A stretch of DNA of 61,569 nt, the filler included. It is 5 parts of 5 records of this genome, joined end to end, with 100 filler letters (N's around TTAATTAATTAA, not from the genome) between each part and the next. Parts side by side here need not be neighbours in the genome. Positions count along the whole stretch, not along the records: positions 39,783 to 56,042 come from SRR2962707_1547; 4 more parts are not named here. One strand, 5' to 3'. This document shows, one piece after another, positions 1 to 61,569 of the stretch (within the stretch, counting starts at the first letter, position 1; every line of letters starts with the position of its first letter). Under the pieces are notes generated by a model. The model saw only the letters and a program-made list of their open reading frames with translations. It made no database searches and was not told the origin of the DNA. Made by a program: the position numbers and the translations under genes.

Positions 1-2034
<2,034 letters not shown>

Positions 2035-2095
2035 GGGTATTCCTGGATTGCACGCTGATCCGCATCACGCCGGCGTTTCCGGCACGTATATAAGA

Positions 2096-2130
2096 AACGA
2101 CCGGAATCATAGGGAATGACTCCGGCCGTT
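2096..2130 (-). terminator. Probable intrinsic terminator downstream of the pilH-like gene
   Basis: Minus strand AACGGCCGGAGTCAT-TCCCT-ATGATTCCGGTCGTT forms a 15-bp stem with two G-U pairs, followed by TCTT. Confidence 0.55.
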
Positions 2131-2172
2131 CATAGATTGACTTGCCCGGATGGCTGTGGTTATCGCCGCGGA

Positions 2173-2535
2173 TCAGCGCAATACCCGGTCGATTTCCGCC
2201 AGTAGCTCCGCTTCCCTGGGAGGCTTGACGATGTAGCCGGAGGCGCCCTGGCGCTCGCCCCAGACTTTGTCGGTCTCCTGATCCTTGGTGGTCACCAGGA
2301 TCACCGGAATGCCCCCCAGCTCCGCGTCCCGGGTAATCTTGCGGGTGGCCTGGAAACCATTCAGTTCCGGCATCACCACGTCCATCAGAATCAGGTCCGG
2401 GCGTTCGCTGCGCGCCCGTTCAATGCCCTCCACGCCGTTCACCGCGGTGATCACCTGATGCCCCTGCCCCTCAACGATCTTCGCCAGATTGGTGAGCTGG
2501 GTGGGTGAATCGTCCACCACCAGTATCTTGGCCAT
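2173..2535 (-). CDS. pilH: Single-domain CheY-like response regulator, PilH-like
   Basis: MAKILVVDDSPT...PDLILMDVVMPELNGFQATRKIT...IPVILVTTKDQETDKVWGERQGASGYIVKP matches the PilH signature. Start trimmed to ATG 2535. Confidence 0.8.
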   Translation of the reverse strand: MAKILVVDDSPTQLTNLAKIVEGQGHQVITAVNGVEGIERARSERPDLILMDVVMPELNGFQATRKITRDAELGGIPVILVTTKDQETDKVWGERQGASGYIVKPPREAELLAEIDRVLR

Positions 2536-2771
2536 GCGTATTATCCCCCCTGAAAACGGCATTTTGACAAAATGATAGCAGCCCGTCCGGCAAAGGTAAG
2601 CTGATGAAAAACGTCAGCCGGGTGCCGTTTCCGGTCAGGCCGGAGGTCGGGATACCAGGTACCGACAGTAATCTTTATATACAATCTTAATCATCGTAAA
2701 ACTTGCCCGCCGTCACAGTGACGGGTATGAGACGGGGGCATCTGGCAGTTAAAAACGATTCGGGAAGCCTC

Positions 2772-3482
2772 ATGAGCGAACAAGTGGACAAGATTCTGGT
2801 GGTGGACGACGACGCCCGCCTGCGCGGCCTGCTGCAACGGTTCCTCGAGGAGCAGGGCTACGCGGTGAAAGCGGTGGCGGACGCCGAGCAGATGGATCGG
2901 GCCTTGTCCCGGGAGATCTACTCGCTGATGGTGCTGGATCTGATGCTGCCCGGTGAGGACGGCTTGTCGATCTGCCGGCGTCTGCGCGAGAGCGAGAACG
3001 ACCTGCCGATCATCATGCTCACCGCCAAGGGCGATGACGCCGAACGCATCGAAGGGCTGGATGCAGGTGCCGACGATTATCTGCCCAAGCCGTTCAATCC
3101 GAAGGAACTGAGCGCCCGCATCCGCGCGGTGTTGCGCCGTCACGTGCGTGAAGTGCCGGGGGCGCCGAGCAAGGCGGAGGGCAGCGTGGACTTCGGGCCC
3201 TGGACGCTGGACCTGTCCAGCCGCACGCTGAGCCGTGACGGTGAGCCGCAGGCGCTGACCACCGGTGAGTTCGCCGTGCTCAAGGCGCTGATCCAACATC
3301 AGCGGGAGCCGCTGACCCGGGATAAGCTGATGAGCCTGGCCCGGGGGCGTGAATGGTCCGCCATGGAGCGTTCCATTGACGTGCAGGTGTCGCGGTTGCG
3401 CCGCCTGTTGGAGGAGGATCCCTCCAAGCCCCGCTATATCCAGACGGTATGGGGCGTGGGTTATGTGTTCGTGCCGGACTGA
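2772..3482 (+). CDS. ompR: OmpR/AmgR two-component response regulator
   Basis: KILVVDDDARLRGLLQRFLEEQG...LDLMLPGEDGLSICRRLR; winged helix ERSIDVQVSRLRRLLEEDPSKPRYIQTVWGVGY. ATG 2772. Confidence 0.92.
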   Translation: MSEQVDKILVVDDDARLRGLLQRFLEEQGYAVKAVADAEQMDRALSREIYSLMVLDLMLPGEDGLSICRRLRESENDLPIIMLTAKGDDAERIEGLDAGADDYLPKPFNPKELSARIRAVLRRHVREVPGAPSKAEGSVDFGPWTLDLSSRTLSRDGEPQALTTGEFAVLKALIQHQREPLTRDKLMSLARGREWSAMERSIDVQVSRLRRLLEEDPSKPRYIQTVWGVGYVFVPD

Positions 3483-3488
3483 GAACCT

Positions 3489-4808
3489 ATGCCCAAACTT
3501 TACCCCCGTACCGCCTTTTTCCGCGCTGCCCTGATCGTCGGGCTGGTGATCGGCTTGAGCCAGGCCATCACCCTGTGGTTTTTCGCCCGTAACGCCTATC
3601 TTCCGGGTATCCGCGAGTACGCCCGGCTTACCGCCCTGCAAGCGGAATTGATCTTCGAGGAGGGCGCCGACAGCGACTTTCTGGAAGAACGTCTGGGAGC
3701 CACCACCGGTATTGGCGTGGGGACACCCCCAAATCTGCGAGAGCCGGACAGCCTGTTGCTGACGCGGCCAGTGGTGAATCAATTCGGTGATGAACTGGCG
3801 GAACTGCTGGACGAGCCGGTGACGGTCCGTCTGGAGGACGCCCGCCAACCGGTGCTGTGGGTCAACGCGCCGTCGTTCGAGGGCACATGGCTGCGCGTGC
3901 CGATGGTGTTCTTCCGCGACTATGATCGTTACCTGCTGCTGGGCTGGGGGGTCACCGTGCCGCTATTGGCGGTGATCGGCGGCTTGCTGATCGCCCGCAG
4001 CCTGAACCGGCCGCTGCGCCGGCTGGCGCGGGTCGCCCTTAAAGTCGGCCGGGGGGAAGCGGTGCCGGTGCTGGACGACACCATCGGTCCCACCGAGATC
4101 CAGGCGGTGAACCGCGCCTTCAATCGCATGACCCGGGATCTGCAACAAGCGCAGCGCGACCGGGCGTTGCTGCTGGCGGGGGTGTCCCATGATTTGCGCA
4201 CGCCGCTGACCCGGTTGCGGTTGTCCGCTGAGTTTCTCGATGACGAGGAGCTGTCCCAGGGCATCATCGCCGATATCGAGGACATGGACGCGATCCTCGA
4301 ACAGTTCATTGCCTTCATCCGCGACGGCGCCGACGAGCAGCCTTCCTATGAAAGCCTCAACGCGCTGATCGAGGAAGTGTGCGGCAAATACCCGGCGGAG
4401 CAGCTCCGTGTCGCTCTGGCTGAGGTGCCGCGCCTGATGCTCAAGCGGCTCACCGCCAAGCGCATGCTCACCAATCTGATCACCAATGCGCTCAAATACG
4501 GCGCCGCGCCGGTGGAGATACACACCATGGTGGATGACAACGCGGTGTTGCTGATTGTCCGCGACCATGGCCGGGGCGTGCGCGAGGAGGACATTCCCAT
4601 GCTGTTGCAGCCGTTCTCTCGCGGGGAGAAAGCACGCACGCTCAGCGGCAGTGGCCTGGGCCTGGCCATCGTCAAGCGCATCGTCGACATGCACCACGGC
4701 CAGATGGCGCTGGACAACCACCCGGATGGCGGCTTGCAAGTGCGCATCCGCTTCCCGGTCACCGGCCAATTGGTACAGCCGGAGACACTCTCCGCCGGGG
4801 TGCGCTAG
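3489..4808 (+). CDS. envZ: EnvZ/AmgS-like sensor histidine kinase
   Basis: Two TM segments, HAMP domain, H-box LLAGVSHDLRTPLTRLRL, N-box NLITNALKYG, G-boxes DHGRG and GSGLGLAIV. Directly follows ompR. Confidence 0.88.
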   Translation: MPKLYPRTAFFRAALIVGLVIGLSQAITLWFFARNAYLPGIREYARLTALQAELIFEEGADSDFLEERLGATTGIGVGTPPNLREPDSLLLTRPVVNQFGDELAELLDEPVTVRLEDARQPVLWVNAPSFEGTWLRVPMVFFRDYDRYLLLGWGVTVPLLAVIGGLLIARSLNRPLRRLARVALKVGRGEAVPVLDDTIGPTEIQAVNRAFNRMTRDLQQAQRDRALLLAGVSHDLRTPLTRLRLSAEFLDDEELSQGIIADIEDMDAILEQFIAFIRDGADEQPSYESLNALIEEVCGKYPAEQLRVALAEVPRLMLKRLTAKRMLTNLITNALKYGAAPVEIHTMVDDNAVLLIVRDHGRGVREEDIPMLLQPFSRGEKARTLSGSGLGLAIVKRIVDMHHGQMALDNHPDGGLQVRIRFPVTGQLVQPETLSAGVR

Positions 4809-6001
4809 CGGTCGGGCGTGGCCGTGGCCCGCTCCACCGCCCGGCCGGCGAAGAACACCAGCAGGCCACCCAGGGCCAGAGCGGTGCCCACCAGCCCGGT
4901 GGTGGACCAGGGCAGGTCGCCGCGGGTGGCGATGCCGGCCAGCCAGGCGCCGAGGGCGTTGGCCAGGTTGAAGGCGGCATGATTGAGGGACGCGGCCATG
5001 GTCTGGCCGTCGCCGGCCACATCCATCAGCCGTGTCTGCAGCGCCGGACCGAGCGCCATGCTGGTGCCCACCAGGCCCACGAACAGCAATCCCCACCACA
5101 TGGAATTGGCGGCAACGAAGAACAGGCCCTGGATCACCGCGCACCAGATCAGAATGCCGGGGATGGCCTTCATCAGATTGCCGTCGGCGGCACGGGCGCC
5201 GGCCAGGGTGCCGAGAATGGTGCCGATACCGAAGATGGCCAGCACCAGCGGGCCCAGGGATTCGTCCATACCGGCCTGTTCGGTGAGCGTGGGCATCACA
5301 TAGCTGAACACCGCGAACATGCCGCCGAAGCCGATGCTGGCGATGCCCAGGGTGAACAACACCCGGTGCTTGAGCAGCGCGGACAGTTCACGCAGCGGGC
5401 TGGCGTGGGGATCCACCGGTTGCATCGGCACGAAAATCCGCACCATCAGCGCGGTGAGCAGAGCGATGGCGCCGACCCCGGCGAACGCCACCGGCCAGCC
5501 GAACTGATTGCCGGCCCAGGTGCCCAGAGGGGCGCCCAACAGGATCGCCACGGTCAGGCCGGTCATCACCCGGGCTACTGCTCTGGCCCGTTGATGAAAC
5601 GGCACCGCCGAGGCGGCGACCAGAGCGGCGACGCCGAAATAGGCCCCGTGAGGCAGACCGGCGATGAACCGTAACGCCACGAAGGACCAGAAGCCGGGGG
5701 CCAGGGCGCTGGCCAGATTACCCACTGCGAACACCAGCATCAGTACGATCAACAAGGCGCGGCGTGGTACCCGGGCCGCCAGGGTGGAGATGATCGGCGC
5801 GCCCACCACCACCCCCATGGCATAGCTGCTGATGGCATAGCCCACATCCTGCGGATCCACCTGAAGATCCAGCGCGACCCGGTTGAGCAGGCCCATGATC
5901 ACGAATTCCCCGGTGCCGATCCCAAAGCCCCCCAGCGCCAGGGCCAGTTCGGCGATACGGGGGTGTCGGGCCATGGCGGCCTTGGGTTGCTGGACGGACA
6001 T
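4805..6001 (-). CDS. MFS transporter, DHA1 (AraJ/YdhP-like) family
   Basis: About 12 hydrophobic segments; LALGGFGIGTGEFVIMGLL, RFIAGLPHGAYFG, SLNHAAFNLANALGAWLAG. RBS GAGGAG precedes ATG 6001. Confidence 0.88.
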   Translation of the reverse strand: MSVQQPKAAMARHPRIAELALALGGFGIGTGEFVIMGLLNRVALDLQVDPQDVGYAISSYAMGVVVGAPIISTLAARVPRRALLIVLMLVFAVGNLASALAPGFWSFVALRFIAGLPHGAYFGVAALVAASAVPFHQRARAVARVMTGLTVAILLGAPLGTWAGNQFGWPVAFAGVGAIALLTALMVRIFVPMQPVDPHASPLRELSALLKHRVLFTLGIASIGFGGMFAVFSYVMPTLTEQAGMDESLGPLVLAIFGIGTILGTLAGARAADGNLMKAIPGILIWCAVIQGLFFVAANSMWWGLLFVGLVGTSMALGPALQTRLMDVAGDGQTMAASLNHAAFNLANALGAWLAGIATRGDLPWSTTGLVGTALALGGLLVFFAGRAVERATATPDR

Positions 6002-6023
6002 GCGCGCTCCTCGCTGCCGCGGC

Positions 6024-6053
6024 AAACAAAAAGCCGCCGGAGAAGCCGGCGGC
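6024..6053 (-). terminator. Intrinsic-terminator-like hairpin in the 5' leader of the MFS gene
   Basis: Minus strand GCCGCCGG-CTTCT-CCGGCGGC-TTTTTGTTT, ending about 12 nt before the RBS of the MFS gene. Confidence 0.6.
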
Positions 6054-6095
6054 CGGGAATGAGGTATGGGAAGACGCCTATTTTGACAGATTGGT

Positions 6096-6126
6096 TCCTA
6101 AACAAAAGAAAAGATTTTGTTTAGGA
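6096..6126. promoter_or_regulatory. AT-rich perfect inverted repeat between the divergent MFS gene and ilvD (candidate operator)
   Basis: TCCTAAACAAAA-GAAAAGA-TTTTGTTTAGGA, 12-bp perfect arms; TTGACA at 6083-6088 is adjacent. Confidence 0.5.
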
Positions 6127-6229
6127 CGCTGATGGGCGGCGGGCGCCACTTCTTTCCGATTGTTTACGGCTCTATGACGTGGCGGTAAAAGCGTTATGCT
6201 GGAACCTGCCCGTGATCAGGAGAACAACG

Positions 6230-7906
<1,677 letters not shown>

Positions 7907-7976
7907 CGTTCCGACATGCCCGCGAATGGTGGACACCGGTGGTCCTTGCCATGAAAGGAAGGGCCACGTTGTTTTC

Positions 7977-8417
7977 TCAATCCGGCGCGCGCCGGAACCC
8001 CACGCCGAAGCGGTTGAGCATGTTGATCACGCCGATCACATAAGTGAGATCGGTGCATTCCTTCTCGGTGAACTGATCCGCAAGCGCCTGGTAAAGCGCC
8101 TCGTCGTCGTGGCCGGCGTCGCTGAGGCGGGTCAGGTGATCGGTCCAGGCCAGGGCGGCCCTTTCCCGCTGGCTGAACCAGGGCGCTTCGTGCCAGCCTG
8201 GCAGAGTATCCAGCACTTCGTCGGGAATGCCCCGGTTACGGGCATCTGCCGCGTGCATGGACATACAGAACAGGCAGCCGTTGATCTGCGAAGCGCGCAG
8301 TTTCACCAGCTCCACCAGGCGCTGTTCCAGACCGGTGGCATCGATGACTTTTTGCGTGGCGAACACCGCCTTCATGGTGTCCGGTGAGGCGCTGTAGAAA
8401 TCGAAGCGGGCTTTCAT
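7977..8417 (-). CDS. AhpD-like / carboxymuconolactone decarboxylase family protein, copy 2 (146 aa)
   Basis: ELVKLRASQINGCLFCMSMH (CxxCxxxH), FSQRERAALAW. RBS AAGGAG before ATG 8417. Confidence 0.88.
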   Translation of the reverse strand: MKARFDFYSASPDTMKAVFATQKVIDATGLEQRLVELVKLRASQINGCLFCMSMHAADARNRGIPDEVLDTLPGWHEAPWFSQRERAALAWTDHLTRLSDAGHDDEALYQALADQFTEKECTDLTYVIGVINMLNRFGVGFRRAPD

Positions 8418-8440
8418 CTTTATCTCCTTCAACAAGAAAG

Positions 8441-8881
8441 TTATTCCGGCTCGTGACGGAAGCCAACGTTGAACCGGTTCCACATGTTGATGACGCCGAT
8501 GGCGTAGGTCAGATCGGTGCGTTCTTTTTCGCTGAAGTGGGCGGCCAACTGGTCGTATTCCGCCTCGTCGTCACGATGGCCTTCGCCGAGGCGAGTGAGG
8601 CATTCGGTCCAGGCCAGAGCGGCCCGTTCCCGTTCACTGAACCAGGGGGCTTCACGCCAGCCGGACACGGTATCGAGGACTTCATTGGGCACGCCGGCGG
8701 CGCGGGCATCCCGGGCATGCATGTGGAGACAGAAGGCGCAGCCGTTGATCTGCGACGCTCGTATCTTGATCAGTTCCAACAGACGGTGATCCAGGCCGGT
8801 GTTCTCGATCACTTCCGAGGTACCGAGCATGGCTTTCATGGTGTCCGGCGAAGCGGTGAAGAAGTTGATACGGGCTTTCAT
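8441..8881 (-). CDS. AhpD-like / carboxymuconolactone decarboxylase family protein, copy 1 (146 aa)
   Basis: ELIKIRASQINGCAFCLHMH, FSERERAALAW, INMWNR. RBS AGGAG before ATG 8881. Confidence 0.88.
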   Translation of the reverse strand: MKARINFFTASPDTMKAMLGTSEVIENTGLDHRLLELIKIRASQINGCAFCLHMHARDARAAGVPNEVLDTVSGWREAPWFSERERAALAWTECLTRLGEGHRDDEAEYDQLAAHFSEKERTDLTYAIGVINMWNRFNVGFRHEPE

Positions 8882-8960
8882 GGTTGCTCCTGTTAAACAA
8901 GCGGGCCTGTTGAACAGGCCAGGTGGCAAAGAGGTTGAAAAGCCGGTTCAGATTAGGGCT

Positions 8961-9010
8961 GAATTGGAAGGCCTGGCAGATCCAATTCGAATGATTTTGG
9001 GAGACCAATT
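8961..9010. promoter_or_regulatory. Candidate MocR-family operator (one inverted plus two direct CCAATT units)
   Basis: GAATTGGA (8961-8968) and TCCAATTC (8981-8988) form an inverted pair; a second CCAATT lies at 9005-9010. Confidence 0.5.
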
Positions 9011-10410
9011 TGCAAATCCATCTACCGCTGAATGGCACCGGCACGGTACCCCAGCGGCTCTACCGCGACCTGCGTTCGGCTCTGGCGGAGGGGCGTCTGA
9101 CCCCCGGCGAGCGGTTGCCGCCCAGCCGCGCGCTGGCGGCGGAGCTGGGTATCGCCCGGCAGGCGGTGGTGGATACCTATGAGCGTTTGGTCGCCGAGGG
9201 CTTCTTTGAAGCGCGCCGGGGGGCCGGAACCTTTGTCCGCCGGCTGCCGCCGGTGGTGGACGGCGAATCGGCGGAACCGGGAGTAGGTCCGGGCCGCCAC
9301 TGGCGTCCGTTATCCGTGTGGGGGGACCGGGAGGCGCCGAGGCGCTATAACTTCGCTGGGGGCGTGACTGATCGGCGCCTGCTGCCAATGACGGATTGGC
9401 GCCGGGCGGTGATGCGTGCACTACGTGAGGAAGCCCAGGACCGCACTCTGCAGGGTGAGTGCCAGGGGTACATCGGTTTGCGCGAAGGTATCTCCCATTA
9501 TCTGGGCTACAGCCGCGGTTTACCGTGCGCGGCGGGCGAGGTGATGGTCACTCAGGGCGCCATGCAGGGGATGGATTTGCTGTCCCGGGTGCGCATCGAG
9601 CCGGGAGCGGTGGTGGCGGTGGAGGAGCCGGGCTATCCACCGGCGCGCTGGGTGTTTGAGTCCCATGGCGCGCGCGTGGTGGGAGTACCGGTGGATGAGC
9701 AGGGGCTGTGCGTGGATCAGGTGCCGGAGTCGGCCTCGATGATCTATGTGACGCCATCCCACCAGTTTCCCCTGGGTATGCCGATGACCCTGGAACGGCG
9801 GCTGCAACTGCTGGACTTCGTTCACGGTCGTGACGTGTTGATCGTGGAGGACGATTACGATGGTGAGTTCCGCTTCGATGGCCGATCCCTGGAAGCGCTC
9901 AAGAGTCTGGACCGGCACCAGCAGGTAGCGTATCTCGGCTCGTTCTCCAAAGTGCTGCACGCGGATCTGAGACTCGGCTATATGATCATGCCGAAGGGGC
10001 TGCAACCGGCGCTGCGCCAGGCCAAGAGCCTGACCGACGGGCGTGCCCCCAATCTGATGCAAAAAGCCCTGGCCAATCTGATCCAGGAGGGCGCTTTCGC
10101 CCGGCACTTGCGCCGCATGCAGAGGCTCTATCAGCGGCGCAGGCAACGGCTGCTGGCGGCGCTGGCGCAGCGGCCGGATCTGTGGGAGTGTCTGCCGCAG
10201 GTGGCCGGCATTCATCTGGCGCTGGCATTCCGGCAATCGGTGGACAAGCTGGAAGCCCGATTGCTAGGGGCCGGCATCAACGCGGAAGATCTGAGCGACT
10301 TTCACGCTTCGTCCGAAGGGACGAAGGGACTGCTGATCGGCTTCGGTATGATTGATGATGAGGACATTGAGGTCGGTGTACGCGCGCTGGCGCGGGCCTT
10401 ATCGGCGTAG
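9010..10410 (+). CDS. MocR/GabR family transcriptional regulator (GntR wHTH + PLP aminotransferase-like domain)
   Basis: GERLPPSRALAAELGIARQAVVDTYERLVAEG; YVTPSHQFPLG; IVEDDYDGEF; PLP lysine in GSFSKVL. TTG start. Confidence 0.92.
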   Translation: MQIHLPLNGTGTVPQRLYRDLRSALAEGRLTPGERLPPSRALAAELGIARQAVVDTYERLVAEGFFEARRGAGTFVRRLPPVVDGESAEPGVGPGRHWRPLSVWGDREAPRRYNFAGGVTDRRLLPMTDWRRAVMRALREEAQDRTLQGECQGYIGLREGISHYLGYSRGLPCAAGEVMVTQGAMQGMDLLSRVRIEPGAVVAVEEPGYPPARWVFESHGARVVGVPVDEQGLCVDQVPESASMIYVTPSHQFPLGMPMTLERRLQLLDFVHGRDVLIVEDDYDGEFRFDGRSLEALKSLDRHQQVAYLGSFSKVLHADLRLGYMIMPKGLQPALRQAKSLTDGRAPNLMQKALANLIQEGAFARHLRRMQRLYQRRRQRLLAALAQRPDLWECLPQVAGIHLALAFRQSVDKLEARLLGAGINAEDLSDFHASSEGTKGLLIGFGMIDDEDIEVGVRALARALSA

Positions 10411-10472
10411 AGATCCTCAACAGGCTCTCAGGCTTTGGGGCGCCGTAGCCCGCGGATCAAGGAGAATAATGA

Positions 10473-11267
10473 ATGACCTATCTTCGCTTCCGTCAGTTGT
10501 GTTTGGTGGCCCGCCAGTTGGAACCGGTGGTGGAGGATCTGGCCGAGGTTTTCGGCATCCAGGTTTGTCATCGGGATCCGGCGGTGCGGGCGTTCGGTCT
10601 GCACAATGCGCTGCTGCCGGTGGGCAATACCTTCATCGAGGTGGTGGCGCCGGTTCGCGAGGACACCACCGCCGGCCGCTTCCTGCAACGCCGGGGCGGT
10701 GACAGCGGTTACATGGTGATTCTCGATACCGATGATGTGGACCGCTGGGGCCCCCATGTGGATGCGCAGGGCGTGCGGGTGGCGGCTTTTCTCGGCCACG
10801 GTGACTATCGGGGCATGCAGCTGCACCCCAAGGATCTTGGTGGCACTTTGCTGGAAATCAATCACACCCGTTACGGTGAATCTCTGGACGGTCCCTATAA
10901 CCCGGCGGGGCCGGACTGGCAGAGTTTCGTTAACACCGACCGGGTGGAACGCATGGTCGGTGTGGAGTTGCAGGGCGAAGAGCCGGAGGCCATGGCGAGC
11001 CGTTGGGGAAGCCTGTTGCGCCGCCCCCTGGAGAATAGTGGAGAAAGCGGTGGCGGCGGTCATCAGGTGACGCTGGATAACGCCTATCTGCATTTCGTCG
11101 CCGATCGGGATGGACGTGGTGAAGGGCTGAGTGGCGTGGATATTCTGGTGAATGACCTGGAGGCGATCAAGGAGCGTGCTCTTGAACGGGGCCTGCCGGT
11201 GGATCAAAGCCAGGTCAGCATTGGTGGCGTCCGTTTCCACCTGGTCCATTCCGAAGCCTTGAACTGA
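10473..11267 (+). CDS. VOC/glyoxalase-like protein (N-terminal half resembles methylmalonyl-CoA epimerase fold), function unknown
   Basis: RQLCLV...FIEVVAP...GRFLQRRGGDSGYMVIL...LHPKDLGGTLLEI. RBS AAGGAG. Clear paralog at 47808-48575. Confidence 0.8.
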   Translation: MTYLRFRQLCLVARQLEPVVEDLAEVFGIQVCHRDPAVRAFGLHNALLPVGNTFIEVVAPVREDTTAGRFLQRRGGDSGYMVILDTDDVDRWGPHVDAQGVRVAAFLGHGDYRGMQLHPKDLGGTLLEINHTRYGESLDGPYNPAGPDWQSFVNTDRVERMVGVELQGEEPEAMASRWGSLLRRPLENSGESGGGGHQVTLDNAYLHFVADRDGRGEGLSGVDILVNDLEAIKERALERGLPVDQSQVSIGGVRFHLVHSEALN

Positions 11268-11301
11268 CCGGTTGGCGCGAGGCCGGGATCCAGGGCGGCG
11301 T

Positions 11302-12417
11302 TCAATCCGGCTCCACCCGCAGCAGTTGCCCGTCATTGCTGTCGGTGAGCAAATACAGGTAACCCTCCGGGCCCTGGCGCACATCGCGGATACGTTGCTC
11401 GCGCTGCCGCAGATAACGCACTTCCTGCTTCGGTGTCTCACCCTCGAATCGCACCCGGTTCAGATGCGTCAGTTTAAGCGCGCCGGATAACGCATCGCCC
11501 CGCCATTGCGGATACCGGTCGCCCCCGACGAAAGCGAAACCGGAAGGGGCAATGGAGGGTACCCAATAATGCAGTGGTTGGGCCAAGCCTTCCTGGTGGG
11601 TCTCGCCGATGGCGGGGCCGTAATATTCGCGGCCGTAGGTGATTTCCGGCCAGCCGTAGTTCACTCCCGGTTTCACCGCGTTGATTTCATCGCCGCCGCG
11701 CGGGCCATGCTCGTTGAGCCAGGGCTGGCGGGTGTCGGGGTGTAACGCCAGGCCCTGGGGGTTTCGATGCCCCCAACTCCAGATTTCCGCGCGGCCGTTG
11801 CCGCCGTTGGCGAACGGATTACCGCTGGCGGCGGCGCCGTCCTGATCCAGACGCAACACACTGCCCGCGTGATCGCCGGTGTCCTGGGCCCGCTGCCGTT
11901 GTCCCCGGTCGCCGATGGTGAGAAACAGATGGCCGTCGTCATCGAACAGCAGCCGCCCGCCAAAGTGCTGGCCGGTATCACTGCAGGCGTCGGCCACCAA
12001 CACATCGCGGAAGCCATGTAGTTCGCCGTCACGATATTCACCGTGGCCCACCGCGGTGGTGGCGCCGCCGTCACAGGCTTTGGCGTAGCTCAGATACAGC
12101 CGCCGGTTATCCTCGAAGAGGGGGTGAGGCAGCACATCGAACAGGCCGCCCTGGCCCTGGGCCACCACGGCGGGAACACCGGGAACCGGTTCTTCCACCA
12201 GTACACCATCATGGAAACGGCGCAGGGTACCGCCCCTTTCGGTAATCAGAACCTCGCCTCCGGGCAGAAAGGCCAGGGACCAGGGATGCTCAAGCCCTTC
12301 AGCGAGAACGGTGACGGTGAGTGGTGGCCCGTTTTCCGGGGTAATGGGGGAGGTGGCGTCGGCGCAGCCGCTCAACAGAGCAACGAGGGGAAGCGCCAAG
12401 CAAGAGCGGAGCGGCAT
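11302..12417 (-). CDS. PQQ-dependent sugar dehydrogenase (YliI/sGDH-like), predicted lipoprotein
   Basis: Lipobox LLSGC; LEHPWSLAFLP, GQGGLFDV, HFGGRL, WGHRNPQG, EHGPRGGDEIN, NYGWP, RIRDV. Confidence 0.9.
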   Translation of the reverse strand: MPLRSCLALPLVALLSGCADATSPITPENGPPLTVTVLAEGLEHPWSLAFLPGGEVLITERGGTLRRFHDGVLVEEPVPGVPAVVAQGQGGLFDVLPHPLFEDNRRLYLSYAKACDGGATTAVGHGEYRDGELHGFRDVLVADACSDTGQHFGGRLLFDDDGHLFLTIGDRGQRQRAQDTGDHAGSVLRLDQDGAAASGNPFANGGNGRAEIWSWGHRNPQGLALHPDTRQPWLNEHGPRGGDEINAVKPGVNYGWPEITYGREYYGPAIGETHQEGLAQPLHYWVPSIAPSGFAFVGGDRYPQWRGDALSGALKLTHLNRVRFEGETPKQEVRYLRQREQRIRDVRQGPEGYLYLLTDSNDGQLLRVEPD

Positions 12418-12553
12418 GACGGAGAGTCCTGGCTGAAAGGCCCGGTCAGCTTAGCGGGATGGAGGGCGGCAAAAAAGTGCCGGTGTCGCGGTCCGTGAAC
12501 CGCTGCCGCCCTGGAGTTTCGGACATGAATTCAGAGATCGCTACAAGGACGCC

Positions 12554-12578
12554 GTGGGAGCTTGTCCTGCAAGCGAAT
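12554..12578 (+). repeat. REP element (GTGG family)
   Basis: GTGGGA-GCTTGT-CCT-GCAAGC-GAAT in the GST/PQQ-dehydrogenase intergenic region. Confidence 0.75.
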
Positions 12579-12636
12579 CCTTGGGAAACGAGCCGCTTGC
12601 GGCGGCCCGCCGCCCTGACCAAGTTCTTACAACGCC

Positions 12637-13296
12637 TTACTTGCCGCCGCGCACATGAGCCATAAACTCGGCCATGCTGGCTTTGCGTTCCTCGTCCACC
12701 TGGCGCGCGCTGTCTCTTTGGTTGAGTTGATCAAGCAGCACCTTGCTGCCGGGGATCTCCGCCAGCAGGTCCAGATCGAACAGTTTGCCGGCGATACCGG
12801 CGGCCAGATCCAGACTGTAGAGCAGGACGGCGTCGGCGGCGGTAAGTTGGGCGCCGGCCACGAACGGATCGAACTTCGCCACCCGCTTCAGGGCGGCGGC
12901 GCCCTTGATCAGCGCTTCCCGGGCCTGTTGCTTGGTTTCGTCGCTGACCTTGCCGCCGAAGAACACCTCCGGATAGCAGCGGCGGGCCGGCAGTTCGATA
13001 TACAACTCGATCAGCTTGGCCAACTCCTTGACCTGGGCGCGCTGGAACGGATCGGCGGGATACAGCGCCGGGCCCTCGCCGGTTTCATCGATGTATTCCA
13101 GGATCACGTTGGTTTCGGCGAGAAAGCCCTGGTCGGTTTCCAGCACCGGCACCTTGCCCATGGGGCTGATGTCGAGAAAGGAGGCTTCCTGGGACGGGTA
13201 GTCGTTGACCTGCTCGAAGGCCATGCCTTTTTCCAGCAGCGCGAACTTCACCATGTTGACGTAGTTGCTGGCACTGAAGCCATGCAGTTTGAGCAT
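12637..13296 (-). CDS. Glutathione S-transferase family protein
   Basis: LHGFSASNY, SPMGKVPVLET, ETNVILEYI, LTAAD N-capping box. Confidence 0.9.
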   Translation of the reverse strand: MLKLHGFSASNYVNMVKFALLEKGMAFEQVNDYPSQEASFLDISPMGKVPVLETDQGFLAETNVILEYIDETGEGPALYPADPFQRAQVKELAKLIELYIELPARRCYPEVFFGGKVSDETKQQAREALIKGAAALKRVAKFDPFVAGAQLTAADAVLLYSLDLAAGIAGKLFDLDLLAEIPGSKVLLDQLNQRDSARQVDEERKASMAEFMAHVRGGK

Positions 13297-13321
13297 TGTT
13301 GTTCTCCTGAACAGTCCGTTT

Positions 13322-14113
13322 TTATAGCGCGGTCAGGCCACCGTCCACCGACAGTTGATGACCGGTGACGAAAGAGGACGCGTCCGACAGCAACCACTGA
13401 ACCGCCTGCGCCACTTCCGTTGCTTCACCGACACGGCCCATGGGATGCAGCGCCGCGTGCAGGCGCCGTTGCTGTTCGGCGTCGATGCCGTCGTCGCGCT
13501 CCACCTGAGAGATGGCACGCTCCATCATGGCGGTACGGATGATGCCTGGACAGACCGCGTTGACGCGAATGTTCTGACGGGCGTATTCCGCCGCCACGCT
13601 CTTGGTCAATCCCACCACCGCGTGTTTGCTGGCGGCGTAGGCGGCGCGCTTGGGAGCGCCCACCAGGCCGGCGATGGACGCGGTATTGACGATGCTGCCA
13701 CCGTCACCCTGTTTGGCCATGGCGGCGATCTGGTATTTCATGCACAGCCACACGCCTTTGACATTGATATCGATGATGCGGTCGAACAGGCTCTCTTCCA
13801 CGGCCACGATCTTGGCGTTTTCTTCCTCCACGCCGGCGTTGTTGAAAGCGCCATCCAGACGTTCATAGGCCTCCAGCGTGGCCTGCACCAGGGCGGACAC
13901 CTGATCCGCGCGGGTGACATCCACGGCCATGGCTCTGGCGGTGCCGCCGGCTTCGCGGATGGCGGCGGCGGTGGACTCCACGGCGTGTGCGTCGATATCG
14001 GACAGCATCAATCGTGCTCCCGCCGCGCCCAGGCTTTCCGCCGTGACCCGGCCGATACCGCCGCCGGCACCGGTGATCAGAATGACCTTGCCGGCCAGTT
14101 GTTCATCCCGCAT
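13322..14113 (-). CDS. Classical short-chain dehydrogenase/reductase
   Basis: TGAGGGIG, FNNAG, NTAS, YAASK, VNAVCPG, VDGG. Confidence 0.92.
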   Translation of the reverse strand: MRDEQLAGKVILITGAGGGIGRVTAESLGAAGARLMLSDIDAHAVESTAAAIREAGGTARAMAVDVTRADQVSALVQATLEAYERLDGAFNNAGVEEENAKIVAVEESLFDRIIDINVKGVWLCMKYQIAAMAKQGDGGSIVNTASIAGLVGAPKRAAYAASKHAVVGLTKSVAAEYARQNIRVNAVCPGIIRTAMMERAISQVERDDGIDAEQQRRLHAALHPMGRVGEATEVAQAVQWLLSDASSFVTGHQLSVDGGLTAL

Positions 14114-14219
14114 CTGTCGTGTCTCCGTTTAGGTTCGCTCTCTACTGTAGCGGATTCCGGTGGAGAACCCGTATGTCGAAAGCGGCACTTAGAGCCTGTT
14201 TAAGGTCTCCACGTCGCCG

Positions 14220-14319
14220 NNNNNNNNNNNNNNNNNNNNNNNNNNNNNNNNNNNNNNNNNNNNTTAATTAATTAANNNNNNNNNNNNNNNNNNNNNNNNN
14301 NNNNNNNNNNNNNNNNNNN
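14220..14319. other. Artificial contig linker
   Basis: 44 N + TTAATTAATTAA (stops in all six frames) + 44 N. Confidence 0.98.
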
Positions 14320-14462
14320 TTCGCCAGCAAGCTGGTCTCCCACAGCTTTTCTACAGAGCGGCTGTGGGAGCTTGCTTGCAAGCGAATTTCTTCCCGGAGA
14401 GTCCCATTCGCCAGCAGGGCTGGCTCCTGCAGGGGCTCCCTGGCCTTTTGTGGGAAGCTGGC
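14320..14462. repeat. Cluster of alternating-orientation REP elements (REPIN/BIME-like) at contig start
   Basis: (-)14320-14343 GTGGGAGACCAGCTTGCTGGCGAA; (+)14364-14387 GTGGGAGCTTGCTTGCAAGCGAAT; (-)14406-14430 GCAGGAGCCAGCCCTGCTGGCGAAT; partial (+)14450-14462 GTGGGAAGCTGGC. Confidence 0.85.
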
Positions 14463-14473
14463 GGGGCAGTGAC

Positions 14474-14896
14474 CTAATCGGCCATCCACGGATTCAGTAA
14501 AGACACCCCCAAGGGTTCGAAATCCTTGATATTGCGAGTGGCCAGTACAGCGCCGTGCCGCTCGCAGATGGCGGCGATCTGAGCGTCGGCCATGTGCACG
14601 GGCCGTCCGCGTTTTTCGCAGGCCGCCAGTTTTTCCGCGTAGTAAGCGGCGGCCGGGGCGTCGAAAGGCAGCACGCGGCCGGCGAACTCCTCGTTGAACA
14701 AGCCTATGGACAGGTCCGTGAGACGGCGCTTGCGTCGCCCGGCGGGCAAGCGGCGGATGCCATGCAGTATTTCCGCCACGGTGATACTGGTAACCGCCAC
14801 ATCCCGGCCGCTCTGGCGGTCCAGCCATGCGATGACCCGAGGTTCGGGGGCCGGCCGCATCAATTCCGACAGCACATTGGTGTCCAGGACAATCAT
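14474..14896 (-). CDS. vapC: PIN-domain toxin (VapC/FitB family)
   Basis: MIVLDTNVLSELMRP...SITVAEI...ADAQIAAIC...LATRNIKDF...LNPW. ATGA overlap with the antitoxin. Confidence 0.93.
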   Translation of the reverse strand: MIVLDTNVLSELMRPAPEPRVIAWLDRQSGRDVAVTSITVAEILHGIRRLPAGRRKRRLTDLSIGLFNEEFAGRVLPFDAPAAAYYAEKLAACEKRGRPVHMADAQIAAICERHGAVLATRNIKDFEPLGVSLLNPWMAD

Positions 14897-15135
14897 TGAT
14901 CCAGACCTGGATCACGGGGCGCGTCCTGGCGCCGTTCGAACTCCGGCGGTTCGGCGTCGTAAGCGGCAAAGCGCTCGCGGATGCGGGTGCCAAGACCGGT
15001 ATCCGAACCCGGTTCCAGCGCGCGATGCAGGATCTGCCTTACCTCTTCCTCCATGGAATGGCCGTGTTCAGCGGCGCTCAAGCGCAGCCGGGCTTTCAAT
15101 TCATCGTCGAGGTTGCGGATGGTAATGGAGGCCAT
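14893..15135 (-). CDS. FitA-like ribbon-helix-helix antitoxin
   Basis: MASITIRNLDDELKARLRLSAAEHGHSMEEEVRQIL. RBS GGAG before ATG 15135; upstream of the PIN toxin. Confidence 0.9.
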   Translation of the reverse strand: MASITIRNLDDELKARLRLSAAEHGHSMEEEVRQILHRALEPGSDTGLGTRIRERFAAYDAEPPEFERRQDAPRDPGLDQ

Positions 15136-15147
15136 GGGTTCTCCGAG

Positions 15148-15178
15148 TGCTTTCATTGATATCAATGAAAGCATAGCA
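15148..15178 (-). promoter_or_regulatory. FitAB/VapBC autorepression operator overlapping an extended -10 promoter
   Basis: Perfect 26-bp palindrome TGCTTTCATTGATATCAATGAAAGCA (15148-15173); minus-strand TG-C-TATGCT at 15178-15170. Confidence 0.8.
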
Positions 15179-15230
15179 CGCCAGACGCTGGACGCCAGGT
15201 GTTCGGTATTTTTATTCCATATCCTGAATG

Positions 15231-16067
15231 CTATTCATCGATAGTGTTTTTCCTAAGGTTGCGGGGAAACAGTGAGCGTTCCAGGAAGTGCGCGGTGTCG
15301 CGGATGGCCTCGCCGGCCCGGGCCAGGCCCCGGGCATTGTGCTGAGCGGTGATGCCGATACCGGAGATGGCGAAGCGCGGCTGGTTGTGGTGATCGGTGA
15401 GAACGCTGGCCACCATGCTGATGCCGCGATACAGGCAGTTGTCGTCCAGGGCCCAGCCCTGTTCCCGTGCTTCCTTAACGCCCTTTTGGTATTCCTCGAA
15501 GCTGGGCGGATTCTCCCAGCGCAGCCGTGCGAAGCGGCGTCGGAGTTCCGCGTCGGGCAGGTCGCGTACCCCGGCGATGGCGCGGCCGCAGGCGCCGATC
15601 AGCTCCGGCAGGCGGCTGTCCAGCCGCACATCCACATGGGCCACATTGGGGATGCCGCGGGCGATGACGCTGACATGGTTGTCGTGGGTGATGCGCCACA
15701 ACACGATCAGGATATCCAGATTCAGGGCCAGCCGTTCCAGTTCCGGCTGAATCAGATCGGCATAGCTCTGACCGATCAGATTGACCGTCAGTTCGGACAG
15801 ACCAATGCCCAACTGGTAGGTCTTGCTGCTTTCGTCGAAGCGCACGAAGCCCTCGTTATTGAGGGTGCGCAGAATGTTGAAGGCGCTGCTGGGGCTGACG
15901 CCGGTGGCGCGGGCGATGGCGGCCACGCCCTCCGGGGCCTGCTGGTGGGCGAGGTGACGCAAAAGCTGGATCGCGTTCACCACGGCGCCCACGTCCTTGG
16001 TGCTGCCATTTCGGCTGCCGCCGTTCCGGTTGCTGGTATCGGAGCGTTCGTCTTTTGGGGATGTCAT
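15231..16067 (-). CDS. IclR family transcriptional regulator
   Basis: HTH GVAAIARATGVSPSSAFNILRTLNNEGFV...YQLG; C-terminal GACGRA, REQGWALD, FAISGIG. Divergent from the catabolic operon. Confidence 0.9.
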   Translation of the reverse strand: MTSPKDERSDTSNRNGGSRNGSTKDVGAVVNAIQLLRHLAHQQAPEGVAAIARATGVSPSSAFNILRTLNNEGFVRFDESSKTYQLGIGLSELTVNLIGQSYADLIQPELERLALNLDILIVLWRITHDNHVSVIARGIPNVAHVDVRLDSRLPELIGACGRAIAGVRDLPDAELRRRFARLRWENPPSFEEYQKGVKEAREQGWALDDNCLYRGISMVASVLTDHHNQPRFAISGIGITAQHNARGLARAGEAIRDTAHFLERSLFPRNLRKNTIDE

Positions 16068-16075
16068 GGATTTGT

Positions 16076-16117
16076 ATTCACAATAAGGATTGACATTCAG
16101 AATGGTGAATTTACCAT
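16076..16117 (+). promoter_or_regulatory. Sigma70-like promoter with overlapping candidate IclR operator
   Basis: TTGACA (16090-16095), N16, TACCAT (16112-16117). Palindrome ATTCA-GAATGG-TGAAT (16095-16110) fills the spacer; related half-site ATTCACAAT at 16076. Confidence 0.6.
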
Positions 16118-16452
16118 AAACCGCAATTCCGGACCGGGCAACGACCCGGCGCCGTTGTCGAAATCACGGCACAGAACAACAAAGTGGGAGAGCACAGTGA
16201 TGAGCATGCCCCCGGTGGCCCGTCCCGGTCACGTCGTCACTATACCTTTAGTCCCGGCGCTGGTCCCGGCCCGGATAGCCCGTTCTCGCACCGCTGTCGC
16301 CGAGATCGTTGTACTCCGTTTCCCATGCGCTCACCTGGGAAGATCCCCCCGCCCCGGCGGCTTTGTCGCCGGTGGCGACGGGGTGGGCGTCCCTCGTCAG
16401 CCCTTCAATAAGAACAGTCAGAAATAGCCGGACCAGAAAGGAGCTTGCGGTG

Positions 16453-18585
16453 ATGCAAGACGACACCAACGCGAACGGCACCGCCAACGGCCGGTTCGCT
16501 TCTCTAACGCCACTGCTGCAGCCACGGTCCGTGGCGGTGGTGGGAGCATCCGCCGACGCCACCCGTATCGGTGGCCGGCCAGTAAGCTACATGCTGCGCG
16601 GTGAGTTCCAGGGCCGGGTAATGCCGGTGAACCCGAAACGCAGCGAAATTCAGGGGCTGCCGGCCTATGCCAGCATCGATGACCTGCCGGACGCGCCGGA
16701 CGCCTCGGTGGTGGCGGTGCCGGCCGCGCAGGTGGTGGACACCGTGGATGCCCTGGGCCGCAGGGGCGGACGCAGCGCCATTATTTTCTCTTCCGGTTTC
16801 AGTGAAGTGGGCGCGCAGGGCGAAGCGCTACAGCAGCAACTGCTGGCCACCGCGCGCCGCCACGGCATGCGCCTGCTCGGCCCCAATACCGCCGGCGCCT
16901 TCAACAGCACCATCGGCTTCTTCGGCAGTTTCATGTCCGGCCTGGAACGCGGTTTTCCGCTGCCGGGCCGCATCGGCATCGCCTCCCAGTCCGGCGCCTA
17001 CGGCGCTCATCTGTTGGGGCTGGCACGGGCGCGCGGGCTGGGCACGCCTATCTGCGCCGCCACCGGCAACGAATGTGACGTCACCCTGGGCGAAGCCATT
17101 GGCTGGATGGTGGAGAACCCGGACATTGACGTGGTGATGGCCTACGCCGAAGCGGTGCGCGATGTGGATTCGTTCATCGCCGCTCTGGAAGCCGCGCACG
17201 CCGCGCGCAAACCGGTGATTCTGCAGAAGGTGGGCCGCAGCGCCCTGGGCCAGAAAGCCGCCATGTCCCATACCGCCGCCCTGGCCGGTGACGATCGGGT
17301 ATTCGACGCGATGCTGGCGGACTACGCGGTAATCCGCGTGGAGAGCAGCGCCGAGCTGCTGGACGTGGCCTATACCGCCACCCGCCGCATTTATCCGGCC
17401 AACAATTCCCTCGGCATGCTCACCATCAGCGGTGGCGCCGGCATCATCGTCAGCGACCTGGCCGAACAGTTGGACGTGCCGATGCCGCCCATGCCGGAAC
17501 CGGCACAGGCCGACCTGAAAGCCTCGGTTCCGTTCTGTTCCCCGATCAATCCGGTGGACTGCACCGCCCAGGTGCTCAACGACCTGACCCTGGCCGGCAC
17601 CTTCGGTGAGCGCATGGTGTCCGATGGCGGCTACGCTTCGGTGCTGGCGTTTTTCAGCCAGGCCGGCACGGTGCCATCGGTGGCGCCGAAACTGTGCGCG
17701 GAGTTGAAAAAAGTAAAGGATGCCCATCCGGATCGTCTGTTCGTGATGTCACTGATCGGCGAGCCGGAGCAGAACCGGCCCTATGAAGAGGCCGGCTTCG
17801 TATTGATGGAAGACCCCACCGACGCGGTGAAAGTAATCAAGGCCATGGGGCAGTTGGGCGACGCCTTCGCCCGGCCCTTGCCACGGCGGGGAGCGGTGTC
17901 ACCGGTAACCTTGCCGGAAGTCACGCCCGGCGAAGCCGAAGCCAAACAATTGCTGGCCGCGCACGGTATTCCCGCGGTGCCGGAAAAAGTGCTCGGCAGC
18001 GCCGAGGAGGCCGCCGCCTACGCCGAACAAATCGGCTTCCCGGTGGTGATGAAAATCGCCTCCGCCGACATCGTGCACAAATCCGAAATCGGTGGCGTGC
18101 TGTTGAACGTTGCCGACGCGGACTCCGTGCGCGAAGGCTTCCAGACACTGTTGGGCAATGCCGAACGCCATGTCCCGGACGCCAAACTGGATGGTGTGTT
18201 GGTGGCCCGGCAGATCGTCGGTGGCGTGGAATGCTTCATGGGAATCCAGCGCGATCCCCAATTCGGCCCGGTGGCGGTGTTCGGTCTCGGCGGCATTTTC
18301 GTTGAAGTGCTCAAGGATGTGGCGTTCCGCCGTTGTCCGTTCGACCGCGAGGAAGCCCGCGATCTGATTCTGTCGATCAAGGGCGCACCGTTGTTGCAAG
18401 GCGCCCGCGGTCGCGCGCCGGTGGACCTGGATGCGCTGTCGCAGGTGCTCGCCAATTTGTCCCGCTTCGCGGTCGGCGCCGGCGAGCGCCTGGACTCCAT
18501 CGATATCAATCCGGTTTTCGCCATGCCCGAAGGGCAGGGTGCCTTCGCCGCCGACGCGGTGATCCAATTGAACGAACAAAAGTGA
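16453..18585 (+). CDS. NDP-forming acyl-CoA synthetase (acetate-CoA ligase family; CoA-binding + ligase + ATP-grasp fusion)
   Basis: PRSVAVVGAS, RLLGPNT, IASQSG, phospho-His AAMSHTAALAG, NPVD, FPVVMKIASADIVHKSEIGGV, IDINP. RBS AAAGGAG. Confidence 0.9.
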   Translation: MQDDTNANGTANGRFASLTPLLQPRSVAVVGASADATRIGGRPVSYMLRGEFQGRVMPVNPKRSEIQGLPAYASIDDLPDAPDASVVAVPAAQVVDTVDALGRRGGRSAIIFSSGFSEVGAQGEALQQQLLATARRHGMRLLGPNTAGAFNSTIGFFGSFMSGLERGFPLPGRIGIASQSGAYGAHLLGLARARGLGTPICAATGNECDVTLGEAIGWMVENPDIDVVMAYAEAVRDVDSFIAALEAAHAARKPVILQKVGRSALGQKAAMSHTAALAGDDRVFDAMLADYAVIRVESSAELLDVAYTATRRIYPANNSLGMLTISGGAGIIVSDLAEQLDVPMPPMPEPAQADLKASVPFCSPINPVDCTAQVLNDLTLAGTFGERMVSDGGYASVLAFFSQAGTVPSVAPKLCAELKKVKDAHPDRLFVMSLIGEPEQNRPYEEAGFVLMEDPTDAVKVIKAMGQLGDAFARPLPRRGAVSPVTLPEVTPGEAEAKQLLAAHGIPAVPEKVLGSAEEAAAYAEQIGFPVVMKIASADIVHKSEIGGVLLNVADADSVREGFQTLLGNAERHVPDAKLDGVLVARQIVGGVECFMGIQRDPQFGPVAVFGLGGIFVEVLKDVAFRRCPFDREEARDLILSIKGAPLLQGARGRAPVDLDALSQVLANLSRFAVGAGERLDSIDINPVFAMPEGQGAFAADAVIQLNEQK

Positions 18586-18592
18586 GAGCGGC

Positions 18593-19435
18593 ATGGCTAT
18601 CGATCCGCAACATTTGCTCAATTACCCCATTCCCCAGGTACGTCAAACACTGACCGAAAAGGACACCGCGTTTTATGCCCTGTCGGTGGGCCTCGGTATG
18701 GACCCCCTGGACGAAAAACAACTGCGGTTCGTCGATTCCGCCCGTGATTTCCGTGCGCTGCCGAGCATTGTGGTGGTGCTGGGCCATCCCGGTTTCTGGG
18801 TGGCCCGTGAAGACACCGGCATCGACGCGGTGCGCGTGGTGCACGGTGAACAGCGCATTGAGTGGCACAAGCCGCTGCCGGTGGCGGGCGAAGTGGTGGG
18901 CGAAACCCGCGTCACCGGTGTGGTGGACAAGGGCAACAACGCGCTGATGTACAGCGAAAAGGAACTGCGCGACGGTAACGGCGAGTTGTTGGCTACCGCC
19001 GGCATGACCACGGTGCTGCGCGGGCAGGGCGGGTTCGGTGGCGACAGCGAACCGTTGCACGCGGTACACACCCTGCCGGACAGCGAGCCGGACATCAGCG
19101 TGGATCTGCCCACCCGTGCCGAGCAGGCGCTGTACTACCGTCTCAACGGCGACGACAACCCGCTGCACTCCAATCCCGCCACCGCCGAGGCCGCCGGTTA
19201 TCCGCGTCCGATCCTGCACGGTCTGTGCACCCTCGGTGTGGTTTTCCATGCGCTGTTCCGCGAGCTGGTGGATTACCGGGAAGATCGCCTCAAGGCCTTG
19301 TCCCTGCGCTTTTCCTCGCCGGTCTTTCCGGGCGAGACCATCCGTACCGAAATCTGGCGCGACGGGTCCTTCCGCGCCCGGGTGGTGGAGCGTGACGTGG
19401 TGGTGGTGAACAACGGCAAACTGGATTTTGTTTGA
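18593..19435 (+). CDS. MaoC/hydratase-2-type (R)-specific enoyl-CoA hydratase, double hot-dog fold
   Basis: FYALSVG, VVHGEQ, catalytic motif YRLNGDDNPLH, PILHGLCTLG, RFSSPVFPGE. Confidence 0.88.
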   Translation: MAIDPQHLLNYPIPQVRQTLTEKDTAFYALSVGLGMDPLDEKQLRFVDSARDFRALPSIVVVLGHPGFWVAREDTGIDAVRVVHGEQRIEWHKPLPVAGEVVGETRVTGVVDKGNNALMYSEKELRDGNGELLATAGMTTVLRGQGGFGGDSEPLHAVHTLPDSEPDISVDLPTRAEQALYYRLNGDDNPLHSNPATAEAAGYPRPILHGLCTLGVVFHALFRELVDYREDRLKALSLRFSSPVFPGETIRTEIWRDGSFRARVVERDVVVVNNGKLDFV

Positions 19436-19446
19436 CCGGCGCCCCT

Positions 19447-19470
19447 GTGGGAGCCGCCTTGGCGGCGAAT
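19447..19470 (+). repeat. REP element inside the operon
   Basis: GTGGGA-GCCGCC-TT-GGCGGC-GAAT. Confidence 0.8.
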
Positions 19471-19500
19471 GACGTTAGCCAATAAATTCGGGAGAGAACA

Positions 19501-20568
19501 ATGACCATCGAATGGACCCAAGAGGACCTCGAGGCGCGGGAAGAACAGGTGCGGATGATCCGTGATAGCGCGGTGACGCTGGTGTCCCGTCATGGTGCGT
19601 TGGAGCGGGCCCGCGAAACCCGCTACAGCGACCTCGGCCTGGATCCCGCGATCTGGCGGGAATTCTGTGAAATGGGTTGGACCGGCCTGCGTGTGCCGGA
19701 AGAGAAAGGCGGTGCCGGTCTGGGCATGCTGGAATACGTGGCGCTGCTGGAGGAGCTTGGCAAAGGCCTGGTGCCGGAGCCGTTGATTGAAGGCGCGCTT
19801 ACCGCCGCGCTGTTGCCGCAAGCCGCCGCCACCGCGCATATCCAGGGCGAGCAACTGATTCTGCCGGCCGGGATCGGGGGCGTTGACCAGCCGCCGGTGT
19901 GCCGTGATAACGCGCTGGATGGCGAGGTGCGCCGGGTGTCCCTGGCCAGTGCCGCCGATGCCTTCCTGGTGGCCTGTGATCAGGGACTGGCGCTGGTGGA
20001 CAAGGACGCCGCCGGGCTGACCCTGGAACGTCAGTTGCAGCAGGACGGTTCCCACGTCGCCACCGTGAAGTTCAATAACACGCCGGTGCGGGAATTGGTG
20101 AGCAGCGTTGATGTGGACGCCGCGCTGGAAGACGCCACCCTGGGGTGTGCCGCCTACCTGCTGGGTGTGATGCAGGCGGCGTTCGATGAAACCCTCTCCT
20201 ATCTGAAAATCCGCCGTCAGTTCGGTAAGGAAATCGGCAGTTTCCAGGCCCTGCAGCATCGCGCTGTGGACCTGAAAATCCAGATCGAACTGACGCGCGC
20301 CATGGTCACCAGCGCCGCCCGCGCCATCGATCAGGAATTCCCCATCGAACGCATTCGCCGTGCTGTGTCCACCGCCCGGGTAAAAGCCTCCACCGCCGCC
20401 ATGCTGGTGACCCGCGAAGCGGTGCAGTTCCACGGTGGTATCGGTTACACCGACGAGGCCGACATTGGTTTGTTCCCGCGCAAGGTGCTGGTGCTGCTCA
20501 ACCGTTTTGGCGGTGTCGACGGCCACAAACGCCGTTTCATGTCACTGATCGATGAGGAGGACGCCTGA
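19501..20568 (+). CDS. Acyl-CoA dehydrogenase family, non-catalytic (PimD-like) subunit
   Basis: Keeps RRQFGKEIGSFQALQHR and QFHGGIGY but lacks the SEPxAGSD, helix-G ER and YGGxNE motifs. Confidence 0.82.
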   Translation: MTIEWTQEDLEAREEQVRMIRDSAVTLVSRHGALERARETRYSDLGLDPAIWREFCEMGWTGLRVPEEKGGAGLGMLEYVALLEELGKGLVPEPLIEGALTAALLPQAAATAHIQGEQLILPAGIGGVDQPPVCRDNALDGEVRRVSLASAADAFLVACDQGLALVDKDAAGLTLERQLQQDGSHVATVKFNNTPVRELVSSVDVDAALEDATLGCAAYLLGVMQAAFDETLSYLKIRRQFGKEIGSFQALQHRAVDLKIQIELTRAMVTSAARAIDQEFPIERIRRAVSTARVKASTAAMLVTREAVQFHGGIGYTDEADIGLFPRKVLVLLNRFGGVDGHKRRFMSLIDEEDA

Positions 20569-21332
20569 TGAGCGGTCCCTTGCTGTCTCGCCGTGAAGGC
20601 AACTGCCAGGTGCTCACCTTCAATGCGCCGGCCCGTAAAAACGCGCTTTCCCTGGAAATGCGCGCCGAGCTCTATGACGCCTTGCTGGCGGCGGAGCAGG
20701 ACGCCGAGGTGCGTTGCGTGGTGATCACCGGCGCCGAAGGCACTTTCTGCGCCGGCGGCGACATCGGACAAATGAACGAAACCCAACTGGCCAGCGCCCG
20801 CACCCGCATGCGCCGCAATACCCGCCTGGTGCAGCAGATGCTGACCATGGGCAAGCCGCTGATCGCCGCCGTGGAAGGCTGGGCGGTGGGCGCCGGTTTC
20901 TCCCTGGCGATGGCCTGCGACACGGTGATCGCCGCGGACAACGCCCGCTTTCAATCGGGCTTTGGCAAAGTGGGCCTGGCCGCGGATCTGGGATTGTTTC
21001 ACACCTTGCCGTCGCGGGTCGGCATGGCCCGCGCCCGTCAGATCCTGATGTACAACCAGCGGCTGGAAGCCGCCGAGGCCCTGAGCCTGGGTGTGGTGGA
21101 CAGCATGGTGGAGGCCGGCCAGTCCCTGCAAGCCGCCTTACAACAGGCCGAGGCCCTGAACGATCAGGCACCGCTGGCGGTGGCCGCCACCAAGGCCATG
21201 CTCGCCGGTCAGTTGGAATGGGCCTTCACCCGTGAGGTGGATTGGCAGAGCCAATTGCTGATCAGCGCCGACCACCAGGAAGGCAAAGCCGCCTTCGCCG
21301 AAAAACGCGCACCCCGTTTCGGAGGTAACTGA
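20568..21332 (+). CDS. Crotonase family protein (PaaG-like signature)
   Basis: FCAGGDI, AVEGWAVGAGFSLAMACD, FGKVGLAADLG, EGKAAFAEKRAPRF. Confidence 0.88.
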   Translation: MSGPLLSRREGNCQVLTFNAPARKNALSLEMRAELYDALLAAEQDAEVRCVVITGAEGTFCAGGDIGQMNETQLASARTRMRRNTRLVQQMLTMGKPLIAAVEGWAVGAGFSLAMACDTVIAADNARFQSGFGKVGLAADLGLFHTLPSRVGMARARQILMYNQRLEAAEALSLGVVDSMVEAGQSLQAALQQAEALNDQAPLAVAATKAMLAGQLEWAFTREVDWQSQLLISADHQEGKAAFAEKRAPRFGGN

Positions 21333-21334
21333 AC

Positions 21335-22492
21335 ATGGCTGAGCAAAACACCGACTACAACAGCATGAGCGACGAAGACTTCCGCGTCATGGTGCGCCAC
21401 TGGCTGGAACAAAACTATCCAGAGGAAATCCGTAACCCACCGTACCGGCTGGGCATCGGTCCCTGCCGTCCCTGGTACCAGAAGCTGTCGGAAAAAGGCT
21501 GGCTGGCACCGGGTTGGCCCGCCGAGCACGGCGGTATGGGTCTCAGCGCCGGCAAGCAGCTGGCGATGATGGAGGAGATGGAAAATTACGGCTGCGCCCG
21601 TCTGCCGGACTCCGGCATCACCATGCTTGGTCCGCTGCTGATCCGTTACGGCAGCGACGAGCAGAAAGCGCACTTTCTGCCGAAGATCATTAACGGCGAG
21701 CACATCTGGTGCCAGGGTTACTCCGAGCCCAACGCCGGCTCCGACCTGGCGGGCCTGCGCACTGAAGCGCTGCTCGATGGTGACGAATGGGTAATCAACG
21801 GCCAGAAAATCTGGACCACCATGGCCACCGAGGCCAACTGGATCTTCGTGTTGGTGCGCACCAGCCGTGAAGGCAAGCCGCAGCAAGGCATCAGCTTCCT
21901 GCTGGTGCCGATGGACAGCCCCGGTATTGAAGTGCGGCCGATTCCCAATCTGGAACGCCAGGCCGAATTCGCCGAAGTGTTCTTCACCGACGTGCGCGTG
22001 CCGAAGGCCAATCTGGTGGGCGAGGTCAACAAGGGCTGGAGCATGGCCAAGGCGCTGCTCGGCTTCGAACGGATTTTCCTCGGCTCGCCGAAGCAATCTT
22101 CCAACGCTCTGGTGCGGGTGGAGCGTCTGGCGCGCCGGCTCGGTGTTTGGAACGACCCGCTGTTCCAGGACCGTTACACCACTCTGGCGATGGACCTGGA
22201 TTGCCACAAAGCGCTTTACGAGCACTACGCGGATCAGTTGAAACGCGGCGAGTCCCTGGGGCCGGACGTCTCCATGCTGAAAGTGCACCAGTCCGAGTTG
22301 TATCAACGCATCAGCGAACTGGCGTTGCTCACTGCCGGCGAGGATTCCGGCACGCTGGAGCCCTTGCCCGGTGACCCGGATCTGCATCCGGCGGGGATCT
22401 TCATTCAGTCGCGGCCCACCACCATCTACGGTGGCAGTAACGAAATTCAACGCAATATTCTGGCCAAACACGTCCTCGGGCTGCCGTCCTGA
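21335..22492 (+). CDS. Acyl-CoA dehydrogenase, catalytic (PimC-like) subunit
   Basis: WCQGYSEPNAGSDLA, NGQKIWT, LLGFER, IYGGSNEIQRNI. Confidence 0.9.
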   Translation: MAEQNTDYNSMSDEDFRVMVRHWLEQNYPEEIRNPPYRLGIGPCRPWYQKLSEKGWLAPGWPAEHGGMGLSAGKQLAMMEEMENYGCARLPDSGITMLGPLLIRYGSDEQKAHFLPKIINGEHIWCQGYSEPNAGSDLAGLRTEALLDGDEWVINGQKIWTTMATEANWIFVLVRTSREGKPQQGISFLLVPMDSPGIEVRPIPNLERQAEFAEVFFTDVRVPKANLVGEVNKGWSMAKALLGFERIFLGSPKQSSNALVRVERLARRLGVWNDPLFQDRYTTLAMDLDCHKALYEHYADQLKRGESLGPDVSMLKVHQSELYQRISELALLTAGEDSGTLEPLPGDPDLHPAGIFIQSRPTTIYGGSNEIQRNILAKHVLGLPS

Positions 22493-22519
22493 GACAAAAG
22501 TATCAACGGGAGAGAAATC

Positions 22520-23440
22520 ATGGCACAACAACCCATGCTGGAAGACAAAGTCGTCATCGTCACCGGTGGTGGCGGCGGTGTAGGCCGCGCCTATGTTCTG
22601 GCGGCCGCCGCCGCCGGCGCCAAAGTGGTGATCAACGACATCGGCGTATCCCTCACCGGTGAAGGCGGTTCGCAAAGCCCGGCGGAAGAAACCCTCGCCA
22701 TGGTGCGCGAGCTGGGCGGCGAAGGCGTCATCAACACCGACAGCGTGTCCGATTGGGACAGCGCCCGCCGCATCGTCGATTGCGCGCAGGATCACTTCGG
22801 CCGTCTCGACGCGGTGGTCAACAACGCCGGTGTGCTGCGCGACGTCATGTTCCACAAAATGTCACTGGAAGAGTGGCAGCTGGTGGTGGACGTTCACCTC
22901 AACGGCACTTTCTATGTAAGCCGTGCCGCCGCCGAAATTTTCCGCAAGCAGCACAGTGGTGCCTACATTCATACTGTCAGCACCTCCGGTTTGATCGGTA
23001 ACTTTGGCCAGGCCAACTATTCCGCCGCGAAACTGGGCATCGCCGCGCTGTCCAAGTCCATCGCTCTGGACATGCAGCGTTACGGCGTGCGTTCCAACTG
23101 CATCGCGCCGTTCGCCTGGAGCCGCATGACCAGCTCCATTCCCGCCCGCACCGACGAAGAAAAAGCGCGAGTGGAAAAACTCAAGCAAATGACTCCGGAC
23201 AAGAACGCGCCTCTGGTGGTGTTCCTGGCCTCGGATCAGGCCCAGGACATCAGCGGCCAGATCTTCTCCGTGCGCAACAACGAGATTTTCACCATGGGCC
23301 AGAGCCGTCCGCTCAAAAGCGTGCACCGTGGCGAAGGCTGGACTCCGGAAACCGTGGCCGATCACGCCATCCCGGCACTGAAGTCCACCTTCTATCCGCT
23401 GGAGCGCAGCGGCGACGTGTTCAGCTGGGACCCGATTTAA
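22520..23440 (+). CDS. SDR of the MFE-2 / (R)-3-hydroxyacyl-CoA dehydrogenase type
   Basis: TGGGGGVG, VINDIG, VNNAGVLRD, VHLNG, SGLIGNFGQANYSAAK, RSNCIAP...SRMT. Confidence 0.85.
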   Translation: MAQQPMLEDKVVIVTGGGGGVGRAYVLAAAAAGAKVVINDIGVSLTGEGGSQSPAEETLAMVRELGGEGVINTDSVSDWDSARRIVDCAQDHFGRLDAVVNNAGVLRDVMFHKMSLEEWQLVVDVHLNGTFYVSRAAAEIFRKQHSGAYIHTVSTSGLIGNFGQANYSAAKLGIAALSKSIALDMQRYGVRSNCIAPFAWSRMTSSIPARTDEEKARVEKLKQMTPDKNAPLVVFLASDQAQDISGQIFSVRNNEIFTMGQSRPLKSVHRGEGWTPETVADHAIPALKSTFYPLERSGDVFSWDPI

Positions 23441-23479
23441 CAGGGCATTCCCAGCACCCGATGTAGCTGCGAAGCCGCT

Positions 23480-23499
23480 GTGGGAGCTTGTCCGGGCGG
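23480..23499 (+). repeat. REP element truncated by the contig end
   Basis: GTGGGAGCTTGTCCGGGCGG; upstream CGAAGCCGCT is nearly identical to the flank of the copy at 56024. Confidence 0.65.
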
Positions 23500-23599
23500 N
23501 NNNNNNNNNNNNNNNNNNNNNNNNNNNNNNNNNNNNNNNNNNNTTAATTAATTAANNNNNNNNNNNNNNNNNNNNNNNNNNNNNNNNNNNNNNNNNNNN
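23500..23599. other. Artificial contig linker
   Basis: 44 N + TTAATTAATTAA + 44 N. Confidence 0.98.
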
Positions 23600-23773
23600 T
23601 GGCCCGATCATCAGGATGTTCTTGGGGTACACTTCATCGCGCAGGTCATCGCCCAATTGCTTGCGGCGCCAGCGGTTGCGCAACGCCACAGCAACGGCGC
23701 GCTTCGCGTCATTCTGACCGATAATAAACCGGTCAAGTTCGGATACGATTTCGCGGGGGGTTAGATCGGTCAT
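23600..23773 (-). CDS. hslU: HslU ATPase subunit, N-terminal fragment cut by the contig end
   Basis: [37 protein letters not shown]...PKNILMIGP. Confidence 0.95.
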
Positions 23774-24327
23774 GGTTTGATTTTCTCCACCGTCAGGTTG
23801 CCATTGGTATAAACGCAGATGTCCGAGGCGATTTTCATCGCGTCGCGGGCCACGGTTTCTGCATCCCGGCCGCTGTCCATCATGCCGCGGGCCGCGGCCA
23901 ACGCATAGTTACCGCCGGATCCGATGGCGGCGACGTTATGTTCGGGCTCAAGCACATCACCGGCACCCGTGATAATCAACAGCTCGGTCCCATCGGTGAC
24001 AATCAACATCGCCTCAAGCTTTTGCAGGTATTTGTCGGTGCGCCAGTCCTTGGCCAGCTCAACGCTTGCCCGTGCCAATTGCCCCGGCGTCGCCTCAAGC
24101 TTGACCTCTAGCCGCTCCAGCAAGGTAAACGCGTCTGCCGTCGATCCGGCAAAGCCCGCGACCACATCAAAGCCACCGGGGCTAAGCCGGCGGACCTTGC
24201 GGGCGGTGCCCTTGATCACGGTTTGGCCCAGACTGACCTGACCGTCGCCTGCGATGACCACTTCACCGTCTTTTTTAACGCCGATAATTGTGGTTCCGTG
24301 CCATCCGGGAAATTCTTGGCTAGACAT
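23770..24327 (-). CDS. hslV: HslV protease subunit
   Basis: [58 protein letters not shown] before ATG 24327. Confidence 0.96.
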
Positions 24328-24350
24328 GCTCGGTCTCCTTCTTTGAACTT

Positions 24351-24383
24351 CTATATGGTCGCCGGAACCGCGCGGGGCAAGGG
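24351..24383 (-). promoter_or_regulatory. Candidate sigma32 (RpoH) promoter of hslVU
   Basis: Minus strand CCCTTG...CCATATAG resembles alphaproteobacterial heat-shock promoters and lies upstream of heat-shock genes. Confidence 0.55.
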
Positions 24384-24440
24384 TGTGGCCATTGGCGGCG
24401 GCGGGTGTTTGCGGGTTTTGGGGTGCCTTGGCAGGACCAT

Positions 24441-24473
24441 GCACAAAGGGCGCCCCGTTTCCGGTGCGCCCTT
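24441..24473 (-). terminator. Intrinsic terminator after trxA
   Basis: Minus strand AAGGGCGC-ACCGGAAACGGG-GCGCCCTT-TGTGC. Confidence 0.6.
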
Positions 24474-24495
24474 GGCAAAACTACATGAGTTTGGT

Positions 24496-24816
24496 TCAGA
24501 TCGACTCTTCGATCCAGCTTTGGATATTGGTCTTTGGGCGTGCGCCGGACAGGTTGGAAACGACTTCGCCACCTTTGAAAATGAACAAGGCGGGGATACC
24601 GCGAACACCCATTTGTGCTGGGCTGTTCGGGTTCTCGTCAACGTTTACTTTGACGATTTTTACCTTGCCAGCCATTTCAGCGGAAAGCTCTTCCAGGGCC
24701 GGTCCGATTTGCTTGCAGGGACCGCACCATTCTGCCCAGAAATCCACCACTACGGGGATATCGGAATTTTTAACTTCAGCGTCGAATGTTGCGTCTGTGA
24801 CTGCGACCGTGGCCAT
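24496..24816 (-). CDS. trxA: Thioredoxin
   Basis: [30 protein letters not shown] before ATG 24816. Confidence 0.96.
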
Positions 24817-24853
24817 GATGCTCTCCTGCACAAGGAATGATTAGAATTGGAAC

Positions 24854-27800
24854 CTATGTAGCCACTGTGCCTTCGTCAAGATCGACAGCGCGGGACAAGG
24901 CATTTGTGATCATATCGCCGGGCAGCTCCATCAGATCAGCGCCCCGCGTCCATAGAATTGCCGTGCGAATACGGTGGTTTGGAAATACCTGCGCCAGCGC
25001 TGCGGCATAAGCACCCATCTGGCGCAAAATCCCATCGGGGCAGGCGGCAGGCGTGGCCGGGACAACGCGATTTGTTTTGAAATCAATCGCCAACACATCC
25101 GTTTCTGTCACCAACAACCGGTCAATCGTGCCATGAATACGCCACTTTGGAAGTTGCGCGGTAACTGGCACCTCAAGCAACGCGTCGGGGGCAAAGATGT
25201 GGCTAATCTCTGGTTTGGTCATCACGCCCATGGCCTCTTGCAGGGCGCGGTTTGCGATGGTCGGATCATAGCCATCGCTGATGCTGCGCAGCAGTTCATC
25301 CCAGTTGTCAGTGGGCAAGGCGGGCATGGTTTCAAGCAGTTTATGGACAAGTGTGCCATATGCTTTGGCCTCGTCCTCGGTCATGCCGTCCTCTCCCGGC
25401 AGCGCCTTGGCACCGCCAAGATCCGAAGGGGATTTGGTTTCAGGCCGATGTGGAATATCGGTAAGCTTGTTCAAGAAAACAGGCTCTAGCACTGGGGTAT
25501 TCGGCGTATCGGCCTTGTGATCCCGAATGGGCAGCCCGTCCCAATCACCATACTGAAACCGCAGTTTGCCGGTTTCTCCGACAGGGATCGCACCGGCCTG
25601 ACCCATGGCGGCACCGATCATCTGGTACCAACTGCTGTCATCCTTGGGCAGGTCACCAGCAGCGGCCACGATCAGCCATTTTTCCGCCCGCGTCATCGCC
25701 ACATACAGCAGGCGCAAGCGTTCATCGCGTTCACGGTCCTTCCGCGCGTCCAACGCATCGCGCATGGCAGCTGGCATATCCGTATCGGACATTTTCCAAA
25801 CTGGTGTGTCGCCCATTTTGATAATCTCGTCGCGGATCACAAGATTGCGCTTGCCGGTGTCGGGCAGGATCACGATCGGCGCCTCAAGCCCCTTGGCGCC
25901 GTGCACCGTCATCACCCTGATCTGGTCGGATGCGTTGTCGATCTGGCGCTTGATCTCAAGGTCGTCGGTCTGCATCCACACCAGAAATCCCGTCAGACTG
26001 GGGATCGCGCCGCGTTCATAGGACAGCGCCTGGGCAAGCATCGCGTTAATGCCATCCTCAGCCTCTGGCCCTAAACGTGCCAACAGTTTTCGCCGCCCCT
26101 CGTGACGCGTCAAAATACGTTCGATCAGGTCATAGGGCCGCAGAAAATCGACTTTATTACGCAAATCACGCAGGATTTCGACGGTTTCGGGGTATTCAGG
26201 GTTGTCGCGCAACGCCTGCCACAGGTGATCTTCGGTCCGGTAATGCGACAGCTTGAACAGCATCTGTTCTGACCACCCGAACAAGGGCGATTTCAGCGCG
26301 GTGGCCAGTGACAGGCTATCTTCGGGGGTGGCAAGGAATGACAGCAGCGCCGCCAGATCCTTGACCGCAAGTTCGGCACCGACCTTGAGGCGGTCAGCGC
26401 CGGCAATGGGCAAGCCCGCGGTCTTGCAGGCGCGAATGATCTCCGAAAACAGGGCGCTGCGCCGTTGCACAAGGATCAGAAAGTCACCAGCCCGAATGCG
26501 GCGGCGCTCAAATCCGCCGGGCACATCGGCATCAACCGGCAGATAATGGTCGCCTTGAGTCAATGTCTTGATCTGTGCGGCAATTTTATCGGCCAGAACC
26601 ACGGTGTGATGGTGATCTGATTGCTGGTCCACAGGATCGGACCATTCACGATCATCGGGTTCTTCCGATTTTTCGACCAAAGGCCACAGATCAACGCGGC
26701 CGGGCAGGGCGGATTTGAACGCGATATGCTTGCCATCGGCGGCGAATCCGGCACTAGCATGAGGGGTAAAGCTGGTGTCGACCAATTGCAAAATTGCCGA
26801 TGAAGACCGGAACGAATAATCCAGACTGCGCCGTTGGAAAAGCTGTCCAGCGTCGGTGATCTTGCCCTCGAACAGGGTTTGTTTGTGGTCAAATTCGCGC
26901 GGGTCGGCCCCTTGGAATGAATAGATGGACTGCTTTTTGTCACCCACCACGAACAAGGTGCGCGCATCGCCTTGGTTGGCACCATCGCCGCTGTAAAATT
27001 CATCCGTGAGCCGTTCGATCACGTCCCATTGGCGCGGGCTGGTGTCTTGGGCCTCGTCCACCAGAATATGGTCGATGCCGCCATCGATACGGTACAAAAC
27101 CCACGCAGCAACGGCAGGATCGGTCAACAAAGCGCGCGCTTTCAGGATCAGATCGTCGAAATCCAGCCAGCCGCGTTTTTGTTTTTCCAGCGCATAGCGT
27201 TTCAGGAACGCATGGGCGAACTGATGCAAAACGAATGTTCTTTGCGCCGCTTTCAACGACAGCCGCGCGTTGCGGGCGCTTTCAACCCGCGCCATCAGAT
27301 CATCAACCTGCGACATGATATGCGACAACGCCTTTTGCGCGGCCTTGGTGGGCACGCTGCCGATTTTCGCACTAAAGGGCGACGCGGCAGACCCGCCTGT
27401 CAGAAATACCCCTTCGAGGATGGGCAGGGCGGTGATGTCCAGCACGCCAATCGACCGCAGCTTTTCGGCGTTCTTTTGATCCGTAACGCCGCTGTCTTTC
27501 ATGACGCTGACCATCTGATCGATGATGCTGCTCTCTGATCCCAGAAAAACCGAAGACGCGATGTTTTCTTCGGTCAGATCGGCGGGCTGATCGAACAGCG
27601 CCAACGCATCGCCCCACGCCAAAGGAGCTTCAAATCCTTCGCGTTCACCGACAATGGCGCGGGTCAGTTTGCTGAAATCCTCGCCGGTATAATGGCGGGC
27701 AAGGGCGACCACATATTGCCCATCATGGCCTTCGACCATTTTATCGACAATCTCGGCCCGCAGCAGATCCGCAGCGCGGTCTTCGATTTCAGTGAATTGC

Positions 27801-28231
27801 GGACTTACCCCGGCCTCAAGCGGGAAACGTCGCAGCAAAGACGCACAGAACGAGTGGATCGTCTGAATTTTCAACCCGCCGGGCGTTTCAATCGCGCGGG
27901 CAAACAGCGTGCGGGCCATGCGCAGTTTTTCGGGGGTAAATGCGTCCGTGACACCCAGTTCGGCCAATGACGCGCGCAGATCGTTATCCTTGAGCATCGC
28001 CCAAGCGCCCAGACGTTTGAACAACCGGTTCTGCATCTCTGACGCGGCGGCCTTGGTGTAGGTCAGACACAAAATATGCTGCGGTTCGACCCCGTTTAGC
28101 AACAGACGCGCAACGCGGTCGGTCAGAACCCGCGTCTTGCCGGAGCCGGCATTCGCCCCCAACCATGTGGACGCATCGGGCCGGGCGGCATCGATCTGCG
28201 CGCGGGTTGCATCATCAAAATGCGCGGTCAT
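24854..28231 (-). CDS. addA: AddA helicase/nuclease
   Basis: Walker A ANAGSGKT, CLTYTKAAASEM, LVDEAQD, VGDKKQSIYSFQGA, TVHGAKGLE, YVAMTRA, nuclease GTIDRL...IDFKT. Confidence 0.96.
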   Translation of the reverse strand: MTAHFDDATRAQIDAARPDASTWLGANAGSGKTRVLTDRVARLLLNGVEPQHILCLTYTKAAASEMQNRLFKRLGAWAMLKDNDLRASLAELGVTDAFTPEKLRMARTLFARAIETPGGLKIQTIHSFCASLLRRFPLEAGVSPQFTEIEDRAADLLRAEIVDKMVEGHDGQYVVALARHYTGEDFSKLTRAIVGEREGFEAPLAWGDALALFDQPADLTEENIASSVFLGSESSIIDQMVSVMKDSGVTDQKNAEKLRSIGVLDITALPILEGVFLTGGSAASPFSAKIGSVPTKAAQKALSHIMSQVDDLMARVESARNARLSLKAAQRTFVLHQFAHAFLKRYALEKQKRGWLDFDDLILKARALLTDPAVAAWVLYRIDGGIDHILVDEAQDTSPRQWDVIERLTDEFYSGDGANQGDARTLFVVGDKKQSIYSFQGADPREFDHKQTLFEGKITDAGQLFQRRSLDYSFRSSSAILQLVDTSFTPHASAGFAADGKHIAFKSALPGRVDLWPLVEKSEEPDDREWSDPVDQQSDHHHTVVLADKIAAQIKTLTQGDHYLPVDADVPGGFERRRIRAGDFLILVQRRSALFSEIIRACKTAGLPIAGADRLKVGAELAVKDLAALLSFLATPEDSLSLATALKSPLFGWSEQMLFKLSHYRTEDHLWQALRDNPEYPETVEILRDLRNKVDFLRPYDLIERILTRHEGRRKLLARLGPEAEDGINAMLAQALSYERGAIPSLTGFLVWMQTDDLEIKRQIDNASDQIRVMTVHGAKGLEAPIVILPDTGKRNLVIRDEIIKMGDTPVWKMSDTDMPAAMRDALDARKDRERDERLRLLYVAMTRAEKWLIVAAAGDLPKDDSSWYQMIGAAMGQAGAIPVGETGKLRFQYGDWDGLPIRDHKADTPNTPVLEPVFLNKLTDIPHRPETKSPSDLGGAKALPGEDGMTEDEAKAYGTLVHKLLETMPALPTDNWDELLRSISDGYDPTIANRALQEAMGVMTKPEISHIFAPDALLEVPVTAQLPKWRIHGTIDRLLVTETDVLAIDFKTNRVVPATPAACPDGILRQMGAYAAALAQVFPNHRIRTAILWTRGADLMELPGDMITNALSRAVDLDEGTVAT

Positions 28232-31191
28232 GTCAGATCCTCCGGCACGGGGTCATTTGTGCCATCCCATTCGCCAAAGCGGGCAAGCTGATCATAATCG
28301 CCCGCGAAATCGGTGGTTTTGACCATGCGGCGGGATGTGAACCCCTGATCGTCGGACAGGTAGCTGGTCATCAGCGCGTGCAGCTTGGCCAGCACCTCGT
28401 GCGGTGGCTCTTCGTCAAGCGGGGCGGACAGCTCGACGGGGTTGCTGCCCAGCCCGATATAGGCGGCGTTGGCCACATGGGCGGGGCCGATCTGCTCGAA
28501 ACCGCCTTCCTCGACCATAGCGGCCTCAAGAAGCAGTTGTTTATCAAAGGCCTTTTGTTCGGCCTTGCTGGGCGGCGCGCCGGTTTTATAGTCATAGATC
28601 AGGATGTCGCCGTCATCCGTCCGGTCGATCCGGTCGGCAAACCCGGTGAGGGTAAAGCCGAGATCGGCAAAGCTGTGTCTGCCCTTTGCCGCCTTTTCAA
28701 ACGCGGCGGGGCTGGAATAGCTTTGACGCTTGGTCTCGTTCTCGATGAACCAATCAGCGATGCGTTCGATTTTGGTCAGCCACATGACACGGGCAGCGGG
28801 CCAAGGGGCTTCGGACTCCAGAACCTGCGCGGCAGTCTCTAACAGGTGGGATTTCGTGAGGTTCGCAGGGTTTGCGGATACCGATTTGATGAACCGTTCC
28901 ATGATTTCATGCACGATAATGCCGCGCACGGGTGCGTCGGGCGATTGCACCAGCGGGTTCAGCGCGCGCAGTTTCAGGCTGTGCTTGGCATAAACCGCAT
29001 AGGGGTCGCGGATCAGGCGCTTGATCTCGGTCACCGACAGCGCATGTGGCCGCGCGGCCCGTGGCGGCCGCGGCGAGGGGCGCGTGGCAGGATCGACACG
29101 CGTAACCGTTTCCAAGGCGCGCGCCTGTTCCAGCCAATGATTGCCACGTTGGATCATGGCCTTCCAAGCTGCATCGCCGCCCTGTTCGGGCAGCCCGTTC
29201 AGCAGGTTTCCCAATCGGTTCAGCCAACGCGACGGCACGGTTTCAGCCTCGTCCGACCGGATGGCGCGGGTCAGGCAGACCTCGGGCGCGGCGATGGATT
29301 GCTGATAGTCGTGGGCAGACAGACCAATGCGCCGTTCCGGCAACAGCAATCCGGCCTTTAGCCGCATTTGACGGTTCAGCCATGGATCGGGCGGCGGCGC
29401 CTCGGGCCAAGTGCTGTCGTTCAGACCGCCCATAATGATCAGCTCGGCCCCTTGAACGCGGGCCTCCATCGTGCCCCAGATCATCACATGGGGGTGGGGG
29501 GCGTCGCGTTCGCGGATCTCGCCGTTTTGCAACAGGGCACCCACCAGATCGGCGTAATCAGACGCAGACATGTCGCCGCCATATTGCGCATTCTCCGCCA
29601 GATCGGTCATGACTTTGTTGGCTTCTTCGCCCGCCGTGTGCTGCCAAAGCCAGCTGTCCGATGTCGGGTTCGACCCTTCTGCGATGGCTGTTGCCTGACT
29701 TAAATGCTGCGCGACCCAAGCGTCGAGCGGAAGGTCGTCCGGAATTTCGAGGTTGGTGAAATTCTCGCCGACCCAAGTGGCCCAAACGTCCATCTGTTCC
29801 GGCTGCTTTGACCGCGCAACGGATTTGCGTGCCAACCGCAAGATGCCTTCGGCGTCAGGATAGGGCAGCCCGTCGCGCCGCAGCTGCAACTCTAACCGTT
29901 GAGTATTAAGCTGATGCAGGTTCCGGTCGCCGCCGCTGTGGGTTAGCGGGTGTTTTAGAATGGTCAGCAGCGCTTCGGAATCCAGTTTGCGCAAAAACAG
30001 ATCGGCAATGTGACGCAGGAAACGGCCGGGGGGCGAAAGGTGCAGGGGCGATCCGGCGCTGTCATCAGGCAGGATATTCCAGCGGTCCAAGGCCGATGTG
30101 ACCTGCCGAGACAGCATCCGGTCCGGCGTGATCAGCGCTGCGGTTTGCCCGTCTTCGACCGCCTGACGCAGACGCATTGCAATGGCCAATGCCTCGGCGC
30201 GCGGGGTCGGGGCCTGTATCAGGGTTAACCCTTGGGTCGCGCGGTTCAAATCTGGCAGTTTCGGCCCTTCGGTCAGCCACACATGGGTCACGGGGGCAGG
30301 GCGCAAAGACAATGATACCAATGCGTTACGTTCAGATGACGGGGGTGGTTGATCTGTCCAAGCGGCGACTTTTCTGTGGGATACATCAAGCGCGCGCAAC
30401 ATATCGCGGAACCGGTATTGCGGGTGGTCTTGCGACAGTTTTTCCTGATCCTCGCCCAGATCTGTCCAGACATTTCCGGGCATGTCAAAATCGAAACCCG
30501 GCAAGATGATAGCACCCTGAGGCAGCCGGGAAACCGCCTGCATCAACAGCGCCGACGTGCCACGTGATCCGGTTGATCCCGCAACGATAATAGGGTGCTG
30601 GGGCGGGTTTTCCTGCCAGCTTGCAATCAGCTGCGCCGCGACCTGACGTTGACGCGCGCGCGGGTCGGGGCGGGTTACGCTTTCCCCCAGATAGCGGTGC
30701 GCGATGTCCAAAAATTGCTTGGCACGTTCCCAATGTCCCGACTGATCGCTGACATCCAAATTGGTGACGGCCTCTACCGGGACACCTTCGCCCTGCATTT
30801 CATCGATCAAGCCTGCCAGACTGTCCGACAGATCATAAAGCGATGCGCGCGGGGCCAGATCGGGCGCTTGATCCAGCAGTTTTGACACCAGTGTGATCAG
30901 TTCCAACCGCCGCCGCAACGCGGGGCTGGGGCGCGGCAGCGCAACACCCGAGGACAAGGTATCAAGGTTATCGATCATGTGAATGCGCGGCAGCAAGCTG
31001 GCAGGGCCGGTATCAAAAAACCCGCGCAGCCGCCGTTGCATGCGGCGGGTGTTCACCACCAGATCAATGCGCGCAATGGCCTGCGGGGGATGACCCTGCA
31101 GCCGGTCCAGCAACCCGTTCAGCAGCTCCTGGGGGAAATCCACACCGGGGGCGAGGCCGAAAATACGCGGCGTGTCAGAGGGTTCAAACAT
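28228..31191 (-). CDS. addB: AddB nuclease subunit
   Basis: AGSTGSRG, TAALITPDR, ERRIGLSAHD, LSVTEIKRLIRDPY, GFADRID...YDYKTG. Start at ATG 31191. Confidence 0.95.
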   Translation of the reverse strand: MFEPSDTPRIFGLAPGVDFPQELLNGLLDRLQGHPPQAIARIDLVVNTRRMQRRLRGFFDTGPASLLPRIHMIDNLDTLSSGVALPRPSPALRRRLELITLVSKLLDQAPDLAPRASLYDLSDSLAGLIDEMQGEGVPVEAVTNLDVSDQSGHWERAKQFLDIAHRYLGESVTRPDPRARQRQVAAQLIASWQENPPQHPIIVAGSTGSRGTSALLMQAVSRLPQGAIILPGFDFDMPGNVWTDLGEDQEKLSQDHPQYRFRDMLRALDVSHRKVAAWTDQPPPSSERNALVSLSLRPAPVTHVWLTEGPKLPDLNRATQGLTLIQAPTPRAEALAIAMRLRQAVEDGQTAALITPDRMLSRQVTSALDRWNILPDDSAGSPLHLSPPGRFLRHIADLFLRKLDSEALLTILKHPLTHSGGDRNLHQLNTQRLELQLRRDGLPYPDAEGILRLARKSVARSKQPEQMDVWATWVGENFTNLEIPDDLPLDAWVAQHLSQATAIAEGSNPTSDSWLWQHTAGEEANKVMTDLAENAQYGGDMSASDYADLVGALLQNGEIRERDAPHPHVMIWGTMEARVQGAELIIMGGLNDSTWPEAPPPDPWLNRQMRLKAGLLLPERRIGLSAHDYQQSIAAPEVCLTRAIRSDEAETVPSRWLNRLGNLLNGLPEQGGDAAWKAMIQRGNHWLEQARALETVTRVDPATRPSPRPPRAARPHALSVTEIKRLIRDPYAVYAKHSLKLRALNPLVQSPDAPVRGIIVHEIMERFIKSVSANPANLTKSHLLETAAQVLESEAPWPAARVMWLTKIERIADWFIENETKRQSYSSPAAFEKAAKGRHSFADLGFTLTGFADRIDRTDDGDILIYDYKTGAPPSKAEQKAFDKQLLLEAAMVEEGGFEQIGPAHVANAAYIGLGSNPVELSAPLDEEPPHEVLAKLHALMTSYLSDDQGFTSRRMVKTTDFAGDYDQLARFGEWDGTNDPVPEDLT

Positions 31192-31876
31192 CGGCATCCC
31201 CCAGCATGTTTTCAGCAAGGGTTATCCCCTCGGGGTGGCCCACGTCACACCATTTGCCAGTATAGCGCACCCCGTAGATGCGGCCCGTCGTCAGCATCTT
31301 GTCCCACAGCAGGTTCAGGGAAAATGCGCGGTCAGGAATCGTCTCTAACAAGTCGGTTTTTATGATTTGCACACCGCCATAAATCACACCGGGGCCACGG
31401 GTCAGCTGCCCGTTTTGACCCATGACAAAGTCGCCTTTGCCGGAATGGCCGACGGCCTGCGCGGTGGGGATGCCGATCAGCAGGGCATCCATGATGTCGG
31501 GATTCCATACGTCTTGCAACATCGCCAGCGGGTTCGGCCCGGCCCAGATGGCATCGGTGTTCATGGTGAAAACCGGACCCGTGCCCAACATCGGCAATGC
31601 ATTGCGCAACCCGCCGCCCGTTTCAAGGATATCTGGCGTTTCCACGATGGTTTGCACGTTGCGCCCGTTAAGATGCGCAAGCAGGGGGGCCGGTTTGTAA
31701 TGCAGGTTCGCGACAATGCGATCCGGCGCGATACCGTTCGCCAGATCAAGCGCGTGATCAATCAGGGCGCGCCCTGCGACCTTGACCATCGGCTTGGGTT
31801 GGTCCTGCGTCAAATGCTTCATCCGCGTGCCAAAGCCCGCGGCGAACATCATCACGGATCTGGGTGTGTCGCGCAT
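31184..31876 (-). CDS. murU: Nucleotidyltransferase (MurU-like MurNAc-1-P uridylyltransferase)
   Basis: FAAGFGTRMKHLTQDQPKPMVKV, LETGGG, WCDVGHPE. Adjacent to amgK. Confidence 0.8.
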   Translation of the reverse strand: MRDTPRSVMMFAAGFGTRMKHLTQDQPKPMVKVAGRALIDHALDLANGIAPDRIVANLHYKPAPLLAHLNGRNVQTIVETPDILETGGGLRNALPMLGTGPVFTMNTDAIWAGPNPLAMLQDVWNPDIMDALLIGIPTAQAVGHSGKGDFVMGQNGQLTRGPGVIYGGVQIIKTDLLETIPDRAFSLNLLWDKMLTTGRIYGVRYTGKWCDVGHPEGITLAENMLGDADV

Positions 31877-32856
31877 CGTGCTTTCAAATCCTCAAGGAAA
31901 TCGGGGCTTGGGTAGGGAAGGGTTTTGGCCAAAAACTGTGCCAGCTCTGCCAGATCAGGGTGTTCAAGATTACGTTGCAGATAGCCCCAAACGCGGGGGA
32001 TGAAATCCACATAATGCGCCTTGCCGTCACGCATACAAAGCCGTGCGAATATCCCCAGAATGCGAAGATTTCGTTGAACACCCAGAATGGCATAGGCCGT
32101 CTGGAAATCGGCGGCGTCTGTGCGGGTGTTGGCACTGTAACGGGCGATCATGTCGGTCTCGATTTCAGGGGCAACATCGCGGCGGGCGTCTTGGAGGATC
32201 GACACAAGATCATAGGCCGGATGCCCCAGCAGCGCGTCCTGAAAATCAAGCACACCAACACGGGCAATGCCTGTCCGTTCGGGCAGCCACAGCAGGTTTT
32301 CAGCATGGAAATCGCGCAGGATCACGACGCGGGGGACATGATCAAGTTGCTGCGCCAAGGGTCGGAACAACGTATCAAAACGGGCGAAACCCGCCCCATC
32401 ATCTGCGTACCAGTCAAAAACCAGATCGGTCATACGGACCAGCCAATCGGAATCGCAGATTGGCAATTCCAACGGTGCCGCCTTGTGCAACGCAACCAGC
32501 ATATCAGTGGCGGCGGTGTAGAGCGGGGCGGTCATGCCCGGCTGATCGACCATCAACCGCGCAAATAACGCGTCACCCAGATCTTCGATCAATAAAAACC
32601 CGTTTTCGGGGTCTTGCGCCAGAATGCGCGGGGCGCTTAGCCCGTTTTGGATCAAAAATCCGGCAATGCGCACAAAGGGGCTGACGTCTTCGCCCTTGTC
32701 TGGGGGGGCATCCATGAAGATGGCGGTGCTGCCGTCTGCCGCGGTCAGGCGGTCGTAGCGGCGGTTCGATGCATCCCCGGCCAGCAGGGATTGCCGGGCC
32801 TGCCCCCAACCAGCGGCTTTGATAAATTCTTGTGACGCGATAATGCGGTTGGTCAT
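31852..32856 (-). CDS. amgK: AmgK-like anomeric MurNAc/GlcNAc kinase (APH family)
   Basis: LAGDASNRRYDR, MDAPP, IEDLGD, RDFHAENL, LDFQDA, YDLVSILQDAR, QRNLRILGIFARL. ATG 32856 overlaps the tsaE stop (ATGA). Confidence 0.82.
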   Translation of the reverse strand: MTNRIIASQEFIKAAGWGQARQSLLAGDASNRRYDRLTAADGSTAIFMDAPPDKGEDVSPFVRIAGFLIQNGLSAPRILAQDPENGFLLIEDLGDALFARLMVDQPGMTAPLYTAATDMLVALHKAAPLELPICDSDWLVRMTDLVFDWYADDGAGFARFDTLFRPLAQQLDHVPRVVILRDFHAENLLWLPERTGIARVGVLDFQDALLGHPAYDLVSILQDARRDVAPEIETDMIARYSANTRTDAADFQTAYAILGVQRNLRILGIFARLCMRDGKAHYVDFIPRVWGYLQRNLEHPDLAELAQFLAKTLPYPSPDFLEDLKARCATHPDP

Positions 32857-33323
32857 CTGCGCCAGCTTTTCAATTTCGGCATCCATTTATCCGCATCCCA
32901 GGATGCGGTCAGCACCCGGCTGTCATCGCCCGTTGTTTCCAGTGCGATTTCCAGCGCGCCCTCGGGTTTCAACTCTCCCAGTCGATCGGGCCATTCGACC
33001 AGACAAATCGCATCTTGAAACGCGTCAGACAGGCCCAGTTCCTCGATCTCGAACGTGGATGTCAGACGGTATAAATCCGCATGCCAAATCGTGCCCGCCG
33101 AGGTGTCATAGGTTTGCACCAGCGTGAATGTGGGCGATGGCACGTCTTCGGGCGTGGTGAGCAGCGATTGGATCAACGAGCGTGCAAAATGCGTTTTGCC
33201 AGCACCAACGTTGCCGGTTAGCAAAATGGTATCGCCAACGGTCAACGCAGCGCCAAGGGCGCGCGCGGCTTGGCTTGTTTCTTCCGCGTTACGCAGATCA
33301 AGGGAAATTGTGTGGTCAGACAT
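32853..33323 (-). CDS. tsaE: tRNA t6A biosynthesis ATPase TsaE
   Basis: GNVGAGKTHFAR, VPSPTFTLVQTY, HADLYRL, VEWP. Confidence 0.95.
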   Translation of the reverse strand: MSDHTISLDLRNAEETSQAARALGAALTVGDTILLTGNVGAGKTHFARSLIQSLLTTPEDVPSPTFTLVQTYDTSAGTIWHADLYRLTSTFEIEELGLSDAFQDAICLVEWPDRLGELKPEGALEIALETTGDDSRVLTASWDADKWMPKLKSWRR

Positions 33324-33373
33324 GCGCCCAAGCTACTTGGCCGGGCAGGTGCGCCGCAAGGCGAAAGCGGACC

Positions 33374-34885
33374 TTAGATGTCGCGCGACATATCTTGGGG
33401 TGATGCACGTCTTGCTTGGATGTCAGACCGTTTGATGATGTGAAATCTGATAAGCGTCGCTCCGGCAACGATGGGCGAAATCAGGCATGTCATATGGGTC
33501 CCGTCGGTCAGGTAGACAGGAATGCTCCAGCTTTTGCGATCTACGAAACTGCGCACAAAACTTTCAATCTCTGGCCACATGGGGTTTTCCGCCGCCTTTC
33601 GTTTCCAATCCTGAATGGCATCATGGATCGTCACATCGGCAAAGCTGGTGTCGGGGTCAACTTTCCACAGGCTTTGATACGCCTTGTTCGAGAAGGTCAG
33701 AACGCCGGTACCGGAAAACACGGCAATGCCGTCATCCAGCGTGTCGAAAATGGATTGCCCCAGCTCAAGCTCGGCCCGGAAATGACGTGTCAGGCTGACC
33801 TCGGCGGTGATGTCTTCGATCAGCAGGGCCGTGGCCCCATCGGGGTGCGGGCGGCCCTTTACCCGAAAGGTCTGACCTGAATCCAGCGACCACGTGTCAT
33901 CATATCTGCCATCATTCGCCGCGTTTACCAGTTCGGAAATCGCAGTGCGCCAATTGGCATAGTTCTTTGGCTCGGGCATTTTGCGGGTTTCACGCAGCCG
34001 GTCAAAGAAGGTTTGCAGGGTGGGTCTGGTGCTTAAAAACTGCGCCGGGAGGCCGGTCAGATCGACCAGTGCCGGGTTGAACAACGCCAGCTGCCCGTTC
34101 CGGCTAAAGATCGCCAGCCCAATCGACAATTGCGCAAATGTCTTGGTCATGGTTTGCACAAAGTTGCGCTGCGCCTCTTCGGCGTGGACAAGGTTGCTGA
34201 TGCAGATGGCCTGATAATTCAGCACGCCGTCAACCTCGCGGTAGGAGACGTCAAACCACTCTTTCTTACCGGTTGATACGTCGCGCAGGGAAACCCGCTG
34301 ACATGTTGTTTCGTCTTCTGGCGAGAAAATCGGCTTTTCTTCGACAGGAAGGGTGGGAAAGACGCGTGCGTGCAGTGCCTCGTAGGCGGGGTTCCACCAG
34401 ATCAATACGCCATCTTTACATACCTGCCAGACGGGTATGGTCAGGCTTGACGTCAGTCCATGCGACATGATCCGGCTTTCAAGCGCCTCTGACGGTTGAT
34501 CGCCCTCAAGCCCCAGAAATTGCACCCAGTTTAGCCCGTTGTCCCAACTGATGTTGATCTGCGTCGGCCCGTTCAGGTCAATTGCATCAAGGGTCATACT
34601 GCCGGTGCCGTAAAGCTTGGGCTGCTTTGGAAACAGGGTAAACCGGTCCACGATCTTTTCGCGCAGATCGGTCCATTCATGAAAACCTGCCTCAAGGGGG
34701 AGGAAGTTCTGGGTCGCTTCGGAGGCATGTTGCAGGACACCTTGATCAAAAAGGTAAATTTGATCGGCTGGCGTCTCTGTCTGGTTTGGCGTGCGTTGCG
34801 GGTTTGGATCGTTCAGCCAGGCAAAGGCAAAGGCACCGCAAACAGTGGCAACACAAAAGATCAAAAAGATATCAAACGGCTGCAT
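33374..34885 (-). CDS. divL: Membrane-anchored multi-PAS protein without kinase domain (Rhodobacterales truncated DivL-like)
   Basis: N-terminal TM; PAS repeats (LAIFSRNGQLALFNPA, FFDRLRETRKMPE, GRPHPDGA, IAVFSGTGVLTFSN); no H-box or HATPase. Sits between regB and tsaE with CtrA boxes upstream. Confidence 0.72.
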   Translation of the reverse strand: MQPFDIFLIFCVATVCGAFAFAWLNDPNPQRTPNQTETPADQIYLFDQGVLQHASEATQNFLPLEAGFHEWTDLREKIVDRFTLFPKQPKLYGTGSMTLDAIDLNGPTQINISWDNGLNWVQFLGLEGDQPSEALESRIMSHGLTSSLTIPVWQVCKDGVLIWWNPAYEALHARVFPTLPVEEKPIFSPEDETTCQRVSLRDVSTGKKEWFDVSYREVDGVLNYQAICISNLVHAEEAQRNFVQTMTKTFAQLSIGLAIFSRNGQLALFNPALVDLTGLPAQFLSTRPTLQTFFDRLRETRKMPEPKNYANWRTAISELVNAANDGRYDDTWSLDSGQTFRVKGRPHPDGATALLIEDITAEVSLTRHFRAELELGQSIFDTLDDGIAVFSGTGVLTFSNKAYQSLWKVDPDTSFADVTIHDAIQDWKRKAAENPMWPEIESFVRSFVDRKSWSIPVYLTDGTHMTCLISPIVAGATLIRFHIIKRSDIQARRASPQDMSRDI

Positions 34886-34906
34886 CAACCGATACTCCAC
34901 ACGACT

Positions 34907-34947
34907 TTAACTGAATGTTAGGAGCTCAGATATTAACTTTTCGTTAA
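34907..34947. promoter_or_regulatory. Tandem CtrA-type boxes upstream of the divL-like gene
   Basis: TTAA-CTTTTCG-TTAA (34933-34947, perfect TTAA-N7-TTAA) and TTAA-CTGAATG-TTAG (34907-34921, one mismatch). Confidence 0.75.
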
Positions 34948-34981
34948 TCGGATGGGTGGTGTAAGGCGCTTAAATACACGC

Positions 34982-36373
34982 TCAGATAGTTATTGGCGTG
35001 TTTTCGCCGGTCGGTATGGGTGTTTCGCCGGCCACTGCGTCAATCTTGCTGCGGGGCCATACGACCTCTACCACCGCGCCCAGTTTGCGCAGATCGGTAC
35101 GCGATGTGCGGTCTGATCCATTGGCAAAGTGAAGCTCGGCACCCGAGCGTTCCAGCAAGGTCTTTGCGATAAATAAACCTAGGCCCATCCCCTCGTATTC
35201 GGGGCGCTGGGTGGCACTGCGTCGCGACCGGCGCCTGCGCATTAACGGATCGCCAATCCGACCCAAAAGATGCGGGGGAAACCCCTTGCCGTCGTCAAAA
35301 ATCCGTATCGAAATCTGTGTGTCGGTCCAGTTCGCTTCGACCCAGACGGTGCTATCGGCAAAATCGACAGCATTTTGTATCAAATTGCGCAGACCGTGAA
35401 TGATCTCGGGTTTGCGCAGGATCGAGGGTTGGTTAATCGTGGAACCTGCGGCTTGGCCAAAGGCAAACTCGATCGTTTTTCCGCGGCCCATATGGGGTTC
35501 TGCTGCTTCTTCTATGACGGCGCTCAGGGGGGCCTGCCGCAGGTGCAAATCGTCTTTGCCCGCGCGGCCCATATCCCGCAAAATATCGCGACACCGGTCC
35601 GCCTGATTGCGGATCAACTCGGCATCTGCGGCCAGCTCCGGGTTGTCCTTTAGTTCGTCCAGCAGTTCTGCGCTGACCAGTTTGATCGTGGCAAGCGGCG
35701 TACCCAGTTCATGCGCGGCAGCGGCCACAACCCCACCCAGATCGGTCAGCTTTTGTTCGCGTGCCAGCGCCATCTGCGTGGCAACCAAGGCGTCTGACAT
35801 CGAATGGATTTCTGTCGTCACCCACCGCGAATAGGAGGTCGAAAACAAGATCGATATGATCAGGGCAATCCAATGGCCGAACACAAAAATGCCCGGCATC
35901 ATCAACACCCCGCCACTTTGGGTGTTCAACGGCAGGTGATAGACAGCGATCAAGCTAACAAGAACAATGGCCGTGCAACACAAGATCACCGTCGATCTAA
36001 GGCTAAGCGTCGTGGCTGAGATGGTTACCGGCCCCAACAGCAGCAAGCAAAACGGATTGTGCAAGCCGCCGGTAAGAAACAACAAAAAGCCAAGCTGGCA
36101 CAGGTCGAACAGAACCATCGACAGGTTTTCAAGCTCTGACAGCCGTTTGTTTTCAGGAAAAACAAACATCGCAACCAGATTGCCCACAACCGAAATGCCA
36201 ACGGCAAAATAGCAAAGCCCCAGTTCAAGCTGGAGCCCGAACAGCCGATCCGCTACGGTAATCGCAGTAAGCTGCCCCGCGATGGCCACCCAACGCAGTA
36301 CGATCATGGTGCGCAGTCTGATCCAATTCGCACGGGTGCGATCGCCCAAAGGTTTGATTGTGGCCTGCGTCAT
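34982..36373 (-). CDS. regB: RegB/PrrB redox sensor histidine kinase
   Basis: Quinone-binding GGLHNPF, H-box AAAAHELGTPLATI, redox Cys in DRCRDIL, NLIQNAVDFA, GMGLGLFIAKTLLER. Confidence 0.95.
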   Translation of the reverse strand: MTQATIKPLGDRTRANWIRLRTMIVLRWVAIAGQLTAITVADRLFGLQLELGLCYFAVGISVVGNLVAMFVFPENKRLSELENLSMVLFDLCQLGFLLFLTGGLHNPFCLLLLGPVTISATTLSLRSTVILCCTAIVLVSLIAVYHLPLNTQSGGVLMMPGIFVFGHWIALIISILFSTSYSRWVTTEIHSMSDALVATQMALAREQKLTDLGGVVAAAAHELGTPLATIKLVSAELLDELKDNPELAADAELIRNQADRCRDILRDMGRAGKDDLHLRQAPLSAVIEEAAEPHMGRGKTIEFAFGQAAGSTINQPSILRKPEIIHGLRNLIQNAVDFADSTVWVEANWTDTQISIRIFDDGKGFPPHLLGRIGDPLMRRRRSRRSATQRPEYEGMGLGLFIAKTLLERSGAELHFANGSDRTSRTDLRKLGAVVEVVWPRSKIDAVAGETPIPTGENTPITI

Positions 36374-36473
36374 TGGCGCGCCTTTTCAAGTTAGCCCATT
36401 GCATAGATAGGAGAGAAGCGTAGGTCTGCTCTTATCAGTGATCAAGAGCGGCGTTTGTCGTAGGAGAATGAAG

Positions 36474-37091
36474 ATGAACAAGATACTTGCAATAAGTGCC
36501 GTCGTCGTGGCGATCGGATTCGTAGCTATTAGTTATGTTATGGGACTGAATGGCGATAGTGATGACAAGTATGCGCAATGCAAAAACTCTGCGGTTGCTG
36601 GCGGAAATGAATTGGGCGGCCCGTTCGAACTGGTGAATGCCGAAGGTCAGACAGTGACCGATACGGATGTTATCACAGAACCTAGCGTTCTGTATTTTGG
36701 ATACACGTTCTGCCCCGATGTTTGCCCCCTTGATGTTGCACGCAACGCAAGCGCCATTGATGTGCTGGAAGAACGCGGTATGTCCGTCACGCCGGTGTTT
36801 ATTTCGATCGATCCCGCGCGGGACACCCCCGAAGTTGTGGGTGAATTTGCTGAAAACATGCACCCCAAGATGATCGGGCTGACCGGGTCCCCGGAACAGG
36901 TAAAAGCCGCAAGCGAGGCATACCGGACCTATTACAAAGCCCATGATACAAGCGACGAATTCTACCTCGTTGACCATTCTACCTTTAGCTATCTGGTGAT
37001 GCCCGGCGAAGGGTTTGTCGATTTCTTTCGGCGCGATGTCACGCCCGAGCAGATGGCGGACAAAATCGGCTGCTTCATCGAAAACCAGTAG
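36474..37091 (+). CDS. senC: SCO family copper chaperone SenC/PrrC
   Basis: FGYTFCPDVCP, ISIDPARD, VDHS. RBS AGGAG best spaced to ATG 36474; lies between regB and regA. Confidence 0.93.
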   Translation: MNKILAISAVVVAIGFVAISYVMGLNGDSDDKYAQCKNSAVAGGNELGGPFELVNAEGQTVTDTDVITEPSVLYFGYTFCPDVCPLDVARNASAIDVLEERGMSVTPVFISIDPARDTPEVVGEFAENMHPKMIGLTGSPEQVKAASEAYRTYYKAHDTSDEFYLVDHSTFSYLVMPGEGFVDFFRRDVTPEQMADKIGCFIENQ

Positions 37092-37169
37092 AAAAGTTGA
37101 CATAAACTAGGCAGCATTACATAGCTGCTTGGGCGTTTGACGACGAACCCGATGATTGCGAGGCAAAAC

Positions 37170-37724
37170 ATGGCTGAGAATAGCGCGCTTGATCTAGGTG
37201 AAGACCCGACGTTGCTGTTGGTGGATGACGATGAACCGTTTCTGCGTCGTCTGGCCAAAGCGATGGAAAAGCGCGGGTTTTCCGTTGAAACCGCCGGCTC
37301 TGTCGCTGGGGGTCGCGCCATCGCCACGGCCCGCCCACCGGCCTATGCCGTGATCGATCTGCGGCTGGAAGACGGCAATGGCCTTGACGTGGTCGAGGTG
37401 TTGCGCGCCAAGCGCCCGGATGCGCGAGTTGTTGTGTTGACCGGATATGGTGCAATCGCGACGGCTGTGGCGGCGGTAAAAATCGGCGCGACCGATTACC
37501 TGTCGAAACCTGCGGATGCAAACGACATTACCAACGCCTTGCTGGCCACCGGTGATGATCTGCCGCCGCCCCCCGAAAACCCGATGAGCGCGGACCGCGT
37601 GAAATGGGAGCATATCCAGCGCGTGTACGAACTGTGCGACCGCAACGTATCTGAAACCGCGCGGCGCCTGAACATGCACCGCCGCACATTGCAGCGTATT
37701 CTGGCCAAAAGAAGTCCGCGCTAG
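37170..37724 (+). CDS. regA: RegA/PrrA response regulator
   Basis: LLVDDDEPF, VLTGYGAIATAVAAVK, PPPPENPMSADRV.WEHIQRVYELCDRNVSETARRLNMHRRTLQRILAKRSPR. Confidence 0.96.
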   Translation: MAENSALDLGEDPTLLLVDDDEPFLRRLAKAMEKRGFSVETAGSVAGGRAIATARPPAYAVIDLRLEDGNGLDVVEVLRAKRPDARVVVLTGYGAIATAVAAVKIGATDYLSKPADANDITNALLATGDDLPPPPENPMSADRVKWEHIQRVYELCDRNVSETARRLNMHRRTLQRILAKRSPR

Positions 37725-37727
37725 TGT

Positions 37728-38213
37728 CTAAACGTCGTATCGTTTGCTGATCTTGTCCACGACCTGCCCCGAGGCCAGCGCGACCCCTTCGTCATAGTGC
37801 CAGTCCCGAAACCCGCGGCTTTGATAATAGGTCAGACCGCCCGTATTATCCGCGCGGATGGTTGCATTGATCCAGACATATCCCAGATGATTTGCCGCGT
37901 CAGATGTGGCGCTGAACAATGCTGATCCAATGCCAAGACCGGTCCGCCCGACCTGCACAAATGTCGCGATATCGCAGGCCTCGGCTGGTAAATCGGGGTG
38001 GGGGCTGATCCATTGAAAGCCCACGACCTTTTCATCGCTATCCAAGGCAACATGCCACGCGCTTTGATCCGGGTTTGATGCCATCCACTGTTTCAGATCA
38101 TCGCCGGTGACCGCCCGCGTCATCGCTGTGGTGCCGCCGATTTTGATAATCTCGTTCAGCAGCCGCGCCATATCGGCGGCGTCCAGCGCGATGGGGCGTC
38201 TGACCTTGATCAT
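37728..38213 (-). CDS. GNAT family acetyltransferase
   Basis: Motif A TFVQVGRTGLGIGSALF; motif B IRADNTGGLTYYQSRGF. Confidence 0.85.
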   Translation of the reverse strand: MIKVRRPIALDAADMARLLNEIIKIGGTTAMTRAVTGDDLKQWMASNPDQSAWHVALDSDEKVVGFQWISPHPDLPAEACDIATFVQVGRTGLGIGSALFSATSDAANHLGYVWINATIRADNTGGLTYYQSRGFRDWHYDEGVALASGQVVDKISKRYDV

Positions 38214-38806
38214 GACATATCCAATAGCAGTGCCGCGTGGCGTGCGGTGAAATCATTGCGGGTTTCAACCGGCGGGCGCAGTACGATTGTCAGGTCTTCG
38301 ATAATGCTGGTATCGGGCTTGCCAAAAAACCGTGTTGCCTCGGCCTCGGCAAAGCCGGCGATTTGGGTGGCTTCCATCCAGGCGCTGATCCTGTCGGCCT
38401 TTTTGATCTGCTGCTTAACCGTTTTGGGGATCGCCGCAGGCAGGCCAAACCGGATGTGGATCGCTGCGGTCAGCCGTTCGTCCAGCGCGCCATACCCGGG
38501 CCCAACCGCCGATTTGACCGGTGAAATCATATCCCCGATCACATATTCCGGCGCGTCATGCAAAAGCGCGGCCAGCTTCCATTTCGTCGGTGCCTTTGGG
38601 TTCAGCCGTGCAAACAGCGTTTCCACCAACAGCGAATGTTCAGCAACGGAATAGGCATAATCCCCGTGGGTTTGGCCATTCCAACGCGCAACGAACGCCA
38701 GCCCATGTGCGATATCTTCGATCTCGATATCGACGGGGGTTGGGTCCAGCAGGTCCAGCCTGCGACCCGAAAGCATGCGTTGCCACGCGCGGGGCTGCTG
38801 CGCCAT
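38210..38806 (-). CDS. HD-domain hydrolase (YfbR-like)
   Basis: DIAHGLAFVARWNGQT, YSVAEHS, LLHDAPEYVIGDMISP, KKAD. Confidence 0.88.
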   Translation of the reverse strand: MAQQPRAWQRMLSGRRLDLLDPTPVDIEIEDIAHGLAFVARWNGQTHGDYAYSVAEHSLLVETLFARLNPKAPTKWKLAALLHDAPEYVIGDMISPVKSAVGPGYGALDERLTAAIHIRFGLPAAIPKTVKQQIKKADRISAWMEATQIAGFAEAEATRFFGKPDTSIIEDLTIVLRPPVETRNDFTARHAALLLDMS

Positions 38807-38992
38807 ATCGGTTCTCCGTTTCTGTATGCCGGGTTATTCATTCCACGAAGCCTGCGATCATGGAACCGCAAATACACCCCGCATCGGCGCAAAATAGCGG
38901 TCGTTTACCCGCATTCCCATCAATCGTTGAGATTAAAGATTTAAAGTGCTACGCGCGTGGCAAATATCCGATCTTTTGAAAAGGGATGCCAA

Positions 38993-39682
38993 ATGGCCAA
39001 CGATTATATCGTTAAAGACATTAGCCTTGCCGCGTATGGCCGCAAGGAACTTGATATTGCCGAGACTGAAATGCCGGGACTGATGGCGTTGCGTGCCGAA
39101 TATGGCGAAAGCAAACCGCTGACGGGGTCGCGCATCGTTGGGTCCTTGCACATGACGATCCAGACCGCTGTTTTGATCGAAACGCTGGTTGTGCTGGGTG
39201 CCGATGTGCGCTGGGCGTCGTGCAACATTTTCTCGACCCAGGATCACGCGGCTGCTGCAATCGCTGAGAGAGGCACACCCGTTTTCGCGATCAAGGGCCA
39301 ATCGCTGGAAGAGCATTGGGATTATCTGGATAAATCGTTCCAGTTCCCCGAAGGTCCGAACCTGATTTTGGACGATGGCGGCGATGCGACGCTGTATATC
39401 CTGCTGGGTGCCCGCGCCGAAGCAGGCGAAGACGTGATTTCGGTCCCGACATCCGAAGAAGAAGTCGCGATCAAAGCGCAGATCAAAAAGCGCATGGAAG
39501 CCTCCCCCGGTTGGTTCACCAAAATGCGCGACCAGATCAAAGGCGTTTCCGAGGAAACAACAACCGGCGTTCACCGCCTGTATGATCTGGTCAAACAGGG
39601 CCAGCTGCCTTTCCCCGCGATCAACGTGAATGACAGCGTGACCAAGTCCAAATTCGACAACAAATACGGCTGCAAGGAATCG
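38993..39682 (+). CDS. ahcY: S-adenosylhomocysteine hydrolase, cut by the contig end
   Basis: [57 protein letters not shown]. Confidence 0.97.
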
Positions 39683-39782
39683 NNNNNNNNNNNNNNNNNN
39701 NNNNNNNNNNNNNNNNNNNNNNNNNNTTAATTAATTAANNNNNNNNNNNNNNNNNNNNNNNNNNNNNNNNNNNNNNNNNNNN
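39683..39782. other. Artificial contig linker
   Basis: 44 N + TTAATTAATTAA + 44 N. Confidence 0.98.
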
Positions 39783-39805
39783 TCGCTGGCAAGCCAGCTT
39801 CCCAC
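39783..39805 (-). repeat. REP element at contig start
   Basis: Reverse complement GTGGGAA-GCTGGC-TT-GCCAGC-GA. Confidence 0.8.
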
Positions 39806-39964
39806 GGCCGCTCCGCCGTCTTTTCCGTGGCGAGGCGGCTTGCGGCTCCCCGCTCATTCGCTCCCGCGTTGGCTGTTCTCCCCAACGGCGCGGGTTCTGC
39901 GACCTGTTTCCGCTACTCCCGCATTCACTTTCCCGTGCCGAACTCCGTGGCTAAGTGAATGGAC

Positions 39965-40001
39965 TTGACTTATTTTGTATTTTCTATAAAAAATAGAAAA
40001 T
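39965..40001 (+). promoter_or_regulatory. Promoter region with palindromic GntR-type operator (left operon)
   Basis: TTGACT at 39965-39970; palindrome ATTTTCTAT-AAAAA-ATAGAAAAT (39979-40001), whose core matches 51829-51845 at 14 of 17 positions. Confidence 0.7.
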
Positions 40002-40054
40002 GTTCTTTGATGTAAAAAAGACGGATAAGACAAACAACAACGAAGGAGCGGGCG

Positions 40055-41788
40055 ATGCAGCCGGATCTTGCATTCTCACGTCTGTTGGCGGAAGGCGACA
40101 TGGTGTTGGACAGGCTGGACGCCTGTGTCGAGAGGCATCCGGAGAAGACCTTTATTTATTACGGCGAGGACGATGTCTCGCTGTCGTTCAAGGCGTTCAA
40201 GGAAAAGAGCGATGCCCTGGCCGCGGGGCTGGCGGGCCTGGGTGTGACCGCCGACGACCGGGTGTCGGTATTGACGCGCAATTCCCTGATGGCGGCTCTG
40301 AGCATGTTCGCCATCTGGCGCGCCGGAGCGGTCTATGCTCCGGTGAACTTCAACTATAAAGGGCGGCTGCTCAGCTATCAGTTACGGGACACCGCCCCCA
40401 AGGTCCTCATCGTTGATGTCAATCTGGCCCCGGCGGTGGACGAGGTGCTCGCTGATATCACCATTCCCCATTATGTGGTCTATCACCCCGAAGCCGGTGA
40501 TCACGATGATCAGGGCGCGAGCCTGCCGGCCGGGTTGTCGCGGGAAAGCGTGCGGGATTTTCATGCCTTGATATCGTCCCCCATGGAGCCGGTGGCCGTG
40601 TCGCGGGGTTATGACGACGTGGCCAACATCATCTATACCTCCGGCACAACCGGGCCGTCGAAAGGGGTGGTGCAAAGCTTCCGCTGGATGAATCAGTACA
40701 ACTTCCTGCCGCGCGCCTTCAACAACGCCGACGACGTGCTGTACTGCGACCTGCCGCTTTATCATGTCGGCGGCGCCTTTTCCCAGTTCGTCCGGGCGGT
40801 CTGGCACGGCAACACCGTCGGGCTGTGGGATCGATTCAGTCCCTCCCAATTCTGGCAGCGGATCGAACGCTGCCAGGCCACCGCATGTGTCCTGCTGGAT
40901 GTCATGGTGCCCTGGCTTATGAGCGCCCCCGAGCGGTCCGATGACCGCCACAACACGCTCAACAAAGTCCATATGCAACCGTTGCCCCCCTCCAACCGTG
41001 AGGTGGCGAGACGCTTTGGTTTCGATTTCGTCACCGCCGGCTTTGGCCAGACCGAAACCGGCGCCGGATTTCTGGTGGTGATCGATCAGTTTGGTGACCA
41101 GGCCGGTACGCCCGAGCCACTCTACAAAGGGCTATCCAAGCAAGACGTCAGAGCCGCCGCTGCTGAACTGGACGCGCTGATTGTCGATGGCACCAAGGAT
41201 ATCCCCAAAGGGCTAATGGGGCGCCCGTCTCCTTTGCTGGAAGCCTCCATCCTGGACGAAAACGACCAGCCTTGTGCGCCGGGCCAGGTTGGGCAGTTGT
41301 CATTTCGGCCGCGATTTCCCTCGCTGATCATCCGCGAGTACTTCAACAAACCGGAGAAAACCCTGGAGGCGTTCCGCAACCTTTGGTTTCACACCGGAGA
41401 CGCCTGCTATCGGGATGAACAGGGTTGTTATTTCTTCGTGGATCGCATGGGAGGGTACCTGCGCGTGCGGGGAGAAAACGTCTCCTCCTATGAAGTGGAG
41501 GACCTGATCAACACCCACCCGGCAATTCAAGTATCCGCGGCCATTCCGGTGCCGGCCAGGGAGGGCCATGAGGAGGATATCGGTGTGTTCATAGAAGCGG
41601 TCGAAGGCCTGGCTCTGGAAGTCGATTCGATACGGGAACATTGCCACGAGGTCATGCCGAAATACATGGTCCCCCGGCATATCCGTATCGTGCCGAGCAT
41701 GCCGTTGACGCCCACGGGCAAGATCGAGAAATACAAGTTGCGCCAGCAATTGTTGGAGGAACTGAACCGAAAAAATCACCCCCACTGA
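40055..41788 (+). CDS. AMP-forming acyl-CoA ligase (CaiC-like adenylate-forming enzyme)
   Basis: IIYTSGTTGPSKGV, LPLYHVGG, FGQTETG, WFHTGD, FVDR, RVRGENVSSYEVE, PLTPTGKIEK. RBS AAGGAG. Confidence 0.92.
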   Translation: MQPDLAFSRLLAEGDMVLDRLDACVERHPEKTFIYYGEDDVSLSFKAFKEKSDALAAGLAGLGVTADDRVSVLTRNSLMAALSMFAIWRAGAVYAPVNFNYKGRLLSYQLRDTAPKVLIVDVNLAPAVDEVLADITIPHYVVYHPEAGDHDDQGASLPAGLSRESVRDFHALISSPMEPVAVSRGYDDVANIIYTSGTTGPSKGVVQSFRWMNQYNFLPRAFNNADDVLYCDLPLYHVGGAFSQFVRAVWHGNTVGLWDRFSPSQFWQRIERCQATACVLLDVMVPWLMSAPERSDDRHNTLNKVHMQPLPPSNREVARRFGFDFVTAGFGQTETGAGFLVVIDQFGDQAGTPEPLYKGLSKQDVRAAAAELDALIVDGTKDIPKGLMGRPSPLLEASILDENDQPCAPGQVGQLSFRPRFPSLIIREYFNKPEKTLEAFRNLWFHTGDACYRDEQGCYFFVDRMGGYLRVRGENVSSYEVEDLINTHPAIQVSAAIPVPAREGHEEDIGVFIEAVEGLALEVDSIREHCHEVMPKYMVPRHIRIVPSMPLTPTGKIEKYKLRQQLLEELNRKNHPH

Positions 41789-41831
41789 TACGCACTTTCC
41801 GTATCGCGGGTACCCGATAAGGAGAACAGAA

Positions 41832-43085
41832 ATGGGTATAAAAAGACGTCAGTTGTTAGCCGGCGCGACAGGCCTCGGCGCCTTGGCCGCGCTCCATCCT
41901 TCACTGGTATGGGCCAAGGACAGCAAACCAATACGTATTGGGGCCATCTTCCCGATGTCCGGCATCGGCGCGGAAGCCGGCGCCGCCTGGCTGCAGGGCT
42001 CCCGCCTGGCGGTGGAACACTGGAACCGTAATGGCGGTGTGCTTGGGCGACCGATTGAACTGGTGGTCCGGGATGACAAGTACTCCAGCAGTGGCGCTGT
42101 TACCGCGGGCAGGGAATTGGCCACCAGCGGCGTCAATCTCATCGTCGGTGCCTGTCAGTCGCCGATGGCGTTGGGGCTGGCGCCTTTGCTGGAAGAGTTG
42201 AACGCCTTGTGCGTGGCGCCCACGCCGGCGGCCATGTCGCTGACCCACGAGAACTACAGCCGCAATCTGTTTCGCCTTTGCCCCAACGCTTACATGCTCT
42301 ACGCGGGACTGGGCCGCATGCTCGCGCAAAAACACCCGGACATTGATCACTGGGCCACCATTGTTTTTGACAGCGAATATGGCCATGACGCCATCCGCTA
42401 CTTTGAGTATGGCGTGCGCAGTGTGTCTGGAGACAGGGAGGTAACGTTTGATCGGCCTATCTACACACCGGTTCAGAAAACGGATTTCCAGGTGGAGATC
42501 AACCAGTTGATGAACTCGCCGGCGAAAGGCCTGTTCTGTGGTTTGATCGCCGCGCCCATCATCAGTTTCCTGCAGCAGGGGCGGAGTATCGGGCTGGATA
42601 GGAAGTTCGAAGTGATGGGCGAGTCGGGTACCGACCTGTTGATCGCCAAAGCGTTGAAGACCGCCATGCCCGACAACCTCTGGTCGGTCAGCTATTGGCA
42701 TCCGGAGAACTCTTTCTTTGCGAAAAACACCCTCAGCCAGCAACTATTCAAGGATTATGTCGAAGCCACTGATGATCGCTATCCGGTCGGGCTGTTAACC
42801 AGCAGTCATCGAGCCACCCAAGCTCTGCTCAGCGGCATCGAAAAGGCGGGTGACACCGACACCCAGACCGTGGTGGAGGCGATGGAAGGGCTCACCTTCG
42901 ACACCATCACCGGCCCCTATCATATCCGCAAGGAAGACCACCAAGGCTATGGCACCAGTGTTTACGCCCGGGTCGGACCCAAAGAAGACGAGCCGTACTA
43001 CGGACTGAATGACCTGGAAGTGGTGAACGACGAACAGACCATGGAGCCGCCGTCCCCGGGCGAGGCCTTCACATTGCCGGCATGA
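41832..43085 (+). CDS. ABC transporter substrate-binding protein (LivJ/HAAT type) with Tat signal
   Basis: MGIKRRQLLAG...LVWA; IRIGAIFPMSG, NRNGGVLGRPIELVVRDD. Confidence 0.9.
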   Translation: MGIKRRQLLAGATGLGALAALHPSLVWAKDSKPIRIGAIFPMSGIGAEAGAAWLQGSRLAVEHWNRNGGVLGRPIELVVRDDKYSSSGAVTAGRELATSGVNLIVGACQSPMALGLAPLLEELNALCVAPTPAAMSLTHENYSRNLFRLCPNAYMLYAGLGRMLAQKHPDIDHWATIVFDSEYGHDAIRYFEYGVRSVSGDREVTFDRPIYTPVQKTDFQVEINQLMNSPAKGLFCGLIAAPIISFLQQGRSIGLDRKFEVMGESGTDLLIAKALKTAMPDNLWSVSYWHPENSFFAKNTLSQQLFKDYVEATDDRYPVGLLTSSHRATQALLSGIEKAGDTDTQTVVEAMEGLTFDTITGPYHIRKEDHQGYGTSVYARVGPKEDEPYYGLNDLEVVNDEQTMEPPSPGEAFTLPA

Positions 43086-43165
43086 ACGGCGCCATGCCCC
43101 GGCGGTTTGGCGCGCCGTTCCGTTCCGGGGCCGTGGACTAACGCATCTCTATGCAGGAGGTCGCA

Positions 43166-45121
43166 GTGGCTACGCAGATGATTTTGGCGGTATTGAATGC
43201 CCTTTCCATGGGTATGGCGATCTTTCTGGTCGCCGCGGGTATCACTCTGATTTTTGGTCTGCTCAAGATTCTCAACATGGCACAAGGCGCCTTCTTCATG
43301 ATCGGCGCCTACCTGGCCTTCAGTATTATCGGACATCAACAGCTTTCGCTGCCGGCCTTCATCGGCGTGGCCCTGTTGGCGGGACTGGCGGTGGGGCTCT
43401 TGGGTCTGCTCACGGACCGGTTAATTTTGTCCAGACTGCGGCATGTGGATTACCACTACATGTTGATCGCCACTTTCGCGCTGATGATGGTCTGCCATGG
43501 TGTGGTCAAAGTAATCTGGGGCGTGAATTTCTTTTCGGTATTGCCGCCGAAAGGGTTGGATCAGCCCCTTCAGATAGGCACGATTTTTTTATCGCGCTAT
43601 TCCGTTTTCGTGATTGCCGCGGGCCTGGTGACCTACGCGATTCTGGAAATCGCCATTCACCGGTTGTGGGTGGGCAAACTGATGCAGTCCCTGGCCAGCA
43701 AGCCGTGGATGTGCGCGCTATTGGGAATCAATGTGTCGCTGGGGTTAACGCTCAGCGTGATGTTCGCCTTTTTCCTGGCCGGCTTTGCCGGCGGCCTGAT
43801 GCTGCCATTGCAGAGTCTCTCACCGCAGTTGGGTGATGCTTATCTGCTGTATGGTTTTTTCGCCATCATCATTGGCGGTCTGGGCAACATCCGGGGGGCC
43901 ATGCTGGGAGCCATTCTGCTGGGGCTGGTCAACAGCCTGAACACCATACTGTTACCGCAGTGGCCGGGCATCGCCATTTACGTGGTGCTGGCGGTTTTCC
44001 TGTTCTTCCGCCCGGAAGGGTTGTTTCCCAGTCTCGCCGCCCAGCCGGAGGACAGCAGCGATCAGAACGAAGCCGCCATGTCCGGTCCGGTATCCCATCG
44101 CAAGAACTGGTTTCGGGTCGGCTCGCTGCTCTTCGTGGCGGCACTCAGCTTACCTTTCTGGGCCGATGGCGGGCTGCTGTACATCGCCGGCAGCGCGGTG
44201 ATCTATGCGCTGTTCGCGTTGTCCTGGAACATTTTGTTCGGCTACACCGGGCTCGCGTCTTTCGGCCACGCGGCGTTCTTCGCCATCGGAGCTTATTTTA
44301 CCGGCGTGATGTTGCGCGATTGGCCGCAGGTGCCATTCCTGCTGATCCTACTGGGCTGTGGTGTGGCCGGAGCGCTGGTCGCCGGCTTGCTGGGTGCTCT
44401 GGCGCTGCGTCGTTTGGCCGGCATTTTTCTGGCGGTGTTGACCATCGCTTTGGCCGAGGTAACCCGTTTGCTGATCAGCTACAGCGATTTCCTTGGCCGG
44501 GAAGATGGACTGGTGGGTATTCCGCGACCAGTACTGGACGGTCTGGGCATCGACCTGAGTCGATCCTCCTCCTACTACTGGTTCCTGCTGGTGGCCGTGG
44601 CCCTGCTTATCGGCATGTTGTGGTGGATCCTGCATGGCCGATTCGGCCGTTTGCTGCTGATTACTCGTCAGGATCCCGATCGCGCCGCTTTTCTGGGCGT
44701 GAATGTGATCCGGGTGCGCACTATGTCTTTCATGCTGTCCGGGGCGGTGGCCGCCATCGCCGGCGGCCTGTACGCGCCCTGGGCGCGCATCGTGACACTG
44801 GAGCAGGTGAGCTTCCTGGCCTCCACGCAACCGGTGCTGAACGCCATGCTCGGTGGTGTCCATTCGTTTTGGGGGCCGTTGATCGGTGCTGGCATTTTTG
44901 CCGCCCTGGAGTATGGGACCCGCACTTTTGTCGGCCTTTCCGAAATGATGATGGGCGCGCTGCTGCTGTTGATCATTCTTGCCGCGCCTAACGGCGTGAT
45001 CGGACTGTGGCGTGCCTATACCACGGCCAAACGAGCCGGCACCACGGACAGGAAAGAGGGCAGTGTGACGCCGGAGGAAAACTCACCGAGGAGACTGGCG
45101 GATGGACATTCTCAAAGTTGA
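43166..45121 (+). CDS. Fused LivH-LivM type ABC permease
   Basis: LivH half (AAGITLIFGLLKILNMAQGAF, IIGGLGNIRGA), polar linker, LivM half (SWNILFGYTGLASFGHAAFFAIGAY, LGGVHSFWGP). AGGAGG precedes GTG 43166. Confidence 0.88.
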   Translation: MATQMILAVLNALSMGMAIFLVAAGITLIFGLLKILNMAQGAFFMIGAYLAFSIIGHQQLSLPAFIGVALLAGLAVGLLGLLTDRLILSRLRHVDYHYMLIATFALMMVCHGVVKVIWGVNFFSVLPPKGLDQPLQIGTIFLSRYSVFVIAAGLVTYAILEIAIHRLWVGKLMQSLASKPWMCALLGINVSLGLTLSVMFAFFLAGFAGGLMLPLQSLSPQLGDAYLLYGFFAIIIGGLGNIRGAMLGAILLGLVNSLNTILLPQWPGIAIYVVLAVFLFFRPEGLFPSLAAQPEDSSDQNEAAMSGPVSHRKNWFRVGSLLFVAALSLPFWADGGLLYIAGSAVIYALFALSWNILFGYTGLASFGHAAFFAIGAYFTGVMLRDWPQVPFLLILLGCGVAGALVAGLLGALALRRLAGIFLAVLTIALAEVTRLLISYSDFLGREDGLVGIPRPVLDGLGIDLSRSSSYYWFLLVAVALLIGMLWWILHGRFGRLLLITRQDPDRAAFLGVNVIRVRTMSFMLSGAVAAIAGGLYAPWARIVTLEQVSFLASTQPVLNAMLGGVHSFWGPLIGAGIFAALEYGTRTFVGLSEMMMGALLLLIILAAPNGVIGLWRAYTTAKRAGTTDRKEGSVTPEENSPRRLADGHSQS

Positions 45122-45869
45122 TCAGGTTTGTAAAAGCTATGGGGCTTTGGAAGTACTCAAGCAGGTCTCCCTGGCGGTTTCTCAAGGCAGCATCTTCGCC
45201 ATCATCGGTCCCAATGGTGCCGGTAAGACCACGTTGTTCAAGGTCATGACCGGCGAGAGTCCCGCTAATGGCGGTTCGGTCTGGTTTCATGGCGAGGATG
45301 TGACGTCCGCGCCGGCCCACCGCCGCGCCCGCGCGGGTATTGGACGAACCTTCCAGGTGGCCAGGGTGTTCAACGACTTTTCCGTACGTGAGAACGTAAT
45401 CGCGGCGGTGGAAGCCCGGCGCCGTAATCAGCGTCAATCCCTGGGTCGTTGGTGGGCGATCAAACCGGATTCGGCGGTGGTGTCGGAAGCGGAGGCGTTG
45501 ATCGATGAAATTGGTCTGGACGGATCGGAGGATGTGGCCGCGCGTTTTCTATCCCATGGGGACCGAAAACGTCTCGAGTTCGTCATCGCCCTGGCTTTGC
45601 AGCCCAGGCTGTTGATGCTGGATGAACCCACCGCCGGCATGTCTCCCGCCGACCGGCTGGGAATCGCCGAGCTGATTGTACGGATTCGCGATCGCCTGGG
45701 CGTCACCGTGGTGATGACCGAGCACGACATGGACATTGTTTTCAAGTTGGCCGACCGCGTGCTGGTGCTCAATTACGGTGAAGTGGTGGTAACCGGCACG
45801 GTCGAGGAAATCCGGGGCAATCCCGCGGTTCAGGAAGTCTATCTCGGCAAGGAGGTGCTGCATGCTTGA
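45102..45869 (+). CDS. ABC ATPase (LivG-like)
   Basis: GPNGAGKTT, GRTFQ, LSHGDRKRLE, LDEPTAG, EHDMD. Confidence 0.92.
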   Translation: MDILKVDQVCKSYGALEVLKQVSLAVSQGSIFAIIGPNGAGKTTLFKVMTGESPANGGSVWFHGEDVTSAPAHRRARAGIGRTFQVARVFNDFSVRENVIAAVEARRRNQRQSLGRWWAIKPDSAVVSEAEALIDEIGLDGSEDVAARFLSHGDRKRLEFVIALALQPRLLMLDEPTAGMSPADRLGIAELIVRIRDRLGVTVVMTEHDMDIVFKLADRVLVLNYGEVVVTGTVEEIRGNPAVQEVYLGKEVLHA

Positions 45870-46563
45870 AGTGCGAGATCTGAACGCTTTCTACGGCGAT
45901 GCGCACATTCTTCACAATGTTGCTCTGCAAGTGGAAGCCGGGCAGCGCGTGGCGTTGTTGGGGCGTAACGGCGCGGGTAAGTCCACTTTCCTCAAGAGTG
46001 TCATGAACGCCGGGCCCGGCGTGAACGGTTCAGTCCGGTTTGAAGGAAAAAACCTGGGCAATCTGCCGTCGTATCAGCGCGCCCGGCTGGGTATTGCTCT
46101 GGTACCGGAGGATCGTCAGATCATTCCCCATCTCAGTGTGCTGGAAAACATCGCCATGGCCGGTCACGCCCGGTCCGGCCGCCCGGCGCTGACACCAGGC
46201 CAGATCGCCGAGCACTTTTCCATGCTGGAGCCCTTGGTGAAACGTTACGGAGGTCAGCTTAGCGGCGGCCAGCAGCAGCTGTTGGCCATCGCCCGTGCCT
46301 TTGCCGGGGCGCCGAAACTGTTGTTTCTGGACGAGCCCACGGAGGGCCTGGCGCCAATCATCGTGCAAGGCATGGTGGATGAGATCCTGGACATCTGCGC
46401 CAACAATGGCACGGCCTTGTTGTTGTGTGAGCAGAACATCTGGTTTTCCAGAGCCTGCACCGATTATGTCTACATCATTGATACCGGCAAACTGGTGTTT
46501 CACGGTGACTGGCGGGCTTTCGACGCCAATCCCGAGATTACCCAACGGTATCTTTCGGTATGA
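45862..46563 (+). CDS. ABC ATPase (LivF-like)
   Basis: GRNGAGKST, LSGGQQQ, LDEPTEGLAP, EQN. Confidence 0.92.
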   Translation: MLEVRDLNAFYGDAHILHNVALQVEAGQRVALLGRNGAGKSTFLKSVMNAGPGVNGSVRFEGKNLGNLPSYQRARLGIALVPEDRQIIPHLSVLENIAMAGHARSGRPALTPGQIAEHFSMLEPLVKRYGGQLSGGQQQLLAIARAFAGAPKLLFLDEPTEGLAPIIVQGMVDEILDICANNGTALLLCEQNIWFSRACTDYVYIIDTGKLVFHGDWRAFDANPEITQRYLSV

Positions 46564-46594
46564 CCGGCCAACGGTATCGGAGGAGAGTAGCACC

Positions 46595-47818
46595 ATGAAA
46601 GGCGCTTTGAACGGTATACGAGTGCTTGATCTGTCCCGGTTCGTGGCCGGTCCCTATTGCGCGATGATGCTAGCGGACATGGGCGCGGAGGTGATCAAGA
46701 TCGAACGGCCGGGCCCTGGCGAGGTGGCGCGGGGCATTGAGCCGGGAGTGGATGGTCAGAGTTATTACTCCTTTGTCGTCAATCGCAACAAACTCGGCCT
46801 CACTCTGGACTACCGGCAACCCGCCGGCCGTGATCTGTTGCGTGAGCTGGTGGCCGAAGCGGATGTATTGGTGGAGAACTTCCGCCCCGGTGTGATGGAA
46901 GCCATGGGGTGTGGCTGGGATGTGCTCAGTGCCATCAACCCGCGCCTGGTGATGGCGCGCATCTCCGGCTTTGGTCAAAGTGGACCGCTGGCCAACAAAC
47001 AGTGTTTCGATGCCGTGGCTCAGGCAATGAGCGGGCTGATGGACATGACCGGCGATCCCGCCGGTCCACCCATGCTCACTGGAACCACGGTGATTGATTA
47101 CACCACCGGCATGTACGCCGCCATGGGCGTCCTCGCCGCCATTAATGCCCGCCATCAAACCGGGCAGGGGCAGGTGGTGGACGTCGCCTTGCTCGACAGC
47201 GCCGTATCCCTGCTGCTCAGTGCCATACCCGAGCGCGCCCACGGTGATACAGCGATTACTCGTCGAGGGAATCGGGATCGCTTCTGCGCGCCTTCCAATA
47301 CCTTCCAGACCCGGGACCGGCGCTGGGTGCTGATCAACTGCGCCGATGATCCCATGTTCGAGCGCCTTGCCGCCGCCATGGGGCGGCCGGAACTGATCTC
47401 GGATCCCTGCTTTGAAAGCCGCCCCCGCCGCGTGGAGAACCGCGACCGGATCGAGGCGATGACCGGAACATGGGTGGCCGGTCTGAGCGCCCGGGAAGTG
47501 GAGGCGCAATTGGAGCAGGCCAATGTGCCCTGTGCCGTGGTGGCCACCATCGATGATGTTCTGGACAACGAGCAGCTGCGGCACCGGGGACAGATCACCG
47601 AAGTCGCTCATCAGAGCGGCAAGAAAGTCATCACCCAGGGAGTGACGATGCAACTGTCGGACACGCCGTTGAGCATTCGCTCGGCATTGCCCTACGTGGG
47701 TGAACATTCCGGCCAGGTGCTGTCCTCCTGGCTGGGCTATTCGGAGCAGCGCATTGGCGCGCTGGCCGAACAAGGCATCATTTCCGTGACTCGTTCGGAG
47801 AAACATTATGCGTCTTAG
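46595..47818 (+). CDS. Class III CoA-transferase (CaiB/BaiF family)
   Basis: GIRVLDLSRFVAGP, LADMGAEVIKIE, NRNK, ADVLVENFRPG, catalytic Asp in VIDYTTG. RBS GGAGGAG before ATG 46595. Confidence 0.92.
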   Translation: MKGALNGIRVLDLSRFVAGPYCAMMLADMGAEVIKIERPGPGEVARGIEPGVDGQSYYSFVVNRNKLGLTLDYRQPAGRDLLRELVAEADVLVENFRPGVMEAMGCGWDVLSAINPRLVMARISGFGQSGPLANKQCFDAVAQAMSGLMDMTGDPAGPPMLTGTTVIDYTTGMYAAMGVLAAINARHQTGQGQVVDVALLDSAVSLLLSAIPERAHGDTAITRRGNRDRFCAPSNTFQTRDRRWVLINCADDPMFERLAAAMGRPELISDPCFESRPRRVENRDRIEAMTGTWVAGLSAREVEAQLEQANVPCAVVATIDDVLDNEQLRHRGQITEVAHQSGKKVITQGVTMQLSDTPLSIRSALPYVGEHSGQVLSSWLGYSEQRIGALAEQGIISVTRSEKHYAS

Positions 47819-48575
47819 ATTACGACAACTGTGCCTGGTGGCGGACAAACTCGAGCCCGTGGTGGAGGATCTGAAAGCGGTATTCGGCCTTGATGTCTGT
47901 TTCAGGGATCCTGGTGTCGGCAAATTCGGGCTGCACAATGCCCTGCTGGCAGTGGGGCCGACTTTCATCGAGATCGTGGCGCCGGTTCAGGAAAACACCA
48001 CCGCCGGTCGCTACCTGCAAAAGCGCGGCGGCGATGGCGGCTACATGGTGATCCATGACACCGATGATCTGGAGGGGTGGGCGGCGCATCTGTCCGAGTT
48101 AAATATCCGCATCGCCGCGGCCCTGGAACACGGCGATTACCGGGGCTTGCAACTGCACCCCGGCGACACCGGCGGCGCCTTGTTGGAGATCAACACCACC
48201 AAGGGCGGTGATCAACTCGATGACGCTTACGGTCCCGCCGGTCCGGATTGGCAGTCCCACGTCCGGCAGGAACGGGTTAAGGGCATTGCCGCCGCCGAAT
48301 TACAGAGCGCGGACCCGGAACGACTGGCCCGCCGGTGGTCGGAAGTGCTGCGGCGGCCCTGTGAGGCGGTGCCGGCTGGGTTTGAGGTGACACTGGATCA
48401 CGGCCGTCTCCGGTTCGTGCAAGCCCGCGACGGTCGGGGTGAAGGTCTGGGTGGTCTGGACATTCAGGTGCAGGACGCGAAGGCAGTGCAGGCACAGGCC
48501 CGCGCCCGTGATTTGCCGGTCAGCGACGACACCGTGGTGATTGGCGGCATGCGCTTTTATCTCGTTTCCCCCTGA
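47808..48575 (+). CDS. VOC/glyoxalase-like protein, paralog of 10473-11267, overlapping the CoA-transferase stop
   Basis: RQLCLV...FIEIVAP...GRYLQKRGGDGGYMVIH...LHPGDTGGALLEI...DGRGEGL. Confidence 0.82.
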   Translation: MRLRLRQLCLVADKLEPVVEDLKAVFGLDVCFRDPGVGKFGLHNALLAVGPTFIEIVAPVQENTTAGRYLQKRGGDGGYMVIHDTDDLEGWAAHLSELNIRIAAALEHGDYRGLQLHPGDTGGALLEINTTKGGDQLDDAYGPAGPDWQSHVRQERVKGIAAAELQSADPERLARRWSEVLRRPCEAVPAGFEVTLDHGRLRFVQARDGRGEGLGGLDIQVQDAKAVQAQARARDLPVSDDTVVIGGMRFYLVSP

Positions 48576-48608
48576 CCACGGACAGGCGCAATTGCCGGGA
48601 GGCTTTGT

Positions 48609-49772
48609 ATGGATCTGAATTACAGTGAAGAACAAAACATGCTGCGGGAAAGCGTGGCCCGCTTCGTTCGTGACCGTTACGACTTCGCCCAGCGGCAGCA
48701 ATGTCTGAGCGCGGGGGAGGGTGCCGCGTTCTGGTCACGGTTCGCTGAGCTGGGCTGGCTGGCGATACCATTCAGCGAGGATCAGGGCGGCATTGGCGGT
48801 GGCGCCGTGGAGGTGGGCATCGTCATGGAAGGCCTGGGACGGGCCCTGGCCCTGGAGCCCTATCTGGCGCATATGGTGGCCACCCAATTGCTCGCCAGGG
48901 TGGCGAAGGAGTCGGTGAACGCACGCCATTTACCGGCGGCGCTGGCCGGCGAAAGCCGTCTTGCGCTGGCCTTTTCCGAAGCGGGAGGCCGCTACCATCC
49001 CGCCTTTTGTACCACCAGCGCTTCCCCTCTGGGGGACCGCTATGTGATTCAAGGGGCCAAAAGCGTGGTCCCGGGCGGACAGCATGCGGACCTTTACCTG
49101 GTGGTGGCGCGCACCGCCGGCCAAGCCAGGGATGAACACGGCCTGACGTTCTTTTTGCTGGAGCGCGATCATCCCGCTCTGCGGGTGCGTGAGTATCAGA
49201 CTAACGATGGCACCGGTGCCGCGGACCTGACTTTCGAACAGCTTGAGGTGAGCGGCGACGCTCGCATTGGTGAGCTCCATGGTGCCTATGCCGAACTGGA
49301 ATGGGCGTTGGACCTGGGGGTGGCCTATCAGGGCTGGGAGGCGGTGGGTGCCATGTCAGCGCTGTCCGACGCCACCTTGGAATACCTCAACACCCGCAAG
49401 CAATTCGGTAAACCCCTGGGTGCCAATCAAGCGTTGACGCATCGCATGGTGGATCTGTTCATCGCCGTGGAGGAAAGCCGCTCCAGCGTGCTGCGCGCCG
49501 CCCTGGCGATGGACGCGGAATCGCCGACCCGGCGGCGGCGCGAGTTGTCGCTGAGCAAAATCGCCGTTGATCGTTGTGCCCGCTTCGTCGGCCAGACCGC
49601 GGTTCAGTTGCACGGTGCCATGGGGGTCACCAACGAATTGCCGGTGGGGCATTACTTCAAACGTCTCACCGCCATCACCGCCACCTTCGGTGACAGCGAA
49701 TGGCACGCCCGGCGCATCCACCGGTTGGATAGTGCCTCCTCCCGTGAAGCAGGAGTGGAACATGGACATTAA
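48609..49772 (+). CDS. Acyl-CoA dehydrogenase, PimD-like (non-catalytic) subunit
   Basis: MDLNYSEEQNML, ALAFSEAGGRY, RKQFGKPLG, QLHGAMGVTNE, FGDSEWH. No catalytic ER or YGGxNE motif. Confidence 0.85.
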   Translation: MDLNYSEEQNMLRESVARFVRDRYDFAQRQQCLSAGEGAAFWSRFAELGWLAIPFSEDQGGIGGGAVEVGIVMEGLGRALALEPYLAHMVATQLLARVAKESVNARHLPAALAGESRLALAFSEAGGRYHPAFCTTSASPLGDRYVIQGAKSVVPGGQHADLYLVVARTAGQARDEHGLTFFLLERDHPALRVREYQTNDGTGAADLTFEQLEVSGDARIGELHGAYAELEWALDLGVAYQGWEAVGAMSALSDATLEYLNTRKQFGKPLGANQALTHRMVDLFIAVEESRSSVLRAALAMDAESPTRRRRELSLSKIAVDRCARFVGQTAVQLHGAMGVTNELPVGHYFKRLTAITATFGDSEWHARRIHRLDSASSREAGVEHGH

Positions 49773-50961
49773 TCTTTCTCCGGAACAGCAGCGATTCGCT
49801 GAGCAGGTGCGGGAATTCATCAGTCGCAACCTGCCTCGGGATATTGCTGAAAAAGTCCGCCGCGACCAACATCTGGACCGGGACGATCATATGCGTTGGC
49901 AGCAGATCCTCGGCAAACAGGGTTGGCATGCCTTTACCTGGCCGGAACAATATGGCGGCCCGGGCTGGTCGGTGATACAGCGGTATTTGTTTGAAGTGAT
50001 CAGCGCGGAAATGGACTGTCCGATTATCCAGCCCTTCGGGCCGCGCATGGCCGGTCCGGTGATCTATACCTTCGGTACGGAACAACAAAAAGAGCGGTTC
50101 CTGCCCGGCATTCGCGACTCCAGTGTCTGGTGGTGCCAGGGCTATTCCGAACCCCAGGCCGGTTCCGACCTGGCTTCATTGTCCACCTGGGCGGAGGACA
50201 AGGGCGATCATTACCTGGTGAACGGCCAAAAAATCTGGACCTCCTATGCCCACCACGCGGACTGGATGTTCTGCCTGGTGCGCACCTCGAAAGGCGAACG
50301 GCCACAACAGGGCATCTCCTTTGTGTTGATCGACATGCGCACCCCGGGCGTGGATGTGCAGCCCATTCTAATGCTTGAAGGCACTCATTCGTTCAACACC
50401 GTGTTTCTAGAAAACGTCAAAGTGCCCAAGGAAAATCTCATTGGAGAACAGGACAAGGGCTGGACCTACGCCAAATTCCTGCTCGAACACGAGCGGGTGG
50501 ACAATGCCGCCATCGGTGTGACCAAAGCGGCGTTGCGCCGGCTCAAACGTATCGCCAGCGAAGAAATTGCCGACGACGGCGGCCCGCTGATCCAGGATCC
50601 GTTGTTTCACCGGAAACTGGTGGAGGTGGAAGCGCAATTGCAGTCTCTCGAAGTCACCGCGTTGAGGGTTCTGTCCCAGGTGGCCAGTGGCGAGGCGCCG
50701 GGACCGGTGGCGTCGCTGTTGAAGATACGCGGTACGGAGATCGCTCAGCGCATCAGTGAGCTGGCTGCCGAGGCGGTGGGCGTTTTCTGTCTGCCTTACC
50801 AGCCGGACTATCTGCATGATGCCAGCGCAGAGCAGCCGGTGGGCCCGAAGCATGCCGCCACCGCCGCCAATAACTATCTGTGGCGCCGCTGCATGTCCAT
50901 CTATGGCGGCACCAATGAGATTCAGAGAGAGATCATCGCCAAGCGGGTGCTGGAATTATAG
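49762..50961 (+). CDS. Acyl-CoA dehydrogenase, PimC-like catalytic subunit
   Basis: MDINLSPEQQRF, WWCQGYSEPQAGSDLASL, AKFLLEHER, SIYGGTNEIQREIIAK. RBS AGGAG before ATG 49762. Confidence 0.9.
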   Translation: MDINLSPEQQRFAEQVREFISRNLPRDIAEKVRRDQHLDRDDHMRWQQILGKQGWHAFTWPEQYGGPGWSVIQRYLFEVISAEMDCPIIQPFGPRMAGPVIYTFGTEQQKERFLPGIRDSSVWWCQGYSEPQAGSDLASLSTWAEDKGDHYLVNGQKIWTSYAHHADWMFCLVRTSKGERPQQGISFVLIDMRTPGVDVQPILMLEGTHSFNTVFLENVKVPKENLIGEQDKGWTYAKFLLEHERVDNAAIGVTKAALRRLKRIASEEIADDGGPLIQDPLFHRKLVEVEAQLQSLEVTALRVLSQVASGEAPGPVASLLKIRGTEIAQRISELAAEAVGVFCLPYQPDYLHDASAEQPVGPKHAATAANNYLWRRCMSIYGGTNEIQREIIAKRVLEL

Positions 50962-50992
50962 GCAACGTGAGGGCCGGGTGACCTGGTGTGGC

Positions 50993-51715
50993 TCAGTCGC
51001 TTCCCTGTTCCTTGGAGAGACGTTCTTCCAGATAGCTCAGAATGAGGTTGGAACTGGCGAGAATATCTTCCTGGATACTGCTCCTGGCCTGTTCGCCGTC
51101 GCGTTTACGCAGGGCCTGGAGCACAGCGAGGTGAGGGTGAGTTTCGCGGGGTTCGCAGGGCGGGTGGGCGGTGAAGGCATTGACCGTCGGACCACATTGC
51201 AACCACAGATTGCGGACGATGCGGGAGAGAAACGGCATATCGGCCAAGTCACACAGACTTTGGTGGAAATGCACGTTTTCGCTCATCATCGCCAGATAAT
51301 CCTTTGCTTCCTTGGCGTTGCACAACTGGTTATGGATTTGTTCCAGCTGATCGATATCCGTGCCTCTGGCCAATTGGGCGGCACGCCAGGCCGCTTCGCC
51401 TTCCAGCATGACGCGCAGGTCGCGGATCTCTTTGTAGCGTTCTGGCGGCAGGATCGCCACCCGCACGGAACGTCTGTCTACTTGTGAGAGCACTCCGGAA
51501 GACACCAGCCGGGCCAGTGCTTCCCGCACCGGTGTCTGGCTGATGCCCAATTCCTCGGAGATTTCCTTCAGCTTGATCTTCTCGCCAGGTTGGAAGCGGC
51601 CGCTCATCAGCGCCTGCCGGAGATAGCGGTGCGCCTGAGCGCTGAGGCTGTCCTTGGTCAGACCCACCGGGGCCTCGGGCGGGCGAGGCGTCTGTGAAGA
51701 CATGAAGGCACTCAC
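50993..51715 (-). CDS. GntR family regulator (FCD domain)
   Basis: GRFQPGEKI...ELGISQTPVREALARL, EIRDLRVMLE, NVHFH, HLAVLQAL. Exact start uncertain (GTG 51715 or ATG 51703). Confidence 0.92.
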   Translation of the reverse strand: MSAFMSSQTPRPPEAPVGLTKDSLSAQAHRYLRQALMSGRFQPGEKIKLKEISEELGISQTPVREALARLVSSGVLSQVDRRSVRVAILPPERYKEIRDLRVMLEGEAAWRAAQLARGTDIDQLEQIHNQLCNAKEAKDYLAMMSENVHFHQSLCDLADMPFLSRIVRNLWLQCGPTVNAFTAHPPCEPRETHPHLAVLQALRKRDGEQARSSIQEDILASSNLILSYLEERLSKEQGSD

Positions 51716-51745
51716 TTTTATATTTGACAGAAAATTAAGGGCGCG

Positions 51746-51774
51746 AATCTAGTATGGCGCCCCCGATCCGTCAA
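51746..51774 (-). promoter_or_regulatory. Sigma70-like promoter for the GntR gene
   Basis: Minus strand TTGACG-N17-TAGATT. Confidence 0.6.
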
Positions 51775-51798
51775 GGCGGAAACCGGAAAGAGCAGGGC

Positions 51799-51845
51799 TT
51801 GACGGTCAGAAAGCGTTAGTTTTATATATTGTATAAAATATACAA
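51799..51845 (+). promoter_or_regulatory. Promoter and palindromic GntR operator for the right operon
   Basis: TTGACG (51799-51804), AT-rich -10 region, palindrome TTGTATA-AAA-TATACAA (51829-51845). Confidence 0.72.
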
Positions 51846-51934
51846 AATTATCCAGCAATAGGCTTCACCCAACGCGGATACCAACAACAAACCCGGCTCC
51901 ATAACCGAGCCGCTGGCAACGAGCGAGTACAACA

Positions 51935-52726
51935 ATGAGTGATCCCCAACTTCTTGAACGGCTCGAGCAGGGCATCCTGTGGCTGACCCTGAATCGCCCG
52001 GAGAGCCGTAATGCCCTGACACCGGAGATGATCAGCCAGTTGCGCGAGATCCTGGAAAAGGCAGCGGTGGATCCAGCGGTGCGCGTGGTGGTGCTGGGCG
52101 GCGCGGGCAAGGGCTTTTGCGCCGGCGGTGACGTCAAGGCCATGGCGGAAAGGGGGGACCCCGGGCCGATGGAACAGCGCGTGACCGAACTGCGCCAGTC
52201 CATGGAAAGCGCGCGGCTGCTCCACGAAATGCCCAAACCCACCATCGCCATGGCCCGCGGTGCGGTGGCTGGAGCCGGCCTGTCGCTGGCGTTGGCGTGT
52301 GACTTCCTGATCGTTTCCGACCGTCTCAAACTGACGTCCGCCTTTGTTAACGTCGGGCTTTCCGGTGACTTTGGCAGCACCTACTTCCTGACCCACCGGC
52401 TCGGGCATCGCGCTCGGGAATTGGCGCTGCTGTCTCCGCTGCTGGACGCCGCCGAAGCGGAACGCCTGGGTCTGGTGAACCGGGTCGTGGCCGATGCCGA
52501 GCTGGAAAACGTCACCGCCGATCTGGCCGCCCGCTTGGCTGCCGGACCGGGACTCACCCAGGGCCATATCAAAGCCAACCTCAACGCCGCCGAGCAGGGC
52601 GCCACTTTGGCACAGCTGCTGGACCAGGAAGCCTGGCGGCACATTCGCTGCAGCCTGACCGAGGACCATCAAGAAGCGGCCAGCGCCTTCGTGGAAAAAC
52701 GCACGCCCCAATTCCGCAATCGCTGA
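51935..52726 (+). CDS. Crotonase family protein (PaaG-like signature)
   Basis: LNRPESRNAL, FCAGGDV, AGAGLSLALACD, FVNVGLSGDFG. Confidence 0.9.
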   Translation: MSDPQLLERLEQGILWLTLNRPESRNALTPEMISQLREILEKAAVDPAVRVVVLGGAGKGFCAGGDVKAMAERGDPGPMEQRVTELRQSMESARLLHEMPKPTIAMARGAVAGAGLSLALACDFLIVSDRLKLTSAFVNVGLSGDFGSTYFLTHRLGHRARELALLSPLLDAAEAERLGLVNRVVADAELENVTADLAARLAAGPGLTQGHIKANLNAAEQGATLAQLLDQEAWRHIRCSLTEDHQEAASAFVEKRTPQFRNR

Positions 52727-52782
52727 AAACACCGCATTGCAGCCCGCCCAAGGCGGGCACCCGCACTGAACAGGAGAGCACC

Positions 52783-53601
52783 ATGTCTTATCAGGACATC
52801 GAATACAGCGTGAGCGGTCATATCGCCACCATTACTCTTAACCGTCCGGAGCGCTTGAACGCCTGGACTCATCTGATGGAAAACGAGATGCGTTCCGCCC
52901 TCGCGGTGGCCGAGGCGGACGATCAGGTGCGCGCGGTGGTCATCACTGGCGCCGGGCGGGGCTTTTGCGCGGGCGCTGACATGAGCCTGCTCAACAGCGC
53001 CGCCAGTGGTGAACGTGATAGCAACGATAAGGAAGACGCACAGAGCACAAGCGCTGATGATCCGGAAGGCAACTTCAGCCGTAAGTTCAGCTATCTGCTG
53101 CGGGTGTCGAAGCCGATCATCGCCGCCATCAATGGACCGGTGGCGGGCATCGGTCTGTGCATGACCCTGTTTTGTGATTTCCGCTTCATGGCCGACAACG
53201 CCAAGCTCACCACCGCTTTTTCCCGTCGTGGTCTGATCGCCGAGCACGGCGCCTCCTGGATGCTGCCCCGGCTGGTGGGCACCATGAACGCCCTGGATCT
53301 GCTTTATTCCGGGCGCCTGGTGCAAGCGGAAGAGGCCCAGAGCATGGGGCTGGTCAAGACCTTCCCGGCGGAGGGCTTTCTGGCGACGGTGGAGAACATC
53401 GTGGAGGAAATGGTGACGCTGTCCTCGCCGCGCTCCATCGGAGTGATGAAACGCCAGGTTTTCGACGGCCTGTTCCAGTCCTTGTCGCAAGCCTGGGACG
53501 TGGCGGATCGGGAGATGGTGGCGTCCTTCGACAGTAACGATTTCAAGGAAGGCGTTGCTCATTTCATGGAAAAACGCGCGCCGAACTTCACCGGCTCCTG
53601 A
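52783..53601 (+). CDS. Crotonase family protein
   Basis: LNRPERLNAW, FCAGADM, AGIGLCMTLFCD, FSRRGLIAEHG, EGVAHFMEKRAPNF. Confidence 0.9.
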   Translation: MSYQDIEYSVSGHIATITLNRPERLNAWTHLMENEMRSALAVAEADDQVRAVVITGAGRGFCAGADMSLLNSAASGERDSNDKEDAQSTSADDPEGNFSRKFSYLLRVSKPIIAAINGPVAGIGLCMTLFCDFRFMADNAKLTTAFSRRGLIAEHGASWMLPRLVGTMNALDLLYSGRLVQAEEAQSMGLVKTFPAEGFLATVENIVEEMVTLSSPRSIGVMKRQVFDGLFQSLSQAWDVADREMVASFDSNDFKEGVAHFMEKRAPNFTGS

Positions 53602-53633
53602 ATCGCGCCCTTCCACCATGAGGACCCTGCGTT

Positions 53634-54812
53634 ATGGATACTCTCGACTCCACGGAGATGCACGCTTTTCGCCGGGAAGTGCGTGATTTCGTCACCGTCA
53701 CGCTGCCCGAACCGCTGAAACAACGCAGCCGGCAAGGATTTCATCCCAGCAAGGAAGACATGCGGGAGTGGACCGCCACTCTCCATGGCAAGGGATGGTC
53801 GGCGCCGCACTGGCCGACCTGCTACGGCGGCACCGATTGGTCGCCGCTGAAACGGATGGTCTTCGATATCGAACTGGCGGAAGCCTGGGCACCGGCTCCC
53901 AGCCCTTTCGGCCTGTACCTGATTGGCCCGGTGATCTACACCTTTGGCACCGATCAGCAAAAAGAGCGCTATTTGCCGCGCATCCTGGACGGCTCCGAAT
54001 TCTGGTGTCAGGGCTATTCCGAACCCAACGCCGGCTCCGACCTGGCTTCGCTGCGCACCGCCGCGAAAAGAGAAGGGGATTACTATCGGGTCAACGGTCA
54101 GAAGATCTGGACCAGCCAAGCACAATTCGCCGACTGGATCTTCTGCCTGGTGCGTACCGACAACAGCGGCAAGAAGCAGAACGGCATCAGCATGCTGCTG
54201 ATCGACATGCGCAGCCCCGGCGTGACGGTGAAACCGATCATCACCCAGGATATGGATCACTACGTCAATGAAGTGTTCTTCGAGGATGTGCGGGTGCCGG
54301 CGGAGAACCTCATCGGCGAGGAAAACGCCGGCTGGCGTTACGCTAAATTCCTGCTGGAAAACGAGCGCACCAGCAGTGCCTACCTGCCGCAGGCGAAGCA
54401 GGACATGAAGCGCCTGCGCGAAATCCTCGACCGCATGCGTGAGCAACAGACCGATGGAATCGACGACGAGGCGCTGGACGCGGAATGCGCGGCCCTGGAA
54501 ATCGAAGTCGCCGCCCACGAGTTGGCCATCTATCGCATCCTCACCGACAACGCCAGCAGCCAGGCCGATACCGCCGCTTCCATGGTCAAGATCCAGGGGG
54601 CGCGGCTGCAACAACGTATCAGCGCCTTGTGGGTGGAGGTCCTGGGCATGCACGGACTCCCTCTTTTCCAGCCGCATCGGGAGCACGACTTCGGTGACCC
54701 GGCGGCGATGGGGGCCATGTCCCAGTTCCTGATTCGCCGGGCGGTGTCCATCTATGGCGGCACCAATGAAATCCAGCACGGCATCATCGCCAAACGGGGA
54801 CTGCATCTATGA
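53634..54812 (+). CDS. Acyl-CoA dehydrogenase, PimC-like catalytic subunit (second pair)
   Basis: FWCQGYSEPNAGSDLASL, AKFLLENER, SIYGGTNEIQHGIIAK. Confidence 0.9.
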   Translation: MDTLDSTEMHAFRREVRDFVTVTLPEPLKQRSRQGFHPSKEDMREWTATLHGKGWSAPHWPTCYGGTDWSPLKRMVFDIELAEAWAPAPSPFGLYLIGPVIYTFGTDQQKERYLPRILDGSEFWCQGYSEPNAGSDLASLRTAAKREGDYYRVNGQKIWTSQAQFADWIFCLVRTDNSGKKQNGISMLLIDMRSPGVTVKPIITQDMDHYVNEVFFEDVRVPAENLIGEENAGWRYAKFLLENERTSSAYLPQAKQDMKRLREILDRMREQQTDGIDDEALDAECAALEIEVAAHELAIYRILTDNASSQADTAASMVKIQGARLQQRISALWVEVLGMHGLPLFQPHREHDFGDPAAMGAMSQFLIRRAVSIYGGTNEIQHGIIAKRGLHL

Positions 54813-55972
54813 GGGACGCAACGTTACAACGGCGGCCGTTGGCCCTGGGGCTCAGCGAGGATGAACGCCAGCTCCAGGACAGTATCGAGCGTTTCATCGA
54901 CCACGAATACGACCTGACGCGCCGTCGCGCGGCGCTCGCCGAAGGCGGTGACGATCCCGCCTTATGGCGGCAGATCGCCGAACTGGGGTGGCTGGGTGCC
55001 TGCCTGCCGGAAACCGACGGCGGCTACGCTCAGTCCCCCAAGGAGGCCCTGATCCTGCTGGAGCAATTTGGCCGAGGTCTGGTGCTGGCGCCCGTGCTGG
55101 ATGCCATGCTGGTGCCATCGGCGATTATACGGGCGGCCGGGCAGGGCGAACGCGAGGCCGCGCTGTTGATGGCGATGATGGGCGGGGAGCGCCGCCTGGC
55201 TCTGGCCTGGGCGGAACCGGGGCGACGCTATGATTTGCGGCCGGTGACCACTCAGGCACGGCACGATGGCTACCAATGGCGGCTGCAGGGTACCAAGGCC
55301 ACGGTACTGGGGGCTCCACAGGCGGACACGCTGCTGGTATCCGCCGCCGCCGATCAGGGGCCGGTGCTGATGCGGGTGCCGGCGGACGCGCCCGGACTGG
55401 CTATGACATCCTGCCCCACAATCGGCGGGCAACCGGCGGCGGACTTGTTTTTCGCCGATGTGCGCGTCGCCGATGACGCCCTGGTGGCCAGCGAGGAAAG
55501 CGCCGCGGCGGCGTTGCAAGCAGGGTGGGATTGGGGCGCGGCGGGAGCCTGTGCGGAAGCGTTGGGCGCCATGCGCGCGGCTTTGACGTTGACCCTGGAA
55601 TACGTCGACACCCGCGAGCAGTTCAGCCAGCGATTGTCGCGATTCCAGGTGATCCAGCATCGTCTGGCCGCCATGGCCCTGGAACTGGAATACAGCCAGG
55701 CGCTGTTACCTTTGCTGGCGGCGCACCTGGATCGGCCTGGCGAGCGCTCGTCAACGGTCATCGCCGGTGTCCGCTCGCGTATCAGCGCGGCGGCACGCAG
55801 GGTGACCGCCGACGCGGTCCAACTGCACGGCGGCATCGGTGTCACCGACGAGGCGGCGGTGAGTCATTATTTCCGCCGCGTGGTGGCATTGGACCAGGCC
55901 TGGGGAGGGCACCGTTTCCATCTGCAGCGCTACCGTCAGCAGCGTCACGGCCACGATTTGATTCACGCCTAG
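54809..55972 (+). CDS. Acyl-CoA dehydrogenase, PimD-like non-catalytic subunit (second pair)
   Basis: ALAWAEPGRRY, REQFSQRLSRFQVIQHR, QLHGGIGVTDE, WGGHRFH. ATGA overlap with its partner. Confidence 0.85.
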   Translation: MRDATLQRRPLALGLSEDERQLQDSIERFIDHEYDLTRRRAALAEGGDDPALWRQIAELGWLGACLPETDGGYAQSPKEALILLEQFGRGLVLAPVLDAMLVPSAIIRAAGQGEREAALLMAMMGGERRLALAWAEPGRRYDLRPVTTQARHDGYQWRLQGTKATVLGAPQADTLLVSAAADQGPVLMRVPADAPGLAMTSCPTIGGQPAADLFFADVRVADDALVASEESAAAALQAGWDWGAAGACAEALGAMRAALTLTLEYVDTREQFSQRLSRFQVIQHRLAAMALELEYSQALLPLLAAHLDRPGERSSTVIAGVRSRISAAARRVTADAVQLHGGIGVTDEAAVSHYFRRVVALDQAWGGHRFHLQRYRQQRHGHDLIHA

Positions 55973-56023
55973 CGGTGGTGCCACAACCGCCCGGTGTGCA
56001 TCAATCAGGGCCACGAAGCCGCC

Positions 56024-56042
56024 GTGGGAGCGGCCTTGGCCG
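56024..56042 (+). repeat. REP element truncated by the contig end
   Basis: GTGGGA-GCGGCC-TT-GGCCG. Confidence 0.8.
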
Positions 56043-56142
56043 NNNNNNNNNNNNNNNNNNNNNNNNNNNNNNNNNNNNNNNNNNNNTTAATTAATTAANN
56101 NNNNNNNNNNNNNNNNNNNNNNNNNNNNNNNNNNNNNNNNNN
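56043..56142. other. Artificial contig linker
   Basis: 44 N + TTAATTAATTAA + 44 N. Confidence 0.98.
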
Positions 56143-56193
56143 GCCAAATAAACTCCCCGCGGAGCGTCCCGCACTGTCAACAGGCAGCTACTT

Positions 56194-57189
56194 ATGAAAA
56201 CCGGGCCCAAAAACCTGATTACCGACGTTGCTGGCCTTTATGTTGGTAACGCCCAGGATGATGCGCTGAAATCCGGCACGACCGTTCTGCTGGGCGACCA
56301 TCCATTCACCGCGTCCGTGCATGTCATGGGCGGCGCGCCCGGCACCCGCGAGACTGACCTTCTAGCACCTGATAAATCGGTCGCTGCCGTGGATGCCTTG
56401 GTGTTGTCCGGGGGATCAGCTTACGGTCTGGATGCCTGTTCAGGTGTGGTGGACGGGCTGCGCGCTGCGGGGCGCGGGTTTCAAGTGGGTGCCGCGACAA
56501 TCCCCCTGGTGCCCGGTGCGATCCTGTTCGACCTGCTGAACGGCGGCGAAAAAGACTGGGCCGAAAACCCTTACAGGTCCCTTGGCCGTGCCGCACTAGA
56601 TGCCGCCAGCGACAGTTTCATGCTTGGCACAGTGGGTGCAGGCACAGGCGCGCTTAGTGCGATGGTCAAAGGCGGGCTAGGTTCTGCATCCCTTCAACTC
56701 CCGGACGGGACGATGGTGGGTGCGTTGGTTGCCGCAAATCCCGTGGGGGCCGTGACGACCCCGGGGGATCGCCATTTCTATGCAGCACCCTTTGAAATGA
56801 ACGGCGAATTTGGCGGATTAGGGCCTGATAGTAATAGCGGTTTGGGTCTTAATCTGGACAGCCGCAAGACGGCCGCGATGTCGCCGCGTGAAAACACCAC
56901 CATCGCAATCGTGGCCACAGATGCGACCCTAACCAAGGCGCAATGCAAGCGGATGGCCGTTGCGGCGCATGACGGCATCGCCCGCGCAACCGTCCCCGCG
57001 CACACGCCCCATGATGGTGATCTGGTGTTCGCGCTCAGCACCGCAGATCACGAGGTAGATGACCGCATGCTGCCTCTCATCGGGCACGCCGCATCCCTGT
57101 GCCTTGCCCGCGCAATTGCCCGCGCCGCATACGAAGCCACCCCAGCCCCCAATGATCTGCTGCCCTGCTGGAGAGACCTGAATGCCTGA
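56194..57189 (+). CDS. P1/S58 family self-processing peptidase (DmpA/NylC-like Ntn hydrolase)
   Basis: NLITDVAG, GGAPGTRET, LSGGSAYGL, ILFDL, GAGTGA, KGGLGSAS, putative cleavage site EN|TT, HDGIARA...PAHT..DGD. Confidence 0.88.
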   Translation: MKTGPKNLITDVAGLYVGNAQDDALKSGTTVLLGDHPFTASVHVMGGAPGTRETDLLAPDKSVAAVDALVLSGGSAYGLDACSGVVDGLRAAGRGFQVGAATIPLVPGAILFDLLNGGEKDWAENPYRSLGRAALDAASDSFMLGTVGAGTGALSAMVKGGLGSASLQLPDGTMVGALVAANPVGAVTTPGDRHFYAAPFEMNGEFGGLGPDSNSGLGLNLDSRKTAAMSPRENTTIAIVATDATLTKAQCKRMAVAAHDGIARATVPAHTPHDGDLVFALSTADHEVDDRMLPLIGHAASLCLARAIARAAYEATPAPNDLLPCWRDLNA

Positions 57190-57988
57190 ACTGTCCCTGC
57201 CAGACATAACACTGCATTACGAGGTCAGCGGCACTGGCCCGCCGCTGTTGATGATCGCAGGAATGGTCAGTGACAGCGCAAGCTGGGCTCCGTTAATCCC
57301 CTTGTTAGAGCCTCATTTTACCCTGATCCGGCCCGACAACCGCACAACAGGCCGGACCACGCCGGTTGATGCACCCGTTTCGGTCAGCATCTATGCACAA
57401 GATTGCGCCGCGCTGTTGGATCATCTGGATATACCGCAAGCCCATGTTCTGGGTCATTCAATGGGCGGTATGATCGCGCTTGAGATGATGCAATCTGTTC
57501 CCGCCAAGATTGCCAGCCTGACCCTCGCCGCCAGCGCGCCCATCCGTTTGACCCGCAACTTGGCCCTGTTCAACGCCTTGCTTGCGATCCGGCAAAGCAA
57601 TGCCGCCCCTGACACCTGGCTGCGCGCGTTCTTTCCGTGGCTTTTTGCCCCTGCCGTTTACGATATTCCGGGCGCAGTTGATGATGCCGCATCCGCATCG
57701 CTGGCCTATGCCCATGCGCAAACGGTTCAGGGCATGGCGCATCAGTTGCAGGCGTTGGATGGCTATCAGCCCGCACATCTGCCACCCGAATGGCCCGTCC
57801 CTGCCCAGGCGTTGCTGGCAGCGGATGACATGCTAATCCCGCTGCCCTTGGCGCAATCGGCACTGTCTGGATTACCGGTTCATATCGTCCCTAACGCGGG
57901 GCATTCGATACATTGGGACGCTGCTGACACCGTGGCGGATCACGTCAAAACCATCGCACAAACCCATCCGATAAAGGGCGCGTTATGA
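57182..57988 (+). CDS. Alpha/beta fold hydrolase
   Basis: Nucleophile GHSMGG, DNRTTGRT, DDMLIP, catalytic His in AGHS. Confidence 0.88.
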   Translation: MPELSLPDITLHYEVSGTGPPLLMIAGMVSDSASWAPLIPLLEPHFTLIRPDNRTTGRTTPVDAPVSVSIYAQDCAALLDHLDIPQAHVLGHSMGGMIALEMMQSVPAKIASLTLAASAPIRLTRNLALFNALLAIRQSNAAPDTWLRAFFPWLFAPAVYDIPGAVDDAASASLAYAHAQTVQGMAHQLQALDGYQPAHLPPEWPVPAQALLAADDMLIPLPLAQSALSGLPVHIVPNAGHSIHWDAADTVADHVKTIAQTHPIKGAL

Positions 57989-59361
57989 CCACCGATCTTT
58001 ATGGCCTGCCAATTACCACGCAAAACCCGCAGACGGTTCAAGGGATCAATGATTTCATCCACGGATTTATCGCCTATGAAACCAAGGCCCCCAATATCAT
58101 CCCGACCGCGGATGCGGATCCTGATAGCGCGCTGGCCAATGCCTATGCCGCAATGCTGTGGATGCTTCTTGAGGCCCCCGTCGCCCCCCAAAAGGCCGCG
58201 CCCTATATGGCACGCGCACGCGCTGCGACACCGGGCACCCCGCGCGAGGCGCAGGTGATCGACACCATCGGCCATTGGGTTGCTGGCGATATCCCCGCGA
58301 TGCTGGCGGGATGTGATGCCATCACAACCGACCATCCCCGCGATGTCGTCATGCTAAAGCTGGCGCAGTATCATCTGTTCAACACGGGCGATGCCGCTGG
58401 CATGTTGCGCTTTGCCCTCAAGGCGCTGCCAGATGCCGCCGATATTCCCTATGTACACGGCATGATCGCGTTCGGATATGAGCAATGTCACCTGATGGAG
58501 GACGCCGAAACCGCCGCGCGGCAGGCCATGGCCCTCCGTCATGATGAACCTTGGGCGCATCATGCTTTGGCGCATGTCATGCTGACCCAAGGGCGCGTCG
58601 CTGAAGGGGCCGCTTTTCTGGAAAGCGTTGCAGGCACCTGGCAAAATCTGAATTCCTTTATGCGCAGCCATAACTGGTGGCATTTGGCGTTGTTTTACCT
58701 GTCGCAGGGGCGTCACGACGATGTGTGCCGCGCCTATGACACGCATATCTGGGGCCTCGAAAAGGATTATTCGCAGGATCAGGTTGGTGCAGTGTCGATG
58801 CTGGCCCGAATGGAATTTGCAGGCGTCAGCGTCGGCGATTGTTGGGCCGATGTGGCAGATCACATCGCGATGCGCGGTCAGGACACGGTCAGCGCCTTTC
58901 TAACGCTGCAATACCTATACGCGCTTGGCCGCACGGCCCGCCCCGAAGTGCAATCCTTGATGGCCGCAATCGAAGCGCGGGCGGCGGATATCGCCCCCTA
59001 TGACCACGTTGCATGGGCCGAGGTCGCCCTGCCAGCGGCCCGTGGTATCATCGCCCACAGCAAGGGGGATTGGCCCACCGCAATCACGCAATTGGGTCAG
59101 GCGTTGCCCCGCATGGCGGAATGTGGCGGCAGCCATGCGCAGCGTGATCTGTTCGAGCAAATCCACCTAGATGCCTTGGTTCAGGATGGCCGCGCATCCG
59201 CCGCGCAACAAGTGCTTGAAATGCGCCGCACCTATGACCCTGACGGCGTTCCGTTAAATCTGCTGCTTGGGGATATTTACGAAAAAACCGGCCTGCCCGA
59301 ACAGGCGGCCAAGGCCCGCAAACGTGCTGAAAACACACGTGCCGCGGTACAATCCCGCTAG
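57985..59361 (+). CDS. TPR protein, TTC38-like
   Basis: HGMIAFGYEQ, WAHHALAHV, HNWWHLAL, GGSHAQRDLF, which are motifs I associate with the TTC38 family. ATGA overlap. Confidence 0.78.
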   Translation: MTTDLYGLPITTQNPQTVQGINDFIHGFIAYETKAPNIIPTADADPDSALANAYAAMLWMLLEAPVAPQKAAPYMARARAATPGTPREAQVIDTIGHWVAGDIPAMLAGCDAITTDHPRDVVMLKLAQYHLFNTGDAAGMLRFALKALPDAADIPYVHGMIAFGYEQCHLMEDAETAARQAMALRHDEPWAHHALAHVMLTQGRVAEGAAFLESVAGTWQNLNSFMRSHNWWHLALFYLSQGRHDDVCRAYDTHIWGLEKDYSQDQVGAVSMLARMEFAGVSVGDCWADVADHIAMRGQDTVSAFLTLQYLYALGRTARPEVQSLMAAIEARAADIAPYDHVAWAEVALPAARGIIAHSKGDWPTAITQLGQALPRMAECGGSHAQRDLFEQIHLDALVQDGRASAAQQVLEMRRTYDPDGVPLNLLLGDIYEKTGLPEQAAKARKRAENTRAAVQSR

Positions 59362-59374
59362 GCGACAGCGCAGC

Positions 59375-59412
59375 AAAAAGCCCGCCCAAGTTTTCCAACG
59401 GGCGGGCTTTTT
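59375..59412. terminator. Bidirectional intrinsic terminator
   Basis: AAAAAGCCCGCCC-N12-GGGCGGGCTTTTT between convergent genes. Confidence 0.85.
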
Positions 59413-59429
59413 CTGCATGTTAGGGTCGA

Positions 59430-59897
59430 TTATTCGGTTGCAGGTACTTCTGCTTCGCCCGTCGCGTCGGCCGCTGCCGGGGACACGCTTGCCAGATAGG
59501 CCGCGACGTCTTCGCCACCCTTACGCAGTTTGAACGACATCTTGGACCGCGCTTTGCTATCGTCCAGCGTTTCGCGCAAGAACTCAGTTGGGTTGGTCAT
59601 ATAGGCGGCCAAGGTTGCTTCGTCCCAGATCAGGCCGGCATCGCCCGCATCGACCAGTGATTTACCGTATTTATAGCCATCAACCGATCCCGCCTGACGC
59701 CCAACGATGTTGAAAAGGTTCGGGCCAGTTTTGCCGCCTTTTTGGATAACTTCGCCTGCATCATCCACAATTGCGTGGCACGCCTTGCACTTGCCAAAGT
59801 TCTTTTCGCCAGCGGCGGCATCGCCTGCGCTGTGGCTGTCTGCAAAAACGGGTGCGGCAAAGACAGTTGCCACCAGTGCTGTATAGATCAATTTCAT
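59430..59897 (-). CDS. Cytochrome c2/c550 (class I)
   Basis: Signal peptide ...APVFA, GDAAAGEK, heme motif CKACH, KTGPNL, distal Met in SKMSF. Confidence 0.93.
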   Translation of the reverse strand: MKLIYTALVATVFAAPVFADSHSAGDAAAGEKNFGKCKACHAIVDDAGEVIQKGGKTGPNLFNIVGRQAGSVDGYKYGKSLVDAGDAGLIWDEATLAAYMTNPTEFLRETLDDSKARSKMSFKLRKGGEDVAAYLASVSPAAADATGEAEVPATE

Positions 59898-59973
59898 CAG
59901 TAATCTCCCTAGAAACCTAGGCGTTTTAGATAGCGTGGAATTGCGCTAGTCAACATCAGCCGTTCGGCAGATT

Positions 59974-60621
59974 TCAGCCTGCGTCGGGCTGGAATTCGGG
60001 CGATGCATCGTTCAGCGCAGGGATCGCCAAACAGTTTTCATGGATGCGCCGGATCGTTGGATAGGGGGTCATATCCACATTAAACCGGGCGTTGTTCAAG
60101 ACCTGAGCGTACAGACATAAATCTGCCAGTCCGACCTTGTTTTTATGGCAAAAATCACCTGTTTCAGGGTCAGAAGACAGGCGTGTTTCCAACGCATCCA
60201 TGCCAGCGCTGGCCCATTTCCGAAACCACGCTGCCTTCCCTTCTGCACCGGCACCAAACTCGGCCTCGAGATGTTTTAGGATGCGCAGGTTGTTCACAGG
60301 ATGGATATCTAATGCGACAATATGCGCAAGGCTGCGCACCCGTGCACGGCCCCACGGATCGGCTGGTAACAGCGGTGGTTCGGGGTGCACCTCGTCCAGC
60401 CATTCAATTATGGCAAGCGATTGCGGCAATGCGCCCTGCGGCGTCACCAGGGTTGGCACCAACCCCGAAGGGTTGAGCGCCAGATGCTCTGCGCTGGCCT
60501 GCTCGCCCTTGAGCAACGACAGGGGGATATAATCAAATGCCAACCCTTTGAGGTTCAGCGCGGCGCGCACCCGAACCGAGGTCGAGCTGCGAAAATAGTT
60601 ATGCAGCGCCAGATCGGTCAT
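59974..60621 (-). CDS. maiA: Zeta-class GST: maleylacetoacetate/maleylpyruvate isomerase
   Basis: YFRSSTSVRVRAALNLKG, NPSGLVPTL, QSLAIIEWLDE, DIHPVNNLR, PEFQPDA. Confidence 0.88.
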   Translation of the reverse strand: MTDLALHNYFRSSTSVRVRAALNLKGLAFDYIPLSLLKGEQASAEHLALNPSGLVPTLVTPQGALPQSLAIIEWLDEVHPEPPLLPADPWGRARVRSLAHIVALDIHPVNNLRILKHLEAEFGAGAEGKAAWFRKWASAGMDALETRLSSDPETGDFCHKNKVGLADLCLYAQVLNNARFNVDMTPYPTIRRIHENCLAIPALNDASPEFQPDAG

Positions 60622-61322
60622 GCGCGCGGGCCGATGGTGACCTCAAGCGTTCCGATGCCGTCAACGCCCCCCGTAACAACATCGCCCGCGACGATCGCGC
60701 CAACCCCGGCCGGTGTGCCGGTCATGATGATATCACCCGGAGCCAGCGTCATCGAACGCGACAAGATCGACACATGTTCGCGAACAGACCAGATCAGATC
60801 AGCCAGATCGGCGTCTTGTTTCGTCTCGCCATTCACCGCCAACCAGATGCGCCCGTTTTCCACCGAAGGCACATCAGCAATCGGTACAACCGGCGCGATC
60901 GGGGCAGAGCAATCAAAGGCTTTGCCCCAATCCCACGGACGTCCCATCGTCTTGGCCTCGTTCTGTAGGTCGCGGCGGGTTAGGTCGATCCCGACCGACG
61001 CCCCCCAGACATGATCCATCACATCGTCTTCGGCGATATCACGGCCACCTTTGCCAATCGCGATGATCAATTCGATCTCGTAATGCAGGTTTTCGGTCAG
61101 CGGCGGATAGGGAACGGTGCAAGGCGTATCAACTGCCGCATCTGCCGGTTTGGTAAAGAAAAACGGGGCCTCGCGGCTTGGGTCTTTGCCCATTTCAATC
61201 GCGTGAGCCTCGTAATTGCGCCCGACGCAAAAGATGCGCCGTACCGGAAACCGCGCGTCTGATCCCTTGATGGCTAGGCTTGCCTGTTTTGGGGGCGCGA
61301 ATGCGTAGATATCGGATGTCAT
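60618..61322 (-). CDS. Fumarylacetoacetate hydrolase family protein (fumarylpyruvate hydrolase-like)
   Basis: RRIFCVGRNYEAH, PFFFTKP, HYEIEL, DLTRRDLQ, GRPWDWGKAFD, TGTPAGVG. Confidence 0.9.
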   Translation of the reverse strand: MTSDIYAFAPPKQASLAIKGSDARFPVRRIFCVGRNYEAHAIEMGKDPSREAPFFFTKPADAAVDTPCTVPYPPLTENLHYEIELIIAIGKGGRDIAEDDVMDHVWGASVGIDLTRRDLQNEAKTMGRPWDWGKAFDCSAPIAPVVPIADVPSVENGRIWLAVNGETKQDADLADLIWSVREHVSILSRSMTLAPGDIIMTGTPAGVGAIVAGDVVTGGVDGIGTLEVTIGPRA

Positions 61323-61392
61323 GGGCGGATCCTTTGTAACCGTTTAGGCCAAGGGATAGCGCCCAATTCTGCTGGCGTCATCTGATTAAGGG

Positions 61393-61569
61393 TCAAACCT
61401 GCACTTTAATGCGCCGCAGCCGCAATGCGTTAGTCAGCACGAAAACCGACGAAAACGCCATCGCCGACGCGGCAAGGATCGGCGACAACAAGATGCCGAA
61501 CGGCGGATACAGCGCGCCAGCCGCAACAGGGATCAGCGCCACGTTATACCCAAAGGCCCAGAACAGGTT
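61393..61569 (-). CDS. copA: C-terminal end of a P1B-1 copper-translocating P-type ATPase (partial)
   Basis: Not in the ORF track. Minus-strand translation [58 protein letters not shown] carries the YN and MxxSS Cu(I) motifs. Confidence 0.88.

Follow-up and report, generated by a model that had tools for sequence, protein, structure and literature searches.

A REP-flanked 14-gene accessory island with two acyl-CoA catabolic operons in marine oil-degrading bacteria

The DNA region described here is an accessory catabolic island of 16.4 kb organised in two operons, and this block of 14 genes occurs in a few marine oil-degrading bacteria. The best explanation of its content, given about an even chance of being right, is that of a module which pre-processes an unusual acid, probably a dicarboxylic one, and leaves its completion to general β-oxidation. 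Alcanivorax-type bacteria are main marine consumers of oil and oxidised plastic fragments and, to our knowledge, much of the β-oxidation gene redundancy of these organisms is without explanation. With its sharp borders and an importer and regulator of its own, the 14-gene island is a portable unit that lends itself to the discovery of substrates and to transfer into other hosts.

The region (SRR2962707_1547, positions 39783-56042) is one entire contig of a draft assembly with REP repeats at both ends. It is part of a window, the whole stretch of 61,569 nucleotides that was analysed, in which five contigs are joined by filler (N...TTAATTAATTAA...N, here at 39683-39782 and 56043-56142). Because the region is a whole contig, the gene neighbours missing from the window can be ascribed to the assembly cut. 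Pfam and NCBIfam searches together with the REPs found in relatives (Table 1) bore out the initial annotation of the contig as one REP-bounded module with these 14 genes. The end sequences behave as REP elements, recurring at many places in the nearest genome (G001) and in the flanks of the island in A. balearicus. The first 23 nt of the left end were found again at four places in 36 kb of these flanks, its positions 1-105 align to L009:1952-2067 (L009 is the 152-kb A. balearicus contig that carries the island) and its positions 1-61 have matches at many places in G001. A REP pair is located at the equivalent right-end place in L009 (18200-18300), where REPs flank the block too. The same 14 genes in identical order are present in L009 and in G039, a genome of the same genus, with amino acid identities of 93-98 and 62-86%, respectively, while in G001 and G020 the two flanking genes are 600-750 bp apart, leaving an empty site; no syntenic copy of the island was found in G001. 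Occurrence in two relatives and an empty site in two others define a discrete accessory island. An IS200-like Y1 transposase gene was observed 1.5 kb outside it in L009. A luciferase-like monooxygenase gene adjoins the island in two relatives but was not counted as a 15th gene, as it is also found next to TerB-DnaJ in island-free genomes. A circular form, suggested by a short contig that links the contig end to its start via 27 nt in three runs, was rejected because the join corresponds to a REP doublet that the left flank of the island in L009 also carries. Contigs from an RNA library (X14) fall on both operons and none on gntR, although contigs cannot show transcription and gaps among them prove nothing.

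Table 1. Features of the contig, with positions counted along the window.
Feature	Position	Strand	Evidence
REP-containing left end of contig and island	39783..39887	.	Recurrence in relatives
Operator candidate, AT-rich palindrome TTGTAT...ATAGAA, overlapping a promoter-like site (TTGACT, 18 nt, AAAAAT)	39965..39998	+	
AMP-forming acyl-CoA ligase	40055..41788	+	PF00501 191 bits, PF13193 (Pfam)
Liv-type periplasmic solute-binding protein	41832..43085	+	Peripla_BP_6 204.6 bits
Fused LivH/LivM-type ABC permease, 656 aa	43151..45121	+	BPD_transp_2 in two stretches
ABC ATPase, LivG/UrtD-like	45102..45869	+	Pfam, NCBIfam
ABC ATPase, LivF/UrtE-like	45862..46563	+	Pfam, NCBIfam
Class III CoA-transferase, nearest dicarboxylate transferases	46595..47818	+	CoA_transf_3 417 bits
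Two-domain VOC protein, MCE-like N-domain	47808..48575	+	Glyoxalase_3
ACAD small (β-like) subunit 1, without catalytic base	48609..49772	+	pimD_small 311 vs 653 bits
ACAD large (α-like) subunit 1	49762..50961	+	pimC_large 408 vs 624 bits
GntR/FCD transcription regulator	50993..51715	-	PF00392 59 bits, PF07729 78 bits
Operator candidate, perfect palindrome TTGTATA-AAA-TATACAA, between gntR and ech1	51829..51845	.	
Crotonase 1, PaaG-like	51935..52726	+	ECH_1 181 bits
Crotonase 2, EchA12-like	52783..53601	+	PRK06210 344 vs 341 bits, generic name
ACAD large (α-like) subunit 2	53634..54812	+	pimC_large 401 vs 624 bits; NERT motif at catalytic column
ACAD small (β-like) subunit 2	54809..55972	+	pimD_small 245 vs 653 bits; no Glu at either base position
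REP, right end of contig and island	56008..56042	.	Matches REPs in L009, L094, L095, G001

The left operon encodes one importer and two predicted activation enzymes, a ligase and a class III transferase of the SUGCT/Frc kind, consistent with the import and dual activation proposed initially. PDB matches of the binding protein are distant or generic, the best solved relative being 3i45 (E 4.6e-33), and the fused permease consists of UrtB-like and UrtC-like halves (NCBIfam). The ligase reaches no NCBIfam equivalog cut-off (best PRK06155, 332 vs 722 bits; CaiC, 210 vs 651) and gave no PDB sequence match at E 1e-40. The transferase, the start of which was set at the ATG downstream of a GGAGGAG motif, belongs to the class III (CaiB/BaiF) superfamily, PF02515 being matched over its full length (profile positions 1-366 of 366). 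Among solved structures it is closest to SUGCT (9br6, E 6e-68), YfdE and Frc, with α-methylacyl-CoA racemase more distant (E 6e-36), and no specific NCBIfam equivalog cut-off was reached.

Each ACAD pair would form a heteromer of the ChsE4-5/PimCD kind. In both pairs adjacent genes, overlapping by 11 nt in pair 1 and by 4 nt in pair 2, encode one catalytic and one non-catalytic subunit as in α2β2 enzymes, the ChsE4-type Glu being kept in the large subunits only; two separate αβ dehydrogenases are thereby predicted, in line with the earlier proposal of two desaturations. The HERV motif of large subunit 1 aligns to chain residue E247 of its best solved relative, ChsE4 (4x28_A, E 2.6e-46), a column taken here to hold the catalytic residue. 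Small subunit 1 matches Tcur3481 and ChsE5, has Gly at this column and lacks Glu at the Y-E-G-T column. The best NCBIfam family of all four proteins is pimC or pimD, at scores below those of PimC (TIGR03204, 408 and 401 vs 623.85 bits) and PimD orthologues (TIGR03203, 311 and 245 vs 652.7 bits).

The crotonases are most likely of a non-hydratase, PaaG-like kind. Canonical hydratases carry one Glu in G-G-G-x-E and another in P-E, and these columns, read from an alignment to three FadB N-domains that have Glu at both, hold Ser and Phe in crotonase 1 and Cys and Phe in crotonase 2, so that the reported absence of a canonical two-glutamate hydratase stands. Crotonase 1 has instead a single Asp (D145) eight residues on, presumably at the position of the catalytic Asp of PaaG, and crotonase 2 a single Glu (E154) at the same alternative position. 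The best families of crotonase 1 are oxepin_alt (188 vs 300 bits) and PaaG (178 vs 345 bits; NCBIfam), the best solved relative of crotonase 2 is EchA12_1 (3qre), and neither protein reaches the PaaG equivalog TIGR02280 (177.6 and 167.7 vs 345.15 bits).

Over about 130 residues (E 2.3e-7) the N-domain of the VOC protein aligns distantly to methylmalonyl-CoA epimerase (MCE), an alignment that takes in an L-H-P-x-D...G-x-L-x-E motif, and the protein stays below the MCE equivalog TIGR03081 (43.1 vs 114.95 bits). Its MCE metal columns hold Q7, E55, Y79/M80 and E127 and the base column N44; in MCE these columns (H/Q/H/E and Glu) are assumed to be the metal site and the catalytic base, respectively. 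An epimerase label is not supported, since the metal and catalytic residues of MCE (H, E, Q, H) are replaced by Q7, N44, E55 and Y79/M80. The fold of an AF2 model (pLDDT 93.6) is nearest to the generic two-domain VOCs HMS/HPPD and 3p8a (Foldseek), and in the ESM Atlas the VOC clusters recovered for this protein were all unnamed. Among 8000 candidates 3025 relatives were scored, so that assigning its reaction would provide an annotation for a large family in one step.

The GntR/FCD protein between the operons, in which both the wHTH and the FCD domain are recognised, probably represses both of them. Orthologues with at least 45% identity were found at 21 of 80 related loci. The core of the left-operon site, TATTTT(A/C)TATAAAAAATA, is kept in L009 and G039, and Marinobacter has a similar motif; the perfect palindrome of the right operon is just downstream of a TTGACG hexamer, is kept in L009 and is degenerate in G039. 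The pattern TTGTAT-N(4-13)-ATA[CG]AA occurs in the 61.5 kb only at 39975-39998 and 51829-51845, with 0.02 occurrences expected. The matching operators of the initial annotation can be retained as a motif that precedes both operons, but not as a whole site, the half-site spacing being 12 in the left operon and 5 in the right one. A promoter scan gave 6 sites against 4.7 expected, which is no evidence by itself. In A. balearicus no thiolase or HAD gene was found behind a site of this kind, the pattern being of our own making.

The following chemical steps and substrate class are those that the protein families suggest. A carboxylic acid, most likely dicarboxylic, would be imported by the Liv-type ABC system, the AMP-forming ligase would make the first CoA thioester and the SUGCT/Frc-like transferase would transfer the CoA onward in the manner of the cai operon. 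The two ChsE4-5/PimCD-type α2β2 dehydrogenases would then desaturate the chain at two points, and next to the first of them the MCE-like VOC protein may have the CoA ester as its substrate. The most likely task of the crotonases is to move double bonds, or to open or rearrange the chain, rather than simple hydration, a reading based on the lack of the hydratase glutamates and the single acidic residue at the position seen in PaaG. Products would enter general β-oxidation (FadB, thiolases, the pim-like cluster described below). The acid taken up may be branched or unsaturated or else alicyclic, and the island would not be a complete thiolase-free pathway.

Thiolase and FadB genes are absent from the whole window (local queries) and from the 19 kb on either side of the island in A. 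balearicus, which upholds their reported absence from the module. Related loci were anchored on the VOC gene, and the 80 compared are the best 80 of 534 relatives, so their counts are not those of an unbiased sample. Thiolase and FadB genes were counted by HMM in the 24 homologous module-type clusters found among these best 80 of 534 VOC loci: none of the 24 has a thiolase (two of the 80 loci do), whereas an SDR dehydrogenase, generic and FabG-like, is found inside the operon, between or beside the crotonases, in 19 and a FadB-type gene lies within 10 kb in 12. Dehydrogenase types do co-occur with such clusters, and the expectation that neither activity accompanies them held for the thiolase only. 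Moreover, the A. balearicus genome encodes 13 thiolases scoring above the cut-off as well as three genes of the FadB type, with none of them near the island on its contig, and another contig carries a conventional pim-like cluster (SDR, ligase, Liv ABC, FadB, and PimC-like and PimD-like genes scoring 530/624 and 409/653 bits) whose SDR shares 55% identity with that inside the related clusters. With these genes in the closest relative, the missing steps can be supplied in trans. The SDR and FadB counts and this plausible supply leave unsupported the initial claim that the pathway avoids hydroxyacyl-CoA dehydrogenase and thiolysis. At 39 of the 80 loci (best 80 of 534) crotonase 1 is encoded no more than 10 kb from the VOC gene, which it directly adjoins at 11, and orthologues of both were also found in unrelated gene surroundings; this fits an auxiliary role. 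Two observations count against pre-processing: a pathway ending in thiolysis might show some linkage to a thiolase in the 24 clusters, and the ech-SDR-ech order of Burkholderiales resembles hydratase-dehydrogenase-ring-hydrolase sets. The dch-had-oah and badK-badH-badI genes are presumably sets of this type, and the likeness would make the Burkholderiales clusters self-contained.

Alicyclic acyl-CoA rings are opened by BadI, Oah and EchA20, and side chains are cleaved at a tertiary carbon by HCHL and ChsH-Ltp2. A complete thiolase-independent pathway, in which two desaturations are followed by hydration or isomerisation by one crotonase, while the other breaks a C-C bond by hydrolysis or a retro-aldol reaction, perhaps together with the VOC protein, is a less likely rival. 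The scarcity of thiolases in the related clusters and VOC loci, the absence of thiolase and FadB genes near the A. balearicus island and behind the operator-like pattern, and the non-hydratase type of both crotonases favour it, as do the ring-hydrolysing family (oxepin_alt) that best matches crotonase 1 and the ech1-SDR-ech2 order of 17 of the 18 Burkholderiales-type loci. The α2β2 ACADs are a further point, enzymes such as ChsE4-5 typically acting on bulky substrates. On the other hand, the island lacks the SDR that ring-opening sets require, no AliB, BadI-type or Oah-type equivalog is reached among the NCBIfam models scored (cyclohexanecarboxyl-CoA dehydrogenase models, 67-98 vs 575-650 bits), cleavage activity is not readable from sequence and a FadB-type gene is near half of the related clusters. 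In a wider version, doubtful and rather speculative, the VOC protein and the PaaG-like crotonase would be an undescribed two-enzyme system for CoA esters, widespread in Proteobacteria, and would make up with the α2β2 dehydrogenases a complete thiolase-free, chain-cleaving route resembling β-oxidation. If the thiolase-free reading were true, it would represent a new way to shorten acyl-CoA chains.

An ordinary pimFABCDE-type paralogue, with PimCD chain-length variants, hydrating crotonases and a shared HAD and thiolase, is improbable. The families of the four ACADs, the dicarboxylate transferases nearest to the transferase and the Liv-type ABC and ligase layout shared with the conventional A. 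balearicus cluster agree with it, and β-oxidation isoenzymes are multiplied in Alcanivorax strains according to the available part of a preprint (bioRxiv 10.64898/2025.12.10.693370). However, the ACADs score at 37-65% of the PimC/PimD cut-offs, below the conventional pair of A. balearicus, both crotonases lack both hydratase glutamates, the conserved VOC protein has no role in plain β-oxidation and the island is kept intact alongside the conventional cluster. It is very improbable that two unrelated operons merely stand side by side between repeats: units are apart or rearranged in other taxa (right unit first in Marinobacter, crotonases not found within 10 kb in Chelatococcus, VOC-ACAD-ACAD only in Tistrella), but the 14-gene order is constant across three species of the genus, even where amino acid identity falls to 62%, the VOC protein, both crotonases, a large ACAD and GntR co-occur in at least 21 of the 24 module-type loci and a related AT-rich palindrome precedes both operons.

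Searches of the literature, supplements included, gave no description of this gene set, in agreement with the initial annotation, and the plasmid contexts of related genes (Tistrella, Rhodococcus, Marinobacter) gave no named pathway. The VOC protein is twice as long as methylmalonyl-CoA epimerase and has two domains, with changed metal and base columns. The island differs from bad/ali-type pathways in its low cyclohexanecarboxyl-CoA dehydrogenase scores and the lack of an SDR. Best matches of crotonase 1 include PaaG-type isomerases, oxepin-CoA hydrolase families and 4fzw_C, at a PaaG score below the cut-off and with no paa genes nearby. Among solved structures, the steroid α2β2 ACADs ChsE4-ChsE5 and Tcur3481-Tcur3483 come closest to the large subunit (E 2.6e-46 and 7e-43), although sequence similarity is weak and the setting is no steroid cluster, without MaoC hydratase or Ltp2-type aldolase. 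The pimFABCDE cluster of Rhodopseudomonas palustris and the PimCD-like pairs of β-proteobacteria share with the island the two-gene large/small ACAD, the AMP-ligase and a neighbouring Liv-type ABC system. In Ralstonia such pairs are needed for C8-C12 diacids according to fitness data in the available part of a report (PMC12543098), and that part mentions no VOC protein or class III transferase in such a setting. Unlike pimFABCDE, the island has no PimF-type (FadB) gene or PimB-type thiolase, its ACADs score 245-408 bits against cut-offs of 624-653, and it adds the class III transferase, the VOC protein and two non-hydratase crotonases. The caiABCD genes are not orthologous (CaiB 153 vs 413 bits, CaiA 52-71 vs 540, CaiC as given above), and the island differs from them in its two heteromeric ACADs, second crotonase, VOC protein and transporter. 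Nevertheless, caiABCD likewise unites four enzyme families, ligase, class III transferase, ACAD and crotonase, in one operon without HAD or thiolase, and in its CoA logic the ligase primes the system while the class III transferase recycles the CoA.

The 14 genes, all borne out by Pfam and NCBIfam (Table), lie within 65 nt of each other or overlap inside each operon, and form an uncharacterised acyl-CoA catabolic module that unites known families in an unusual combination. The region that carries them is one entire contig of 16,260 bases between N...TTAATTAATTAA...N spacers, so that neighbours missing from the window reflect a cut in the assembly and not a biological boundary, and gene neighbourhoods are not readable across the spacers, the window being five separate contigs joined. 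A protein named from Alloalcanivorax xenomutans shares 96% identity with the VOC protein. A 152-kb contig of A. balearicus (L009) bears all 14 genes in the same order with 93-98% amino-acid identity, and a third species of the genus (G039) repeats this order with 62-86% identity. In both, the block is flanked by a TerB-DnaJ gene and a gene for a YhbW/MsnO8-type luciferase-like monooxygenase, which lie 600-750 bp apart in two block-free congeners (G001 and G020); the empty site of G001 aligns to L009 on either side of the block (limits in the Table), with REP-like sequence between. REP pairs bracket the block in L009, and the end sequences of the window contig are found again at many places in G001. 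The conserved block, the empty sites and the terminal REPs define a discrete REP-bracketed accessory island of 16.4 kb and exactly 14 genes; the initial annotation had described the contig as one REP-bounded 14-gene module. Of 61 genomes sampled across the family, 3 have an orthologue of crotonase 2, and all of them belong to the genus (3/18).

Since REPs lie at the island ends, assemblers break there, and a metagenome run yields the same contig (16,258 bases). A short contig in three public sequencing runs (X3, X12, X14) joins the end of the island contig to its start through 27 nt. These correspond to a REP doublet present too on the left flank of the island in A. balearicus, and the simplest reading of the join is that the assembler collapsed the repeat, not a circular form. 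A gene for an IS200-like Y1 transposase, possibly REP-associated, is located 1.5 kb beyond the island in L009, behind the monooxygenase gene. A 12-nt insertion, ACAACAACCGAC, repeats the ACAACAAC leader ahead of the ligase start and represents a strain difference, seen also in runs X12 and X14. Around window positions 50623-51706, RNA-library contigs of run X14 lie on both operons and none on gntR, and DNA runs cover the region evenly; the RNA-library contigs are suggestive of transcription of the structural genes, for which they cannot serve as evidence.

Table. Coordinates of the features (window positions unless a locus is named; genes supported by Pfam and NCBIfam)
Feature	Position	Location or remark
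Island contig	39783-56042	one entire contig
Spacers	14220-14319, 23500-23599, 39683-39782, 56043-56142	
AMP-forming ligase		left operon
Liv-type binding protein		left operon
Fused LivH/LivM-type permease		left operon
Two ABC ATPases		left operon
Class III CoA-transferase		start reset to 46595
VOC protein (Glyoxalase_3), 255 residues	47808-48575	left operon
First ACAD pair		left operon
GntR/FCD regulator	50993-51715	divergent, between operons
Crotonase 1	51935-52726	right operon
Crotonase 2	52783-53601	right operon
Second ACAD pair		right operon
Candidate operators	39975-39998, 51829-51845	
12-nt insertion	40033; L009 2225-2240	
End-to-start join	56013-56042 to 39783-39812	
Limits of alignment to empty site	L009 1856, 18321	resumes at 18321
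Y1 transposase gene	L009 19687-20382	
Conventional cluster	G002:C18:8359-23139 (L116-L117)	A. balearicus
APH-family genes	L010 2332-3408; L065 8275-9393	Marinobacter; MAG
Second VOC paralogue	L014, L016; 10001-10765	A. balearicus, A. xenomutans

Local queries detected no thiolase or FadB-type gene in the whole window, which bears out their reported absence from the module, nor within 19 kb on either side of the island in A. balearicus, whose genome holds 13 thiolase matches that pass the Pfam cut-off, together with three full FadB-type genes, all on other contigs. Related loci were surveyed in species-representative genomes, where 534 VOC-encoding loci were available; the best 80 were scored against the proteins of the window and against local profiles for thiolase, FadB and SDR, orthologues being counted at ≥45% identity and ≤10 kb from the VOC gene. 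Among these best 80 of 534 loci, crotonase 1 was present in 39, the large ACAD subunit in 25, crotonase 2 in 23, GntR in 21, the CoA-transferase in 19, the small ACAD subunit in 5 and the ligase in 4. Related clusters, defined as the VOC gene plus at least three other families, numbered 24 (A. balearicus, three Marinobacter, Chelatococcus, one MAG and 18 of Burkholderiales type). None of the 24 contains a thiolase according to the local profiles; one and the same SDR occurs in 19, and a FadB-type gene lies at the edge of the 10-kb flank in 12. The SDR is 72-84% identical among the Burkholderiales loci, where its gene separates crotonase 2 from crotonase 1, and the MAG and Chelatococcus copies share 60% identity. 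The five clusters that lack it are those of A. balearicus and the three Marinobacter, precisely the four in which a second ACAD pair directly follows the crotonases, and one on a 4.8-kb contig truncated at crotonase 1. Of what the initial annotation named as refuting its reading, thiolase or HAD genes in homologous clusters, half is borne out, for dehydrogenases and not for thiolase, and a new thiolase-free pathway is not established. A self-contained route with crotonase-mediated cleavage, which the lack of thiolase in all related clusters and the ech-SDR-ech order in Burkholderiales support, is weakened by the absence of the SDR from the island itself, and we give it about one chance in four.

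The missing steps (hydration, oxidation and thiolysis) can be supplied in trans, since A. balearicus possesses, in its core genome and on another contig, a conventional pim-like cluster composed of an SDR, a ligase, a Liv-type ABC system, FadB and a PimC/PimD-like pair. Within that genome, the SDR of this cluster is the one that best matches (55%) the SDR inside the related clusters; G001 has the same SDR match, and genes matching this cluster on its contig C16. We lean, with roughly even confidence, to the island being a pre-processing module ahead of general β-oxidation. That it is a plain Pim paralogue seems improbable: pimC or pimD is the best family of all four ACAD genes, at 37-65% of the equivalog cut-offs, and the pair of the conventional cluster is nearer to Pim (530 vs 624 and 409 vs 653 bits, score against cut-off). 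No NCBIfam equivalog cut-off is reached by any island protein, save for one generically named crotonase model.

The large ACAD subunits come closest to ChsE4 (4x28_A, E 2.6e-46) and Tcur3483, and the small subunits match Tcur3481 and ChsE5 more weakly. Both large subunits carry Glu at the column of ChsE4 chain residue 247 and both small ones Gly; the small subunits are also devoid of Glu in the C-terminal Y-E-G-T column, and we take both positions to be catalytic in ACADs. Such a distribution of residues is that of α2β2 enzymes, so two dehydrogenases, not four, are predicted. In an alignment with three FadB N-domains, the two hydratase Glu columns are occupied by Ser and Phe in crotonase 1 and by Cys and Phe in crotonase 2, confirming that a canonical two-glutamate hydratase is absent. 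Eight positions beyond the Glu column an acidic residue occurs (D145 in crotonase 1, E154 in crotonase 2), presumably at the position of the catalytic Asp of PaaG. The top families of crotonase 1 are oxepin-CoA hydrolase and PaaG, and crotonase 2 best matches EchA12-like proteins. The closest matches of the CoA-transferase are dicarboxylate transferases (SUGCT, 6e-68, followed by YfdE and Frc), with α-methylacyl-CoA racemase farther away (6e-36).

The pattern TTGTAT-N(4-13)-ATA[CG]AA occurs in the 61.5-kb window at the two candidate operators only (0.02 expected from shuffles), each just behind a TTGAC(T/G) hexamer. Its AT-rich core, kept in L009 and G039, is similar to a motif ahead of both Marinobacter units, and TGTTATAACA-like palindromes take its place in Burkholderiales relatives. 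Of the matching operator described for both operons, the shared motif holds; the half-site spacing differs between the two promoters, and the match is one of motif only. Two unrelated operons are a very unlikely reading beside the shared motif and the gene order common to L009 and G039. Three further matches in the A. balearicus genome lie between an ORF and a metallo-β-lactamase-fold gene, inside a toxin-antitoxin locus and, non-palindromic, at a third site; none in that genome precedes a thiolase or HAD gene, a weak negative given that the pattern was devised in this analysis.

The VOC family is large, with 3025 relatives scored among 8000 candidates. The family aligns through its N-domain to methylmalonyl-CoA epimerase (E 2.3e-7), with the LHP-D...G-L-E motif included, and the columns of the epimerase metal ligands and base hold Q7, N44, E55 and Y79/M80; the confident model (pLDDT 93.6) is a generic two-domain VOC fold. 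A. balearicus and A. xenomutans also carry a second VOC paralogue (60% identical), in a setting unrelated to the island (MocR-type regulator, CMD proteins, glucose/sorbosone dehydrogenase, GST, SDR and thioesterase). Many alphaproteobacterial MAGs have the VOC gene paired with crotonase 1 in unrelated contexts, twice behind a thiolase; in several from soil (L031, L038, L042, L062) a small cupin gene precedes the pair, giving a three-gene unit (at about positions 8.7-10.8 kb of L031). The Tistrella plasmid pTM1 shows the order VOC-ACAD-ACAD.

Most probably the substrate is a branched, unsaturated or cyclic dicarboxylic acid, judging from the relatives of the transferase, the Pim-like character of the ACADs and the carboxylate transporters (TRAP, TTT, SSF) found in other taxa in place of the ABC system. 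Genes for APH-family phosphotransferases adjoin related clusters of Marinobacter and the MAG; kinases together with ACAD pairs are known from 4-hydroxy-acid catabolism, and such neighbours could hint at oxo or hydroxy acids. No published description of the gene set appeared in the literature and supplements searched; bioRxiv supplements, outside that search, might list the genes. As context only for the island, one article shows C8-C12 diacids to be the substrates of PimCD-like pairs (PMC12543098), and a preprint describes β-oxidation redundancy in Alcanivorax on weathered polyethylene (bioRxiv 10.64898/2025.12.10.693370).

The island offers a clean experimental handle on the large VOC family and on the β-oxidation diversity of marine hydrocarbon degraders. 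As a pre-processing module, it would import an organic acid, which the ligase would prime with CoA and the transferase would supply with recycled CoA; the two α2β2 dehydrogenases would introduce two double bonds, the two single-acid crotonases would move these or process them in another way, the VOC protein would act, beside the first dehydrogenase, on the ester, and general β-oxidation would complete the breakdown. The cai operon, in which the same four families stand together with neither HAD nor thiolase, provides the logic that import and the handling of CoA would follow; the island shares this four-family logic, but its genes are not orthologous to those of cai according to their NCBIfam scores.
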